DNA from: Psammoneis japonica | Lineage: Eukaryota | Assembly (NCBI GenBank): GCA_008632985.1 | Contig: QPGO01000030.1 | Location: 619,135-670,515, forward strand | Reading direction: 5' to 3' | DNA length: 51,381 nucleotides | Shown here: piece after piece, positions 1-51,381 of the stretch | Layout: each line of letters opens with the position of its first letter | Position numbering within the stretch: the stretch's first letter is position 1 | Notes under the pieces: generated by a model | What the model saw: the letters and a program-made list of their open reading frames with translations, nothing else | Database searches by the model: none | Told to the model about the DNA's origin: nothing | Program-made: the position numbers and the translations under genes

Positions 1-74
1 CCCCGTACTGGGTTCTATATGCCTAAAAAGCCAACAGTCCTCTGCAGTCTTTTGTTAATATTGTTAAAATTTCG

Positions 75-896
75 TCAAGATATATCTGAATGCGTGTTCA
101 GCCAAATAGCAGTATTTCGTCCTTCAAATGGCAAAGTCTCGACAACGATTCGGCTATTCTTCTTGGCTAGATATTGGCAGAATTGTTCGTGCGTTCTCAC
201 CGGTACTAGTTTCCCATTTTGTTCGATTCGTCGTTGAGAAAACAAATTTGGAAACACGCAACAGGGGACCACCACAAAAGGTTTATCGTGCTTCAGGGCC
301 GCGTCGACGATGGCTTCAGTAGCCCCATCAGCATGCATTCCAACCAGCAGCGAGGCGTCTTGTATCGCTTGCTTCAGTTCAACAGAATTCTCTACCGTGT
401 GTTCATCAAAGGTCATAACGAGTTGACGAAATCGTTCATTCACCACCTCTTGACAAAAATCGGAATTGTTGCGAGTCTGTCGTTCGAATCGATCTTGCCA
501 CTTATTTGGGAGTTTGGGCAAGACGAGAGTTTCAAAACAGCGCGCAACATCTGCTTCTCGTGGGTCCACCATGACGACACTTAGACGATGGCACAAGGAC
601 AATCGTGCCGCGAGCTCCCCCTTGCCACCCGCCACATCTAAAACATGCTTCGGAACAGTGCCGCTCTTGACCTCTGTCAAGTGAGGAAACGTCCTCAACA
701 ACCACTTGCAAAAGTGTTTGTGGCGATGTTGATTTCTCGCACCGTGCCTTTTCCGTTCCGGTCGTTTGTTCTGCTTTCTATCGGTTCGTGAGCCCTCTGA
801 AGGAGAAGCCGTATCCTTGATCTTTGGTTCTTTTGCGCCACATACTTCACTGCCAAAAGCTGAACTCATGAGACAATAGTAGAGTCCTATTTCCAA
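75..896 (-). CDS. Putative SAM-dependent methyltransferase-fold protein (5' end uncertain)
   Basis: 273-aa ORF with VLDVAGGKGEL (motif I-like), VDPR and GMHADGATEAIVDAAL...PFVVVPCCVFP motifs of Methyltransf_32-like proteins; normal TA/CG content. In-frame TAG at ~911, so the start is either the Met at ~869 or a micro-exon (ATG at 953 with a 45-nt GT-AG intron, 945-901). Confidence 0.7.
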   Translation of the reverse strand: MEIGLYYCLMSSAFGSEVCGAKEPKIKDTASPSEGSRTDRKQNKRPERKRHGARNQHRHKHFCKWLLRTFPHLTEVKSGTVPKHVLDVAGGKGELAARLSLCHRLSVVMVDPREADVARCFETLVLPKLPNKWQDRFERQTRNNSDFCQEVVNERFRQLVMTFDEHTVENSVELKQAIQDASLLVGMHADGATEAIVDAALKHDKPFVVVPCCVFPNLFSQRRIEQNGKLVPVRTHEQFCQYLAKKNSRIVVETLPFEGRNTAIWLNTHSDIS

Positions 897-1959
897 CTCC
901 CTGCTTGGCTACTTGACGTCCGGTGGTCGGTGGATGTTATTCTACCTTGGCATTCCGCACTCCAAAACCCCAAATTGCGGTACAATTCTACGTGTCTCTA
1001 GTAATGGACGACGGCAAGACGCAATTTCAAAGAGGAGCTAGCTGCCTGAAGGTGTACAAGGAGAAGACTGATGAAACAGATGATGACCATTGGACTGCTC
1101 TTGAAGGAGTGGACGAGTGTGACACCACGCTTGCATTGAAAAAGCAGGAAGAAGCTGGAGAGGAGCGCGATCCAAGCAGCCTTGAAGAACACATGGGCGG
1201 ACTGGCTCGGAAAGAAGACAATGCAGGGGGGTTGCGATGAGGGTTTGGGAATGGTGGCGTGTTCACCATGAGATGCATTTGTCCATGTCTGAAGCTGCAC
1301 ATCCAGCTGGTGGTCCTCGTGCAACTTTCCAGTGCTTCAGTCAAGCAAGTGAGTTTTTTCTAAGCTCAACAAGCACGTTGTTGAGACAGCCCAGTGCAAC
1401 ACGTTGCACGATGCCACTTTGTTGTGCATCATCTTTTTTCTCATTTGCACAAGGGATGTGATGTCAATCAAGACCATTGGCGGTGCTGCAAGAGAAGCCC
1501 AGAGTCAAGAGAGCTCTTTCTCAGCTCGAGTGGGCTCGCACGATGCAATTTTGTTGTGTTGTTTTTTCTCATTGGCAGAAGGGGCATGATGCAGTGGCAA
1601 CACACAGTGCAGCAGCAATGTGATTGACATGGTGCAGCAGCAATGTGATGTGCCGGCAATGCAATGCAGCAAAATGCAATCAGGAAACAATGAACGGTGT
1701 CATTGCTGTGCCACTGGTGATGAAGCACCACTGCACCAAACCTGGCACTGCACCACGTGCACTCTACGCAGTGCGCACTCTGCGCAATGCATTGCCCACT
1801 CAGCTCACAGAAATTCCTGTTTTGCACACTGCGCAATGAGCCTGTGCCTGTGTGCACCACATGTGCAGCATGTGCCATTTGTGCAATGGTGTGGCGATGC
1901 AAAAAAATGTTCATTGCACGTGGGTTGTTTGAAGCTTCACTGGACGGCTGTGTCTCTTT

Positions 1960-4150
1960 GTCTGTGTGACCATGGAGAGAGCAGTGATGAGGTGTTTGGA
2001 TGCTGGAATGATGAACATCATTGTGTTTGTCAGTCTTAGAGAGAAGGACATTCACAATGTTCTTGGGCTTCATTTGGATGTTCATCACACTGGCAAACAC
2101 TGGCAAACCAATGCTTGGTGTGTGACACCATGCGAGTGGTGTCGCAAAATGCCCCACTGGCACACCATCTTTGTTGCCCACAACCTCTCTCCAATCAAGA
2201 ACTTGACAACAGCACTTGCTGCAGTCAACAAATGGCTTGGTGCAATGAGCAGAGAGTGCACAACATTGCACATCATGTCATCATCAACAATGTGTTCCAT
2301 CTTGCACTTGTTGTCTTTCTTCTTCTTGTGGTTTGTCACCCAACTCTCTCAATGAAAGCTGATGAAGTTGAGGACATGCCCGAGCAGTGTTTTTGTTCAT
2401 TTGGTTGGGCAAATCCTGACAGGCCAGCAATTTTCCTCCAGATCTTCNNNNNNNNNNNNNNNNNNNNNNNNNNNNNNNNNNNNNNNNNNNNNNNNNNNNN
2501 NNNNNNNNNNNNNNNNNNNNNNNNNNNNNNNNNNNNNNNNNNNNNNNNNNNNNNNNNNNNNNNNNNNNNNNNNNNNNNNNNNNNNNNNNNNNNNNNNNNN
2601 NNNNNNNNNNNNNNNNNNNNNNNNNNNNNNNNNNNNNNNNNNNNNNNNNNNNNNNNNNNNACATTGATGTCAAAGTCAAGCAAATTTTGAAATGGTTTGA
2701 TGAGAGAAAATGAAAGCACATGGCTGGCTCTTGTTGTTGCTTGCATCTTCATGTTTCATCTCTGATTTGTGTTTTTCTGTTTTTTAAAACAGCTTTGCAG
2801 AGACACTTGAACAACGCATTGACTGGCATCAACAACGATGACAACTTAGAAAGTCTTCTGTGCCAGTCCATTTAGATGCTCACACCAAGCAAAGATGCAT
2901 GTTCACCTGCTTCTCAAGCTTTGCCATGGCTGCTTTCTGAGGATGAGGCAGCCTCAATGAGGGCAGCTGCAGAGAAAAAGAAAGCCAGCAGGGCTGTTGA
3001 CCTTTCTTGAAGCAGCTGACAGAAAGTGCTCATTTGAATGACTTGGAGTTGATGAGAATTGGTGGTTGTTGGGTGACTGGGTGAGACCAGCCTGTGTTTT
3101 CTTGCAAGTTGAGCCCATTGCCTTGAGGCAAGAGAAGAGTTCAGGGGGGAGGAAAAGCACAGGTGGGCAGGTCTGTTTCATGTGAATCCAATGAGAGAGA
3201 CATGTGTTGTCAACTTTCCTGTCTCTGGGATGGGTTTGTTGACAAGAGTGCTCCAAAACTCAGCCACAGGATGCATGTGACCCAGCTTTTGGGTTTTGTG
3301 CAATGACACAACAACTGTCCACAAGCTTGGGGGGGGCAGTTCAGAGGTTGGTTGTCAACAACTTTGACTGCAGAGACAATTGGGCTCATGTGGTTCTGCT
3401 TGTTCAGAGTTGCAACGAGAAAGGGATGTTGTCTTGGGAGGGAGCTTGACAGCAAAAAGATGAAGGGCACATCTGTCACACACATCAAACAAGCTCCTTG
3501 GCCACTTTGGACATGCAAGAGGGCCCCAAGAGAAGGTTCTCAGCCTCCTGCTGCATGTGACTGAGCAACACATTGCAGCCAAAGATTGTCATTGACAGAT
3601 GTTAATTTTCAACAACACAGCAGAAATCCAGGCTTGCACCCTCATGGGGTTGCTCTTGTCAGGCATGGAAACAAGGGGGCTGAGTTGTTTGTGCATGGCT
3701 CCCAGTTTGAAAGGGAGCATGCACACAAAAAGCACAAAATCCAATCATTTGTCATTGAAACCACAGGCTCAGAGCCTGTGTTAAAGCCACATCATGCAAA
3801 ACATCTGAGATTCTCAACAGAAAAGAAGCCCAGCATTGTGACATGCACAGATTGAGTCAAACAATTGAAAGACAAAAGCAACTGGCATTCAAACATTGAG
3901 AGTTGATGACCTCAAAAAAATGGTGAGTGGTGGAATGGCCGGGAGTCCCAACAATGACTGAGGAAATTTGAAACTCAGCATGTTTTGCATGTGCACAAGA
4001 AGTGATTTGTGTGAAGTCTTGTCATCTTCAAAAGTCATTGGACACTGTTTTGTGTGCAAAGACCACTTGCAAATTTGGTCATTTTGAAAAGGGTCAGCCC
4101 AAAATCCTGACTTTGTCTCATTGTCTGTCTCCAGTCTGGTCGGGGTCAGG
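1960..4150 (+). mobile_element. Degenerate Helitron-like element, 3' part (Pif1 helicase C-terminus), copy L
   Basis: Fragments translate to LLKLCHGCFL (Pif1 LKLYxG), VLCNDTTTVHKLGG, NNFDCRDNWAHVVL and RVATRKG (helicase motifs V/VI). Homologous in inverted orientation to 9365-9471 plus 19078-20550. Confidence 0.7.
2448..2660. other. Assembly gap (N run)
   Basis: Run of N bases. Confidence 1.
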
Positions 4151-5629
4151 GCAGGGGTGGGGGGTGGGGTGGGAGACACAGACAGATTTGCTCTCATTCT
4201 TTTCAGCATTACATTGGTTCCTTGCCACGCAGTTTTTGTGTGTCTGAACTCCTTGCAAAAAAATGTGAGCACATCAGATTGTCAAGCAGATGCAGCGCTG
4301 AATTGAGTGGGCATGTTGAAAATGTGTGGCTGAAGAAAATTTTGGCACTGCTTTGTGACAGATCATTTCTTGCCTTTGGGAGCCAAGAGTCTGTCTGCTT
4401 GGCACTGTGACAACCACATGACACCTGGAGGTTGTTTTCTTGTGCTTTCATGTTTGCTTTTGGTTTGAGTCACACATGTGTGGAGGGAACTTTGTTTGTT
4501 TTTTCAAAGCCATTGTTGAAGACAATGCTGGCATGCTGCTCCTTTTCCAGCCACAGAGCCTTTGTGCCAGTGTTGCAACAACACATGGCAGATGTTCAGC
4601 TGTTAGAAACAAGAGCAATTTTCCTGATTTGTGTTTGGGTCACATGGCTGCAGGGATGGCAGTGCTGCAAGAACTTGCATGCCCCCAGGCAGGAAACAAA
4701 CGCAAATCTGCTGTTGCTCATCAATTGCAAGGGTTTTCCAGCCATGGCATCCAAGTGCTTGCAGGTGCAACACCAGAGTGTCAAGGGCTGGACATCTGAG
4801 TGTTGAACATCCAGGCATTGGGAAATGCTCATGACACAACATGGGAAAATGAATCTGAGTCAAGTGATGCGGCACAGAGAGGTGTTGCTGCACCTTTTTG
4901 GATGAGGCTCATGGCTGACAAGGTTGGTCCATGGCTGCACAATGGGCTTGCAGAGCACAGGCCTTGCAATGATGCCTTTGGTCAACTGTCATCTGAGCAA
5001 AGCCAGCAACAACAGTGCTGAGCACACATGGGGCAGCATCTGCCAGAAGTTTGTGTTTGTGGTGGCTGTTGCCACCTGCATTGCACAGGTGTCTCCACAT
5101 TGATGGTGGTGAATTGTGCGCTCCTCCTTCAGTCAACACTGGATTGAGCCAGCACTGGCAGGGTGAGCTTTGCTCTTTTCTGGGTTCATCACAAGCAGCG
5201 CCTAACTCAGGAACAGATTGCAGAGTCATTGAGAAATGCAAACATTTTTTGCCCACCTCGCAGCAGCACCAAAATGTGGCCCAAGCTGCGCTGAATGGCA
5301 GACATGGAAAACAGTCAGTCTGCTGCATGCACCCTGTGCCACACAGCATTTCATCAATGTGGCACACATTGCTGTCCAAAAATGCTGCACCAGTCAAAAG
5401 GCATTTTAATTTGCAGGCCCCATTTTGCCTTGATGACTTCTTTGGCACATTTGGCAGATTTTGTGTGATTTGTGCAGGAGGAAGCAATGAGTTGGCATGG
5501 TCAAAGAACACTCAATGCTGGCCAACAGAGGCTCAACACAATGATGCATGGCAGTCACAAATGGAAAAATCAAAAGGTGTTTTGGCGACTTGGTTGTTGC
5601 CCCCATTTGCTTCAGTGCAAATGACTTTG

Positions 5630-6046
5630 GCAAAAATTGGAGTTTGGCACACAGCTGTGGCATCATGTTGCTGCTCACTTGTTGGCTCTGCTTGAGGTGG
5701 TGTAAAAAAAAAGTGGTGCATCATTGAAAAGCACTCATTTAGCAGGCATCCTCACATTGTCACCCTTGGTTGTTGCAAAATTCTTGGCACATTTCTGGAG
5801 TGGTGCCTTGTTCCATGAAAATGTGCTGGGAATTTGGCACACAGCTGTGGCATCATTTCAATGTGTTGCTGCAGCCAATTTGGCTGTGCTTGAGAGGTGA
5901 GAAAACAAAAGTGATGCTGTCAAAGAGCCCTTGTTCTGCAGATGACATTGTCACCCTTGATTGTCAGAAAATTCTCAGTGCTTCTGGGGTGATGCCTTGC
6001 TTGAGCCATGAAAATGCACTTGGAGCTCGGCATGCAGCTGCAGCAC
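5630..6046. repeat. Diverged tandem duplication, ~190-bp unit, ~2.2 copies
   Basis: TTTGGCACACAGCTGTGGCATCAT at ~5643 and ~5833, with a third partial copy at ~6021; CATTGTCACCCTTG at ~5755 and ~5946; CCATGAAAATG at ~5813 and ~6006. Confidence 0.8.
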
Positions 6047-9000
6047 AGCAAGGGAGGTGGTCCAGTGGAATGAAATGATCAAAACAACAGCCCACAGAAG
6101 CTTGACACCAACCTTCTCACACACCAGACCCCAAATCTTGTCACCCAGTTGCTCCACCTTGTTCTGGGCTTGGCATTGACTTTTCTTCGAAAAGCATGCA
6201 TTTTCCTTGTTTTGCTCATGTCTGACACATTCTTGCTTGTCAAATCTCACTGCTGAGCACACTCAGGATTTTTCAGACATGCTTTTAAAATTGCCCGAGG
6301 AGCTGTTGTCACCCCCACCCCTGCTGTGCAACATGCACAGGGGAAAAGTTTTTTGACATTTGATGATTGTTGCTGCAGGCATGCTTGCACTCATGGTGAA
6401 AATCTCTGGGACAGAGACTTTCACAGACATGATGCTCCCATCCACAAGCATTTTATCTTCTCTGTTGACAGCCCTTTGCCATCACAGCCATGGGTGACAA
6501 AGAGCAGCTTTTGATCAAAAAGGTGGTGGGGTTCGCACAAGCCACATGGCGTGCAAAATGTTTTCTGTCTTTTGTGTGCAAAGGAGCTCTTGACATTGCA
6601 ACATTGTGGTGCAATGTTTGAAAGGATTTTCTGTGCCCACATTGCATGCTGATGCAAAACATCATTCTCATGTTTTTTCCACCCTGCACACAACACTCAT
6701 CTGTGCAGCACAACTTGCACAGATTGTTGAAAACAAGGCATCAAGCATCAGCCAAAATTCAGTTGGACAGGCTGTGTTGTCAATGTGAGCACTTTTTGCT
6801 GGTTTTTGATTTTTGCATCATGCAACAGTTTACAAAGATTTGGTGCATCTGCAAAGATGTTGCTGTTCTTCACTGTGCTGTGAACAACAAAACATGTTTG
6901 CACAAGTGCACAATTGTTTGCCACTCATGCACACCAGCTTTGGCAATGACAAATGATGTCATTTGTGTGCACTTCAATGTTGCTGCCAATGGCAGGCAAC
7001 ATCAGCCAGCACATGATTTTTTGGTGTTGTTTGCATTTTCTGCCAGGAACCCTTGGCTGCACTTCACCCTGTTTCACCTTGTTTCTTCTCCCACTGCTCT
7101 TGGCTTTTGTTCTCATTGAAGTGCCTCTTTCCAACTGGGAAGACTTGTGTCTCTTGCTGTTTCTTGTTCCCTCTCTTGTGCCATGTTGTTGTGGCATCAT
7201 CCCTCATTGCAGAAACAGAGAAAACTGACATCAACTTGTGTGGTTTGTGCAAGAGGGTGAGTGATTTGCAGTTTTCAGCATTCTCACCTCCAAGTTTTTC
7301 CCTTGCCAACCACACCAAGCCATTTCCTGCTGCCATGCCCATGAACTTTTTCTCCTTTTGATGAAGTCAGAAAAGCTGACTGTGAGCTGTGTGCTGTTTT
7401 CTCAATTGCTTTTGCATTTTTTGTGTTTTGTCTTGCCTTGTTTGCATTGTCCCATGTCCCTCCATTTGTTTCACAAGACCGTTGTTCCTTCTCATTTTCT
7501 GTCTTGCTGAAATCAAATCTTCAGCTCATGTTGCTTCCTGGGAAAACCTTTGTTTTGTCTCTTGTCTGTCTGTGTCTTTGCAAAAGCAGGAGTTTTCACC
7601 TTCAAGGGCATTGTGAATTTGTCAATCTTTGTGTTGCTTTGAATTGAATGACTTTTTCTCAATTGACAAAGGGCTTTTGTTGTGAGCAACAGTTGTTTGC
7701 CATTCCACAACTTTCACGTGTGCTTGGTGCTCCACTCTTTCTCCCTTTCTCTTGCTCAACATTTTTGCATTACAAGGTGCAACAATTCATTTTTGATCTT
7801 GTTTGGCATTTCCCATTCTTGCAAAGAACACTCTGCATGTTTTTTTGAATTTGCCGTTCAATGTTGAAATGGCTGTTTCCCAATGTGCCCTTGTCTCATG
7901 CTGCCAGAACATGAAACTGTCACCACCAACTCATGCCCCACAGCAAAACAGCAAGTTTGTTGCTGCTCTTTGGCATTGCCATTGTTTTTGTGGTGTGCTT
8001 GATTGTGAACCTTGCCACCCACAACCAAGAAAACAGCACCCAACCACAGGGTGATGGTTGCACATGCCACCAGACTCTCAATGACTCCAGCGCCATTTTG
8101 AGTCTTTCCCAGCAGCTCATCAAACATCTGTGGCTCAGTTGATGATCCCCTCTGATCTGCTCATTAAAGCCTGTTGCCATTGTCTGCACTTGGCTGGCTT
8201 TTTGTGTCATTTTAGTTGTGCAGCATCAGAAAAAACTGCAGGACAAATTTGCTCAACTGAAGGATGGTGTGTGCAACAAATCCAACAAAAGGACGAGGCT
8301 GTTTGGAGCCAGGCAATCATGATGATCAAAATTCTCTCCAAGAGGAAGTTGAAAAGTTGAAAATGACAAGATCAAGAATGTGTTGACTCACCTTGGAGCT
8401 GTTGCCACAGATCAGATCTTGGCAGGCACTGCAGGAGCTGACTGTGCACATGATGGAAGGATGTGGTGCTGTTGCTCAAAGCCCACAGCATGTCTCATCG
8501 CATGTGCAAACATTTCAGAATGTGCACAGAAGGCAATGTCTGGGCTGTTTGCCAACCTCTCAAATTTGAAGCTCTCTTCTCCTTGGCACCAGTGCTTTGC
8601 AGGCAGTGCACCCAGTGCTGTGGAAATCTGAGTTGCAGTCAAGTTCATCATGTGTGCTGGCATGGTCCAAAAGGAAGTCATCATCAAATTCAGCATTTTT
8701 TCAGTGATGGCAGAAAGCCAGAGAGGACTGTGAGAATGACCATGGGCACCAAAGCTGCACCTCAAAGAAGAGCCTGGGTTCTCTTTGTTTTGGCTTTGTT
8801 GTTTTCTTTTTCAAAATCTGGGGGCTTTCCTCTTTGCTTTCATCAATTGCCAACACAAGGGCAAGCTGTGCAACTGCATCTTTTGCTTTTCCAGTCAAAT
8901 TCTCCCAGTCATTGCAAAACAGGAAAACAAACTGAAAGCACTGTGCTCCTTTGGCAGCACTCCTCCTGGAATGACATCTGGCAGGTTGCCAAGCACTGCT

Positions 9001-9367
9001 TGTGCAGAGCCCATCATTTCCAACAAAACCAAGTGCACAACGTTGCTCAAGATGACACAAAAGGAAATTGTTCGACATCAGCCAAGAACATTGGGGAAAA
9101 GAGGCATTTGGTGCAAACAAATGACATTTGTCAACTCTGACAATGACAAAGCCATGACATGTGAGTTGGTTTTCACCATTTCTTGCTTGCTCTTGGTGTG
9201 CACCTCATCAGATCTTTCACATTGCACACTTTTTGCACACACAACAACCACTGCAAAATGGCCCTGCATGTCTCTGGCCACAGCTTGGTTAAAATGAGAA
9301 ACAACACCAAACACCAGGAGGCAGCAAGAGTGATGTGGTGGTGTTGTGAACAAAATCAAAAAAACCA

Positions 9368-9388
9368 CTTGGCCCCAACTGGGCCAAG
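9368..9388 (-). other. Subterminal hairpin of Helitron copy R
   Basis: Perfect 8-bp stem CTTGGCCC-caact-GGGCCAAG located where homology between the two Helitron copies ends, followed on the minus strand by TGG and a T run. Confidence 0.6.
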
Positions 9389-9471
9389 GAGACAGATGGG
9401 CAGGCCCAAGATGAAGTCGGGGTTTGAGGCTGACCACTTTCAAAATGACCAAATTTGCAAGCAGTCTTTTT

Positions 9472-9619
9472 TGAACAATTTTGATTGCTTGTGCTTCAAG
9501 TTGAATGTGACCCTTGCAGGTGCCTGCCTCTGACTCATGTGTGTGCCAACTGTGATCTCTCCTTGGCTGCTCTCACAATTGTTCCAAGAGTGTCAAGCAT
9601 TGTCAAAGCAGATCTTGTG
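9472..9619 (+). repeat. Gypsy-1 5' LTR
   Basis: TGAACAATTTT...TGCTTCAAGTTGAA.GTGACCC...TTCCAAGA.TGTCAAG...GATCTTG shared with 18891-19077. Confidence 0.8.
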
Positions 9620-10029
9620 CTGCAATTGCAGTTGTTGTCACAGCTTGTTCTGCATTTTGCTTTGTGGCAATGACACCCACTTCAACAGGATGCAAACTGG
9701 TGAAAAAAGAAAAGAGGTTGATTTGAGCTTGGGTGGCAAATTGGGCTCAAGAATGAAAAGAACATTGCACTCATGCTCACAAAATTGGCGACACTGAGCA
9801 GTGCTTGTCTGCCCCCACCTGATTTGGAAAATTGCGCTGATGCTCTTGAGTTTGGTTTGGTTTGGTCATTGATTTTCTTGTTGTCTGGATTCAGTGGGGC
9901 TGCATCATTTGTGTTCTTGTTGTTGTCATCATTGATTGGTCAATCACCAAAAAATGTTTGAAGCACCATGTGTGAAGAGCTGCTCTGGAGACTGTGTGCA
10001 TTGAGTGCAAGACAACATTTGTTCATTCC

Positions 10030-13000
10030 TTGCTCAAAGATGTAAAATTGATGCTGGAGTTTGATGATGGGTCAAAACTGTCTTGTTCTTGTTCTGTTCA
10101 CACCAGAGGGCATGGGGTTGAGGCATTGTTGCACGTGGAAGATCACTTTTTGTAAAGCAGCTCACCAGTCGCAGTGTGCCGCTGGCCTTGAACTTTTTGA
10201 TTATTTTGAAGATTGTTTGCATGATGTTGCCGAAGAGTGCATGCATGCATGATTTGACAAAGCAGCACAATCATTTTGTTTGCAATTCATGAAACCTGCT
10301 GCTTGGGATGCAACAAAAGTGTGTCTTCCAACTTGCAACAAACCACATTCAGCAGAGGCTGTTGTGCACGCAGATTGCATGGACACTTCATTTTGTTGTG
10401 CCAGCCGTTTGCTCAGAGCTGCTCCTGTCTTGTTGCAGCAAGAAACAAAGAACACACTGTTCCACACCTTCCCATTGCAGCGGCAGCAGCTCTGCATCCA
10501 AGTGGGCAAGTCTCTCATTGCAGATGCTGTCAAAGACATTCAGACACATGTGGAAAACAAGAAAGCATTTGCTGATGGCAAAAATGATTGGAAAAGGAGT
10601 GGCAAGAGCAGCAACAGCAGAAACAGGAACAAAAGCAGGCAAAAATGCAGTGGCTCTGGTGGAGGCAGTCATGAAAGAGGCCAAAAGCCTGGCCCCAATG
10701 ATCCTTGTCCAGCTCCGTGGCATCAAGGTTCACACACCACCTGGAGACAAAGTCACAACAATCCAGCCAGCCCCAATTGTTGAGGTTTTCAAGGTCAAGG
10801 TGGAGACCGTGGAGGCCAAGGCAACAGCTGTGGAGGCCCTGGAGAAACTTTGGAGGCTGTGGCAATGGAGGCTGTGGCAATGCCAGAGAACACTGTGGTG
10901 GCCATGGAGGCAGTCAAAGCAGCTGCCACCACAACCACAATTGCATTGACAACCAAGGCAGCAATGACGGGAATCATCACCAAGGCAGTGGCCAGCACCA
11001 CTGGGCAAGTCAAGGGCAGAGTGCATCTGAGAGCAATGCCAGACATTCTGAGACCCAAGGATGGGGTCCAAATGCTGCTCAAGCAGACAACATGAATGCT
11101 CAGGCTCAAAAAGCTCCTTGTGGTGAAGCACGCCATTTTGATCCAATTAGACAAGGCCCTCCAAATTGTGGAGGAGTGGGGAGGTGCTTGCCTGATGGAC
11201 AATGGTGCTGTCCTCAGCACAGTTGATTTCAAGAAGCCAGCAGCTTCAGAGCTGAATGTTCCCAGTCACCTGCATGTGTTGAAAGCAAAGAAAATTGTTT
11301 GGTTCTGAAGAATCTGTGAGCCATGAACATTCTTGTGATGAAAATTTGTTTGTTGGTTGTGTTGCCAAGAACCCATTGCATGATGAACTTGAAGATGCTG
11401 CAGTCAATTGCATGAGCAACAAGGAGAATGTGTTTGACCAAGACACACTTGATTTCAATGCTCCTCTTGGCAAGATGGGATCTCAAGTTTCTGACAGTGC
11501 CACAGTGCCAACAGTGCTCATGGTTGCTTGTGCCATCCAACAACATGAGGCACTCAAGTGCTCATTTGATTCAGGCAGTTTGCGTGCACTTGTCCATTCC
11601 AAGGTTTTGCCACCAGGAGCTGATCCATCAGATGCCAGCAGGAGCATTTCAATCCAGAAGATGGGTTGCCCTCAGCAACCCAGCCTTTTCAGAATTCAAC
11701 AAAACAAGATGAGTCAATGGAATTTCAGCTCATGTGTTTGATGCAACATGTGCCATGTCCCTGTGATGTCATTCTGGGGTGTGATTTTCTCTAGAAGACC
11801 AGTCTGAAACTCAACTGCAAGGCTGAAGCTCTTTGATGGCTGGGCTGCATGATGCCAATGAAGGGCACACTCAGCATTGGTGGAAGGCCTGCAATTTGTG
11901 CATGGCACTGGACCAGCTCAACAAGTTTGACAGAGAATGCAAAGATGAAGAAGACTGTCACCATGATGCCTGCAACAGCTGTGTTCTTGATGTCAAAGTG
12001 TGAAGCCACTAATGCCACAGAGGCAGTGGGCAGTGTTGATCATCTGACCAATGAAGAAAAGAAAAAGCTCAAAGCAGCATCAGTTGTGATGGCATGTTTG
12101 ATGGCAAACTTGGCCATTGTCCTCATGAAAATGTGCACTTGGATGCCAAAGAAAATGCCCTGCCTTGTCACTCAAAACCTTGTGCTGCTCCACAAGTTTG
12201 TCAGGAAGCATGCAAAAGGGAGCCAACCAAAGCATCTGGTGGATGTTGGAGTGCTGCAACCATGTGGGCCAACCAAGTGGTGGGTGACAGGTGCCTTTGT
12301 TGTTCCCAAGAAAGACCGCCAAGTGAGATGGGTGCTGGACTTCCACAAACTCAATGAGGTCCTCAAGAGGAAGATTTGTCCATCCCAAGCAATCCAAGAT
12401 GTTCCACAGTGCCAGGCTGGTCACAACAAGCATTTCACAAAACTTGACATTACCACGTTCTGCTGTGCTTTAGAATTGGACAGTGAGAGCAAAGATTTTG
12501 CTGCAATTGTTGCACCACACAGAAAATTTCAATGATGTTGGATGACTGTGGGACTCAAGCCAGCTCCAGATGTTGCTCAAGCTGCCGCTGAAAAGATTGT
12601 GCATGGCTTCAATGTTGAATCTTACATTGACAATGTTGGTGCATTTCTTGATGTTAATTTTGATGCTCACTCAACTCATTTGGGTGAAGTTCTCTGTTGC
12701 CTGCAGGAGAACAAACTCAAAGTTAACCTGCTCAAATGTGAGTGGAGTGTGCAAGAGACCAATTTCCTGGGGCATTGGCTGACACACCAGATGGAATCAA
12801 GCCATGGAAGAACAAGATTGAGGCTGTTCTGCAATTGCAGCTGCCCAAGATGATGAGTTGACTCCACTCCTTTCTTGGCACAGTGGCCCATTTTGCAACA
12901 TGTGGCCTTGCCATTTTCATGCTCTTGTTGTGCCTTTGGCAACCAACCCAACTGGCAAAGGTGCTTTTGAGTGGACAGATGATTGTCATCGTGCACTCCA

Positions 13001-13436
13001 GGAAATGAAGGTCATTGTGGCCAGCAAAGCACTGGTGGCACATGCTGACCACAACCAAACCTCTCATGTCTGGGCTGATTCTTCCAACTGTCAAATGGGT
13101 GTGGCTGAAATCCAAGATGGCAAGCCAGAGGCCAGAGGTGTGTTGGTCCAAAATGCCATCTAAAGCTCAGCATGACTGTTCAACAATTGAAAAAGAATTG
13201 CTTGCTGTGGCCACGTGTTTCAAAGAGTTTTTTGCACAATTTCACCTGGCATGGACACTTGACTGTTTTCATGGATCAAAAAAATCTCACCTTTCAAACT
13301 CTTGATTCTCAATGCATTCTCATGTGGTGTCTTTGCCTTGATGTTTTTGCTCCTTGGTTTGAGCATGTGGAAGCACAGAATGATGCACTGGCCAATTGCT
13401 TTTCTCATCTGCCACAGATGGATCTGCCTTTGGAAG
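10030..13436 (+). pseudogene. Gypsy-1 gag, protease, RT and RNase H (frameshifted)
   Basis: Gag knuckle DPCPAPWHQGSHTTW...NP; protease FDSGS (~11565); RT AFVVPKKD.QVRWVLDFHKLN and SYIDN (YxDD, 12623); RNase H WADSSNCQMG, CSTIEKELLAV, DQKNLTF and ALANCFSHLP. Confidence 0.9.
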
Positions 13437-14137
13437 TGCACTGTGCTTGAAGAATGAGTGTGAACAGAAGTGAAATAAATCACAAAAAGTGGAAAATTGT
13501 GAGATTGGACTTTGTTCTGTGATTTTGGGTTTCTCCAAAGGAGCTCTCAATGGCAGTGCCAAGACTGTTTGCACTGCTTTTGCAGACAAAAGGCCTTGCA
13601 GAGAATCTGATTGTGACAACAGATTGTCTGGACAGAGTCAGCATTGACATCTTGTGCATCAACATTGTCTGTCAATTGCACTTGTTCAGATCTGTGTGAC
13701 TGATCTGTCCTTTGCACGCGCTCGCAATTGTGGCACGATTGACAAATGTGGCAATGCAGCGTCAAACAATTGCAGAGTTTTTCACAACAATCAGATTGCT
13801 GTCAGTCAATTGCAGGCAGCACCACTGCACAGCAGCAATTGGTTGCTTGCAATCATGAAGGAATTGCACGGTCTGTTGAGCTGATTGCAAACTGAGCCAT
13901 TTCAATGATTTTGGCTAAAAAAGAGCTTGAATTTTGACTGCAATCAATTGCAACAGCTGACTGTGATTGCAGCCTTAGCTCTTTTCCAACAATGAGCTCA
14001 TTGCAATTGAGTTTGCAACAGTGATTGCAACCAAAGTGGGGCCAATTGCAGTCGATCCCAGCAACTTGTTATGATGCTGCATCAACACATGATTGTGGGT
14101 GTGTGTGTTTCTTTTCTGCATGACAATGCATGTTGCA
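13437..14137 (-). repeat. Gypsy-2 3' LTR (contains MITE)
   Basis: Matches 17171-17503 over 13437-13756; PPT-like GGGGAGGCAAA on the minus strand at 14148-14138, immediately followed by TG. Inner boundary uncertain. Confidence 0.7.
13757..14079. mobile_element. 323-bp MITE, probably Tc1/mariner-type
   Basis: Imperfect TIRs CAGCGTCAAACAATTGC and (reverse complement) CAGCATCATAACAAGTTGC; absent from the other LTR; flanked by TG on the left and CA on the right, where a TA target duplication is expected. Confidence 0.65.
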
Positions 14138-17100
14138 TTTGCCTCCCCAGCTGCACATTGGAGTCATTCATCAAATGGCATCACACAATGGACATTGATG
14201 GTGTCAACAATGTTGCCACTTTTGAGAGTCTTTTTTCAGCAAAATTTTTTTCTTCCACTCTCTCTCTGTGTGTGGAGTGCATTGAGCATTCTCTTGAGTG
14301 TTGCTCTCATTGCAATTTCTTGTTTTTGTTTCTGGACAAACTTCCAGTCAGCAATGTGTCAAGTGTCAAGCATCATGTCTGTGTTGAAGACAAGTTGTCC
14401 CAACGCAGCCGGCATGGCAGTGTGACGTGCAGAAGGTGTTGCAAAGGCTGCTGCTGACAGCATTCCAGCAAGCGCATCTTCTGTGTCCAGTGGTGCATTT
14501 TGTGGGTCAAATGCACACAGCATGTTGCGGCCCAGTGCTTGATGCACATGTTCCATTGCAGCTCTGGCTTGTGAATTTTGTGCAGTTGTGGGCTCACATT
14601 TGATGCCATGATCATCTTGAACCATGTTTTGGAGTTGGTGTTTGGTGAGCTCGCTTTCACATGATCACAGGCAACTGACAATGGCCAACAAGGATGTCTG
14701 CTCAACCATGTCCTTTCCATCAGTCCAGCAGCAGTTGTGGATTCTTCATTTGGAATGTCCATGACTTCAAACCATCCAATTGCTGGGTCAATCAAAGTCA
14801 AACACTTCAGGACCAGGGGTTTCTTTCTTGCCTTTTGACACATCTTGTGTGGTCCAATTGGATCCACACATGGTCTTTCCCATGCCACTGATTCTGTGCA
14901 CTCAGGAGGCAAATGTCCACATTTCTTTTGTTTCTTCTTTTTTAATTTTTGGCACGTCTCACACTTGGACATGCATTTTTGCACTTTTTCATCATGCAGG
15001 GCAGACTGCAACAGAGGTGTTGTGAGATTGTTTCTTCAGCTCTGTTCATGCCAGGGTGCAGAAGTTGCGCACAGCACCAATCTGTTGCCACTTTTTGCAA
15101 GGTCTTTGGAATGATGAGATTTCATCCTTGTGACATGTGATCATCAACTGGTCTTGCTCACCTCCACAAAAAGTCTTTGCACACAACATGTTGTGTCTGA
15201 CAATTTGGAGAGAATGTCATTGTCCCTTTTTGTTCGCAAGAGAACTTTGTGTGTCAATGGAAAGACATTGTTGCAGGATTTGGGAGTTGCCTTCTCTGCC
15301 AATTCTTCAAAGCTGAGGTTTTCCATGGGCTCTGTTTTCTTCACAGCAGGTTGGCTGATTGAGTCTGCAATGATGTCGGCCTTGCCCTCAAGGCAAATCA
15401 TTTTGGGGCTGTGTTCTTCTGTTGTTAGATGCCAATGCATGACTCTGTCAGTTGCAAATTTCTTGTGAGTGAGATTTTTATGATCTGTGTGTGTCTTCAA
15501 CTGTTGGCCAATCAGGATGTTGCAGAACTCTTTAAGTTGTCAATGCAAGTCCTGACAAATTCCAAACCTGCCATTGGCTCACTCATGTGCACTTGAAAAA
15601 CATCCAGGGATTCGCAGATTCCCGCGGGGAGTTTGCAATGTCCACACTTGCCCTGTGGCATCACAATCATGTGCAAACATTGTGCATGTGGTGTCAACTC
15701 AATGTGGTGGCATCCCATGTTCAAATCAAGCAATGCTGTGCACATGGAGCCTTCTGGCTTCTGCAGCATGTCCTGAATTTTGGGAAAAGGATGCAGAGTG
15801 AGCATTGGTTGCTTGCTCAGCTGACAACAAAAGTCAGACAAGAACCAAACTTGGCCATTTTGTCAGGTTGAACAAAGGTTGAGCTGCTCCCCAAGAAAGT
15901 GTTCATGTGAGCAATGACCGCTGGACCCCAGTGTGCATTGCCTTTGCCCCATTTCCAGCTTTCCTGACATCCAGTGATGTGCGTGACTCCTTGACAGGAG
16001 CCAGTCATTCCTCAGAATCACTGCAAGTCATTTTTTCAAATTGATGGTTTTCCTCACTGAGGGTGTCAGAGCCTGAATCTTTGGCTTGGCACTTCTCATC
16101 TTTCATCAGGAAACTTGGCTTGAGGGTTTTCTGAAATGCTTGAGCAACCACAATGTTCAAGTCTCCCTTTTGTGAGGCTTTTTTTGTGTCACAATGAGAC
16201 CACATGCAATTGCTGTTTGAACAGTGCCTTTTCAGGTCTGCTTCAAAATTCTCACAGCATTCCTTTGCTGGTCTTTTAAGCACCCAGCATTTGTCTGCAT
16301 TGTGTGTGGTCTTTTCACAACAACTGCACCACTTGTTGAATCAGAATGTTTGGCACCAGATTGAAAACCATGTTTGGGACCATGATGGGATCTGTCCTTG
16401 GTTTTGGAACCAGGCTTGATGCTGGGATCACCCTTGACATGAATTTGATCAAAGATGTCCTTTGCAACCTCCATGTGCTCCAAAAACTCCACCAACTTGT
16501 CAAAGGAGAGATCAAGAATTTCAAAACCTCCTTGGAGAGTGGACTGACATCATCATCATCATCCAGATTCTGGTTTGGCTCAAAACAAGGACAGCACTTG
16601 AAGTCTTTGTTTGCTTCTTGGGCCCAAGCAGCAATTTCTTGGATCTTGGCCTTCATGGAGTCTGGCTTCTTCAGATTGCATCGCTGATGATGCTCCTGAT
16701 TTTGAAGTGTGTTCTTTGGAAAGAAATGGTTAGAGAGGTGATGCACCCAGTGGGCATTTTTGAAGGCTCCATTGTCATCTTTGGAGCTGGCATTTGCCAC
16801 CTTGTTTCAAAAACTTGGAGAGTGTCTCCCTGCAACAACGTGCACATCATGCGGAACTTGTTGGACTGATCTTGAATGTTCTGCCCAACTGAGACCTTCT
16901 GACAGTTCTTGAGGAACTCAGTGCACTTTTGAGCTCCCTGCTTGTTGCACTGCTTGACATTGGTCATGTGGGTGTGGCTCTTTTTATCTCCAGGATAGAA
17001 ACATTGCTCCATTTTGAGGCACTGGCTTGGTTTGAGCGTCTTTGGCTTGGAAATTGACTCCAATGGCACAGGTGCAATTTTCCCCTGCTTGACAGAAGAC

Positions 17101-17170
17101 TTGCCATTAGTTGCATGAGGCAAAAGCTTCATTTTTGTGTTTTCACCTTTTCTGTGGTGTGCTGGCACAA

Positions 17171-17503
17171 TGCACTGTGCTTGAAAAACAAGTGCAAATG
17201 AAAGCAAAGTGAATCACAAAAAGTGGAAAATTGTGAGATCAGATTTTGTTCTGTGATTTTGGGTTTCTCTGAAGGAGTTCTCAATGGCCTGGACTGTTTG
17301 TGCTGCTTCTGCAGACGAAAGACCTTGCTGAGAATTTGATTGCAACAACAGATTGTCTGGACATGATTGGCACTGACATCTTGTGTGGCAACATCATCTG
17401 TTGATTGTGTTTGCAATTTTTGACATCCAGTCAGATCTGTGTGACCACTGATCTGTCCTTTGCACACATCCATGATTGTGGCACAATTGACAAATGCAAT
17501 GAT
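17171..17503 (-). repeat. Gypsy-2 5' LTR
   Basis: Direct repeat of 13437-13756; gag ATG lies ~40 bp downstream on the minus strand. Confidence 0.85.
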
Positions 17504-17504
17504 G

Positions 17505-18760
17505 GAAGAGTTTGAGCCCAGGAAGCAAGTGCAAGGGCAAGATTGTCAATTTTGAAAAGTTGAGCATGCCAGAGAAGACCATCCATTTTGAAAAGTTGAG
17601 CACACCAGAGCCAGTGCAGGAAGATGAGGTGGATGGTGGTGCTGGTCTTTTTGAGTGCTGTCAGCACATGCCAGCTGACTCATCTGCTGAGACCAGTGCT
17701 TCTCGTTCTGTTCTTAAATGATCCACCAGAGTTGTTTGAATGTTTCTTGAATCACAATTGGCCAAGTTTCAAGGAGATGGCAAACCTGACTGAAAGGTTG
17801 TGATTGCAGCAGTTCTGGTTTGAGGACCAGACAGCTGAGCCAGCAGAGACAGGTGCATCCCACAAACTTTTGACATGAAAATTGTGAACAACTGTCCTTT
17901 GATTTGTCATTGTGCACAAGTGAATGACCCACCTGGTGTGTGGAAGATTGTGCTCCCACTGCTTGTTGCTTGATGTTGTCTCATGGTGCCATTGTGTGCT
18001 TGGGCACTGTGGGATTGTGCACTTGTCTGAGAGCATCTGCACTCACTTTCATCATCCTGATTTGCTCTGTTGCTGCAACTCACTTGCACATGTTGCCTGA
18101 CAATGCCACAGGCAACTTGGACCTGGCTGTGTGAAGTTGCAGCTCAAGATGCAGAGATGAAGCTGCTCACTTGCATTGACGCTGTTGCTGGATTGACTGA
18201 ACTGGTGCAAACTGAAAGCAAAACTTCTCAACATGTTTCTGACAAGTTTCAAAATCTCTGGTTGTCTCACATCCCAGACTGAACCATTGTGTGCATGACA
18301 ATGGAGGAGAATTCATTGGTTGTGTGTTTCAGATGTTTCTGAATCAAGCAAGCATGGCAGATGTGTGCCAGCTGCATTGCACAATCCTCAAGCCAACTTT
18401 GTTTGCAAGAGAATGCATCAAACATCAAACAGTGGCTGACATTTTGTGAGCTGTGCTTGTTGCCAACAGAGCACCAGTTTGGATCTGCCAACAGTGGCAG
18501 ATTTGGCAGCAATTTGAGCCAGCTGTCAAGCACTGATCAACAAGTGTCTTTGGCATTGGATTTTGAAGCATCAATCCTTTGATTGTCAAGTTGGGCAAGA
18601 TGTTCTGCTCAAGTCTGTTGACCCTGCCAAACTGGAGGCTTGAGCATTTGGCTCATTTTGGATGGCACAAGTCCATGTCAATGGGGCTGTCTCAGCACTG
18701 TCTCGGCACTGCACATTGTTGAGCAGATTGACACTCATTGAGTGGCACCATGTCAAAGCT
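17505..18760 (+). pseudogene. Gypsy-1 integrase (resumes after Gypsy-2)
   Basis: KGKIVNFEKL linker; WCHCVLGHCG zinc-finger part; core LTCIDAV..LTELV...KTSQHV..KF.NLWLS, CVHDNGGEFIG and NPQAN.VC.RMHQ; C-terminal QVHVNG. Confidence 0.85.
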
Positions 18761-18890
18761 TGGGGTTTTCTTCCCAATGTCTGGGTTTCCCTTTGCTCGT
18801 GGTTGAGTTCAAAATTGATGAGATGAATCATGGCACACAGCAGCTCCCAGTTCCTTTCACCATGGGTGCTGCTGGAAGGAGGGGGAAGAG

Positions 18891-19077
18891 TGAACAATTT
18901 TCACAACTCATGCTTCAAGTTGAAAGTGACCCCTCCTCTGACATGTGCAAATTGACTGATGCACTGGATGTTTGAGACAGTCATTGCTTGGGAAAGTTTG
19001 CTCCTGCAATCTCTCCTCAGTTGGTTTTTCTCACAATCATTCCAAGAATGTCAAGTCTTGTCAAGCTGGATCTTGCA
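18891..19077 (+). repeat. Gypsy-1 3' LTR
   Basis: Starts TG directly after the 17-nt polypurine tract GGAAGGAGGGGGAAGAG, ends CA, and matches 9472-9619. Confidence 0.85.
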
Positions 19078-21241
19078 TTTTTACACAAAATGGGGTCTCC
19101 AATGACTTTTGAAGGCTTCAAGATTCAATCTAAATTGCTGCACAAACAAACACAGAACATGCCAATTTTCAATGCAGCTGACTCCTGGCCAGCCAATTTG
19201 CCATTTTTTCATTTTAATTAAAAGGTTGCTTGTTTTAAATGCTTGAACAATGCCAGTTGCTTTTGTCTTTCAGTTGTTCACCCCAGTCTGTGCACATGAT
19301 TTGGCAACTCTTTCCACTGAGAGACTGATGATGGATTTTTGGATTTTGTGCTTTTTGTGCACACGCTTGCTTCATTTCAACCCAGGGATCATGTGCAAAC
19401 AAAGCAACCCCCTTGTTTCTGTGCCTGTCAAGGACAATCACATGACACAAGCCTGGATCATTGCTGCAGTGTTGAACTCAATGTCCAATGATGATGACAA
19501 TCTTTGGTCACTGCACCTTGTGCAGTTGTTTCCAGCAGGTGCCTTGGAGCCCTTTTGTGCCCCTGAAGTGGCCAAGGAATTTGTTCAGTCCCAGCAACAT
19601 GCCCTTCATTTTCCTGCCATCAAGCTGCTTTCCAAGACAAAGTCCCTTTCTTGTTGTCACTCTGGACAGAACCACACAAACCAAATTGTCTCTGCAGCCA
19701 AAGTTGTTGACAACTGGGCTCTCAATTGTCCCTCCCTGGAGCCTGTGTGTGGTTGTTGCATTGTTGCACAAAACTGGGAACTGAGTCATCTGCATCCTCT
19801 GGTTGATTCTTTGAGTGCTCTTGTTGTTGATGAAGCCCATGATCAGAGGAACAGGAAAATTGACAACACACATCTCTCTCCGCAGAGCCACATGTGAAAT
19901 GGACTTCCCACCCTGCCTTTTCAGATGAAAAAAGCCTCCTCTTTGTGTGCAAATGACCGACACTTCAGTGAATGACATCACTCAGCTTGTGGTTGGATTG
20001 CTGACAGATCAAGGTTTTTGACTGTCTCCCAAATGTTGCCATGAGAGCCAGTGTTGATGATGGTGATGATCTGAAGAAAAATGGCTGGCCTGTCAGGACC
20101 AATCCAATCACAATGGTGAAAACACCACTGTGTCACATCCTCAACTTTGTCAGTTTGTCAAAAATTGGGCTGCAAAGCACAAAGAAGACAACAAGTGCAA
20201 GACAGAGCATGATGTTTGCTTGTGATGATGAGTTGTGCAACATTGTGCACTCTCTGCCCATTGCACCCAACACCATTTGCAGACTGCAAGCACCATCATC
20301 AAGTTGATCAGAGAGGTGCGTGATGAAGATGATGCTGATCAGACATTTTCTTGCAGCACTCACCACACAGATGTGCAGCCAAGTCCTGGTTTGCTGGTGA
20401 TGAACATCATCAAAACAAAGCCCAAGAGCAGTGCAGATGTCCTTCTCTCTGAGACTGGCAACTGTGTTGTTGTTGCCAATCATTGAAGCATGAAACATTT
20501 TGTCCCAACTCTTTGTTTGTGAAGACAATGAGAAACAGCCTTTCAACAAAGTGTCAGCACATCAACGAAGCTCCTCCATTTTGTGGCAATTTTCTCCTGA
20601 GTCAGCCGCCAACAATCATCTGCATTGTCATGTCAAGAAAGATGTGCCGTGGCACTGATGCCACCACTGTGTCGTCATCATGAAAGTCCTGGAGGCATTG
20701 TGCATCGCACAAACTTTTGAATGCTGAGCTGCTGGTGGGGGCAACTGCCATGATTTCAGCATTGTCACACTTGAAATTGCACACAGTGCGCAGAATCATG
20801 CACGAGTTTCTGCTGGCATGCCAAAAATGAACTTGACAAAGCAAGCTGTGTCCTTGTGTCCAGAGTTGTCCAAAAGTTGTCCATGTCTGGGTTTTTCCTG
20901 GAAACAACTCTGCAGCACGATCGACGCTGGAAGAGGAGGCCTCCAAAATGTGAGGTTTTGCAAGGGGAAAAAGCCAAAGTGCGCACTTAGAATCAGAGGT
21001 AATTTTTGCCACCGACGGATTCAGCAATTTTGAAGCTCGTTTCTACTCTCCACTCTAGCTAGCTGCTAGCTAGAGCTAGCTACCGGCCAGCTGGCAGTGG
21101 TGGCTACAGCAGGTAGAGTGGGGCTTCGATTTGCGCGCGCGCTCGACATCGCGCGCGAGGGACACCAATAACGTCTGGCCGACTAACCGGCAAAATATTA
21201 TGATCAGAAACAAAAAATCTCACCCACCGCCCACCGCCACC

Positions 21242-22090
21242 ATGAGCCTGCGACTATACCCCAACCCGCTTCAAAGAACACCCTCCATTTCAGCCGTATT
21301 GTATCTTTTTCTATTTCTTCTAACTGTTACGGTGAAAGCAGAGCGGCTCGATGGTCGTCATTCGTTCTCCCTCACTACGTTCAATCCCGTCGGAAAGTTA
21401 GGTCAGGTTGAGCGAGCGACACAAGCCGCGTCGCTTGGCACTCCCGTCGTGGCGTTAAAATACAGGAATGAAATCTTGATGGGGTGTCCTCAAGCACTGC
21501 CATCTCCGCTAGTACATGATGACGGAACGGCACGATTCTGCAGAATAACTCGCAACATTGTAGTAAGCCACTCGGGGCTAGGTGCGGATGGTCGTGTTGT
21601 TGTCGCTGCAGCTCAGCGAATGGCAGTTGAGCATGCCTATACGTTTGACGAAGCTATACCCATCGAGCTATTCTTAGAGGAAGTTTCTCTCTTATTCCAA
21701 GAATATACCATGAAACCAGCTTCAAGGCCTTTCGGATGCACGTTGCTTGTGGCACATGTGCCTGATCCGGATGAGATTGACAATCATGGTGACGAGCCAG
21801 AGCTATATCGCGTCGACCCCTCTGGATCGGTCGAGTCACTTCGAACTGTTTTATCAATTGGAAGTGTGAGAAGTGGCGATTTTATTGCGTCCCTGGAGGA
21901 GCTAGCGAATCAGCTTGATGAAGATGATGTGACCGAAACTAGAGGAAAACTTGTTGACATGCTGAAATCGCATTTTCACAAGTCTGCGCCATCTAGTGAA
22001 AAGGCGGAGGATGGGAACCTCCCATTCCTTACTGCTACCTTGAATGCTGATGGCTTGGTAGTGAGACGTCATTCTGCAAGCTCTAAGTGA
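21242..22090 (+). CDS. 20S proteasome subunit alpha type-2-like, with N-terminal signal-peptide-like extension
   Basis: HSFSLTTFNPVGKLGQVE, SGLGADGRVVV, QEYTMKPASRPFGCTLLVA and LYRVDPSG are alpha-2 signatures; hydrophobic AVLYLFLFLLTVTVKA precedes them. Alternative ATG at 21200. Confidence 0.9.
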   Translation: MSLRLYPNPLQRTPSISAVLYLFLFLLTVTVKAERLDGRHSFSLTTFNPVGKLGQVERATQAASLGTPVVALKYRNEILMGCPQALPSPLVHDDGTARFCRITRNIVVSHSGLGADGRVVVAAAQRMAVEHAYTFDEAIPIELFLEEVSLLFQEYTMKPASRPFGCTLLVAHVPDPDEIDNHGDEPELYRVDPSGSVESLRTVLSIGSVRSGDFIASLEELANQLDEDDVTETRGKLVDMLKSHFHKSAPSSEKAEDGNLPFLTATLNADGLVVRRHSASSK

Positions 22091-22602
22091 AGCATCCCAA
22101 TTGGCAGTCTGCGAACGGGGCGTTCAAAAGAATTTGCTGAAGGGGAACTTCCTTGTGTTAAAAAGAAGCGATCTATGTTTTGTTGCTCGTCAATAGCTAA
22201 TCAGTTTCAAGTGGGTGCAAAAGACTGTCTTCAGTACATGTTCTTTCTCCGTGTATCCCTCTAGAGAGTAGAGAGTACAGAGTAGGTAACCTTACTTCTA
22301 CAGAAGAGGTGGTCCTGCCACCCGAGGTGATGGATGACGGACGGACGTAGTAGAGGAGTAAGGAGTACGGTACCGAGTAGATAGCGAGCTCCAACTTGAA
22401 ACTCAACTCTGACTCGCCAGTTCATGCATTCATGTTCTGCCTTCGTGGACTTGTGGTTGGTATGGAAGGCCATTCAGTTTGTATGCTTTGTCGAACGGCA
22501 AAGAAGGTAGTGGTGGTCACGTTTTTGACCGAGACAAAATTTTGATTACGGGGTACCGGTGCCGGTAGGTCTACAGCACTAGTGTAGCGAACGATTCATT
22601 CC

Positions 22603-23313
22603 ATGTGTAGAAAGCAAAGCAAGGTGCGAGTTGGGAAAAGGATTGGACTGAAGTTTGGATTTCACGGGTGGTTTGCAACGTCATCTCTTGTAGCGACACT
22701 CTATTCGATCGCATCGAATAAACATGTTTGGCTGCCGGTTGTAATGAACACAATTGTAGCAGTTCATGCGTCGTCGTTGCTCTCTCAGGCTCCAACATCG
22801 ACCAAGGTCTTCAATGGAGTAATTGCGCCACACCGAGAAGCCTTTCGACGAACCATGGCCATCATGCACTACGCCAGTCTTCGTATCACCGGGCAACGTA
22901 ATTGGGGAGGGATTTTTAATCCAAGATCGTCAATTCTTTATCATGTCTTACTAGGCTTTGTATGGTGGAAGTTTGTCCCGCTGAAAGTGGACATAGCGAA
23001 CGGCAACACTTGGATATTTGTAATTCCTATGTTTCTCGCAGTCACGGGAGACGTGGTTTATCATGAGATGCAGCAGAATTTGTGCTCAGAACCCGACATT
23101 GCCTCTTCAATTCACATGCTTACTTTACATTCGGTGGCACTAATACTGTCCTTTGGCTTTACTCTGGCATTTCGGGGTTACTTGTCGATTCAGAAGATAT
23201 ATTTGTTTTCAGCGTTCAGTGTAGCGACACTGTTCATAACAGGGGTTTACAGATTATTTACTTCCGGACGCTTCGGATTATGCAGTCGACCTGATGATGC
23301 CAACAACTTTTGA
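22603..23313 (+). CDS. Hypothetical multi-pass membrane protein
   Basis: 236-aa ATG-started ORF with several hydrophobic helices and normal genic dinucleotide content; family not recognised. Confidence 0.6.
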   Translation: MCRKQSKVRVGKRIGLKFGFHGWFATSSLVATLYSIASNKHVWLPVVMNTIVAVHASSLLSQAPTSTKVFNGVIAPHREAFRRTMAIMHYASLRITGQRNWGGIFNPRSSILYHVLLGFVWWKFVPLKVDIANGNTWIFVIPMFLAVTGDVVYHEMQQNLCSEPDIASSIHMLTLHSVALILSFGFTLAFRGYLSIQKIYLFSAFSVATLFITGVYRLFTSGRFGLCSRPDDANNF

Positions 23314-23439
23314 ATGACGGTAAATTTGCTGGCTTTGAAACTTGTTCTCTGAGCTGCAACACACGTTCAATGAGCAGCACGATTTTTAACTTTGTAGGTA
23401 ACACACTTGAGTGTGCACCCGCTAGAGAGCTTGGGCCTA

Positions 23440-24470
23440 TTCATTCAGTTGTTTGATTTAGATGACTTCCTGTCATGGCACGTGCACTTGCTTTTGTGCA
23501 AAGCCACACAGGCACTTTGTCCCCCCTCGCACCTCTCCTCATCATTGCAACAGGCTCCTCATGTGCCAGCAGTTCACCCCAGAAATGATCACCACTCTGG
23601 CAGTGCATTTTTTTTCACTCTGATGGTTGTTGTGGTTGCACCACTGTGTGTCATGTGCCAGTCTCTGATGCTTTCTCCTTCATTTTGAATTTGTTTCTTT
23701 GGAAATTTAAGAAAAAAGCACAGCAAGAACAAAATGAAACAAACAATGCCAGGATGGCAGGCAACAGTGATGCTCTGATGGTTTGCCAAGACACAGACCC
23801 CACACCTTTTTCTGTTGATGGCCACAGCTTTTTTGAGAGTGCCTCGAATTTTGGAAAAAAAGATGGGGGTTGGGGGTGGGGAAGGGGGGGAGCAGGAGCT
23901 GCCCAAGAACCTGCCAGTCATGTTTCCCCCACATTTTGCTCACTGAGAATGATGTTTTTGCTCGGAAGGCTTTTTTGGCTTGCTGGCAAGGCTCTGCTGC
24001 TGAGCCCCTCTTGTGCTTTCTCTTTCGCTTGTTGCACTGGGTGGTGTGTGGGTGTGGATGGGAGGCAGGCAGTGGCAAAAAACTCTCTGGTGCCATTTGG
24101 CTGTTCTCCCCTTTTCATCCCTTTTTTTTGCTTTCAGCAACTTTGCTGCTTCATCTCTCTCATTTTTTTTGCGTGGCTTTGAGTGCGGTGCTCGCAACTC
24201 TTGTGCTGGTGCACCGTTTTGCAGCTCAAAGAGAGCAGCAGCACTCCTGCCTTTTCCTGCTGATGCCACTGTGCTGGCTTGCCCCTCTTCTTGTTTTCCC
24301 ATGTTTGCCTGCTGGCCAGGAGCCATGGTGGCAGCTGCTGGCACCTGTCTCTTCACACTCAGTCTGTGGGTGTGTGTGTGGGGGGAGCAGCGCAGGTGGG
24401 CATTCAGCACAACGCAATGTGCCGGTAGGTGGGCCCACACTGTGATTTCATTGGATGGCACACGTCATCC
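23440..24470. other. Isolated TpA/CpG-depleted island (probable decayed insertion)
   Basis: Same composition as the large repeat domains, located between two intact genes; no recognisable coding motif. Confidence 0.75.
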
Positions 24471-24622
24471 ACTTCTCGTGATGACGGTGGGACACGACGT
24501 CATCACAACATTCGTTCCGCCCGAAAAAACAAAATCTCCCTCCGACGACAAACCCTTGCTTGCGCCCGATATACTGTAGCCTCCAAGAGAACTACTGTAC
24601 TCGTAGTGCAGATCGCTTTATC

Positions 24623-26144
24623 ATGTTTCTTCTGCAACGTACAAGCGTTCTAACAATTCTTGTTGTGATCGCGACGACAGCGCTACCAGCAGGTGTTGGT
24701 GCTTTTACTCCCCCCGCTCTTGCTGTGAGCCATAAAACTGGACTCGCGCCGGATGTAGCAAGCGAGTACCGAAAGACATATACGAGCAGAAGAGCTGCCG
24801 ATAGGTCGGGCGAACCAGCTCTTAAGAAAGCACCGGTTCTCAATGGAAAGATGCTTCTTCCTTTCAAGGTGATGGTCGCTGGAATCAAAGGACACGAAGT
24901 CGCAGCTGTATATGCCATTAAGAACTCAAACTACAAAAGAGGGTCTGGTGATGGGTGGCAGCATTGTGAGTACGTTGGCGTAACGAAGAACCTTGAAAAA
25001 ACTCTAGAATCTCATCTTGAAAACCATGGTTCGGAAACTGTTTCGCACGTTCGAGCACTCTCGTTTGCGTACCCACAAGAAAGAGCCATGGAAGAAGTAG
25101 CTTCGACCTGGCGCAAACTAGCACAAGATGCGGGAGCGAAAATACTGGACAAAAGTGAGAGCAGCTGGGCAGATAGTTGGGTGAGTTGTTACTATGTTGT
25201 CTCGTATAATCTTTGCTCTTTCTGCTAACGTGAAGGTACTATTTTTCTGTGGCTTCAGGGGAGTCTCGTGGATCAGCGCCGCGAAGAGCTAATCGATTTG
25301 ATGGAGAAAAGTGCAGTTGACGAGGACGAGGACGACGATGACGATGAGGCTATGATCTCACCATTTGAAGTTCAATCAAGTAGTTCTAGTATGAAAGGGG
25401 AGAAGCTTGAGTTTTCGCGAGCAAACGTCGATAAAGTTCTGGACGAGGTACGGTCGTGGACGATGAATGAACGACGTTGTTTTGTGGACCAAAGTCTCTG
25501 AGGATTGACGCCCTGGTTTCCAATAACGGACATGTTTACCGGTGGTGGCTGCTCGCTCTGCTATGCTCGTTATTGGCGCAACATCCTTGTCAACCAACAC
25601 TCACGCTCTTCCGCTAACCTTTGTCGCAGGTAAGGCCGTATTTGATTTCTGATGGAGGCAACGTGTCCGTCGAAAGCGTTGACGAAGAAACCAGAAATAT
25701 TTATTTAGTGCTCGAAGGCGCTTGCGGTAAGTAGGAAGGCTACCTTGATGAATAGTTTTGTTACCTCCTGCGACCTTACAAAGTGATCCGCTGCCCTCAT
25801 CGTACTTAGGATCTTGTGCCTCGTCCACTGTTACGATGCAGATGGGTATTGAGAGGGTTCTGAAAGAAAATTTCGATAGAATTGGTGAGGTATTACAGGT
25901 CGAAGACCCCGCTGTTGCAGCGAATGCACCCACGGAGCTCACATGGGCAGCTGTAGAAGACGAAGTGAATCGAATCAAGCCAGCCATTGTTGCAATGGGT
26001 GGTAGGATGGAAATTATTAGCGTTGATCCAATCGGAGTCGTCGAGATCCAGTTTCAGGGTTCAAACAAAGTGAAACAGGGCGTGGAGTTAGCGATTCTGG
26101 ACATACCATTCGTCAAACATGTGAACTTTGTAATGGGACAGTAG
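24623..26144 (+). CDS. Plastid-targeted NifU/NFU-type Fe-S scaffold protein with N-terminal GIY-YIG-like domain (4 exons)
   Basis: Exons 24623-25180, 25259-25447, 25630-25726 and 25810-26144 join in frame over GT-AG introns, giving VDKVLDEVRPYLISDGGNV...LEGACGSCASSTVTMQMGIERVL (CxxC) plus a second degenerate NifU repeat; signal peptide ending VGA-FTP. Confidence 0.9.
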
Positions 26145-26367
26145 CGTCGTACAAGACAAGCTTTCCAATTTGAGCGCTCCACTGCATATCGTTAACTTGG
26201 GCATGAAACTAGGGATTCGGGACATGCCATTCGTAAACCATGTAAAGTCTGAATTAGCGCGATTAGCAAAGTTGCAGCGACCCTTGAACGCTCCACTATC
26301 GATCACATTTCGCGTTCTAGTAAGAGGTACGCATCATCTCGATTTTACGCCTACAAAGTACTCCATT

Positions 26368-27021
26368 TCAGTCTCGCTTGCTTCTCCGTCCTGTTTTTGG
26401 CCTGGCGACCTTTGTTTCTTCACCGCCTCCCATGATGTCCCCGAAGAGCTGCGACATCATTTTCGATGGATCCTTCTGCATTTCCATTTGTTTCTGGACC
26501 CGTGCCTTTTCCTCAGGTTCCATGTTCTCCATCATCTTTGGCATAAGCAACATAAGGCCGCCACTAAATATCATCATAAGGAGCATGGGATTCTTCAGAA
26601 TCGAAAAGATGGAGAATCCCTGTTTCTTTTCAAAGTATTGGTACGTAGCAAGTGCAGTAAGTTCCAGGGGGTAAGGCAATGTTTGTTTTGGAGCGCCGGC
26701 CCACGCGTATTGAATGCACCGCGGTGTATCCATAGATTCTTCGAGGAGCTGAATCTTGACCTGACTAAAGACATGAGTGTGGCTATGCGCCTCTAGAAGG
26801 TGGATGCCAGGAGGGACATTGTAAAACGAAAAGCCACCGTCGAGGCGAGAGTATGTCGTGTGTTCGCCGTCGTTCAGTGTGAGACGCGTCGTGTTCATCG
26901 GCGTACCGTTAGGCAAGCGTAATAGCCCTGTTATGGTCGTTGTCACGGTGGCGCTCACAACATTGGTGAGTAGAACAGTGATCACTGCAAGCAACACTTG
27001 GAAAGAAGAAGAACGCCTCAT
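26368..27021 (-). CDS. EMC7: ER membrane protein complex subunit 7
   Basis: Signal peptide; DGGFSFYNVPPGIHLLE..S.THVFSQVKI; YFEKKQGFSIFSILKNPMLLMM...LLMPKMMENMEPE. Confidence 0.9.
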   Translation of the reverse strand: MRRSSSFQVLLAVITVLLTNVVSATVTTTITGLLRLPNGTPMNTTRLTLNDGEHTTYSRLDGGFSFYNVPPGIHLLEAHSHTHVFSQVKIQLLEESMDTPRCIQYAWAGAPKQTLPYPLELTALATYQYFEKKQGFSIFSILKNPMLLMMIFSGGLMLLMPKMMENMEPEEKARVQKQMEMQKDPSKMMSQLFGDIMGGGEETKVARPKTGRRSKRD

Positions 27022-27266
27022 CGTCAACGTGCCTTCTCGTGTTGTGTTGTTTGTTTTTAGTGGGTGCGGCGTGCCTTGAGTTCGTCGTCTGCGAACACCA
27101 AACATCGCGCATTTCACGCGCGACCGCAGGAACACCTCGCGACGACGCAACGACGACTACCCGTAGGGGCCCTATGTTTTTTCAGTTTTTTCACGTTGAC
27201 GATGATGCAGGTTACCGGTACCTCGTCGCATTCCAAAACGTAATATCGCCACCACTCGTAACCGCA

Positions 27267-28274
27267 ATGGAGAACTACAAAGTCATAAAGGCGTTAGGAC
27301 AAGGAACCTGGGGCGTGGTTCATATGGCTGAGCAGAAGGGAACAGGCCGGCTCGTTGCTGTAAAGAAAATCAAAAGTGAGCAACCAGAAGAAGGAGTCAA
27401 CTTTACTGCTGTCCGAGAAATAAAGATTCTTAAGGAGTTTGTCCATGAGAATATAATCGAGCTCGTCGATTGTTTCACCACACCTGACAAGGCCGTTTGC
27501 TTAGTTTACGAATGCGCTGAAACTGATTTGGAAAAGATAATTGGCAACAAGTCGATACCCATATCCTTAGCAGACACCAAGCAACACCTGTTGACACTTC
27601 TCCGAGCCATATCAGCATGCCACGAAAGGTGGATTTTGCATCGTGATCTGAAACCCGATAATTTACTATTTTTGAAGGACGGAACAATGAAGCTTGGAGA
27701 TTTCGGTTTGGCTCGGATGTACGGTACACCCAAGTCGCGTCTTTCTCCACAGGCAATCACATTGTGGTACAAACCACCAGAGCTGCTCTTGGGTGCGTAC
27801 GAATACTCTTCAGCTGCCGACATGTGGAGTGTTGGCTGCATCTTCGCTGAGCTATTGCTAAGAAGACCATTTCTTCAAGGAAAGAAGAGTGACATATCTC
27901 AACTAGAAACAATTTTCACTGTCTTTGGAACTCCAACGGAGTAAGTACCACCTTTTTCGCTCCATCACATTCATTTCACGCGCTTACATTATTATTTTAT
28001 GCCTTGTCTTCATGTGCGATTTAGAACGAATTGGCCCGACCACGAAGCTTTACCATTACCAGCACGAGGACTGACATGGGATAATTGCCCACCAATTCCC
28101 TTTGACGAAATCTTTACTGCTGCTCCAAAGGATGCGTTGTCGCTATTGCGATCTATGTTGGTGCTGGATCCAAATAAGAGATTCTCAGCATCTCAGTGCT
28201 TGGGTCACCCATACTTTACAAACGACCCACCACCAACACCCAAAGAACGGCTGGTATTAGCCCCACCAAGTTGA
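27267..28274 (+). CDS. CDK7: Cyclin-dependent kinase 7 (CDKD/MO15-type CAK), 2 exons
   Basis: GQGTWG, EGVNFTAVREIK (NFTALRE class), HRDLKPDN and DFGLAR; intron 27941-28024 (GTAAGT...TTAG) joins in frame. Confidence 0.9.
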
Positions 28275-28364
28275 TGAAACTATGATGAGGACTGAAATGG
28301 TCAGTCTCAGATATACCTATCTACGAAACTATACCATGTCACAAACTATTAGCACCAGTTCACT

Positions 28365-31300
28365 TTAGCTTTGCTGCGGATACTTGGCTCTGTACATCTG
28401 CAGTTGCTCAGCTGGAAGCTTCTGAATTGCCTCAAGGCTACTTACGCCAGTATCACCTGTATTCTCTAGCATTTTGGCACAGCGCATCCAGCCTTCCCAT
28501 TGTCGACGATCGGTGTACACTTTACCCTCGATTAAACGCGGCAACAATACGTGGCAAATCCAGGAGTTCAAGCTTTCATGCTTTGAGCAGGTGAGAATGA
28601 TGGTGCGCATGTACGCCAACGGCAGCTTTTCTTCATTGGTAAGAAATGTCCCGGAAATGTAGTCCAACGCAGCCATGACAACTCTATCAGTAAAGATTTC
28701 GTTCTCGTCCAAACAAAGTCGGATAGCATCAAGGTATCTCTTCTGGGGGAGACCGACACTAGCAAAATCCAACTTATGGAGAAAAACCAGCTGTTCGCAT
28801 AAAGTCATTCCGATAAGAGATGGATTCTCTTCGTCCGGTTCGTCGCGATAAAATAGTGCGTGTCGCCCGACTCGTTCGCTCATTCTAACCAGAGCGGCCA
28901 TGAAGATGTCATTATCGGCTCCAACAAATGCAGGAAGCTCGGACTTCAGTTCCTGCCGTTTCATGGCTGATACAACTGGAATTAAGAAACGTGGATCCTT
29001 TTTACCTTCTGAGTCCTTCCGTGCTTCTTGGATTTTGCGCATCGTGTCAATTAAGTCTTGATCTGGGAGTACCTTGTCAGTGCTGGGTGCCAAGTTATCT
29101 AGAAATGCAAGCAACATCGGTACTTCAGCGTCGCTTGCCATTTCTGAAACTTTTAGTGCAATGTTTGGCGCCCCGTATTTTTTAGCCGTTGCTCTCGTCA
29201 GTTTTGGCATGTTATTACGAACCGCCTTGGAGAGGACGTCGGCTTTTTCTCGGCAACTAAAGCTCATGAGGGACTTAATCATGTCCGGTCTCCTGACAGA
29301 AAGTGCCATGAACAATACAGCTGGCTTGCGAACTCTGTCAAGGGCTTCTTTCTCCCCGTCACTAGCTGGGGCAAATGAGTTCTGCGACGATGCTTTTTTT
29401 GCCTCTCGATTTGCTTCCTGAATCTTGTCGTAATTCTCGACCGCATAAGTTGCTGCTCGTTCGAGCTCGGCTTTCGCTGATTCTACAACCGCTTCAGCGA
29501 GCGCAACAGACTTCGGGAACAAAACATTCATCACGAGCTTCAAAGCTTTGTCTTCGACGCTGTTGCTAGCTTCAAAACGTCCCGACGCAATAGCAACTGC
29601 GCAATCGACCGCGCTCTGCCGAATGTCTTTCTTCGTCCTCTGGAAAGCGACATCGCGGAGGGTCAACAAGGCTGCCGTTGCCCGTTTCTCTGCCGAAACC
29701 TTGGCAGCGTGCGCTGCAGCAGCAGCTGAAAGCGTTTGCTGCGAGGACTTTCGCGCTGCATCTGCAGCTTTCTTAGTCACGTCATCAATATTACACATGG
29801 AGCTGGTCAGCGTCATCGACGACGGAGTCACGAACGGTAGCACCCCGAGCTCTTGTGGTAGTGACGACGCAGCTAAGGATGCGATCTTCTTTTTGTCATT
29901 GTCGTTGGGCTTCTCGTTTGCAAGTTCGGATGCGTGGACGACAGATGACACATACACGTCGAGACTCCTTTCGTAGTTTTCTTGTTCTTCCTTGTTGTCG
30001 TTGCAACTTTGTAGATAGCCTTCGTTGAGAACTCTTTTGCTCAACGTAGAAACCGAGTCCGACGTCCCAGACGCTTCCGCTTGCATAGCAGATGACGGGA
30101 CACCCGACGTTACATTTAGAGCAAGACAGGAACACACCAAAGGGTACTTTGCAGCAAATTGCTCCAGTGAATCGTCGTCTGTTGGTACCTTGGATTTCAT
30201 TTTCAAAATACTATTCGTGGCCATATCATTGGCTGATTTCATCTCAGAAACGGGTTTGACGCCTTTCAAAGTCCACGCAAGTCTTGCAGCAATCTGATTT
30301 CCAAAATCAGCGAGGGACTTTGAACGAGAGCTGGTGGAGCTCCGGACTATGCGGCCGAATGCTTCGGACACCGCAGAATCACACTGATCCCTAAACATTT
30401 TCTGATCGTCGGGTATCTTTGCTTCGGTATCGGTCGACCCTTCAAACGCTTTTTCTGCTGCCGAAAGAATTTTTGGATCTAGGTGGTAAACGTCGGCTGC
30501 TGTCTCAAGTTTCCATGCAGTACCCCCATCTCGGTCGTACCATCGCCCTTCGTCTTGTAACAAAGATGCCCCGTTTGTCATTACTCCGTCTATCACGTAC
30601 TCTAGAGAAATGGGCAGTTTTCTTGACTTTGCTCCTGCGCCACCCTTTGGTCTCGCAGACGGCAAATGTTTCAAGTTGGCTAGAATAAGATCGACTGCAT
30701 CAACCATGCTTGTCGGAAGTTGAATACCGCTACCAAGACCACGCGCTGCCTTTGCTGCTCTCATTTTGGCAAGCGCGTCATCGGTCTCACGTTGACGTTT
30801 GCTCACACGTTTGTCACTCGAGTCCCACTCGTAAAACATTGCAGCACGGTTTCTTGCAGCTCTGCCAGCCGTTTTCAGTGCGGCGGCCTGGCGAGCCATA
30901 GATAATGCCTTGTCCGCTTGCATTTCCATCTCCACGGACGTTAGAGCCTTGTGAAGGATTTCAGATCCATTCGTGGTGACAGAAAGAACATTTCGAAGCA
31001 AAGTCAAACATGAGGCCCGTAGCTGTGAACCTATTGCAAGTGCTGCACTCTTTGTCAGCGGCCCATCCTCTATATATTTCGGAGGATCGGTCGCCCTACG
31101 AGCCAACACAGTCGCTGCCTCCTTGAAGAAGATGGGACGATTAATGGCAAGAGCGGCGATGGCATTGATTGCAAGAGCATAAGATTTTTGTGATAGAACA
31201 AACTCAAAGTCGATGTTGCTTCTCTCCACTTTGAATTCCAATGATGCGTCATCACTATCCTGTTGAGCAGAAGATTCGATCTCGAGGTAGGCAAGCGCTG

Positions 31301-32707
31301 CGGGTTTCAGTATTGAAACGACCTGTGACGACGGTGAATCGTCTCCGCCACCTCCCATAAGCATGTCGGACAGCATGTTATCGTCAATTTTTACCTGTCC
31401 ACCCATTAAGGTCAGACCACGCAAAGCGGTAAACGCGTACTCTGCAATCGACTCAAGAGCTTCTCTGGTGATTACAGGATGGCCTGCGGGTAAATCCTCC
31501 AAGGAGAAATCCGCAGTCTGAGCGAAGAATCCGAGACAAGAACAAATGCCAAGTGAGGATCGACGGGCAAAAAGGAAAAGGCCTGCACACGTCCTGTACT
31601 TACATTTCGCCCTCGTCGGCGCGCAGCCGAAGTCTGAGCTCCAGGTTGATCTTTGCTGGAACAGCTTAGCACAACAATTTCTAAGAATTTGATGCATGCG
31701 CTCCTAAGCGCATCACCAGTGGCCCCTGCTTCTGTAGATGATGTCAAGAACAGCTTCTTGATGACTCCTTCGATCATTTTCATAACTGGCCCATAGAGTT
31801 TTGCGGCACCTCTATCGTCTGCATCTTGAATGCGCTGCGAAATATGTCGAAGACTCGGCCGGAGTGAGGCACTAGCGGCAATAACGCCGCGAGATGCAAC
31901 CGCTCCCTCTGAAGCTTCATTTGTAAAGGCGCCAGGAACTGTGCAAGCAATGGAGGCTTCAATCCAGTACCTCAGCACTTCACCCTCCTTGGTCAGCTTT
32001 TTCCCCTGTCGTCGCTTTTGCTGTGCTCTGACTGCCGGTGTACTCATACTTGGTGGGACAGCCAACGAGCCTCCTGCACCATAAGGGCCTGAGTTGATCG
32101 AAGAAGAGGTGCTGTCCAACCAGCTTCCAGCCTTATGGCACTCTTTCCATAAATTGTGAAAGAATTCCAGACTCGCAGCCCTTTTCGCGGCAATCGTGGC
32201 AGACTGTGTCTCCTCCAACAGTACAGGCAAAACAAGGTCGGAAACAACCCGTTGGTACACATCATCACAACTTGCTTCGATACCAAGGTCACCTCCACCA
32301 GGCGTTGGCTGGTAGTACGTTCGTGCTACGCTTGGACCAGTATGGGCCGCAACTTCTAGTACCGGCCTAAGAAGCGTGGCGAGTTCCTCGTGTACTGTCG
32401 GGCTCCCCGGTGTTGAAGAAGACCTTACACCAGGATGCATCTTGAAGTCGTCGAGTGCAGAAACTACCCTTCCCTCCAAGTCGTCGATTGCCATCAGCAA
32501 CGGATCTTCTTTTTCGGTGGCTTCCATTTCCGCTTCGGATGCCATGTCAGGAGCCGCATTGTCATCGTCAGACATTTCATCCTGTACCGGCGGCTGTGTC
32601 AATGCTTCCAGGGTATCTTCCAGAGATTCGCGACGGTCGCCATGGGATGACCTTCCTCTCCCACCGGAACCCCGAGGACGCATCATTCCACCTGTACGAC
32701 CCGACAT
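28365..32707 (-). CDS. SYMPK: Symplekin/Pta1 (mRNA 3'-end processing scaffold), 2 exons, ~1418 aa
   Basis: Exons 32707-31604 and 31517-28365 join in frame over GTAAGT...CAG; IKFLEIVVL, DFSLEDLPAGHP, D.RFLIPV and the C-terminal LPLAYMRTII...LPRLI...QWEGWMRC match Symplekin_C. Confidence 0.88.
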
Positions 32708-33600
32708 GGTTAGTTATGATAGAGAGACCGGTGCTTCGTACAACAAAGGAGGATTATTGTGCCGAAGCCGGATGTAAGTGTGGCTTGGTTCTTGATTGAT
32801 TGTGCCGCCGCCGCCTGCTCATTGTCTGGTCGCTCGGCAACTTACCTCGACCCCCGACCGGGGATAGTGACGGGGCAGTCTTTTACAACTTATAAAACTT
32901 GAATACAACTATAAAACCTTTCACTTGATAACATTTTATTTTAATAACTAAATAATAAAAACTCTTAATAATTATTTTAAAATTGCTTTAGTATTGCATT
33001 GTGATGTAACTGGTCAGGGGTGGACGGCCGACTATCGGACAAGAAATACGGACGGACGGCCCGAATGAACTTGATTGCTATGCTAAGCTATGCTTTTTTC
33101 AATTATTCACATGTGTTTGAACTTCTGCATTGCCAACACTATTTGAACTTCTGCATTGTCAACACTAGCTACTAGTAGACTAGAGTTGGTACATCCAGGG
33201 ATCAGGGATACTGTACGCCAGGGCCCTCTACCGGTACGGTAGATGTGACATCAAGATCTTCTCGGCATAAAAACAGCGAGGATTATCATGTGGCAATTGC
33301 TCAAATATGGTCACCGCTGACCGCCCAATACCCACCTTCCAAGGCTTGCTGTATGAATGTAGAGAAGAAGAAGCTGGAAGAACAGGAAACAGGATCGCTA
33401 AACTGAGGGTCCTCTAGATATGTAGATGACTACTACAAAGTAGAGTGTGGTCTTCAGTGTTCTAAACAAGTACAAACGAATCGACCGTTTTCGTGGATTG
33501 TTTCCAGACACGTGTCATCGATTTCCTTTTAAAATATTAAGGTACTAGTTGCACAAGGAGTAACTCGAAAGCGCCTAAACCAGAAAAACGAACCGTAATT

Positions 33601-34122
33601 CTAGATTGAGGGAGGCGGTCCAGTTCTCTTTGGCATGTCTTGATGTTTCTTTTGTATGGCACGCGATTGGTAATGATATTCCCTCGCTGCTTCATAGGCT
33701 GCGGCGGCAAACCCTCCAACCATTGGACGATGGTTTTGACTCCCAGTCACAGGCGTCGCACTGGTGCCTGCTGAAGGAGCCTTGGGAGCAGTTGCGCCCG
33801 GCATGGGTGCTCCAGGAAGCTTGAGCTCTCGTTGGTTTTCGCCAAAGTCCTCGATTCCTCGTTTCATGCCACTGGTCGGAGGTCTCTCCGTCTGAGGCGT
33901 AGCCTCGTCGTCAGAATCATCGTCGCTATCTGGGAAATCGACAAGGAGATCGTCACCCACGTACTTCTTTTCATCGTCATCGGAACTCATCGTGACGCCA
34001 AACATGGAAGAACCACGCCTTGCACCAACACTGGAGTTGTCATCCGAAACAGGTGACTCAGCCCGTCGTGCGGACCGCTCGATTTCGGCCAATTCATCCT
34101 TTGTAGAATAAGACATACTCAT
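33601..34122 (-). CDS. Hypothetical protein (acidic, disordered; C-terminal RPMVGGFAAAAYEAAR motif)
   Basis: ~173-aa ORF with protein-like composition, divergently oriented to Rit1. Confidence 0.65.
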   Translation of the reverse strand: MSMSYSTKDELAEIERSARRAESPVSDDNSSVGARRGSSMFGVTMSSDDDEKKYVGDDLLVDFPDSDDDSDDEATPQTERPPTSGMKRGIEDFGENQRELKLPGAPMPGATAPKAPSAGTSATPVTGSQNHRPMVGGFAAAAYEAAREYHYQSRAIQKKHQDMPKRTGPPPSI

Positions 34123-34601
34123 TATGCCAATATGCAGTGTAACCAAAATTTCAGGGGAGTATGTCAACAGGGAAACTACGGCTAGGAACAAAGCAACTTT
34201 CGGGTTTCAGTCGCTGCAGTAAGCTCTGCGTAATTCGGGGGAGGTATCTTTGAAACGTCTTGTTGCTTGCAGTGCAAACTGCGGGGCGATAGGAGTGAAC
34301 TGATGGTAGACAAAGAGTTCTCCGTCGGCGTTAGCGATGATTGACGTTGTATCGCGATCGCGACTGACTTGCTCCTGCTCTCGCCTCTTCGCTTTCGCTC
34401 TTGTTGTGACTCGTGACTTCGTGTTTTGCAATGACCCTTGGTGTCACAATGACGAAGCGCGCGCAATTTGTTTTTGTCGGGGGGAATTTCTCGAACTTCG
34501 AATTTCTCGTCCTCAAAATTCCAAGAAGCATGAGCATTCGCCACGGCGACCACGCCCCACGACCATGACCGAACCCCGACCCTCCGGTACCTTTATTTTG
34601 A

Positions 34602-36458
34602 ATGAAAATGCCTACCACCGACGTTGCAACATCCGCTCCAATCAATGACACCGGAAAGAAGCTCTCTACACGACAAGACAAACAACTTGCCAGTCATGCG
34701 CGTCATCGATTGGCATCAATATATTGGGATTCAGCAGGGATGTCAGAACGATACGAAGAGTGCTTGCAACAACACTACTACCCACATTCGCTGCCCAGCT
34801 ATCCGTGGATTCCCAACCAACGATGTGGATCGTGGTATTTACCACCATCATTCACAACGACGCCTGTGTATTTCAAGTCGACAGATGGACACACGAATAC
34901 TTGGAATGTCAGTTTGAAAAGGCTGAATTTGCATTTGTTGGGCCATCCATCGGGGTGTTATCTAGTCGATGCGTCGGTCCGAAAACTCGTTCCCGATAGT
35001 TTGTCCCGCACACTTCCAATTTGGGCTTGTGTAATGAATCGAATTGTTCTAAAGTATCGAGAAGATCTACTGGGAATGGATCAAATGTATCCTGAAGGAT
35101 ACGATGAAGATTCTTGGGACGTTGACTTGCACACCCCGGCGGGAATTGTCGCGAAAGACGAACATGCCCAGATACTGGAGGTCATTCCTGATCGGGTCAA
35201 AGCCTTGTACGAGAGTCAAGCAATTGTCAAACCACAAGCCTTGATTCAACAGTTTGTCAAACCAATTCGTGTCGTTTGTTGGATGTCTAATCGAGGGAAT
35301 TGGATACAAGCTGAAACCTCCGTAGAAGCACTTGTACCATCACCCAACGAGTGGGACAAGTACCAAGCAATAATTGCTTGTAATCCATCTACCTATCGAA
35401 CGCACAAGCCAAATACCAAGAATCATTTACAAAGCATGGATTTTTGGCCGACCAATACGACAGACACCACGAAAGACCACGGATTCTATTACACACCCGG
35501 TGCCGCTGACGATCATGAGTGTTGGGCGCGGAAGATTACCCCTACTCTCTTTTGGCAACACAAGGGTGCCTTGGTGAATCCAGACTTGTCTGAAGAAGAC
35601 TTATATGAACTCATGGATCGAATTTCGGGCACTTGTGTGGCGGAAGAGGAACAATCGGCGCAGCACGATTATGCTCACCAAATTGGGCAATTACCTGTTT
35701 GGATTGGTAGTCGTCGAGCTGGACGTCCACCGGATTGTTGGGATTTCTTCGACGCCATTCTCAATGTCACACATGAAGAGTATCCTGGCATCGGCAAGGA
35801 TCATTATTATTTACAATTGCCCGTTCAAGAAGGAAAACGTGACAAGACGGAGCTTGAACGATGGATGGCGGTAGGATTGGTGTTTTTGACACAGCATTTG
35901 CGAATGGGTCGACGCATCCTTGTCCATTGCAATCAAGGCAAAGATCGCTCGGTAGCCGTCGTCTTGGCACTAATATTGTTGGTGTGTCGTCGTCGACGAA
36001 AACAGGACAAAGATGACGGAAGCAATTCGCCAATGCTGTATCCCTTGCAATTGCGTGACGATTTTGCTCACTGGAAGTTGAGAGAATTATGGCGAGAAAA
36101 TGGTGACTGTGATGGCGATAAGGATTGCTCTCCTCAATTCTATCAACAATCTGGACTTCGACTGCAACTCGTGAACAAATTGTTGTCGCCACCACAAGAC
36201 GTCACCGGGAGGGACAGGTTCTTACGCTGGGTACATAAACAAGTGTCGCGGTCCGAGAAACACCATTCTACTACGCCAAGTGAATTCCAACCCTTGGCGA
36301 CCAAAGAAACCATCCGCATTGGTTTGCAGTGGATCAAACAAGATCGAGAAGTTGCTGACCCAAGTCGAGCCACCCTGCAAAAACTGAATCGATTCTTCAT
36401 GAGTAGCGCAATCTATCGACACACGGAAGAGGGCCCGGAACATAAACCAAGAAAATGA
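34602..36458 (+). CDS. RIT1: tRNA A64-2'-O-ribosylphosphate transferase
   Basis: PNQRCGSWY, YFKSTDGH, LKRLNLHL, PDSLSRTLPIWACVMNR and GAADDHE.W, plus a C-terminal DSP-like HCNQGKDRS. Confidence 0.92.
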   Translation: MKMPTTDVATSAPINDTGKKLSTRQDKQLASHARHRLASIYWDSAGMSERYEECLQQHYYPHSLPSYPWIPNQRCGSWYLPPSFTTTPVYFKSTDGHTNTWNVSLKRLNLHLLGHPSGCYLVDASVRKLVPDSLSRTLPIWACVMNRIVLKYREDLLGMDQMYPEGYDEDSWDVDLHTPAGIVAKDEHAQILEVIPDRVKALYESQAIVKPQALIQQFVKPIRVVCWMSNRGNWIQAETSVEALVPSPNEWDKYQAIIACNPSTYRTHKPNTKNHLQSMDFWPTNTTDTTKDHGFYYTPGAADDHECWARKITPTLFWQHKGALVNPDLSEEDLYELMDRISGTCVAEEEQSAQHDYAHQIGQLPVWIGSRRAGRPPDCWDFFDAILNVTHEEYPGIGKDHYYLQLPVQEGKRDKTELERWMAVGLVFLTQHLRMGRRILVHCNQGKDRSVAVVLALILLVCRRRRKQDKDDGSNSPMLYPLQLRDDFAHWKLRELWRENGDCDGDKDCSPQFYQQSGLRLQLVNKLLSPPQDVTGRDRFLRWVHKQVSRSEKHHSTTPSEFQPLATKETIRIGLQWIKQDREVADPSRATLQKLNRFFMSSAIYRHTEEGPEHKPRK

Positions 36459-37274
36459 ATCACTCAACAAGCATTACCGGTTACGAAGCTTTGGATTCAT
36501 AGGGTTTCCTTGTTCTGAAACCCAGGACAGGGTACTGGATTATGTGCCAGGGGGGTCACGACAAGGTTGAGAGAGGCACTCGGGGATAAGAACGACGCTG
36601 AGCACAGCGGAGTTCATTAGTATCTTTGGAAATTCAGTCCGGTAAATGCGATTTCGGGCAGCGCGGAAACTTATCGAAGCTGTTGACGGTGACTGTAAGG
36701 TGTTGGGATGTCATGCATGTTTGCCTCTGAATGCCTGCTTGATTATGCTTTTCTCGTAATGCTCACAGATTCCTGGCGTGTATCATGTAGGAATTATTAC
36801 AAGTTGGTCGACTGGTTGGGCTAAAGAAGAAGCTGACAATAGCTCAAATGAGCCAGTTTTTGACGGCACACATTCTGCTGTCGGTGCTATCCAAATACTT
36901 GACAACAAAGAAGTATCTTTCTTCTCTTAGTGGGTCATACAATGAGCATAATCGTAATACTGTAAACTTTGGGGCTACAGCAGGAAAGGAACAACCCACG
37001 ATGATCAACACAACCAGCTTGACAAGCTCGGGCAGAGGCGTTTGATGCGGGAAGTCCTCAAAAAGGAGCTAGTCTTATATGCCTCATGATACGAGGTATG
37101 CACGGTGCAGTACGTTTGGGATTTTGAACATGTATTGTTATATTTTTTGTTTTTGTTTGTTTTTCTAATTGTGTACGCGTCCTTGCATTCATACATCCGA
37201 TGGGTTAGTTACTGTGTCATTCAAAACCGAATCCTTACGGTAAGTAGTCCCGAGGCCGCAAGGATCGTGCAAAT

Positions 37275-39194
37275 TCAAATCGTCATTCGTGCGAAAAGGG
37301 CAGCCAACTCATCCATTTCGTTTGCCTTTCGCCTTTTCGTAGGTGGTTCCGCCAAATCTATTTGGCTGTCACTTGACGGCCTCTTTCTGGGGTTTGGGCG
37401 TGGGCTTCGGAAGGCCGGACGGCGTCGTGGAACACGCATCAGTCGCTCCATGACGGCCACAAGGTTTGCAATCTTTGAAGAGACGACCAGTTTGGCAGGC
37501 CTTTTCATGACAGGCGCCTCCTCACTCCTTTCGAATGGAGTTGTTGAGGAAGCTGTGAAAGGCGATTCTTCTGTGGAAACAATGCTTGGTTCATCTGGAG
37601 CTGGTGTTTCAGATGGTGTTGAAATTACAAGCTTCTTGGCGGGCTTGGTAAGCCCCCCTCCAGTCGTGATTTGCACTCGTCCAAAAGGGTCAGTTTGTTC
37701 GTCAATGTCTACCTTGTCTTGCTCTGCTTGGGATGAAATTTCCATTCGACTAAAACATTCAACCAGGTCGTCTAACTCTCCATTGTCTTCGTCGCCACGA
37801 GGCACTTTATTGTGCAGGGGCTCGGGGACTCCGTTGTTTGGTTCACCACGGGGTGCTAGATTGCACAGGGGCGCCATAATAAGGAGTGGAAAGCTGGACG
37901 GAAGCGGTCGATGCTGTGGTTTCGTCTCAAACAGGGGTGTCACAAGGAGTGGACAGCTGGACGGAAACTGCAGACGTTGTCGTTTTGTCCGACACAAGAG
38001 CGCCGCAAGGACGAGTGGAAGGGCCAGACGGAAACGGTCGATGTCATCGTTTAGTCCGATACGGGTTGCAATATCCATGCGTTGGGCATTCGTAGTTGAT
38101 AAAATAGAACGCACAACACCAACCGTGAGGAGTTTCGTAGGCGATTTGACGCGCGCAGGAGGCGTTGGCATGTTTCCCGGCGTTGGACAATCATTTGAAA
38201 GCGGGAACTCGAAGATCGCCGCAGCCAAAACCGAGGGACTGGAACTCGTGTTGTCAAACTTAAGCAAAAAATTTCCACGGACGTTTAGATTGGAGGCCAT
38301 ACGGAAGTTTTCGAGGGCTTTGGTATCGAAAGACTCGATTTGGCTCACGTTGGTCGCGGAGGATTTGAACTCAATCCCGACACAAACGGAGGTTGGAGCG
38401 CAAGCGAGAAAGACTTTCTTCGAGTCCATGGTATAATTGACAGCCTCGAAAGGCACATTGAAGGGATGGAATTTGCCAAGGGCTTGGGCGAGTCCGGAAT
38501 TGGGCGTGATCGGAGTGCGCTCGACCTGGGTCGCGCATGATTTGAACTCAATCCCGACACAAACGGAGGTTGGAGCGCAAGCGAGAAAGACTTTCTTCGA
38601 GTCCACGGTGAAATTGACAGCCTTGAAAGGCACATTGAAGGGATGGACTTTGCCAAGGGCTTGGGCGAGTCCGGAATTGGGCGTGATCGGAAGCCGGTGA
38701 ATACGCTCGACCTGGGTCGCGCATGATTTGAACTCGTTCGCGACACAAACGGAGGTTGGAGCGCAAGCGAGAAAGACTTTCTTCAAATCCACGGAAAGAT
38801 TGACAGCCTTTAAACGCATATTGAAGGGATGGACTTTGCCAAAGGCTTGGGCGAGTCCGGAATTGGGATTGATCGGAAGCTGGTGAATGCGCTCGACCTG
38901 GGATTTCGAGGCGCAACGAACGAGTTCCTCAACGCAGCCTCTGAGCCACGCCTCGTACGACGTGCGGGTGGAGCTCTCATTCATGACAATCGACAGAGTC
39001 TCTTCTGTCGGCGTGGCAACAACGTCGTGAATCGTGTCCGCTTCTTCATCGTCGCTACGATTCGAGTTTGCTTTCAACGCGAGAAAGGTCAAGACGGAAA
39101 CGGCGGCAAGAGGATCGGTGCGGGTAAAAGCAACGACACCACCAAAGATGATAGCAGCAGAGAGGACGGTAATGGCATTCGAAGAGAATTTCAT
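37275..39194 (-). CDS. Hypothetical 639-aa protein with hydrophobic N-terminus and internal ~60-aa tandem repeats
   Basis: Long ATG-started ORF whose repeat indels preserve frame; family not recognised. Confidence 0.6.
   Translation of the reverse strand: MKFSSNAITVLSAAIIFGGVVAFTRTDPLAAVSVLTFLALKANSNRSDDEEADTIHDVVATPTEETLSIVMNESSTRTSYEAWLRGCVEELVRCASKSQVERIHQLPINPNSGLAQAFGKVHPFNMRLKAVNLSVDLKKVFLACAPTSVCVANEFKSCATQVERIHRLPITPNSGLAQALGKVHPFNVPFKAVNFTVDSKKVFLACAPTSVCVGIEFKSCATQVERTPITPNSGLAQALGKFHPFNVPFEAVNYTMDSKKVFLACAPTSVCVGIEFKSSATNVSQIESFDTKALENFRMASNLNVRGNFLLKFDNTSSSPSVLAAAIFEFPLSNDCPTPGNMPTPPARVKSPTKLLTVGVVRSILSTTNAQRMDIATRIGLNDDIDRFRLALPLVLAALLCRTKRQRLQFPSSCPLLVTPLFETKPQHRPLPSSFPLLIMAPLCNLAPRGEPNNGVPEPLHNKVPRGDEDNGELDDLVECFSRMEISSQAEQDKVDIDEQTDPFGRVQITTGGGLTKPAKKLVISTPSETPAPDEPSIVSTEESPFTASSTTPFERSEEAPVMKRPAKLVVSSKIANLVAVMERLMRVPRRRPAFRSPRPNPRKRPSSDSQIDLAEPPTKRRKANEMDELAALFARMTI
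38345..38910. repeat. Tandem repeat, ~171-183-bp unit, ~3 copies
   Basis: GACACAAACGGAGGTTGGAGCGCAAGCGAGAAAGACTTTCTTC recurs at ~38379, ~38556 and ~38742. Confidence 0.95.
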
Positions 39195-40354
39195 TGCTGT
39201 TGTACAAAGACGACAATGGTCTGATATTGTGTCTTGCTCTGAGAGTTTGTGCTCGCGCTGTTCAGACTTTGCGTGAGAAGGGCTTTCGTACTGAGGCTAC
39301 GTAGATTCTACGACCACGTCGGAGCTCACAAAATTTTGTTGGTTTGCGACTGGTTTCCGCAACGGGAATGGAAAGTGCCCAGCCATGGAGAACGGGTTGG
39401 TTTCGTGAATTATTGGGCCAGCACCGCTTCTGGGAGGGCAAGGCATACTCAAACCACTCACACCTCGTCAACGGCTTTGTGCGTGTCACTACAGTAGGGC
39501 CCTAGCCCCTAGCTCTAGTAGCTCTATTAGAGTAGCAAATGGCAGAAACGGAAATCCTTTTCAAACGAAAAATTTACGTGACACGATAACGCTGTCGAAG
39601 GTGTTGCGCGAATAAGTTCGTATGAAAGAGTGTACTGATAGAACCTTTGTCCAAGAAGTAGCTCGTCCAAGTCTATTCGATTCCTTTATCGACAAACGAA
39701 TTATAACGCTACAAAAATCAACTTGCAAATTTGTATTACGATACAGGAACGCTTTCTTCATATGCTTGCCAAAACATCGCACATCGTCAAAGAGAAATGG
39801 ACGGTTTCTTGAATCTGTATTAATAGACTCCCTTGAGACATCGAGAGAGTTAAAACTAACTTGTTCTGCTTTCTTCACAAACCAACATTGGCTACAATAT
39901 GTACAGTCTACATAAATCTCGTAAAGCGCATTCCAATTCGACTCGACAACGCGTTGTTAGAAGAATCACAACTTGTTGATTCGATAATCTCTTCTTCTTC
40001 GAACGATGCTTGTAGAGTAATAGTGCTGGTGGTGCTATTGTTCAAAGACGAGTCCTCGTCCACAAGGGTGAAATTGTCATAAAACACATTGTTTTCCATT
40101 CGTCTCGTATTCCCATTTCATTGGGGACGTAAATTTCCAGAAGTAGTACATCACTCACATCGGTGGCGGAACTACCAAACACAAGTGGCTCGTCGGTTCC
40201 CTCGGTTAATGTTGAAATGATCTTCGTCGGAATGTGGCAAGCCAAATCCGTGGCCCGATTCGTGGCACCTATAAATCATAAATGGATAGATGGATTATCG
40301 AGTATAGTAAGAGACGGGTGAGGTGAGAAGAGTACCGAGTACCGAGACTTCCAT

Positions 40355-40870
40355 ACAGGTGGATGTTGTGCTCCATGCTATGTATTGCATCATCAAGTAC
40401 ATCGCTAAGAACGACCCATCTCATCCATGGCACAAGTACTGCTCGAAGAACCAAGGGCGATACAAGTTCCAGATGGATTTGGCTCGAGAGATCACTAGCT
40501 GCGGGATAGCACTGGATTGGAAGGACACTGCAGATGAAGAGTCAAAACCAAGATGGATGAGGAGACTTGGGTGTGCGCCATGTGACTGCATGTGTTGCTT
40601 CTTCTTCGCCGATGGACTCACCCACAGGATCGACCACCGTAGGAGAACGCGTGCAGCTCCCCATGACGCACCAGCTATTGTTTGCCAGAAAGACAGTAGC
40701 CAAGTTGCAGATTTCAACCCAGAAGACTCCGATCATGCTACCAAAAGATTCTTGATTTTCTACTGAATACTTGAAGGAATAGATGGACAGGTTGTGCCGC
40801 AAGGCGAGGTTTGGGTGCAGAGCACGGAGTGACGATCTGCGAGCCTTGCAGGCAACATACAACCATGATG
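40355..40870 (+). pseudogene. C-terminal fragment of a piggyBac-like transposase
   Basis: W.KY..K..GRYKFQMDL...GI..DW...KPRWMR...PCDC..CFF..GLT, then a frameshifted Cys-rich tail (LCRKARFGC...ICEPC...YNH). Recalled similarity to diatom piggyBac-derived proteins; not verified by search. Confidence 0.5.
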
Positions 40871-42075
40871 TGGGCTAAAATGGGGCAACGTTAAGAACTG
40901 CATGCAATAATGTAAATGAATCTTCGTAGCGCTTGCCAGATTCGTGCTACAGTAGGGGGCGTTTGAAAACTTGGTTTTCACGATAATACAACAATGTGTT
41001 AGAATACAAAAGCAGCCTATGCAGCATCAAGTATCGAAAAGCACTTGCATTGCCGTATACATGTTACTGACTTACATTGTTCTTGCCCATAGCTGGGGCT
41101 GCCACCGTTCAAATGCTCTTGCACAGGAGTCATACGTCATACCATTAAAGCCCATGAATTTCGGTGAAAATACCTCTTGTCGTCGGACCCCCTCCCATAT
41201 CGAGATTAAAAAAAAAGCCAACAATCGGCATGGAAGTCCTTCGCATGTTATTTTATTAGAATAAGCCCTGGAGGTGTACGAAAGTCGACGAAACAAGTGA
41301 GAAATGAAATACAAACCTCGTCGGCGATCGGTGATTTTGAGAGAAAAGCGTGCGAACTACTGCACTCCACGCTTTACGGTACGTCAGTAAAGCAAACAAT
41401 AGATAGATTTCGCACGGCGAGCCATCATAACGAAAAGTGGGACTTCTCCAATCTCTGTCCATTCCCACTCGCAGCACAAACAATCCTCAACACCGATAAC
41501 ATACCGGGTACCGGTAACGGTAACAAGATGATAGATGTCAATTTGTAGCGCCGCGCAACAGATAAGAACATAGGGCCCTATTTTGAAATATATTTGCATA
41601 TACTGTATGATAGCAACAGAAATACTTATTGGTTTTGATGTTTCGCTCTTTTTATCCCCCGTGAAGATTTTCGTCTGTTTTTTGTCCGTTCGTGCCCACA
41701 GGGGCACGAAAGGAGGCTACGTAGGACTGTACCAACAAATCCTGTAGATGCACGTTTCCATGCCAACAAGATTCATGAACCTCTCAAACGAAAAGAGACA
41801 ATGGCGTCGTTCTGGATCAACGCCGTAGTTGCTACGTCTGAAACCGCAGCGCGCCGCTTTTCTGCTCGTAGACTTGTACGCTGTCCTGGTGCAAAGGTCA
41901 TTGCATGCATGGAGTCTACGATGAGGTCATGCTGAAGGAAGAATTCTCGAATTTGAATTCTCAGCAATCAACCGAGTTTGTGTACTTTCTATTTTTTTAT
42001 GCTGCCAACCAAGTCTTACAATCACACATCCCTGATTCTACCTGCATGAGACGACACTGAGATTTCAGTCCATGC

Positions 42076-43335
42076 ATGAGTTCACTTGCACCAATGGATG
42101 AATCGGCGTTGCACTCGGTGACGACGTCCGAGTCAGATTGGGTGGAGCATTTCAATCCAACAGAGGACTTGAATTTTTGCGACGAGGATCTCCACTTGAT
42201 TGAGGACAGCTTGATGGATAAGTGTGACAGAACCGAGCAGTCAAAGGACCGTCCAAAATGGAAAGTGGACAATGATGGGAAAGATGTTAAGATTGCCTTT
42301 AGCCAAGCTCCCCAAAAGGTGTGGGAGACGGCCAAAGCCGAGATTCAGGGACATCGCGAGAGGGTGCAAAAACTTGCAGGAAAAGAGTTCAAATCGATTG
42401 ATCCCATTGAGGACACTGCGTTGCTGTTTGTGGGTGGTGCACGTCCTCTCATGCAACTTCTGGAGTCAGAGTTGTCGCTCAAGTTTCAAGAAGCTTCTCA
42501 ATTTCTTGCCACCTGCTGCAAGCAAAAGGCATGTCGGTTGTCAGTTGAAGAGTTGTGTGATGATGACGACATAAATTGTGCTGGGCCAATGACTGAAGAG
42601 AAGCACAAAATGGTGTGGAAGTCAATGGGCCGTTCAGGCGATGCGCCATCGTCAACGGCTCGTAAGAAAAAGCCACCCTGGGAAAAATTCCAAGACAGGT
42701 TCAACGAGACGTGTCAAGAAATAAATGTGAGCCAGTCAGCATCCTTGATTGTTTCATTGGACGAAGATAAAAAGAAAGCTGCAGTCAACAATGGAGATGA
42801 CATGCTGGGTCTGAAGCAGGTTGTGCATGCAGACAAGCGAAAGGGCATCGTCGGTCACACAGCCGTGTCCCCTGCAACTCTTTTGATGCACGGTGTTTGC
42901 TGGGAACGAGTGGGCGACACAACTTGTGATTGTCATGTAAATCTTGTTGAGACAACATTTGGATGGAGGCCAACGCTCGACCGAGTCACGTTTTGCTCTG
43001 ATCGCGGTTGTTGGACGATGAAGCTTCTCACATGCTTGCTCGAGAACGGAGCCGACATTCATGGGACGGTGAGGCGTCAGCATTGGCACCACTTTGCTTG
43101 TGACCAGACATTGAAGATCGGCGACCCCAGGGTTTTGATTGACACGACAGGGCTGGCAACACTTTGCACGGGGGCTGCATCGGTTTCGGAACGGAAAGTG
43201 GATATAAATGCTTTTCGAAACGGCACGAATGGCATGGTGTTGTCTATGTCAACTGTGTGTCATGGTGCCCCATTGGGATCTTGTCCCTCAAGGGGGGGAA
43301 AGAGCAAGTGTCAAAGCGTGTTCCACTTGTTTTAA
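42076..43335 (+). pseudogene. piggyBac-like DDE/DDD transposase, 3'-truncated and tyrosine-free
   Basis: IVSLDED, FCSDRGCW (cf. DRGY) and IHGTVRR in piggyBac-like order; no Tyr in 419 aa. Confidence 0.65.
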
Positions 43336-43699
43336 GTCCCGAACATCGTCATGCTCACACGTTCCGACGGTTTCTTGAAGATCAGCCAATTGATGAAGTG
43401 CTTTCTCAACGCTGCCACGATCGGACGACGACAGACGAAAAGATCGCGAAGATGTCGCGCGCTTTGGCTTGCCATCACCTCCAGGGGCGGGCATCGTTAC
43501 GGCAATTTCATCCTGAAACAAGTGACGCTACTAGCCACGAGGAATGTGATGATGATGAACCATGATGGTAAACAACATGCCCTTTCATGCAGTAAAAACG
43601 GCATGGGTGATGGCAGTTCGTTCAAGCGAGTCCCGAATGGACCATTTTGAGTCCCGAGCACTTTGCCAAAATTTTGGGCATTTTTTCACCTGGTCAATT

Positions 43700-45170
43700 T
43701 CGGTCGCAAAAGCACCCCGGATGTTAAAGTGGGGACACCTGACAACTGCACAAGCACCCATCACCAAAGGCGAGGCAGCTGCACGCAAGGACAAGGAACA
43801 ACATGTGAGACAAAGTGCAACATGCAGACAAGATGCTTGTGCAGAAACAGAGTGTCTGGCCACTTCGCCGCTGGCTGCAAGAGGCACAGAGCAAGAAGAA
43901 GAAAAGCCAGAGGGGAGCAAAAGCACACACACACAGAGGAGAGTGGTGGTGTGTGTGCTTTGCCTTGAAGAACCTGTTGGAAGAGGCAAAGAAAATGCTC
44001 AGGTGATGCTGAGATCTGCCTCACAAAGAACTGTTTCAATGCACAGTCGATGACATGAGTGAAGTCAAGAAGCCACACACACACAAAAAGAGAAGCAAGT
44101 CAACTTGGCACAGCCTTGGCCAGGGTGGTGGCTCAAGAATGCACACAGTCACCTGCAAGGTGTCAAGCAGTGCAGAAAAAGCAACTTGGATTTTCAAGTG
44201 GGGCAAGCTGATGATTTTTCACAAAAGCACGACCATCACCAAAGGCAGCTGGGCTCAAGGACAAACAACAACATGTGTGGGGCAAAGTGTGGTGTGCAGA
44301 CAAAAGAAGTTTGTGCAGAAGCAGTGTGTCCAGCCACTGTGCTGATGGCTGCAAGAGGCAGAGCAAAAGAAGCCAGGGCAGCACTGTGTGCCAGGAGCTC
44401 CCACAGAGAGCCAGCCTCCCTGTGTCTTGAAGAAACAGGCAAAGGGGATGAACAAAATGCCAAAAGGGAAAATTGTGAGGCTGTTTTGGGTGCCAACAGC
44501 AAGAAGTTGAGACACTCTGCAGCACAACCCAGCAAGAGCTCATTGCCACTGCAGCAGGCCAGCCAAGCATGTGTTGTCCATGACCAACAAGCAGCACCCT
44601 GCAAAGTGTTTTCAGCCCCACTTTGGGCTGTGTGTGACCCAGTTGTTGTTGAGAGCTGCCTCACAAAAGAATGCTTCAGTGCTTGTCACTGAATCTCCAA
44701 GCACATGAAAGATGAAAGCACTGGAGTTTGCCAAAGATGTCATTGAGAGAGTGCAGGCATGATTTGCAGCTTTGGCGCAGAGCTCTCAGCACAATGCTTT
44801 GCAGACAGATGCCAAGATCATGAACAAGAGCAGCAGCACAGCAGCAGCAGCAGAAATCAGCTCTGTGTGTTGGAGCAGCAGCAAGCAGCCAGAGCAACAA
44901 AAAAAAGATGAAAAGAGCAGAAGTTCACAGCAGACAGGCAAGCAGCATCCTCTGAGGTGGCCAGAAATGATCTCCAGTGTGCGCTGTGGAGCACAAGGCA
45001 GGCATCAGCAGAAGCAGGCAGGGAAAGAAAACAAAGGCTTGCTTTTGTGAGGATGGCATGAGCATGGTCAAGAAGCCACACACAGAGAAGCAAGAAGCCA
45101 ACTTTGTGCAGCCTTGCAGCTTTGGTGCCAGGCAGTGGTTCAAGAGTGCACACATCATCATGCACGGCCA
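43700..45170. repeat. Diverged tandem duplication (~470-bp unit; second copy expanded by insertions)
   Basis: CCATCACCAAAGGC...GGCTGCAAGAGGCA at ~43758 and ~44233; CTGCCTCACAAA at ~44016 and ~44656; GTCAAGAAGCCACACACA at ~44064 and ~45067. Confidence 0.75.
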
Positions 45171-48100
45171 CTGCTTTTGTGAGGCACCAAGAGCAGCAGT
45201 GGTGCTGTGCTGGCCAGCTCCCAGCTGCAAGAGCTCAGCCTCTTGCACTGCCAACTTAGAGCACTTTGTGGCAGAGTTGAAAATCGAAATGCTTTGGTCA
45301 ATGTACACAGCATGGTGGCAGGAAGGAAGTGGGCAAAACAAGCTGCTTGTGAAGTGGGAGAGACAAGCTGAGACAGTGGGGCAAGCAACAGCTGACAATG
45401 GCAATTCTTTGTGCTCAAAATGCCTTCACTTTGCATTTTCTGTGTTCACTGTCGTGGTTGGTTGCGTTGGACTGGTGGCATTTGTGCCACAAGATCATCA
45501 TTCCGTGCACGCTTCACAATGATGGTTTGAAGCTGTGTTTGACTAAAACTTGATTAAAACGACAAAGGGGCAATGTGCGATGACTCTAAAAATTGCCCTG
45601 TTGAGCAAGTGACAAATTCGCCTTTGTGTGCGGCATGCCGGTGACCTTGAAATGTCCCACCCCTCATGTGTGACATAAATTTTATGCCGCACATGAGGTG
45701 CAATTGCTTGAAGGATGACCTTCCACGTCAGAGCTGTCATCATGATGCGCTTTTGCCCACACTGTTTGACGACCTGCAAAATTTTTGTGCCAAAATGTTG
45801 TTTTTTTTTTGGCAAGGCATTCGGGACTTGCACTCTGGACTTGCTGTTTGCTGTGCAATGGGAGTCATTCGGGTCCTGAGAGGAGTCATCACTTACAAAA
45901 AAAATTGTGCAGGAGAGTGCTAAAAACTATTGTCATCAGTCTGTCCATCCATCCGTGCACGAATGTCAACTTCTCGGGAAATCAATTGAAGTGCTGTCTG
46001 ATCGACGGCATTTTGATTCACACAGTGCAGTGAAGGCCAATGCCGTTGATCAGACAGCATTTCAATTCAGTTCCCAAAAAGTCATTGGCTCCAATCACTC
46101 TCTCGTGCAACACTGTGTGCATGTCTGCACGATTTTGAGTTTTTCCTTGTGCAAAATGTCAATTGTGACCCACGCGACATTTTCGAATGATTCCCATTGA
46201 GTCGTTTTCCTCATAAATTGCAACTTCCCAATGCAAACTTTTGACCATGCATTCGCACAGAATTCGCCAAGTCAAAAAAACACAAAAAGACGCAGGATTC
46301 TGCACGCAAATCTGGTGCAAAACGAATGCAAAGCTGCCCTGTTAACACCGCGGCAAAGCAAGCACAAATTGCCAACAGCTTTGATCACTTTGTTGTTGCT
46401 GCATTCTTCTTTTCATCATCCAACTGAACTGTTGTTGCCATGACATCACAGACCTCCGCATCAACTGCTGGTGCTGAGGTCGAGCAGCCAGAAAAACAAT
46501 TGAGTTTGCAATGGCTGCATTTCAATGTCCTCAAGGGAAGGTGAGGGTGGGCAAGAAGAAATGCCGGGGTGCAACTGTCAGTGTTGCACTGCACACTGCC
46601 ATCACCAAATGAGCATGATGTGATGCCAGTTTGTCTCAGGGTGGAAGAGTGGACTCCTGTGAAGGAGAAACCGAAACAAGCAGCACAGAAAAAAGTTCAG
46701 CCAACACTGATCGGATGCCATTGCATGCCCAGGACGAGTGCAGGAGTCACTCAGGCAATGGCGTGGTTCCAAGCCACAGTGGGCAAATCAATTGATTGTC
46801 ACAATTAAGTTTCAAGATGACGTTCATTTGGAAAGCACTGCAAGCAGCCGAAAAAGAAGCCACCAGTCATTGCTTTGCAGTTCGTTCCAAGCACTTTTTC
46901 AACAATGGGAACAAAGTCACTGTCTGTCCAGCAAAGCCATTGACTGCACAATGAATGAGAATGTCACTCTGGACATGAAATGCAAGCAACACCATAAAAC
47001 AACTTTGTCAGCCAGTGCATTTTGAATGTTCTGTGCAGACACGGGACCATCAAGGCAGACGCGAGACCAACAAGCCATTTCTGCATGTTGCAATTCAGTG
47101 TGACAGATGATGAAAGCAGTTGCACTGTTTTGTGCTGCAACTGCAAGACACAATGAAAGCAAGGTGCAAACAAGCCATCATGAACTTAACACATCAACAG
47201 CCAAAGCCACAGCACTCCAACAAACCTGCAGTGCCCAAATGCCACTTGCTGTCGACTCAGATCCAATTTGAAATGATCTCTCAGCTGTCCCATGGGGCAG
47301 CAAAATGTTGGCATGAGGCAGGGGTGCTTCATGTGTTGTGTCTTGCTGTTGCTTGCTCCTCTTGTTCAATCGCTCTTTTCTCCGACGTGTTGCTTTGGGA
47401 ACTTCCACAAATTGCTGACAATGGAGACACCAAAGTGGCGCCACTGATGATCTTCACAATGCTTGCACCCATCACCTCTTCCAGATTCCAATCAAGAGGC
47501 TTGTCCTCAAAGAGCCCAACCCTTGCAATCAAATGACCAACTGGTGTGTCTTCCAAACAAAGTTGACCAAGTGGACTTGCATGTTGCATCCTGCTGCTTC
47601 AACTTGAGGAAGAAGCTCCAAGAAGACAAGGGCCACGACGATCAAGGCAAGAACAACTTCCAGCAACATTTTTTCAGTTTGCCAATGTGGAGTGCCACGC
47701 ACATGATGCCTCACTTCCTGCCACAATGCAGTGTGAGACAGTTTGCTGCATTTGGTTGTAAAGGTTGCAATGAGATGGACCGCCACCACACCGCCCGACT
47801 TGACAAAGGAAAAATGTGCTGGACTTGCGCAGGATCCTGCGTGTTTTTGTGATTTTTCAACTTCTTGACATTTGTGGGATTAAGCAATCATTTGTTTGGG
47901 GGGGTGTTGCACGACTTTTCCATGGATGATGAAAAGGACTGTGCCAGAAGCAAGAAGACACAGAGACAGAAATTGTTGTCTGTCGCGCACAACCGTTCAA
48001 GCGACTTTTTTCATGCAGCTCTTGCATGTTGGTGCAATTTTTTTTGTCGTGACAACCAAGGGACAATTCTGCCTCTGTGGCAGTCATTTGCCATCTTTTG

Positions 48101-48231
48101 TCATGACACTGCCTGCTTTTCACTCCATCAAAGGCTTTCATCATTTGTTGCTTCATGTCAACGTCAACATTGTCACTTCAAAACTCTGCATGAAGCACTG
48201 GTTTTTCGTGTTGTTTTGAAGGGGCAATGCC

Positions 48232-49362
48232 ATGGCCGGCATTTCTTTGCATGCCATCACCACCTTCTTGGGACCATTGCACAATGCAAACGGTGGTGTG
48301 CATCGAAATGGTGCACCCCACGATGTCCTGAAGAAGACAGAATTGGTGGAGAAGCACAAGGAGCTGTGTGACCACAATGAGGATGGATTGGAGCCGTCAC
48401 AGGTGGAGCTTGGACAAGCAGCAAAAGTCAGTGACAAGTGGGCCAAGAACAAGAAGGTTGTTGTGGAGCTTCAGAGTGAAGAGGGGCTCATTGATCCTTG
48501 CCATCAAAAGCCTTTGAGACACAGGGGGCTGGGAGCACTAATGCTTGACTTGGACGACACTGTTTGCTTGATTGCGCTTTGTTGTGAGAACCCTTCCCAG
48601 ATGCTAAGAAGCTGCCAGATGAAACTCTTTCATTGTGCTGGAACACTGCATCACAAAGCACACAACATCTCATGTGTTGCTTTGTGGCTTTCCACATTCT
48701 GCTGCTTTGAGGAAACCGAACTTGGTCCCCATTGACAAATTCCGACCCGACAATGTTGAAAGAGCCGCTGAACACCTTTGATTGATCATGCAACTTGACC
48801 ACCAGTGCATCAAGTTTGCTGATGAAAAATCTCTCAAAGGAACAAAGCTCTTCAACCAAAAAGTCCAACATGATCCACTCACTGGAGAAACACTGTCCAT
48901 TGCGATGGACTCTGACTTTCGCAATGTTTGCAACATTGCTGGCTTCTGTGGTGTCGACCAGTCTACCAACCCATTCTTTTCTGTCTAAATCAAGATGCCA
49001 ATGACTCTGTTGACTTTTTCATTGCTGTTGAAAAGGCCATTGTGCCAGGCTTTTTGAAGCCTCATGATGTGCTTGTTTGTGACAATGCACAGATCCATGC
49101 TGCTGGTGACAATGACATTTTGGATGAATGGTTGTGGCACAACTTTCAAGTTGGTCTGGTGCTCCTCCCACCCCGAGCCCCTGAGATGAACCCAACTGAG
49201 CTGCTGTGGAACTGTCTTGTGCAACGCCTTTTGTCTGCCAGTTGGGACAACCACCTTTTCTGGGGTGAGGACCGAGTGGCCTGCCATGCCGCAGCCATCA
49301 TGCGGGCATTCATGCACATGGGTGTGGAGTCCACGTGCCGCCACTGCAGCCACCAAGTCTAG
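48232..49362 (+). pseudogene. IS630/Tc1/mariner-superfamily transposase (DDE_3-like), frameshifted
   Basis: N-terminal HTH region, then IKFADEKSLKG and VLVCDNAQIH...LLPPRAPEMNPTELLW; 38 residues between the second D and the E as read here. Confidence 0.85.
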
Positions 49363-49699
49363 ATTGCAACAGGCAGAACTTGCACAAGCTGTGGATTTGG
49401 ATTGTTGTGTTGCAGTGTGGTGCAGAATGGCGCAGTGTAGAACAGAGTGCATTGTTCTTCAGTGCAGCTGGACCAACTCGTGCACTTCTGCTGAAGAAAT
49501 GAATGGTGCAAACACACCAGAGGGCAACACAAATCGAATTGCCCATGTGCCTTGCAAGACAAATGCTTGTGACAGTGCAATGTGGTGCATTGTGTTGGCA
49601 CTGCTCTGCTCCAGAGCTGGAGAGTTGCTCTGACTCTAGACTGGTGGCTGGCAGACACTGCCACTCAGTGGTGCTCTGCTCTAGACTGGCAGCAGGTGG

Positions 49700-51381
49700 C
49701 TGATGTCTGCTGCCACTGGCAGTGGTGGTCCAAACAGAAGCCAGAGCAATGGCAATTGCCTGTCAATGGTTTGCAATGAAAGTGTTGGGCTGTTGTTGGC
49801 CACCACTAAAAAAGAAGTGCAGCTTGGTTGAATGAGACAAGCTGACATGCTTGACTCGAAAGAAGAATTCAATGAAGTGCGCACTTGTGCAACAGTGCCA
49901 CCACACACAGAGCACTGACAAGTGAGGATGGCAATGAGCCGCACCAGCAAGACCAACCATTTGGGCAAGTCTGATGGAGTGGACGACAACACTGCCGAAT
50001 CTGCCAAGACATCCAAGGGGGTCAAAGCAACTGAAGCTCTGTCTTGGGAAGTGACGTGCCCAACCATTGTTTGGTTTTCAGAGACACAAGGCACCTCGGC
50101 ATTGGTCTGTTGGGATGATGGTGCAGAAGTGGAAGCTGGTTGAGCAGGCAAAAAAGCTGGAGTTGGAGGAGGTGCATTTGCATGCTCCAATGCCTGCTGT
50201 GGCTTTTCCCACGTCACATTGCCAGCTGCAGAATTGTGACAGAAGGGCTTGCTGCTGGCTGCATCAGTGCATTCCGTCCAGCCTTGGGGAAGCTGTTCTG
50301 GCAAGGCAGGTGGCAATGGCGGCTGCAGCACAGGATGGCATGCTTGTGGTGGCACAGGTGGCATCAGAGCTGGTCGAGGCACTTGCGGTGGAGGAGTTGT
50401 GGTTGGAACTGGACTGGGATTGGTCTGACTTCTTTCCCGGTGGCATCATTGCAGTGGCGCAACTTGCCACTTTCGCGATTGCAACATTGCCTCCAATCTT
50501 GGGCAGCATCAACATGAGGCACTGGAGGCAGAGGCTGGACAACAAGTCACGGCTTTTCCCAGCTTGCTGCTCCTGCAACAGTGCTGACATGGAACATCCT
50601 GTTGCTGGTGGTGTCACAGTGCTCACCCCAGCCTTGAGGGGGGGGGGGGGTGTTGGAATGGAGGTGGAGGTGCAGTCAAAGGCACAGTTGGAGGCATGGT
50701 CAGAGGTGGGGGCTGCACCAGCAGTGGCTTGTCCCACTTTGCTTCCCCTGTTGCATTGTTGCAACAATGCGGTTTGTTGCGCGTGCTGTTGCGTGCGACT
50801 CTCTGGCCCTGGGGAAGCTCGTCTGGTGACAGAGGTGGTGGCAGCAAACCGACACCAGCAGCAGAGATTGAGCTGCATGCATTGACAGAATCGCAAAAGC
50901 CAGCAACGTTGCTGCAACCACTGCCCAGTGTTTGCTGTCAAATGATCACACAGCAAGGCAACCAATGGGAGTTGGAACAACAGCAGTGCTTGTGGCACAC
51001 TGCACACAAAACACTCAAAATGAGAAGGATGAGACGAGACAACACCAACTTGCCATGCCTTCCATCATGCTGCCATGAGAGTCAAAATGGAGATGCCCCA
51101 GCCACGGCCTTGATTGTGTTGAGATGTGAGAGCACCCATGTGAACATTCTTGCCAGCTTGTTTTGATTCTACAGCTTCTTGTTTGAGCCGTGCTCTGTTC
51201 TCCGCTGCTTGCTCTGACAGCTGAGCTCCACTTTCCTGGAGAGCAAGTTTGTTTTGGAACTCTTGGTTCTTCTTTGCCATCTTTGCACACTCCACTGAAG
51301 CTTTGTTTGATGCTGCTTTCTCCTGCAGTTCCTTTTCAAGGCCAGACACTTGCTCTGACAGAAATTGAAGGCAAGTGGCAA
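49700..51381 (-). pseudogene. Decayed gene with coiled coil, Pro-rich linkers and two WW domains
   Basis: WW1 at 50817-50725 reads LPQGQRVARNSTRNKPHCCNNATGEAKWDKP; WW2 at 50292-50200 reads LPQGWTECTDAASSKPFCHNSAAGNVTWEKP. Confidence 0.8.

Follow-up and report, generated by a model that had tools for sequence, protein, structure and literature searches.

Near-complete loss of TpA, separable from CpG decay, in transposon DNA of the diatom Psammoneis japonica points to a previously undescribed DNA mutation process

Fungal RIP, known from Neurospora and other ascomycetes, changes CpA to TpA (C>T), lowers GC content and creates stop codons. Among adenine deaminases, TadA recognises the motif UAC(G) and makes Tyr>Cys edits in E. 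coli mRNA; to our knowledge, TadA/ADAT activity on DNA has been obtained only by directed evolution, and we are aware of no adenine deaminase that naturally acts on DNA. Retroelements and viruses with A-to-G hypermutation have been described, as has joint avoidance of CpG and UpA in some viruses, and the Y-family polymerase Pol eta makes A>G errors at WA motifs, of which TpA is the hottest site in antibody hypermutation. According to the available text of PMC9998398, diatom transposons carry CpG methylation and diatom DNMT4 is related to RID; DNMT4 is a cytosine enzyme and therefore cannot account for the TA loss described below. In dinoflagellates, the T of TA and TC is the preferred site of replacement by 5-hydroxymethyluracil (5hmU), according to earlier work as presented in PMC11572971.

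The window analysed here, a stretch of 51,381 nucleotides from Psammoneis japonica, very probably records a near-saturating transition hypermutation that acted at the DNA level, after insertion, on every transposon class seen and left the adjacent genes untouched. The affected classes are Gypsy LTR elements and their LTRs, a Tc1/mariner-type remnant and a probable piggyBac-type element. Two separable processes were found, (i) CG to TG/CA, as expected of 5-methylcytosine decay, and (ii) TA to TG/CA (A:T to G:C). A literature search found no description of transposon-restricted TpA to TpG/CpA hypermutation, and the TA part points to a DNA mutation process not previously described.

Extent and composition of the depleted blocks

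Block A (1000-21050), ~20 kb of nested, degraded transposon DNA, has lost nearly all CG and TA, with TA at 58 against 1444 expected from base composition, CG at 128 against 1045, TG at 2453 against 1356 and CA at 2160 against 1113. The unmutated genic control (24500-41950; a kinase, symplekin, Rit1 and other genes) has 1059 CG against 1015 expected and 709 TA against 1169. Between transposon DNA and genes, shifts larger than 14 per kb are confined to four of the 16 dinucleotides (CG -51.2, TA -38.2, TG +50.5, CA +40.3), and AA and TT differ little; the CG and TA loss amounts to 89 per kb, the TG and CA gain to 91 per kb, and pyrimidine-purine (YR) steps total 241.7 per kb in the genes against 243.1 in transposon DNA. 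GC content of the transposon DNA is barely altered, and the stop triplets of Block A comprise 25 TAA, 15 TAG and 562 TGA. The counts in the first-pass annotation for 3001-3300 (CG 0, TA 0) and 21301-21600 (CG 24, TA 14) were exact, and the TG/CA dominance it described, with AA and TT still common, was borne out; the depletion does hold over the extent it gave, 1000-21050, but the feature is wider, including 23400-24400, 42000-43800 (for TA) and 43800-51381.

The left edge of Block A is gradual, TA falling from ~1000 and CG only from ~2000, whereas the right edge is sharp at ~21000 (CG 5 and TA 1 in 20801-21000; CG 17 and TA 13 in 21001-21200); the block also includes an assembly gap (213 N at ~2401-2800). 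The adjoining genic stretch, separate from the control, carries a proteasome-subunit ORF (21131-22090), and an isolated 1-kb hypermutated island (23400-24400; CG 11 against 64 and TA 4 against 57 expected) has normal genes on both sides. Block C (42000-43800, plus strand) lost TA and kept CG (TA 20 against 113, CG 91 against 111 expected). Block D (43800-51381), hypermutated transposon DNA up to the window end, has TA 27 against 487 and CG 130 against 459 expected, TA being almost absent throughout and CG partly retained from ~45400, and includes a Tc1/mariner-type DDE_3 transposase remnant (48916-49359, plus strand; DDE_3 E = 3.3e-9). Restriction to transposons, or targeting of repeats, is read from four blocks and their edges in one 51-kb window.

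Within Block A, a plus-strand Gypsy-1 pol remnant covering the protease side, RT and RNase H (11496-13435) was delimited by Pfam (RVT_1 12536-12850, RT_RNaseH_2 12822-13302) and by tblastn, with cover by up to 423 homolog pieces. It is interrupted at ~13435 by the insertion of Gypsy-2, beyond which tblastn places its integrase part at 17714-18736 on the plus strand (for example, P0131 residues 790-946 at 17975-18356). Repeat comparison located the LTRs of the minus-strand Gypsy-2 at 13435-13756 and 17169-17504, and GAAG, present on either outer flank, may be a target-site duplication; a small CG cluster retained in the former LTR is gone from the latter. The Gypsy-2 pol remnant (RT, RNase H and integrase, with internal deletions; 14197-15877, minus strand) was recognised by tblastn and motifs. 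All four motifs quoted in the first-pass annotation were found in the window: on the minus strand in Gypsy-2 pol, LDLNMGCHHIEL (the GCHHI motif; 15701-15715), CIDN (15536-15547) and HTDHKNLTH (around 15471-15488), and on the plus strand in Gypsy-1 pol, DCSTIEKE (near 13180-13197). Furthermore, a repeated segment at 1929-4063 (plus strand) has an inverted partner at 19077-20557 (minus strand), the two being 69-71% identical in four-letter comparison and 83-87% identical in purine/pyrimidine letters.

Direction of change and independence of copies

The direction of change is TA to TG/CA. Conserved Tyr columns of transposon proteins were kept in 1 of 29 cases, compared with 297 of 437 among residues that were neither Tyr nor Arg (p = 1.7e-12), and A>G occurred at 16 of 29 TpA (Tyr) sites but at 2 of the 129 second-codon positions with another NpA (Fisher p = 2.6e-12), a protein-level polarity drawn from 29-31 Tyr columns in two element families. 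The 31 Tyr columns became Cys (17), His (8), Phe (4) and Ser (1) or stayed Tyr (1), in agreement with the proposal of the first-pass annotation that A>G on either strand yields both Y>C and Y>H. The effect of the -1 base on the Cys:His outcome (12:3 against 5:5) was in the predicted direction and not significant. At conserved Arg columns, changes to His, Cys, Trp and Gln reflect the other half of the pattern, CG to TG/CA.

Elements that are natively TA-free through their own codon usage, or through selection against TA, would have a precedent in the viral avoidance of CpG and UpA, but the probability of this reading is close to negligible, as catalytic and structural Tyr residues were replaced, the YxDD box included, and the non-coding LTRs are equally affected and unlike each other within one element. 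Homologs retain Tyr, and among 78 related Gypsy loci from metagenomes, TA observed/expected ranged from 0.43 to 0.99, with none below 0.43. Native absence of TA, which the first-pass annotation had raised against itself, is thus contradicted by these loci, the Tyr-keeping homologs, the lost Tyr residues, the LTR differences and the paralogs described below.

TA loss and CG loss are separable because TA is gone with CG intact in 42000-43800 and in the database protein P0138, which also bears out the earlier view that 5-methylcytosine deamination fits the loss of CG and not that of TA. The Block C ORF P0271 (42076-43335; 419 aa) contains no Tyr, 19 Cys and 15 His; none of its 12 conserved Tyr columns was kept (Cys 7, His 3, Phe 2), and 14 of 16 Arg columns were, 10 of them with CGN codons. 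Compared with a 67%-identical relative, P0138 kept 0 of 32 Tyr (His 16, Cys 12), 41 of 46 Arg, 23 of 23 Gly and 10 of 10 Trp, with Leu to Pro seven times. TA loss reaches completion before CG loss or ordinary substitutions show. P0271 corresponds to the N-terminal part of a ~700-aa protein family, which may possibly be a piggyBac-type DDE transposase, a lead from Atlas matches to DDE_Tnp_1_7 that score 0.82-0.89, under the 0.9 line. P0138 and other Tyr-less database proteins may come from Psammoneis japonica or from another organism.

The changes arose after insertion and independently in each copy. The two Gypsy-2 LTRs are 77% identical in four letters and 92% identical as purine/pyrimidine, differ by 56 transitions and 4 transversions, and have TG in one and CA in the other at 16 of 77 YR steps. 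TG/CA-discordant steps numbered 29/117, 25/96 and 9/39 in the inverted-repeat pairs of 1929-4063 and 19077-20557, and 92 of 403 (22.8%) in six repeat pairs combined (the LTR pair and five others); the expectation is 12.5% if CG alone was ancestral and 21% if CG and TA were, assuming that the window genes represent the ancestral transposon composition. A genic tandem repeat used as control had 0 of 73 discordant steps. At sites where the window reads TG or CA, paralogs recovered as loose ends of contigs from sequencing run X1 carry CG or TA; they share 23-28 of 30 letters with the window as purine/pyrimidine and 17-19 of 30 as bases; from paralog to window, CG became TG/CA six times and TA three times.

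Modification-dependent miscalling would also be confined to probably methylated DNA, but a sequencing, base-calling or assembly artefact at modified bases is hardly credible. Contigs that others assembled from exact 31-letter words of X1, with a word depth of ~60-75, agree with the window across thousands of bases: a contig of 5076 bases spans 4060-9133 with 1 letter different, one of 4067 bases spans 9440-13506 with 2 letters different, and one of 15945 bases crosses the transposon/gene edge from 20804. Depth in transposon DNA is not halved, strand-dependent misreading would leave TG and CA reads in conflict at every site, and copies differ site by site while other paralogs in X1 read CG or TA. 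The artefact reading is thus largely excluded, and the earlier suggestion that reads might not support the assembled bases is contradicted, X1 being a check on assembly rather than biology, as it was analysed as contigs rather than raw reads, is probably the window's own source sample, and has its kind guessed as 'DNA?'.

Sequence context and proposed mechanism

TA survival relative to genic density was 0.003 in RTAY (a loss of 99.7%), 0.031 in RTAR, 0.056 in YTAY and 0.278 in YTAR, and uniform survival was rejected (chi2 232, p = 7e-45). A per-strand four-parameter survival model (TAA 0.81, TAG 0.30, TAC 0.08, TAT 0.06), which shares the assumption on ancestral composition, fitted all 10 duplex classes (chi2 2.7, df 6, p = 0.84). 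In the R_Y context, TG occurred 515 times and CA 491 times, with no runs (z = 0.02) and no strand or patch structure. The target is 5'-TAY-3', with an effect that drops strongly at TAG and further still at TAA, and each strand was struck independently and equally.

Editing of transposon transcripts by an ADAR/ADAT-like A-to-I enzyme that prefers a 5' U, made permanent when the transcripts are reverse-transcribed and reinserted, would share the A>G signature after T and the precedent of hypermutated retroelements and viruses. However, the strands are equal, in TG and CA counts as in the occurrence of both Tyr to Cys and Tyr to His, the two LTRs of one inserted element differ at these sites, and DNA transposons, which have no RNA intermediate, show the same footprint; strand symmetry and LTR discordance contradict an RNA-editing origin, which we regard as very improbable.

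Errors made by a polymerase such as Pol eta while methylated or heterochromatic DNA is repaired could be confined to transposons and would favour TpA, the hottest WA site of Pol eta, but ApA is spared (Lys columns 24 of 38 kept, with 0 A>G at position 2, and Asn 1 of 11), the pyrimidine rule at +1 and the extent of RTAY loss need many error-prone passes per site, and strand and patch structure are lacking. Accumulation of such errors is therefore improbable, and a Y-family polymerase, with AA sites spared, fits least among the candidates of the first-pass annotation, of which a deaminase or a modified A/T base remain. The core proposal of that annotation, a transposon-restricted process that acts alongside CpG decay and replaces A:T by G:C at TpA of either strand, is supported, and each of the three findings that it had named as counter-evidence turned out the other way.

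A>G in 5'-TAY-3' and T>C in 5'-RTA-3' are the same duplex motif, so that sequence alone accommodates attack on either base. The same hypermutation could proceed through thymine, in a TpA counterpart of 5-methylcytosine decay at CpG, if a TET/JBP-type dioxygenase marked T in 5'-RTA-3' of transposons as 5hmU, and this, possibly oxidised to 5-formyluracil (5fU), mispaired with G or was mis-repaired to give T>C. 5hmU itself pairs with A, and the mutagenic step would run through 5fU. A mark on both strands of the palindromic TA step would account for strand symmetry, and according to the available text of PMC11572971 a TET/JBP homolog produces 5hmU in dinoflagellates, where the base is concentrated on repeats and serves to silence transposons. 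Attack on thymine nevertheless seems unlikely: 5hmU in diatoms is without evidence, 'diatom' occurring 0 times in PMC11572971, and a TA loss that is complete with CG and all other residues intact would demand an exceptionally fast process if it were only the passive by-product of a mark.

Considering these results, a transposon-targeted DNA mutator, with adenine deamination as the favoured guess, is our best explanation of the whole, held with slightly more than even confidence. We tentatively propose, at near but below even confidence, that process (ii) is carried out by an enzyme, most simply an adenine deaminase, in a RIP-like defence. Such an enzyme would be drawn to transposon chromatin or repeated DNA, would read trinucleotides strand by strand, and would convert A to hypoxanthine, which pairs with C and would be fixed as G by replication; its role would be genome defence analogous to fungal RIP, with opposite chemistry. 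Process (ii) strips all Tyr codons, which become Cys or His, together with TAA and TAG stops.

Comparison with known systems

The CG to TG/CA half resembles methylated-CpG decay in silenced transposons, and its restriction to transposons fits diatom CpG methylation, but 5-methylcytosine deamination cannot remove TA. The TA half is like TadA/ADAT deaminases and TadA-derived adenine base editors in changing A to G after T/U and before a pyrimidine, with Tyr to Cys recoding, although the natural substrates of TadA/ADAT enzymes are RNA. As with 5hmU of dinoflagellates, which like diatoms are SAR-lineage algae, one base of the TpA step is selectively affected within repeats in connection with transposon silencing; dinoflagellate 5hmU is, by contrast, an epigenetic mark for which the available text of PMC11572971 reports neither a mutational footprint nor occurrence in diatoms. 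Hypermutation of retroelements and viruses by ADAR/APOBEC likewise inactivates mobile elements through clustered, deaminase-driven transitions, the diatom deaminase being a proposed one, but acts on RNA or first-strand cDNA with one-strand patterns and on retroelements before integration only, whereas the changes in the diatom extend to both strands, to integrated copies and to DNA transposons.

The chemistry runs opposite to that of fungal RIP, as the first-pass annotation had stated: TpA becomes TpG/CpA (A:T>G:C), GC content barely moves, and TAA and TAG are erased with creation of a stop codon being impossible. The diatom process nevertheless shares with RIP a DNA-level transition hypermutation of mobile or repeated DNA only, with sharp edges, that affects one dinucleotide on both strands, near saturation and in each copy separately, until copies diverge so far that ordinary similarity search misses them.

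Composition, extent and contents of the depleted blocks

The first-pass annotation had described a near-complete absence of both CG and TA from transposon DNA, and its counts were exact (0 CG and 0 TA in 3001–3300; 24 CG and 14 TA in 21301–21600). Across the nested degraded transposon DNA at 1000–21050, base composition predicts 1045 CG and 1444 TA, but 128 and 58, respectively, were counted, and by the same expectation TG (2453 vs 1356) and CA (2160 vs 1113) were in excess. In the genic control region, 24500–41950, the corresponding values were 1059 against 1015 for CG and 709 against 1169 for TA. Only four of the 16 dinucleotides shifted by more than 14 per kb between genes and transposon DNA, namely CG (−51.2), TA (−38.2), TG (+50.5) and CA (+40.3). 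The joint gain of TG and CA was 90.8 per kb, and the total of pyrimidine–purine (YR) steps hardly differed between genes (241.7 per kb) and transposon DNA (243.1 per kb). The YR steps that are their own complement (CG and TA) have thus given way to those that are not (TG and CA).

The same depleted state was found in a 1-kb island at 23400–24400 and from 43800 to the end of the window. On its right side the main block ended inside one 200-base bin, approximately 100 bases ahead of the proteasome-subunit ORF (21131–22090), and within the window the hypermutation was limited to transposon blocks with sharp edges. TA was more depleted than CG in every block. At 1000–2000 and 45400–51381, TA was already close to zero and CG was only partly lost (observed/expected 0.2–0.5); the extent of CG loss may act as a clock for the time since each element was hit. 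An assembly gap with 213 N lies within the hypermutated block at 2401–2800, and an ORF adjoining the right side of the island (24485–25225, + strand) showed a weak match to the GIY-YIG nuclease family (E = 8.8e-4, under the Pfam cut-off).

The genes at approximately 21–42 kb include those for a proteasome subunit, a kinase, symplekin and Rit1. The best named relatives of the symplekin ORF were all from diatoms (Cylindrotheca, Nitzschia, Pseudo-nitzschia, Skeletonema and Thalassiosira; 52–60% identity), and its best unnamed relative showed 76% identity, which identifies the host as a diatom. A Pfam search of 239 stop-to-stop ORFs from these blocks of transposon DNA yielded weak RVT_1 and RT_RNaseH_2 matches, one DDE_3 match and a few sub-threshold matches, and no deaminase domain. 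The transposon DNA was thus too degraded for profile annotation, so database homologs were aligned to it by tblastn. These located pol remnants of Gypsy-1 at 11496–13435 and 17714–18736 (+ strand) and of Gypsy-2 at 14197–15877 (− strand), the latter element having inserted into and split the former. The LTR pair enclosing Gypsy-2 lies at 13435–13756 and 17169–17504, with GAAG at both outer flanks. The DDE_3 match is a Tc1/mariner-type remnant at 48916–49359. The ORF at 42076–43335 belongs to a diatom family of approximately 700 aa with no Pfam match, of which a metagenome scan found no relative; its closest Atlas clusters were piggyBac-type transposases (scores 0.82–0.89), which we take as a lead only.

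Exact-seed repeat finding and plain blastn revealed few repeats, and a purine/pyrimidine alphabet recovered them. Inverted copies at 1929–4063 and 19077–20557, approximately 17 kb apart, begin and end the main block, and could be either two opposite-orientation copies of one element or the termini of a single large one. Among the genes, a 186-base (62-codon) unit is present at 38336–38884 in three tandem copies, 88–91% alike, inside the overlapping long ORFs 37105–38436 (+ strand) and 37275–39194 (− strand), neither of which had a Pfam match. The database protein P0354, a relative of these diatom Gypsy polyproteins, carries the source label of a Flavobacteriales metagenome-assembled genome, and probably represents a eukaryotic contig binned with a bacterium.

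The assembled bases were compared with the contigs of sequencing run X1, a third-party assembly from exact 31-letter words with a depth of approximately 60–75. X1 contained 95% of the words sampled from 12001–22000, its contigs differed from the window by one letter over 4060–9133 and by two over 9440–13506, and a single contig of 15.9 kb spanned the transposon/gene edge. The depth of X1 in transposon DNA was not halved, as it would be by strand-dependent misreading of modified bases, which argues against such misreading. Runs X2 and X3 contributed almost no further sequence. As X1 is probably the source sample of the window and is known as contigs, this agreement validates the assembly, not the biology. 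The X1 comparison gave other letters at 968 positions; the 40 inspected lay in mixed contexts and were too few for a spectrum. At the LTR regions 13006–13672 and 17008–17674, the summed word depth of X1 was approximately 2900–3200, against approximately 60 for single-copy DNA, indicating that the family is multicopy in the genome (at least 80% likeness); 654 transitions and 312 transversions were counted among its copies.

TpA-specific loss of tyrosine codons

In the RT region (11837–12850), aligned with 150 homologs, the columns counted were those covered by 15 or more homologs of which 60% or more agreed. Only one of 17 Tyr columns was kept (Cys 9, His 4, Phe 2, Ser 1) and two of 17 Arg columns (His 5, Cys 3, Trp 1, Gln 1, and others), and most other conserved residues persisted (Asp 16/21, Gly 18/21, His 7/7, Trp 5/6). 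The CG loss in 1000–21050 and the replacement of Arg by His, Cys, Trp or Gln match the CG>TG/CA changes expected of 5mC-CpG decay. As the sole cause, however, this decay is rejected by the block at 42000–43800, where TA was reduced to 20 against 113 expected and CG stood at 91 against 111. The ORF within it, 42076–43335 (419 codons), contains no Tyr: none of its 12 conserved Tyr columns was kept (Cys 7, His 3, Phe 2), whereas 14 of 16 conserved Arg were, ten of them as CGN codons. Among 161 homologs, with a median Tyr content of 3.5%, three lacked Tyr and seven had 1.1% or less. The same separation was found in the database protein P0138 (699 aa, NCBI-sourced). At the 32 Tyr of its 67%-identical relative, P0138 has His 16 times, Cys 12, Phe three and Val once, while Arg (41/46), Gly (23/23) and Trp (10/10) were kept; Leu>Pro occurred seven times, matching the prediction of CTA>CCA. 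Tyr was retained in five ordinary relatives, and none of 118 further relatives of P0138 was Tyr-poor (minimum 2.2% Tyr). Since TA loss was complete while CG and the remaining sequence were intact, it proceeded far faster than background substitution and was not a by-product of CpG decay.

When both protein families were pooled, one of 29 Tyr was kept, compared with 297 of 437 conserved residues that are neither Tyr nor Arg (p = 1.7e-12). In a count of 31 Tyr columns, Tyr had become Cys 17 times and His eight times, so that both TA>TG and TA>CA, the directions proposed in the first-pass annotation, occurred. The changes were also specific to TpA over other NpA, since A>G at second codon positions was found at 16 of 29 TpA sites and at two of 129 positions where the A followed another base (p = 2.6e-12). 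Together, these results indicate that the TA loss is mutational, TpA-specific and of both kinds. The ratio of Cys to His at Tyr codons was 12:3 after a pyrimidine and 5:5 after a purine, which is the predicted direction in numbers too small for significance. Native avoidance of TA was ruled out by the 78 metagenome loci matched with the Gypsy RT alignment, with TA observed/expected values of 0.43–0.99 and none TA-depleted. The original observation is thus confirmed and extended, and the core of the accompanying inference, a conversion of A:T to G:C at TpA restricted to transposons, is supported.

The change from TA to TG or CA cannot create a stop codon and erases TAA and TAG, of which 25 and 15, respectively, were found in 1400–21000 against 562 TGA; inactivation therefore proceeds through Tyr loss and other missense changes, not through nonsense as in RIP. 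The near-absence of TAA and TAG in 1400–21000 and 43800–51381 leaves long open frames in all six frames, and 243 ORFs of at least 70 aa were found in the transposon blocks and the 22900–25300 stretch around the island. Gene finders will report false proteins in such blocks, and public collections (NCBI, ENA and Logan) already contain Tyr-less RT 'proteins', among them P0138, P0149 and P0231. Furthermore, hypermutated elements evade ordinary similarity search, as identities of 70–77% rise to 87–92% once purines and pyrimidines are collapsed.

Trinucleotide context, strand symmetry and independent change of each copy

In 28.1 kb of hypermutated DNA, 81 TAs remain, 53 of them in Y-TA-R. Relative to genic density, with the genes of the window taken as baseline by assumption, TA survival was 0.003 in R-TA-Y, 0.031 in R-TA-R, 0.056 in Y-TA-Y and 0.278 in Y-TA-R. 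A uniform survival was rejected (χ2 232, p = 7e-45), and a per-strand model depending on the base 3′ of A fitted all ten duplex classes (χ2 2.7, df 6, p = 0.84), with fitted survival per strand of 0.81 for TAA, 0.30 for TAG, 0.08 for TAC and 0.06 for TAT. The products also fitted this model, the gain of TG being greatest in the Y_Y context and that of CA in R_R. Among TA contexts, TTAA, the piggyBac target site, survived best, with 22 copies left at 0.58 of the genic density, because neither strand offers TAY. Residual CGs showed little context bias. GC-biased gene conversion is rejected, as it lacks a TAY context and would work against the CG loss; errors of a polymerase-eta type fit poorly, because ApA is spared.

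In the R_Y context, TG and CA were strand-symmetric (515 vs 491), and a runs test of the transposon blocks for strand patches of TG and CA found none (z = −0.56, 0.02, −0.59 and −0.69). RNA-level A-to-I editing fixed by retrotransposition would change only the sense strand and is rejected by these counts and by the 17 Cys and eight His at conserved Tyr. Editing restricted to retroelements before integration is likewise rejected, because the LTRs of one element differ and because the DDE_3 remnant and the possibly piggyBac-type ORF are also affected.

The LTRs of one element are identical upon insertion. Those of Gypsy-2 were 77% identical in four letters and 92% identical once reduced to purines and pyrimidines, differing by 56 transitions and four transversions; of the 77 YR steps that they share, 16 read TG in one LTR and CA in the other. 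In six repeat pairs, 92 of 403 YR steps (22.8%) were discordant; independent resolution, with the composition of the genes assumed ancestral, predicts 12.5% for loss of CG alone and 21% for loss of CG and TA together. A genic tandem repeat showed no discordance at 73 steps. At 112 sites of the repeat pairs transitions lay outside YR steps; these showed no dependence on context and resemble ordinary divergence. Loose contig ends in X1 proved to be same-family paralogs, agreeing in 23–28 of 30 purine/pyrimidine letters and in 17–19 of 30 bases. Where paralogs carried CG or TA at TG/CA of the window, the differences were CG>TG/CA six times and TA>TG/CA three times, with one CG and no TA in reverse, so that less mutated copies are present in the same genome.

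Candidate mechanisms and comparison with known systems

Transposon DNA in this window has thus undergone, on top of CpG decay, a DNA-level, post-insertion, strand-symmetric and trinucleotide-specific A:T>G:C hypermutation confined to it, from which we infer an enzyme directed to transposons that reads single strands in turn. Mismatch-glycosylase overshoot of the Escherichia coli VSP type is rejected, as it requires replication errors at every site. Adenine deamination at 5′-TAY-3′ would be the simplest chemistry. TadA-type deaminases prefer T-A-pyrimidine, which the per-strand footprint here (an A with a 5′ T and a 3′ pyrimidine) matches. We know of no natural DNA adenine deaminase. The motif can be read just as validly as T>C at 5′-RTA-3′, which could arise through oxidised thymine. 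For this route dinoflagellates offer a precedent, where TET/JBP-made 5hmU on repeats silences transposons, with a reported preference for TA and TC (PMC11572971).

We propose, tentatively and at slightly less than an even chance, the following scenario of a diatom 'reverse RIP'. An enzyme guided by chromatin or homology, in the simplest case a natural adenine deaminase acting on DNA, may attack TpA in transposons strand by strand at 5′-TAY-3′ and quickly rewrite every Tyr codon and most TA steps, which would constitute genome defence by A:T>G:C editing, undescribed in any organism. If an adenine deaminase is responsible, base editing, which had to evolve such an enzyme in the laboratory, would gain its first natural counterpart, and one whose TAY preference is defined. 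If thymine oxidation is responsible, the dinoflagellate 5hmU silencing system would be extended and its mutational cost revealed. The footprint itself is real and, as far as our literature search reached, undescribed: in the literature searched, which lay mostly outside subscription journals, there was no description of TpA-directed transposon hypermutation in diatoms or elsewhere.

Diatoms possess DNMT4 genes related to RID (PMC9998398); a cytosine enzyme, however, cannot account for the TA loss. The pattern in the window resembles RIP in being limited to mobile DNA, tied to dinucleotides, near-saturating and exerted per copy. RIP acts only on duplicated DNA, with copies mutated separately, and here copies were resolved independently (92/403 discordant) in transposon blocks only. 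RIP is also premeiotic in timing and requires RID/DIM-2. However, the defining chemistry of RIP (C:G>T:A, mainly at CpA, with an excess of TpA) is reversed, TpA being lost at 38.2 per kb with replacement of Tyr by Cys and His. To our knowledge, all known transposon-directed mutators (RIP, 5mC decay and APOBEC) act via cytosine; a process that erases TpA by A:T>G:C after integration would add a genome defence of a new kind, in a lineage that performs a large share of ocean photosynthesis.

Follow-up and report, generated by a model that had tools for sequence, protein, structure and literature searches.

Near-complete, flank-dependent loss of TA steps from transposon DNA in a diatom-like genome suggests an A-to-G mutator

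The window, by which we mean the whole 51,381-bp stretch of DNA that was analysed, consists of ordinary genes set beside transposon DNA depleted in both TA and CG. Observed/expected (o/e) dinucleotide ratios delimit a first depleted block (block 1) at 1050-20999, which includes a 213-N gap at 2448-2660 and whose edges are sharp at 250-bp resolution (1 TA in 20750-20999 vs 14 in 21000-21249). Block 1 contains the frameshifted and hypermutated pol of a Gypsy element, Gypsy-1, on the plus strand. Its 5′ part (protease/RT/RNase H; 11484-13434) was found with 13 homologues as tblastn queries, among them P0122 (a 1120-aa RT-RNaseH-integrase protein), and gives weak Pfam matches to RVT_1 and RT_RNaseH_2; its 3′ part (integrase; 17729-18736, plus strand), matched by tblastn with P0122 residues 715-1111, resumes beyond a second element nested within the first. 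This second element, Gypsy-2 (13435-17504, minus strand; pol at about 14287-15946 by minus-frame tblastn matches), is flanked by direct LTRs at 13435-13756 and 17169-17504, identified by alignment to each other. An unclassified repeat is present in two copies inverted relative to each other, A (1901-3989) and B (19151-20577), which a transition-tolerant alignment shows to be 67-71% identical, with 47+25 CA/TG double mismatches. The genic DNA at 21001-42000, our control, has Pfam matches to a proteasome subunit, a kinase, EMC7, symplekin, Rit1 and others (TA o/e 0.31-0.77, CG o/e 0.42-1.31); the best matches of the Rit1 ORF are diatom proteins, 47% identical. Amid this DNA, and with normal sequence on either side, lies a 1-kb depleted island at 23500-24499 (2 TA per kb, CG o/e 0.08-0.38, CA+TG raised). 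A transposase-like ORF (SLDDDK...SDRGYW...GTVRR) occupies 42061-43332 on the plus strand; it has 246 homologues at E<=0.001 and matched no family in Pfam. Block 2, depleted in TA (o/e 0-0.15) and CG (o/e 0.06-0.49), extends from 43750 to the window end at 51381 and includes a fragment of a DDE_3 (Tc1/mariner-type) transposase at 48916-49359 (plus strand; PF13358, E=3.3e-9). Depleted DNA houses the Gypsy elements, DDE_3 and the transposase-like ORF, and its edges lie no more than 250 bp from normal genes.

Within 1050-20999, the per-kb o/e is 0.00-0.08 for TA and 0.04-0.47 for CG, with CA at 1.73-2.53 and TG at 1.59-2.29. AT, AA and TT are near expectation, TA being the only dinucleotide lost apart from a separate loss of CG, and depleted and genic DNA have equal GC content, which supports the proposal of the first-pass annotation that a sequence-specific mutational process, rather than drift or GC-biased conversion, has been at work. 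The TA loss is real mutation: conserved tyrosines in the two Gypsy pols and the transposase-like ORF became Cys or His. Where the homologue consensus of the two pols is Tyr (46 columns), the window has Cys 14 times, His 10 times, Trp four times and Tyr once, while the transposase-like ORF has no Tyr in 424 aa and reads Cys (7), His (3), Phe (1) and Ala (1) at 12 columns that are Tyr-rich in its homologues. On the coding strand, former Tyr columns of the pols and the ORF have 26 TG-type and 14 CA-type codons, and both strands have been targeted. The two LTRs of Gypsy-2 align over 317 columns, of which 257 are identical; they differ by 56 transitions and 4 transversions, among which are 16 CA/TG double mismatches, and the changes were therefore made in DNA after insertion. 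One tyrosine, which the first-pass annotation had recognised as the surviving YxDD tyrosine of the Gypsy-1 RT, is indeed kept as TAC behind a T at 12623, in a column with Tyr in 10/13 homologues. According to translation and homologue alignment, the box (12623-12634, plus strand) now reads YIDN, its second Asp having become Asn through a CpG change (C|GAT to C|AAT).

The loss of CG follows a course of its own. Homologue columns of the Gypsy pols record changes of Arg to Cys, His, Gln or Trp, and all 4 of the 4 single-contig differences between the window and the sequencing run's own contigs are CpG transitions. The dependence of CpG loss on flanking bases is only about 4-fold, vs about 100-fold for TA. 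The stretch at 42-43.7 kb has a TA o/e of 0.12-0.22 but a CG o/e of 0.62-1.07, and the transposase-like ORF retains Arg in 6/6 consensus columns; TA loss is therefore independent of CpG decay. Decay driven by 5mC shares with the depleted blocks the loss of CG to TG and CA but cannot remove TA, and we rejected it as the sole cause, since it accounts for CG loss only and 42-43.7 kb lost TA without losing CG.

Between 1300 and 19300 there are 52 TAs where about 715 would be expected at genic density: 16 TTAA, 12 TTAG, 6 TTAC, 5 TTAT, 6 CTAA, 3 GTAA and one each of ATAA, CTAC, CTAG and ATAG. The first-pass annotation had described nearly all remaining TAs as having a 5′ T or a 3′ A, and 49/52 do; the exceptions are exactly the three that it named, CTAC (TA at 1765), CTAG (11792) and ATAG (16996), and its example sites (3602/3603, 4209/4210 and 5703) are correct within one base. 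The enrichment is far beyond chance. The share of TTAN/NTAA is 333/834 in genic DNA at 21001-42000 (Fisher odds ratio 24.6, p=9.7e-16 vs the depleted block) and 771/1837 in eight unmutated metagenome relatives of one transposon (Fisher p=3.4e-15), the TA-loss signature being present in 0/8 of these related loci; a first-order Markov expectation inside the depleted block itself is 0.56 (binomial p=1.1e-9). The same bias, also claimed for 42-43.6 kb, holds for 15/20 TAs in 42001-44000 (p=0.002) and for 19/27 remaining TAs in 44001-51381 (p=0.002). Enrichment is not significant in 1001-2447 (3/6 TAs) or in 23001-25000 (24/51 TAs), half of the latter being normal DNA. When NTAN tetramers are counted in depleted and genic DNA, normalised survival (depleted/genic per kb) is graded across an about 100-fold range, from 0.67 for TTAA through 0.30 for TTAG/CTAA, 0.09 for TTAC/GTAA and 0.06 for TTAT/ATAA to 0.03 or less for each of the six other classes. 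The claimed TTA/TAA bias stands, because normalised survival in these contexts exceeds that of all other classes.

From this bias the first-pass annotation had derived a strand-symmetric target, V-TA-B, reflecting enzymatic specificity. The idea of a sequence-specific mutational process holds, but the symmetric tetramer gives way to a per-strand rule that fits better. About 90% of TTAB and VTAA sites have themselves gone, converted only to TTGB and VCAA. Tetramer bookkeeping that converts TTAB to TTGB and VTAA to VCAA gives chi2 1.6 against 33.8 for a symmetric split, and with a second baseline 11.0 against 84.7, the half-site version still being rejected there (p=0.004); the ancestral NTAN frequencies in these comparisons are proxies, taken from host genes and from distant unmutated relatives from other organisms rather than from reconstructed element ancestors. 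In unprotected contexts, 815 TA+CG were lost and 814 TG+CA gained. Tyr codons behind T became TG 11 times and CA twice, those behind other bases 15 and 12 times, a polarised test of directionality that is weak alone (Fisher p=0.09). The base at +2 also has an effect: TAGA survives better than TAGB (p=1e-5) and TACA better than TACB (p=1e-6), and the exceptions at 1765, 11792 and 16996 all carry TCTA/TAGA. If a target A counts as protected when followed by another A at +1 or +2, both strands are protected in 36 of the 52 survivors, one strand in 16 and neither in 0, compared with 123, 431 and 280 of the genic TAs, which corresponds to survivals of 0.34, 0.043 and 0. Multiplicative protection between strands predicts, by arithmetic on these class counts, 1.3 unprotected survivors, and 0 were seen. 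In Poisson fits to half-sites, four parameters beat one (p=9e-26) and 16 beat four (p=1.6e-10), revealing dependence on T at -1, on +1 and on +2; TACG is among the fast half-sites, as are TATT, TACT and TATC, and the 3′ preference runs T, C > G >> A. The second baseline gave this ranking too, as did each block taken by itself. Judged from these patterns, a rule by which the A of TA would become G on each strand, about five times more slowly with A at +1 or +2, describes the data better than V-TA-B. On duplex DNA, A-centred and T-centred wordings of such a rule are formally equivalent.

The best explanation as a whole, to which we assign a probability of about 60%, is a genome defence in which a transposon-confined, flank-dependent A>G mutator acts by adenine deamination. 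Such a mutator would act on chromosomal DNA, restricted to transposons, and turn the A of each T-A step into G, hitting each strand separately, hence TA to TG or CA. Its rate would be set by three bases around the target on the same strand, T at -1 being required and A at +1 or +2 imposing the slowing, so that TAC[B], TAT[B] and TAGG would be converted fastest and TAAA slowest. Exposure of the elements would be near saturating; given only a modest rate difference, the TAs that remain would therefore be those converted slowly on both strands (TTAA, TTAGA/TCTAA, TCTAGA) or on a single strand. Sites with protection on one strand would go via the other, unprotected one only (TTAB to TTGB, VTAA to VCAA). 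CpG decay to TpG/CpA would run independently, in parallel and more slowly, and GC content would be unchanged because both processes feed one CA/TG sink. At the level of sequence, we regard the pattern, its direction, its post-insertion timing, its action on two strands and its flank dependence as established, and this part of the explanation taken alone is highly probable.

Fungal RIP is a natural point of comparison, being likewise transition-only, dinucleotide-specific, DNA-level and post-insertion, and likewise ruining transposons and leaving sharp compositional blocks. RIP, however, changes C to T, chiefly at CpA, creating TpA, whereas in the window TpA is destroyed and CpA/TpG are made (A:T>G:C), the opposite polarity. 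RIP itself is ruled out, as TpA is almost abolished, CpA is doubled and the direction is given by Tyr>Cys/His. The nearest precedent comes from Bigelowiella natans, whose TpA-only hypermutation is described in a 2026 preprint as A>G/T>C changes in the integrated viral DNA of mutation-accumulation lines (Mettrop et al., bioRxiv 10.64898/2026.01.13.699255). There, too, TpA alone is hit, with TpG or CpA as products by strand, the action is regional and directed at DNA that is foreign or mobile, and TpA depletion with CpA+TpG enrichment results in the long term; the window likewise has TpA changed to TpG/CpA on both strands in mobile DNA beside a normal genome. Reverse transcriptase and DDE domains are reported to be enriched among TpA-depleted CDS of B. 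natans. The two cases also differ. B. natans is a chlorarachniophyte (Rhizaria) and the window diatom-like; its main targets are given as giant-virus and virophage insertions, in which TpA is still 3.3% and 9.2%, whereas those in the window are LTR retrotransposons and DNA transposons with TA o/e down to about 0.03. Unlike in B. natans, TA loss in the window is accompanied by CpG decay. Events in the window are inferred only, whereas those in B. natans arise de novo, in some lineages at about 1e-7 to 1e-6 per site per generation according to the preprint, whose main text makes no mention of flank, context or trinucleotide and whose authors favour adenine deamination (10.64898/2026.01.13.699255).

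Our leading guess for the enzyme, as in the proposal made for B. natans, is a polynucleotide adenine deaminase of the TadA/ADAT type, although we would rate it at somewhat below even odds. Natural TadA/ADAT act on tRNA loops, whereas the process in the window accepts many +1/+2 combinations and disfavours only A; its 3′ preference also differs from that of strict TadA (C then G) and of ADAR (3′ G). On the other hand, TadA/ADAT and the DNA adenine editors derived from them convert A to I, read as G, and their natural substrates have U at -1. SaTadA and EcTadA are described as reading U(-1)A(0)C(+1)G(+2) (PMC10586758). These three flank positions are also the ones with an effect in the window, where TACG belongs to the fastest half-sites. 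More tentatively, and with the odds clearly against it, diatom-like stramenopiles and chlorarachniophytes might share a RIP-like defence of opposite polarity, in which a TadA/ADAT-derived DNA adenine deaminase directed against transposons and integrated viruses recognises T(-1), +1 and +2 while the DNA is transiently single-stranded. If so, it would erase TA, and thereby every Tyr codon and TAA/TAG stop, until A-flanked TAs alone remain. The flanks of remaining TAs would then be the sequence fingerprint of a DNA-editing defence hitherto reported, as far as the sources cited here go, in only one other alga, and would provide both the specificity of the enzyme and a genome-wide diagnostic index.

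Of the alternatives, the strongest, though unlikely, is that the same pattern stems from T-centred chemistry: a TET/JBP-type thymine dioxygenase would make 5hmU/5fU, which is mispaired or mis-repaired to C, and a T one or two bases before the target T (-1 or -2) would slow the reaction. To our knowledge, no thymine modification is known in diatoms. All sequence evidence fits this reading equally well, and duplex DNA cannot separate it from the A-centred rule. Dinoflagellate 5hmU is described as replacing T preferentially in TA and TC dinucleotides, and as being enriched on transposons and silencing them, a preference and a target like those in the window (PMC11572971). It is, however, an epigenetic mark of another lineage and is not known to be mutagenic. 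Since 5hmU pairs with A, a further step would be required for mutagenicity, and the preference of the B. natans authors (10.64898/2026.01.13.699255) also speaks against it.

Somewhat less likely still, the remaining TAs may be newly made, by a C>T process with 5′-TC preference (TCA to TTA; on the other strand TGA to TAA) acting after the old TAs were erased, in which case the TTA/TAA bias would reflect that later process rather than the TA mutator. Some re-creation of TA must occur, as 18 of the 56 transitions in the LTR pair lie outside TA/CG, and creation from TCA only gives a fair fit to the split of the 49 in-context TAs (TTAA 18.0 predicted, 16 seen; chi2 21.5, p=0.0015). Yet this model is wrong for TTAG and ATAA, of which it predicts 4.2 and 6.4 where there are 12 and 1, and leaves the protection of TAGA/TACA unexplained, and context-blind re-creation would put only 0.49-0.50 of TAs in context, the actual share being 0.94 (p=4e-12). 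In addition, the tyrosine at 12623 and homologue-matching ATA-Ile and GTA-Val codons in the ORF look retained. The non-sink class TCAB+VTGA gained what CpG decay alone predicts (190 against 217), so there has been no large TCA drain, and the LTR-pair transitions outside TA/CG are mostly C/T before T, not TCA.

Much weaker is the possibility that ADAR-like editing of transposon RNA was followed by reverse transcription, which fixed A>G in new copies. ADAR prefers a 3′ G, and the 3′ preference observed here is the opposite. A 5′ U preference does agree with T-A, as the discussion of the preprint notes (10.64898/2026.01.13.699255), and coding strands have slightly more A>G than T>C (26 against 14). 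However, the LTRs of a single insertion have come to differ by 56 transitions since it integrated, T>C is frequent on the sense strand (14 Tyr>His/Gln), and the DNA-transposon-like ORF and non-coding repeats are affected equally; any pre-integration change confined to the sense strand is ruled out by the LTR divergence, the sense T>C and the DNA-transposon-like ORF. Least credible of all is that the pattern is an artefact of assembly or base calling, or that the elements are natively unusual in composition, without mutation, for although the data comprise one 51-kb window of one assembly and the only sequencing run containing the stretch is possibly that assembly's own source, Logan's separate assembly of the run gives pieces of 0.6-5 kb with 0-2 differences at a depth of about 70, and codon-level Tyr>Cys/His and Arg>Cys/His/Gln relative to homologues, sharp edges beside normal genes and the paired CA/TG divergence of the LTRs all point to mutation.

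Two blocks of the window, which is eukaryotic DNA, at ~1.05–21.0 kb and 42.0–51.4 kb, are compositionally sharply unlike the genic middle (21–42 kb), which carries genes for a proteasome subunit, a protein kinase, EMC7, symplekin and Rit1. The closest relatives of the Rit1 ORF are diatom proteins (Cylindrotheca, Thalassiosira, Cyclotella, Nitzschia; 47% identity), and Cylindrotheca is also matched by the Gypsy RT fragment. Per-kb observed/expected (o/e) ratios in block 1, the first of the two, are 0.00–0.08 for TA, 0.04–0.47 for CG, 1.73–2.53 for CA and 1.59–2.29 for TG, with AT, AA and TT near expectation and GC content unchanged (0.43–0.50, except in the bin with a gap); genic bins have 0.31–0.77 for TA and 0.42–1.31 for CG. 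The block ends sharply: a single TA is found in 20750–20999 versus 14 in 21000–21249. The full signature, depleted in TA and CG and rich in CA and TG, recurs in a 1-kb island (23500–24499) surrounded by normal genic DNA and directly upstream of an unmutated ORF (24485–25228) with a weak GIY-YIG match. The island may be a solo LTR or a small element. The region at 37.2–39.2 kb was rejected as a target of the mutator, as its TA is low but its CG and CA+TG are normal. Tandem units of ~180 bp (84–91% identity) at 38343–38902, inside the CG-rich, TA-poor ORF region 37275–39296, do not have raised CA+TG and are therefore unconnected with the mutator.

Judged by protein homologues, the TA depletion is the product of mutation running from TA to TG/CA. 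Only three repeat pairs were found in the window (self-BLAST plus purine/pyrimidine-coded seeds), and because two-copy alignments cannot polarise changes, we relied on protein homologues and on tetramer bookkeeping. With thirteen Gypsy pol homologues, the pol of the LTR retrotransposon Gypsy-1 (+) was mapped to 11484–13434, continuing at 17729–18736, and is split by a second, nested element, Gypsy-2 (−), at 13435–17504. In 46 Gypsy pol columns with at least three aligned homologues and at least 60% Tyr (a few duplicated by overlapping frames), the window has Cys 14, His 10, Trp 4, Phe 5, others 12 and Tyr only once. This sole retained Tyr is the TAC codon at 12623, preceded by T, in a YIDN box, just as the first-pass annotation had noticed for the RT YxDD motif. 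Of the 49 consensus Arg columns, 6 still have Arg, while Cys stands in 10, Gln in 7, His in 7, Trp in 2 and other residues in the rest, which reflects CpG decay. The transposase-like ORF at 42061–43332 (+) contains no Tyr among its 424 residues, and 12 Tyr-rich columns have become Cys (7), His (3), Phe (1) and Ala (1); Arg, on the other hand, is kept in 6/6 consensus columns, and o/e is 0.12–0.22 for TA and 0.62–1.07 for CG. The TA process thus operates without, and ahead of, CpG decay. The ORF is still open because TAA and TAG stops have been erased as well. Its family has 246 homologues at E ≤ 0.001; its motifs (SLDDDK, SDRGYW, GTVRR) are DDE-transposase-like, and a Pfam search of 7 homologues returned no family.

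Between 1300 and 19300, 52 TAs remain, compared with ~715 expected at genic density (39.7 per kb). The first-pass annotation held that nearly all of them are preceded by T or followed by A, and 49 of the 52 are; the exceptions are exactly the three it named, CTAC at 1765, CTAG at 11792 and ATAG at 16996 (TCTAC, TCTAGA and ATAGA in wider context). The corresponding share of TTAN/NTAA is 333/834 in genic DNA (Fisher p=9.7e-16) and 771/1837 in eight unmutated metagenome relatives of the transposase-like ORF (p=3.4e-15), while a first-order Markov model of the block itself expects 0.56 (binomial p=1.1e-9). The bias that had been extended to 42–43.6 kb is borne out by 15/20 TAs at 42–44 kb (p=0.002) and continues at 44–51.4 kb (19/27, p=0.002); in the small edge stretch 1001–2447 it is not significant (3/6). 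Normalisation to genic counts leaves the TTA/TAA contexts as the best survivors, and equal survival of all NTAN contexts, the outcome that would speak against the bias, is not what is seen: survival is 0.67 for TTAA, 0.30 for TTAG/CTAA, 0.09 for TTAC/GTAA, 0.06 for TTAT/ATAA and ≤0.03 for the six other classes, in an identical order with the second, metagenome baseline.

Enzyme-like specificity, proposed earlier together with a symmetric V-TA-B target, is supported by these data, but the symmetric tetramer is not: a rule read separately on each strand, T-A-(not A at +1 or +2), fits the direction of loss, the +2 effect and the distribution of survivors better. Relative to genic DNA, 225 TTAB+VTAA sites are gone, as are 435 CGs flanked alike, while TTGB+VCAA gained 420 and TCAB+VTGA only 190. 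A directional model, in which T behind T and A before A are not converted, predicts 1103/651 for the observed 1080/624 (chi2 1.6), versus 990/764 for a symmetric split (chi2 33.8). On the metagenome baseline, chi2 is 11.0 for the directional model, an imperfect fit (p=0.004), and 84.7 for the symmetric one. At unprotected VTAB, the loss of 815 TA+CG is balanced by a gain of 814 TG+CA. Polarised Tyr codons agree in direction, though weakly (Fisher p=0.09): after T they became TG 11 times and CA twice, with one TA left, and after non-T TG 15 and CA 12 times.

The dependence on the two bases 3′ of A emerges from a Poisson model in which TA survival is the product of two per-strand terms, one for each half-site (T, the target A and bases +1 and +2). 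The fit is bettered by the first 3′ base (p=9e-26) and by the second too (p=1.6e-10). Relative half-site survival, in the two fits that include block 1, is 1 for TAAA, 0.4–0.8 for TAGA, 0.4–0.7 for TAAB, 0.2–0.4 for TACA, 0.1–0.25 for TAGY and ≤0.12 for the rest; in the smaller, noisier fit of 42–51.4 kb alone, TATG reaches 0.22 and TATA 0.19. The ranking is stable across the two baselines and each block alone, and the +2 effect is evident for TAGA vs TAGB (p=1e-5) and TACA vs TACB (p=1e-6). If half-sites with A at +1 or +2 are called slow, 36 of the 52 survivors have two slow half-sites, 16 have one and 0 have neither, as against 123/431/280 genic TAs, giving length-scaled survivals of 0.34, 0.043 and 0. 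Survival multiplies across the strands (0.58 × 0.58 and 0.58 × 0.074), with 1.3 unprotected survivors predicted and 0 seen, and the values imply a rate difference of only about five-fold, magnified by saturation. Strand asymmetries were also noted. Survivors on coding strands are TTAB 5 vs VTAA 17; half-protected survivors on the coding strands of 13757–17168 (−) and 42061–43332 (+) are VTAA 7 and 7, TTAB 1 and 1; and Cys/Trp (TG) has taken the place of Tyr 26 times, His/Gln (CA) 14 times. This hints at a faster attack on the non-template strand, though the A-richness of coding strands (AA 417 vs TT 223 in Gypsy-2) confounds the comparison.

Taken together, TA is removed by transitions on both strands, within transposons and after their insertion, under the influence of positions −1, +1 and +2 of each strand. 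Such a process might consist of adenine deamination by a polynucleotide deaminase, with the resulting inosine read as G. TadA is reported to read U(−1)A(0)C(+1)G(+2) (PMC10586758); the same positions matter in the window and TACG is among the fastest half-sites, but TATT, TACT and TATC match its speed, which leaves the fit loose. A T-centred chemistry, such as TET/JBP oxidation of T in TA, is a real rival, since on duplex DNA T-centred and A-centred rules are formally equivalent, and dinoflagellate transposons are reported to bear 5hmU in place of T in TA (PMC11572971). Whichever base is attacked, the nearest counterpart is the TpA-directed A:T>G:C hypermutation that a 2026 preprint was the first to describe, from one alga, Bigelowiella natans (bioRxiv 10.64898/2026.01.13.699255). 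According to that preprint, 231/302 nuclear mutations in B. natans mutation-accumulation lines fell in two integrated viral regions, 230 of these 231 were A>G or T>C, every one of those on TpA, and TpA-depleted CDS were enriched in RT and DDE domains; its authors proposed an ADAT2-like deaminase, and flanking bases go unmentioned in the main text. The signature in the window is the same, but it differs from what is described for B. natans in belonging to a diatom-like lineage, affecting ordinary transposons, having reached saturation and being accompanied by CpG decay. Fungal RIP is a functional analogue of opposite polarity.

The kind of process is therefore one very recently described, and the new information is the flank fingerprint. 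Since the same TpA signature, at saturation and on ordinary transposons, occurs in a supergroup lineage different from that of B. natans, the process is suggested to be widespread and old. For diatoms, full-text literature searches turned up no account of TpA hypermutation, and none of the eight metagenome relatives of the transposase-like ORF (24–34% identity, TA o/e 0.52–0.74), used solely as an unmutated baseline, is TA-depleted. The flank rule supplies a testable fingerprint by which candidate enzymes, whether deaminases or thymine modifiers, could be recognised biochemically (T at −1, about five-fold slower with A at +1 or +2, strands independent) and, in the manner of RIP indices, a composition index that could locate such regions in further genomes. 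It also carries a warning for annotation: once Tyr codons and the stops TAA and TAG have been lost, spurious ORFs run long and Pfam models fail. The window has 58 listed stop-free stretches of at least 150 aa, and Pfam recognised a transposon domain in only 3 of 144 block 1 ORFs, all weak RT/RNase H matches.

Some of the remaining TAs need not be survivors. Of the 56 transitions between the Gypsy-2 LTRs, 18 lie outside TA/CG steps; such background transitions must have re-made some TAs from the abundant CA and TG. Were the in-context TAs made by a TCA-specific C>T process, their split would be reproduced moderately (chi2 21.5, p=0.0015), but TTAG, ATAA and the +2 effect would not, the bookkeeping lends no support (non-sink gain 190 vs 217 expected from CpG alone), and the codons at 12623, 42572, 42722 and 42938 look retained. 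Context-blind re-creation is rejected, as it predicts 49–50% in TTAN/NTAA vs the observed 94% (p=4e-12). Whether the TAs are retained or re-made, their bias reports what the mutator spares, and zero unprotected TAs among the expected re-creations suggests that the mutator was at work through most of the time the elements have been resident.

The timing can be read from the LTRs of Gypsy-2, as both LTRs of a retrotransposon are identical when it integrates. Those at 13435–13756 and 17169–17504 share 257 identities in 317 columns; 56 of the differences are transitions and 4 are transversions, and neighbouring transitions pair up into 16 CA/TG double mismatches (32 transitions in all), as would be expected where copies independently resolve an ancestral TA or CG. 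An inverted pair of unclassified repeats (1901–3989 vs 19151–20577) has 72 further CA/TG doubles. The process thus acts in the chromosome after insertion, and this divergence excludes editing of RNA ahead of reverse transcription as its main cause. The common sense-strand T>C (14 Tyr>His/Gln) and the involvement of a DNA-transposon-like ORF and non-coding repeats are likewise consistent with action on DNA. Minor transitions in the LTR pair are C/T before T (6) and A/G after A (3), equivalent to CT/TT = AG/AA steps. The Gypsy-2 LTR family (13252–13915, 17236–17899) is very abundant in the one DNA run that contains the stretch: summed contig depth at individual positions is as high as 37,000, vs ~70 in unique sequence.

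Among the sequencing runs listed, one DNA run, possibly the source of the assembly, contains the window, and no RNA run has the stretch. The Logan assembly of that run, which is therefore no independent check, reproduces 0.6–5 kb pieces at depth ~70 with 0–2 differences. All four listed single-contig differences (5290, 12652, 20706, 21138) are CpG<->TpG/CpA transitions, which suggests that CpG decay is ongoing or allelic in and beside the depleted block. At 80% likeness, 1495 pieces of the run's contigs differ mostly by transitions (A>G 156, T>C 173, C>T 164, G>A 146; transversions 17–43 each). Surviving CpGs at 2661–21000 depend mildly on their flanks, at 0.17 of genic density for GCGC, 0.15 for ACGC/GCGT and 0.04 for TCGA.

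Follow-up and report, generated by a model that had tools for sequence, protein, structure and literature searches.

A Two-Gene Transposon at the Contig End

The window, by which we mean the whole 51,381-nucleotide stretch analyzed here, forms the final 51 kb of contig C30 in the 91.4-Mb genome of Psammoneis japonica, a genome with compact genes; C-numbers such as C4, C17, and C46 denote contigs of this same genome. TA steps stand at 0.00–0.17 of expectation at ∼1–21 kb and 42–51.4 kb of the window and at 0.36–0.77 in the stretch between ∼21 and 42 kb. CG drops together with TA in the TA-poor tracts, and CA/TG go up. A WW-domain gene copy, without a single TA at 50200–50817, sits within a roughly 9-kb TA-free domain. 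We read this locus as part of a TIR-bounded IS630/Tc1-like transposon that was TA-hypermutated after insertion, the WW copy being exon 2 of the transposon's second gene, ORF2, and we give this reading a probability of about 0.85. Its features are as follows.

47977..47978, minus strand: presumed target-site duplication of TA, reading CA on the minus strand in this copy (TA in C4, CA in C46, TG in other copies)
47979..48096, no strand: TIR of ∼115 bp at the transposase end, a 76% match to the C4 end; inverted pairs occur in the C12 and C102 copies
48232..49362, plus strand: broken IS630/Tc1-like DDE transposase with stops and frameshifts (Pfam DDE_3, 36 bits, above cut-off)
49363..49956, no strand: spacer between the convergent 3′ ends of transposase and ORF2, common to C4, C17, and C46 and partly to C10 and C221
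49957..50934, minus strand: ORF2 exon 2, a proline-rich tail with four WW repeats and two frameshifts, from alignment with C4, C17, and C46
50725..50817, minus strand: WW1, with HCC at 50769–50761 and CAG in place of the first Trp codon; 41.8 bits in the C4 copy, no Pfam match in the window
50550..50639, minus strand: WW2 (Pfam WW, 18.3 bits, E 0.0025; C17 copy, 40.1 bits)
50415..50507, minus strand: WW3, YYY in C17 and RHC in the window; no Pfam match in the window, 41.8 bits in the C17 copy
50200..50292, minus strand: WW4, FYHN changed to FCHN (Pfam WW, 25.1 bits; C17, 48.7 bits; C4, 46 bits)
50935..51053, minus strand: predicted phase-0 intron of ORF2, 119 bp, from paralogues and from the relatives' donor at the same place
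51054..51381, minus strand: 3′ end of ORF2 exon 1, charged and coiled-coil-like; matches element copies only (7/7)

The element is a TIR-bounded DNA transposon of the IS630/Tc1-mariner type, about 3.6–4.6 kb long, in which a transposase and ORF2 run inward from opposite TIRs. One TIR is present in the window, and the opposite one lies beyond the contig end, which truncates the element. Paired TIRs were found in the C12 and C102 copies, in 11 elements of the same genome, and in 9 of the 17 metagenome contigs tested, where they bracket the transposase together with the region downstream of it. TA adjoins the TIRs in C76, C32, C97, C4, C101, and C102; CA or TG does so in the window, C46, and others. 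The DDE transposase is of the IS630/Tc1 type by its above-cut-off DDE_3 match, and 38 residues separate its second D from the E (DD38E spacing). In profile searches, transposases of the family matched NF033545 at E 1e-10 to 1e-23, all below the 100-bit cut-off (the window copy, at E 5.5e-10, was also below it), and they are thus not bacterial IS630 proper. Thalassiosira is the sole organism named among 20 transposase matches.

ORF2 consists of an acidic N-terminus, a P-x-K motif, a long charged coiled-coil-like region, a G-x-F/W motif, a phase-0 intron, and a low-complexity tail that is lineage-specific and, in the window, proline-rich with four WW domains. A preliminary description of this DNA had counted two WW repeats, the second of which is our WW4. 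It had also placed a possible intron at 51053–51000 on the minus strand; its start and mutated donor were right, but its end was not, since the predicted intron runs 51053–50935 and closes with the acceptor CAG.

Next to the element, nearly all of 44000–47975 in the window consists of multicopy repeat. A MITE-like repeat of ∼345 bp with an internal inverted match lies at about 45850–46200 and is present 20 times or more in the genome. A 424-codon frame at 42061–43335 on the plus strand, without a meaningful Pfam match, resembles a partly TA-mutated transposase of another kind, perhaps piggyBac-like.

Loss of TpA and CpG in the Window Copy

To represent the unmutated state, we used natural paralogues, C4 and C17, in place of an in silico reversion. 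A genome DNA search returned other copies of the WW region on C17 (86%), C4 (82%), and C46 (81%). The 1.9-kb core holds 96 TA in C4 and 93 in C17 and 5 each in the window and C46. Of the 53 TA common to C4 and C17, only 3 are retained in the window; the others now read TG (27), CA (21), or CG (2), in the TA>CA/TG direction that had been proposed. A>G change in the window affected 48 of 102 A's that follow T and 16 of 525 other A's (Fisher p 1e-29). By preceding base, it affected 3/157 after A, 8/220 after C, and 5/148 after G, with no excess after A (3/157 vs. 13/368, p 0.41). CA was kept at 116 of 121 sites, and TA was lost at 50 of 53. The window copy has lost ∼94% of its TpA by A>G on either strand, at about one hit per site, and its loss counts are lower bounds, because C4 and C17 are themselves lightly mutated (25 and 13 TA differences, respectively; 38 TA-vs.-CA/TG sites between them). 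The spacer zone retains 4 of 52 C4 TA sites.

The statement that surrounding CGs survive did not hold in general. Of 56 shared CG, the window keeps 19, and 36 of the 37 lost now read TG or CA, so that about two-thirds of its CpG has gone by C>T. TG and CA are exchanged for one another at 6 of 232 window sites; these flips suggest passage through TA or CG, either in repeated rounds or as older shared hits.

At 40 sites compared between the window and C46, the same TG/CA outcome was found at 24 (p 0.27), consistent with the two copies having been mutated independently. Independent outcomes and the alteration of the target-site TA itself place the mutation after insertion, as the preliminary description had it. 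In a sister subfamily of seven copies, TA is gone from 97 of 97 positions, and the YYY triplet reads HCC in two, CCC in four, and CC-stop in one.

The TA steps that survive lie mostly in TAA and TAxA contexts: the A was mutated in 33 of 119 cases when A comes next and in 124 of 206 when C comes next. Such survival fits flanking preferences, as an enzyme would give. Three of the 10 TA left in the window element lie in TCTAGA (49360, 49637, and 49682), the transposase stop codon included. Protection of TCTAGA as such (7/143 surviving TA vs. 18/2798) was considered and set aside, as it forms part of the wider survivor bias and several of the seven sites are homologous.

Effects on the WW Exon

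TA loss removed Tyr codons of the WW binding surface, the GT donor, the branch point, and the stop codon of ORF2. In WW1, the sequence CCG CAT TGT TGC AAC is present at 50772–50758 on the minus strand, as reported, and had been taken as a rewriting of YYY to HCC. Two of these codons did change in this copy, but the third, TGC, is common to all four copies (C4 reads CCG TAT TAT TGC and C17 CCG CAT TAT TGC). Because the sister gene on C121 reads YYY, Tyr is probably ancestral at the third codon as well, and that change would be older than this copy. The cleanest rewriting of YYY is in WW3, where C17 has TAT TAC TAC and the window CGC CAC TGC. With 94% loss per site, mutation of all three TA in a triplet has a probability of 0.84 and is the expected outcome, nothing special.

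The EC and FCHN noted earlier are likewise present in the repeat at 50292–50200. EC, however, is not a change of this copy: the Cys occurs in 3/3 copies that have the codon, and five of six fetched WW repeats of an unmutated host gene on C82 are natively EC. That host frame (C82:273890–277978, minus strand) has 2796 codons and at least 13 WW repeats, several of them natively EC. FCHN derives from the FYHN of C4 and C17, not from FYYN, since the His is native; it is natural in other WW genes too, with C121 and one host gene reading YYHN. The donor GCAAGT that begins at 51053 was correctly traced to GTAAGT, which both C4 and C17 keep. Both also have the branch point CTAAC and the stop TAG, where the window has CCAAC (50975–50971) and TGG (49959–49957).

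The WW repeats of the TA-rich copies are recognized by profile: those of C4 and C17 score 31.9–48.7 bits against a cut-off of 26.9 (PF00397). In the window, two repeats score 25.1 and 18.3 bits, and the other two give no match. WW1 there lacks the first Trp and carries HCC, and WW3 combines RHC with a frameshift ahead of the second Trp; an intact pair of Trp with a central aromatic run was not found in the window copy. The first Trp codon of WW1 (50805–50803, minus strand) is CAG in the window and TGG in C4 and C46. The proposed search for an intact paralogue yielded the TA-rich "before" copies C4 and C17, but both are frameshifted, and no intact member of the subfamily was found. Since frameshifts break the window copy and also the TA-rich C4 and C17, TA mutation is not established as the cause of inactivation.

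Limits of the Mutated Region

We summed TA per 100 bp over 16 element ends chosen for nondepleted flanks, excluding ends that abut other repeats. Going outward, the counts were 5, 14, 28, 37, 60, and 40 inside the elements and 90, 72, 60, 68, 65, and 62 outside. TA loss is centered on the element interior and fades over the last 100–400 bp. The hypermutation is restricted to A:T>G:C at TpA and, as judged from these 16 ends and from 27 host WW loci of normal TA (found by a search biased toward intact domains), is confined to mobile DNA. For this locus, these flanks and the repeat at 44000–47975 speak against the earlier proposal that the process acts on any DNA inside the domain; because that stretch is a multicopy repeat, the tested domain contains no host DNA on which the proposal could be checked.

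Nine young elements have 36–62 TA and 168–215 CG left, compared with 154 TA and 217 CG in a spared element on C217. With about two-thirds or more of their TA lost relative to C217 and their CG kept, the young elements indicate that TA loss precedes CG decay. The spared element (C217:30651–34679; L209) is TIR-bounded, with an open transposase, a Gln-rich ORF2, and normal TA, and lies beside a TA-free block; it is the best candidate that we saw for a live or recent copy. At C46:394955–402873, ∼7.9 kb of TA-free DNA splits ORF2 exon 1 of the C46 copy as a nested insertion. A GC-rich tandem array of 7.4 kb with a period of ∼264 bp lies at C4:624186–631638 (L015).

A Lineage of Elements with a Conserved Second Gene

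With a full-length relative as query, many further transposases were found in the genome. Among these, 11 TIR-bounded elements of 3.6–4.6 kb each carry a second, convergent ORF. Read by eye from translations, the ORF2 tails are proline-rich with one WW in C32, C97, C2, and C14; Arg/Ser-rich in C43, C76, C132, C170, C96, and C22; and Gln-rich in C217. WW genes lie tail to tail with a transposase in four more divergent TIR-bounded elements (C32, C97, C2, and C14) and in the seven-copy sister subfamily.

A metagenome scan returned 68 loci, none of them TA-free (ratios 0.35–0.99). In 24 of these loci the sequence continues for 900 bp or more beyond the transposase; an antisense coiled-coil-like ORF is present in 11 of the 24, and a sense ORF of this kind in 0. 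By eye, 28 metagenome loci showed RS, Q-rich, RGG, Gly/Met, and WW-like tails. WW-like stretches, detected by our own profile in 5 of the 68, are degenerate (by Pfam, L152 scores below cut-off, and L135 and L141 give no match). The common layout runs from an acidic start through a coiled-coil-like region to a phase-0 intron, after which the tail varies (WW, RS, Q-rich, or RGG); here, "coiled coil" stands for a composition proxy and weak family matches.

In 24 hand-picked ORFs whose donors were located by eye, the donor after the charged region is GTRAGT in phase 0 in 16 and GCAAGT in 3 (the window, C2, and C14); it lies 1–6 codons on in 4 and is frame-shifted in 1. A blind donor screen was weak, with a phase-0 donor in 6 of 11 ORFs and donors in other phases in 3. 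The two distant elements whose ORF2 donor is likewise GCAAGT are at C2:410774–414409 and C14:235620–239230.

Both exons of ORF2 are under purifying selection: dN/dS was 0.14–0.40 for ORF2 (six comparisons) and 0.09–0.19 for transposases, and one antisense control gave 1.06. There is good support for ORF2 being a gene, conserved as the second one of an IS630/Tc1-like lineage. ORF2 exon 1 of C2 and C32 is 38% identical over ∼400 aa. Between the two main clades, homology of ORF2 is weak by sequence (hhalign probability 15.7%, E 0.0017, 19 columns; reversed controls, E 0.08–0.1), and the case for it depends chiefly on position, layout, and intron. In a transposase tree of 31 rows, all family members, WW tails form one well-supported clade and occur again in the window's subfamily within the other clade, with other tails interleaved, a pattern that suggests exchange of tails among lineages. 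Searched by phmmer against 1.84 billion representatives, the window's exon 1 gave one match, a repetitive, unrelated-looking protein that we set aside. C2 exon 1 reached a best score of 0.81 in the ESM Atlas, with no family, and serves as a lead only. Pfam found no catalytic domain in ORF2.

Origin of the WW Gene

All four close copies of the WW gene are in, or derived from, one transposon type. In three of the four, the gene lies within TIRs together with a transposase, and C17 retains the transposase's last ∼50 codons. Three C12 copies are the same element minus the part corresponding to window 49252–51186. The question of whether the gene is transposon cargo is answered to this extent: it lies within a TIR-bounded element, opposite the transposase. 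What had been called a host-type gene is a conserved ORF of the element family.

We fetched 30 of the genome's 67 WW matches, in a search that favors intact domains. Twenty-seven of the 30 loci are host domains with TA ratios of 0.43–0.70 and no transposase within 1.5-kb flanks, and among the 30 there was no host donor with DNA similarity to the WW gene. When the C4 WW fragment was compared with longer proteins, none of 5094 candidates passed, which is weak evidence. Two loci were rejected as host donors: C17, which carries the transposase 3′ end and is frameshifted, and C121, which joins a C32/C97-type transposase start (77%) to a sister-subfamily WW part (79%). The C121 locus (C121:150336–151103, plus strand; L054:4336–5103) is a single-copy, TA-normal, 256-codon frame with the transposase start and two intact WW domains; it is a chimera of two element parts, possibly on its way to domestication.

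Two other accounts of the gene must be weighed against this. In one, a duplicated host WW gene was caught as a bystander in a hypermutated domain, the mutator acting on any regional DNA. WW domains and a spliceosomal intron are indeed host-type features, the copy does lie in a TA-free domain of roughly 9 kb, and 24 Pfams of likely host origin are reported in TpA-depleted genes of Bigelowiella natans (bioRxiv 10.64898/2026.01.13.699255). The gene is nevertheless surrounded by TIRs and a transposase, with a transposase remnant even at C17; it has no donor among the 30 fetched loci; the neighboring 44000–47975 is itself a repeat; and flanks are spared at 16 ends. It was not found outside a transposon or with a nonelement parent. 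For this locus, the host-gene reading is wrong and largely refuted, and we regard the bystander account as barely credible. The other account, Pack-type capture, in which the WW exon is recent and passive host cargo of a nonautonomous element and plays no role for the transposon, is very improbable. It would explain why tails vary so widely across lineages and why WW tails occupy two separate clades of the transposase tree, where more than one capture is possible, and copies on C12, C221, C54, and C15 did multiply without the WW part. Those copies, however, arose by internal deletion and have no intact transposase either. Purifying selection acts on exon 2 as it does on exon 1 (dN/dS 0.14–0.29), a selection seen in relatives that does not suit a neutrally decaying host fragment; by predicted splicing, the WW exon is joined at a shared intron position to an exon 1 found only in the elements; and WW tails occur across transposases that are merely ∼35–50% identical.

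Candidate Mechanism and Role of ORF2

For the mutation process, we lean somewhat toward a deaminase-like mutator acting at silenced chromatin, with a separate and slower loss of CpG by methyl-cytosine decay. A TpA-specific A-to-G DNA mutator would be brought to silenced element chromatin; as it removes TA, it would erase TAA and TAG stops, and gene damage would come through loss of Tyr and of splice signals. ORF2, for its part, may be a helper protein with a docking tail, a proposal that we hold tentatively and at below even odds. WW, RS, and RGG modules bind transcription and splicing factors. The coiled coil would oligomerize, the tail would dock on proline-rich or RS-type host transcription/splicing factors, and either the element would be kept expressed or the transposase would be brought to transcribed chromatin. 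A broader picture, which we consider unlikely, is of an undescribed two-gene lineage in diatoms and other marine microeukaryotes whose ORF2 would be a coiled-coil scaffold with exchangeable tails that mimic host transcription and splicing factors; by recruiting this machinery, it would shield the element from silencing and thereby from the TpA mutator; the mutator, in turn, would disable ORF2 through its tyrosines, GT donor, and branch point.

TA might instead be lost through error-prone repair, with polymerase-eta-like synthesis at WA after T:G mismatches that arise from methyl-cytosine decay. A polymerase-eta signature predicts that A>G rises after A, and A>G is not raised there; young elements, moreover, have lost most of their TA and kept their CG. 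Although TA and CG loss coincide in old domains and diatom transposons are methylated through DNMT5 (PMC9998398), new mutations in B. natans fall on TpA only (bioRxiv 10.64898/2026.01.13.699255), and we judge repair improbable beside the deaminase-like mutator. As for ORF2, it could be a transposase partner or chaperone for integration, in the manner of mudrB, or a negative regulator, its tails being mostly neutral spacers. The convergent two-gene layout as in maize MuDR (PMC3440606) argues for this, as does the fact that the most constant part of ORF2 is the region ahead of the intron. The tails, however, hold recognizable binding modules (WW) under selection, and WW number increased to four in the window's subfamily, which makes such a role somewhat unlikely.

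Relation to Known Systems

The closest published process is that of B. natans, where TpA>TpG/CpA changes on both strands are limited to regions of integrated NCLDV and virophage DNA; DDE and reverse-transcriptase domains are enriched in TpA-poor genes there, and a deaminase is proposed but unproven (bioRxiv 10.64898/2026.01.13.699255). The changes described here are likewise TpA-specific transitions, on both strands and region-limited. They differ in being near-saturating (94%), in a diatom, read out from paralogue pairs, bounded by single DNA transposons of 2–4.6 kb, and accompanied by CpG decay; the terms "diatom," "CpG," and "WW domain" are absent from the accessible text of that preprint (bioRxiv 10.64898/2026.01.13.699255). 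A likeness to fungal RIP lies in repeat-directed transition mutagenesis that ruins element genes. RIP creates TpA, and its hallmarks of C>T at CpA and a TpA excess were not found here. RIP makes C>T (bioRxiv 10.64898/2026.01.13.699255), whereas here TpA is destroyed and stops are erased, not made.

The element resembles IS630-Tc1-mariner (ITm) transposons in its DDE_3/IS630-like transposase, its TIRs, and its TA target-site duplication (PMC7325037). Typical ITm elements have a transposase only; this one adds a second, convergent, intron-bearing gene and has DD38E spacing in the window copy. ITm elements with several genes are known, namely the ciliate TBE and Tec elements and Mariner with Fanzor1, an endonuclease, or a methyltransferase (PMC7325037, PMC3627910), and the present element shares with them an ITm-type transposase plus additional ORFs. 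In those elements the additional ORFs encode zinc-finger, recombinase, nuclease, or methyltransferase proteins; ORF2 instead has interchangeable low-complexity tails. Maize MuDR (mudrA/mudrB) also has two convergent genes, with promoters in the TIRs and a second protein of unknown function (PMC3440606), but its transposase belongs to another superfamily. A literature search, with Repbase and most subscription journals outside it, found neither a TA process in diatoms nor a diatom ITm element with a coiled-coil/WW second ORF, nor any account of the two-gene family described here.

Implications

The mutation process is of a known kind, published for B. natans; the novelty lies in a second gene that is conserved in an IS630/Tc1-like lineage. 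When a domain of "host type" turns up in a TA-free tract, it is not necessarily host DNA, and lists of host-origin domains drawn from TpA-poor genes may contain transposon accessory genes. Paired copies quantify the process: the loss takes 94% of TA, is strictly TpA-specific, fades at element ends, and runs ahead of CG loss. These figures narrow the mechanism and extend the B. natans result to a diatom. Tc1/mariner-type elements are textbook one-gene transposons, and the role of MuDR's mudrB is a long-open question about accessory transposon proteins. A testable case of such an accessory protein is provided by this widespread lineage, in which the second gene is under selection and its tails, of RNA-processing type, are exchangeable.
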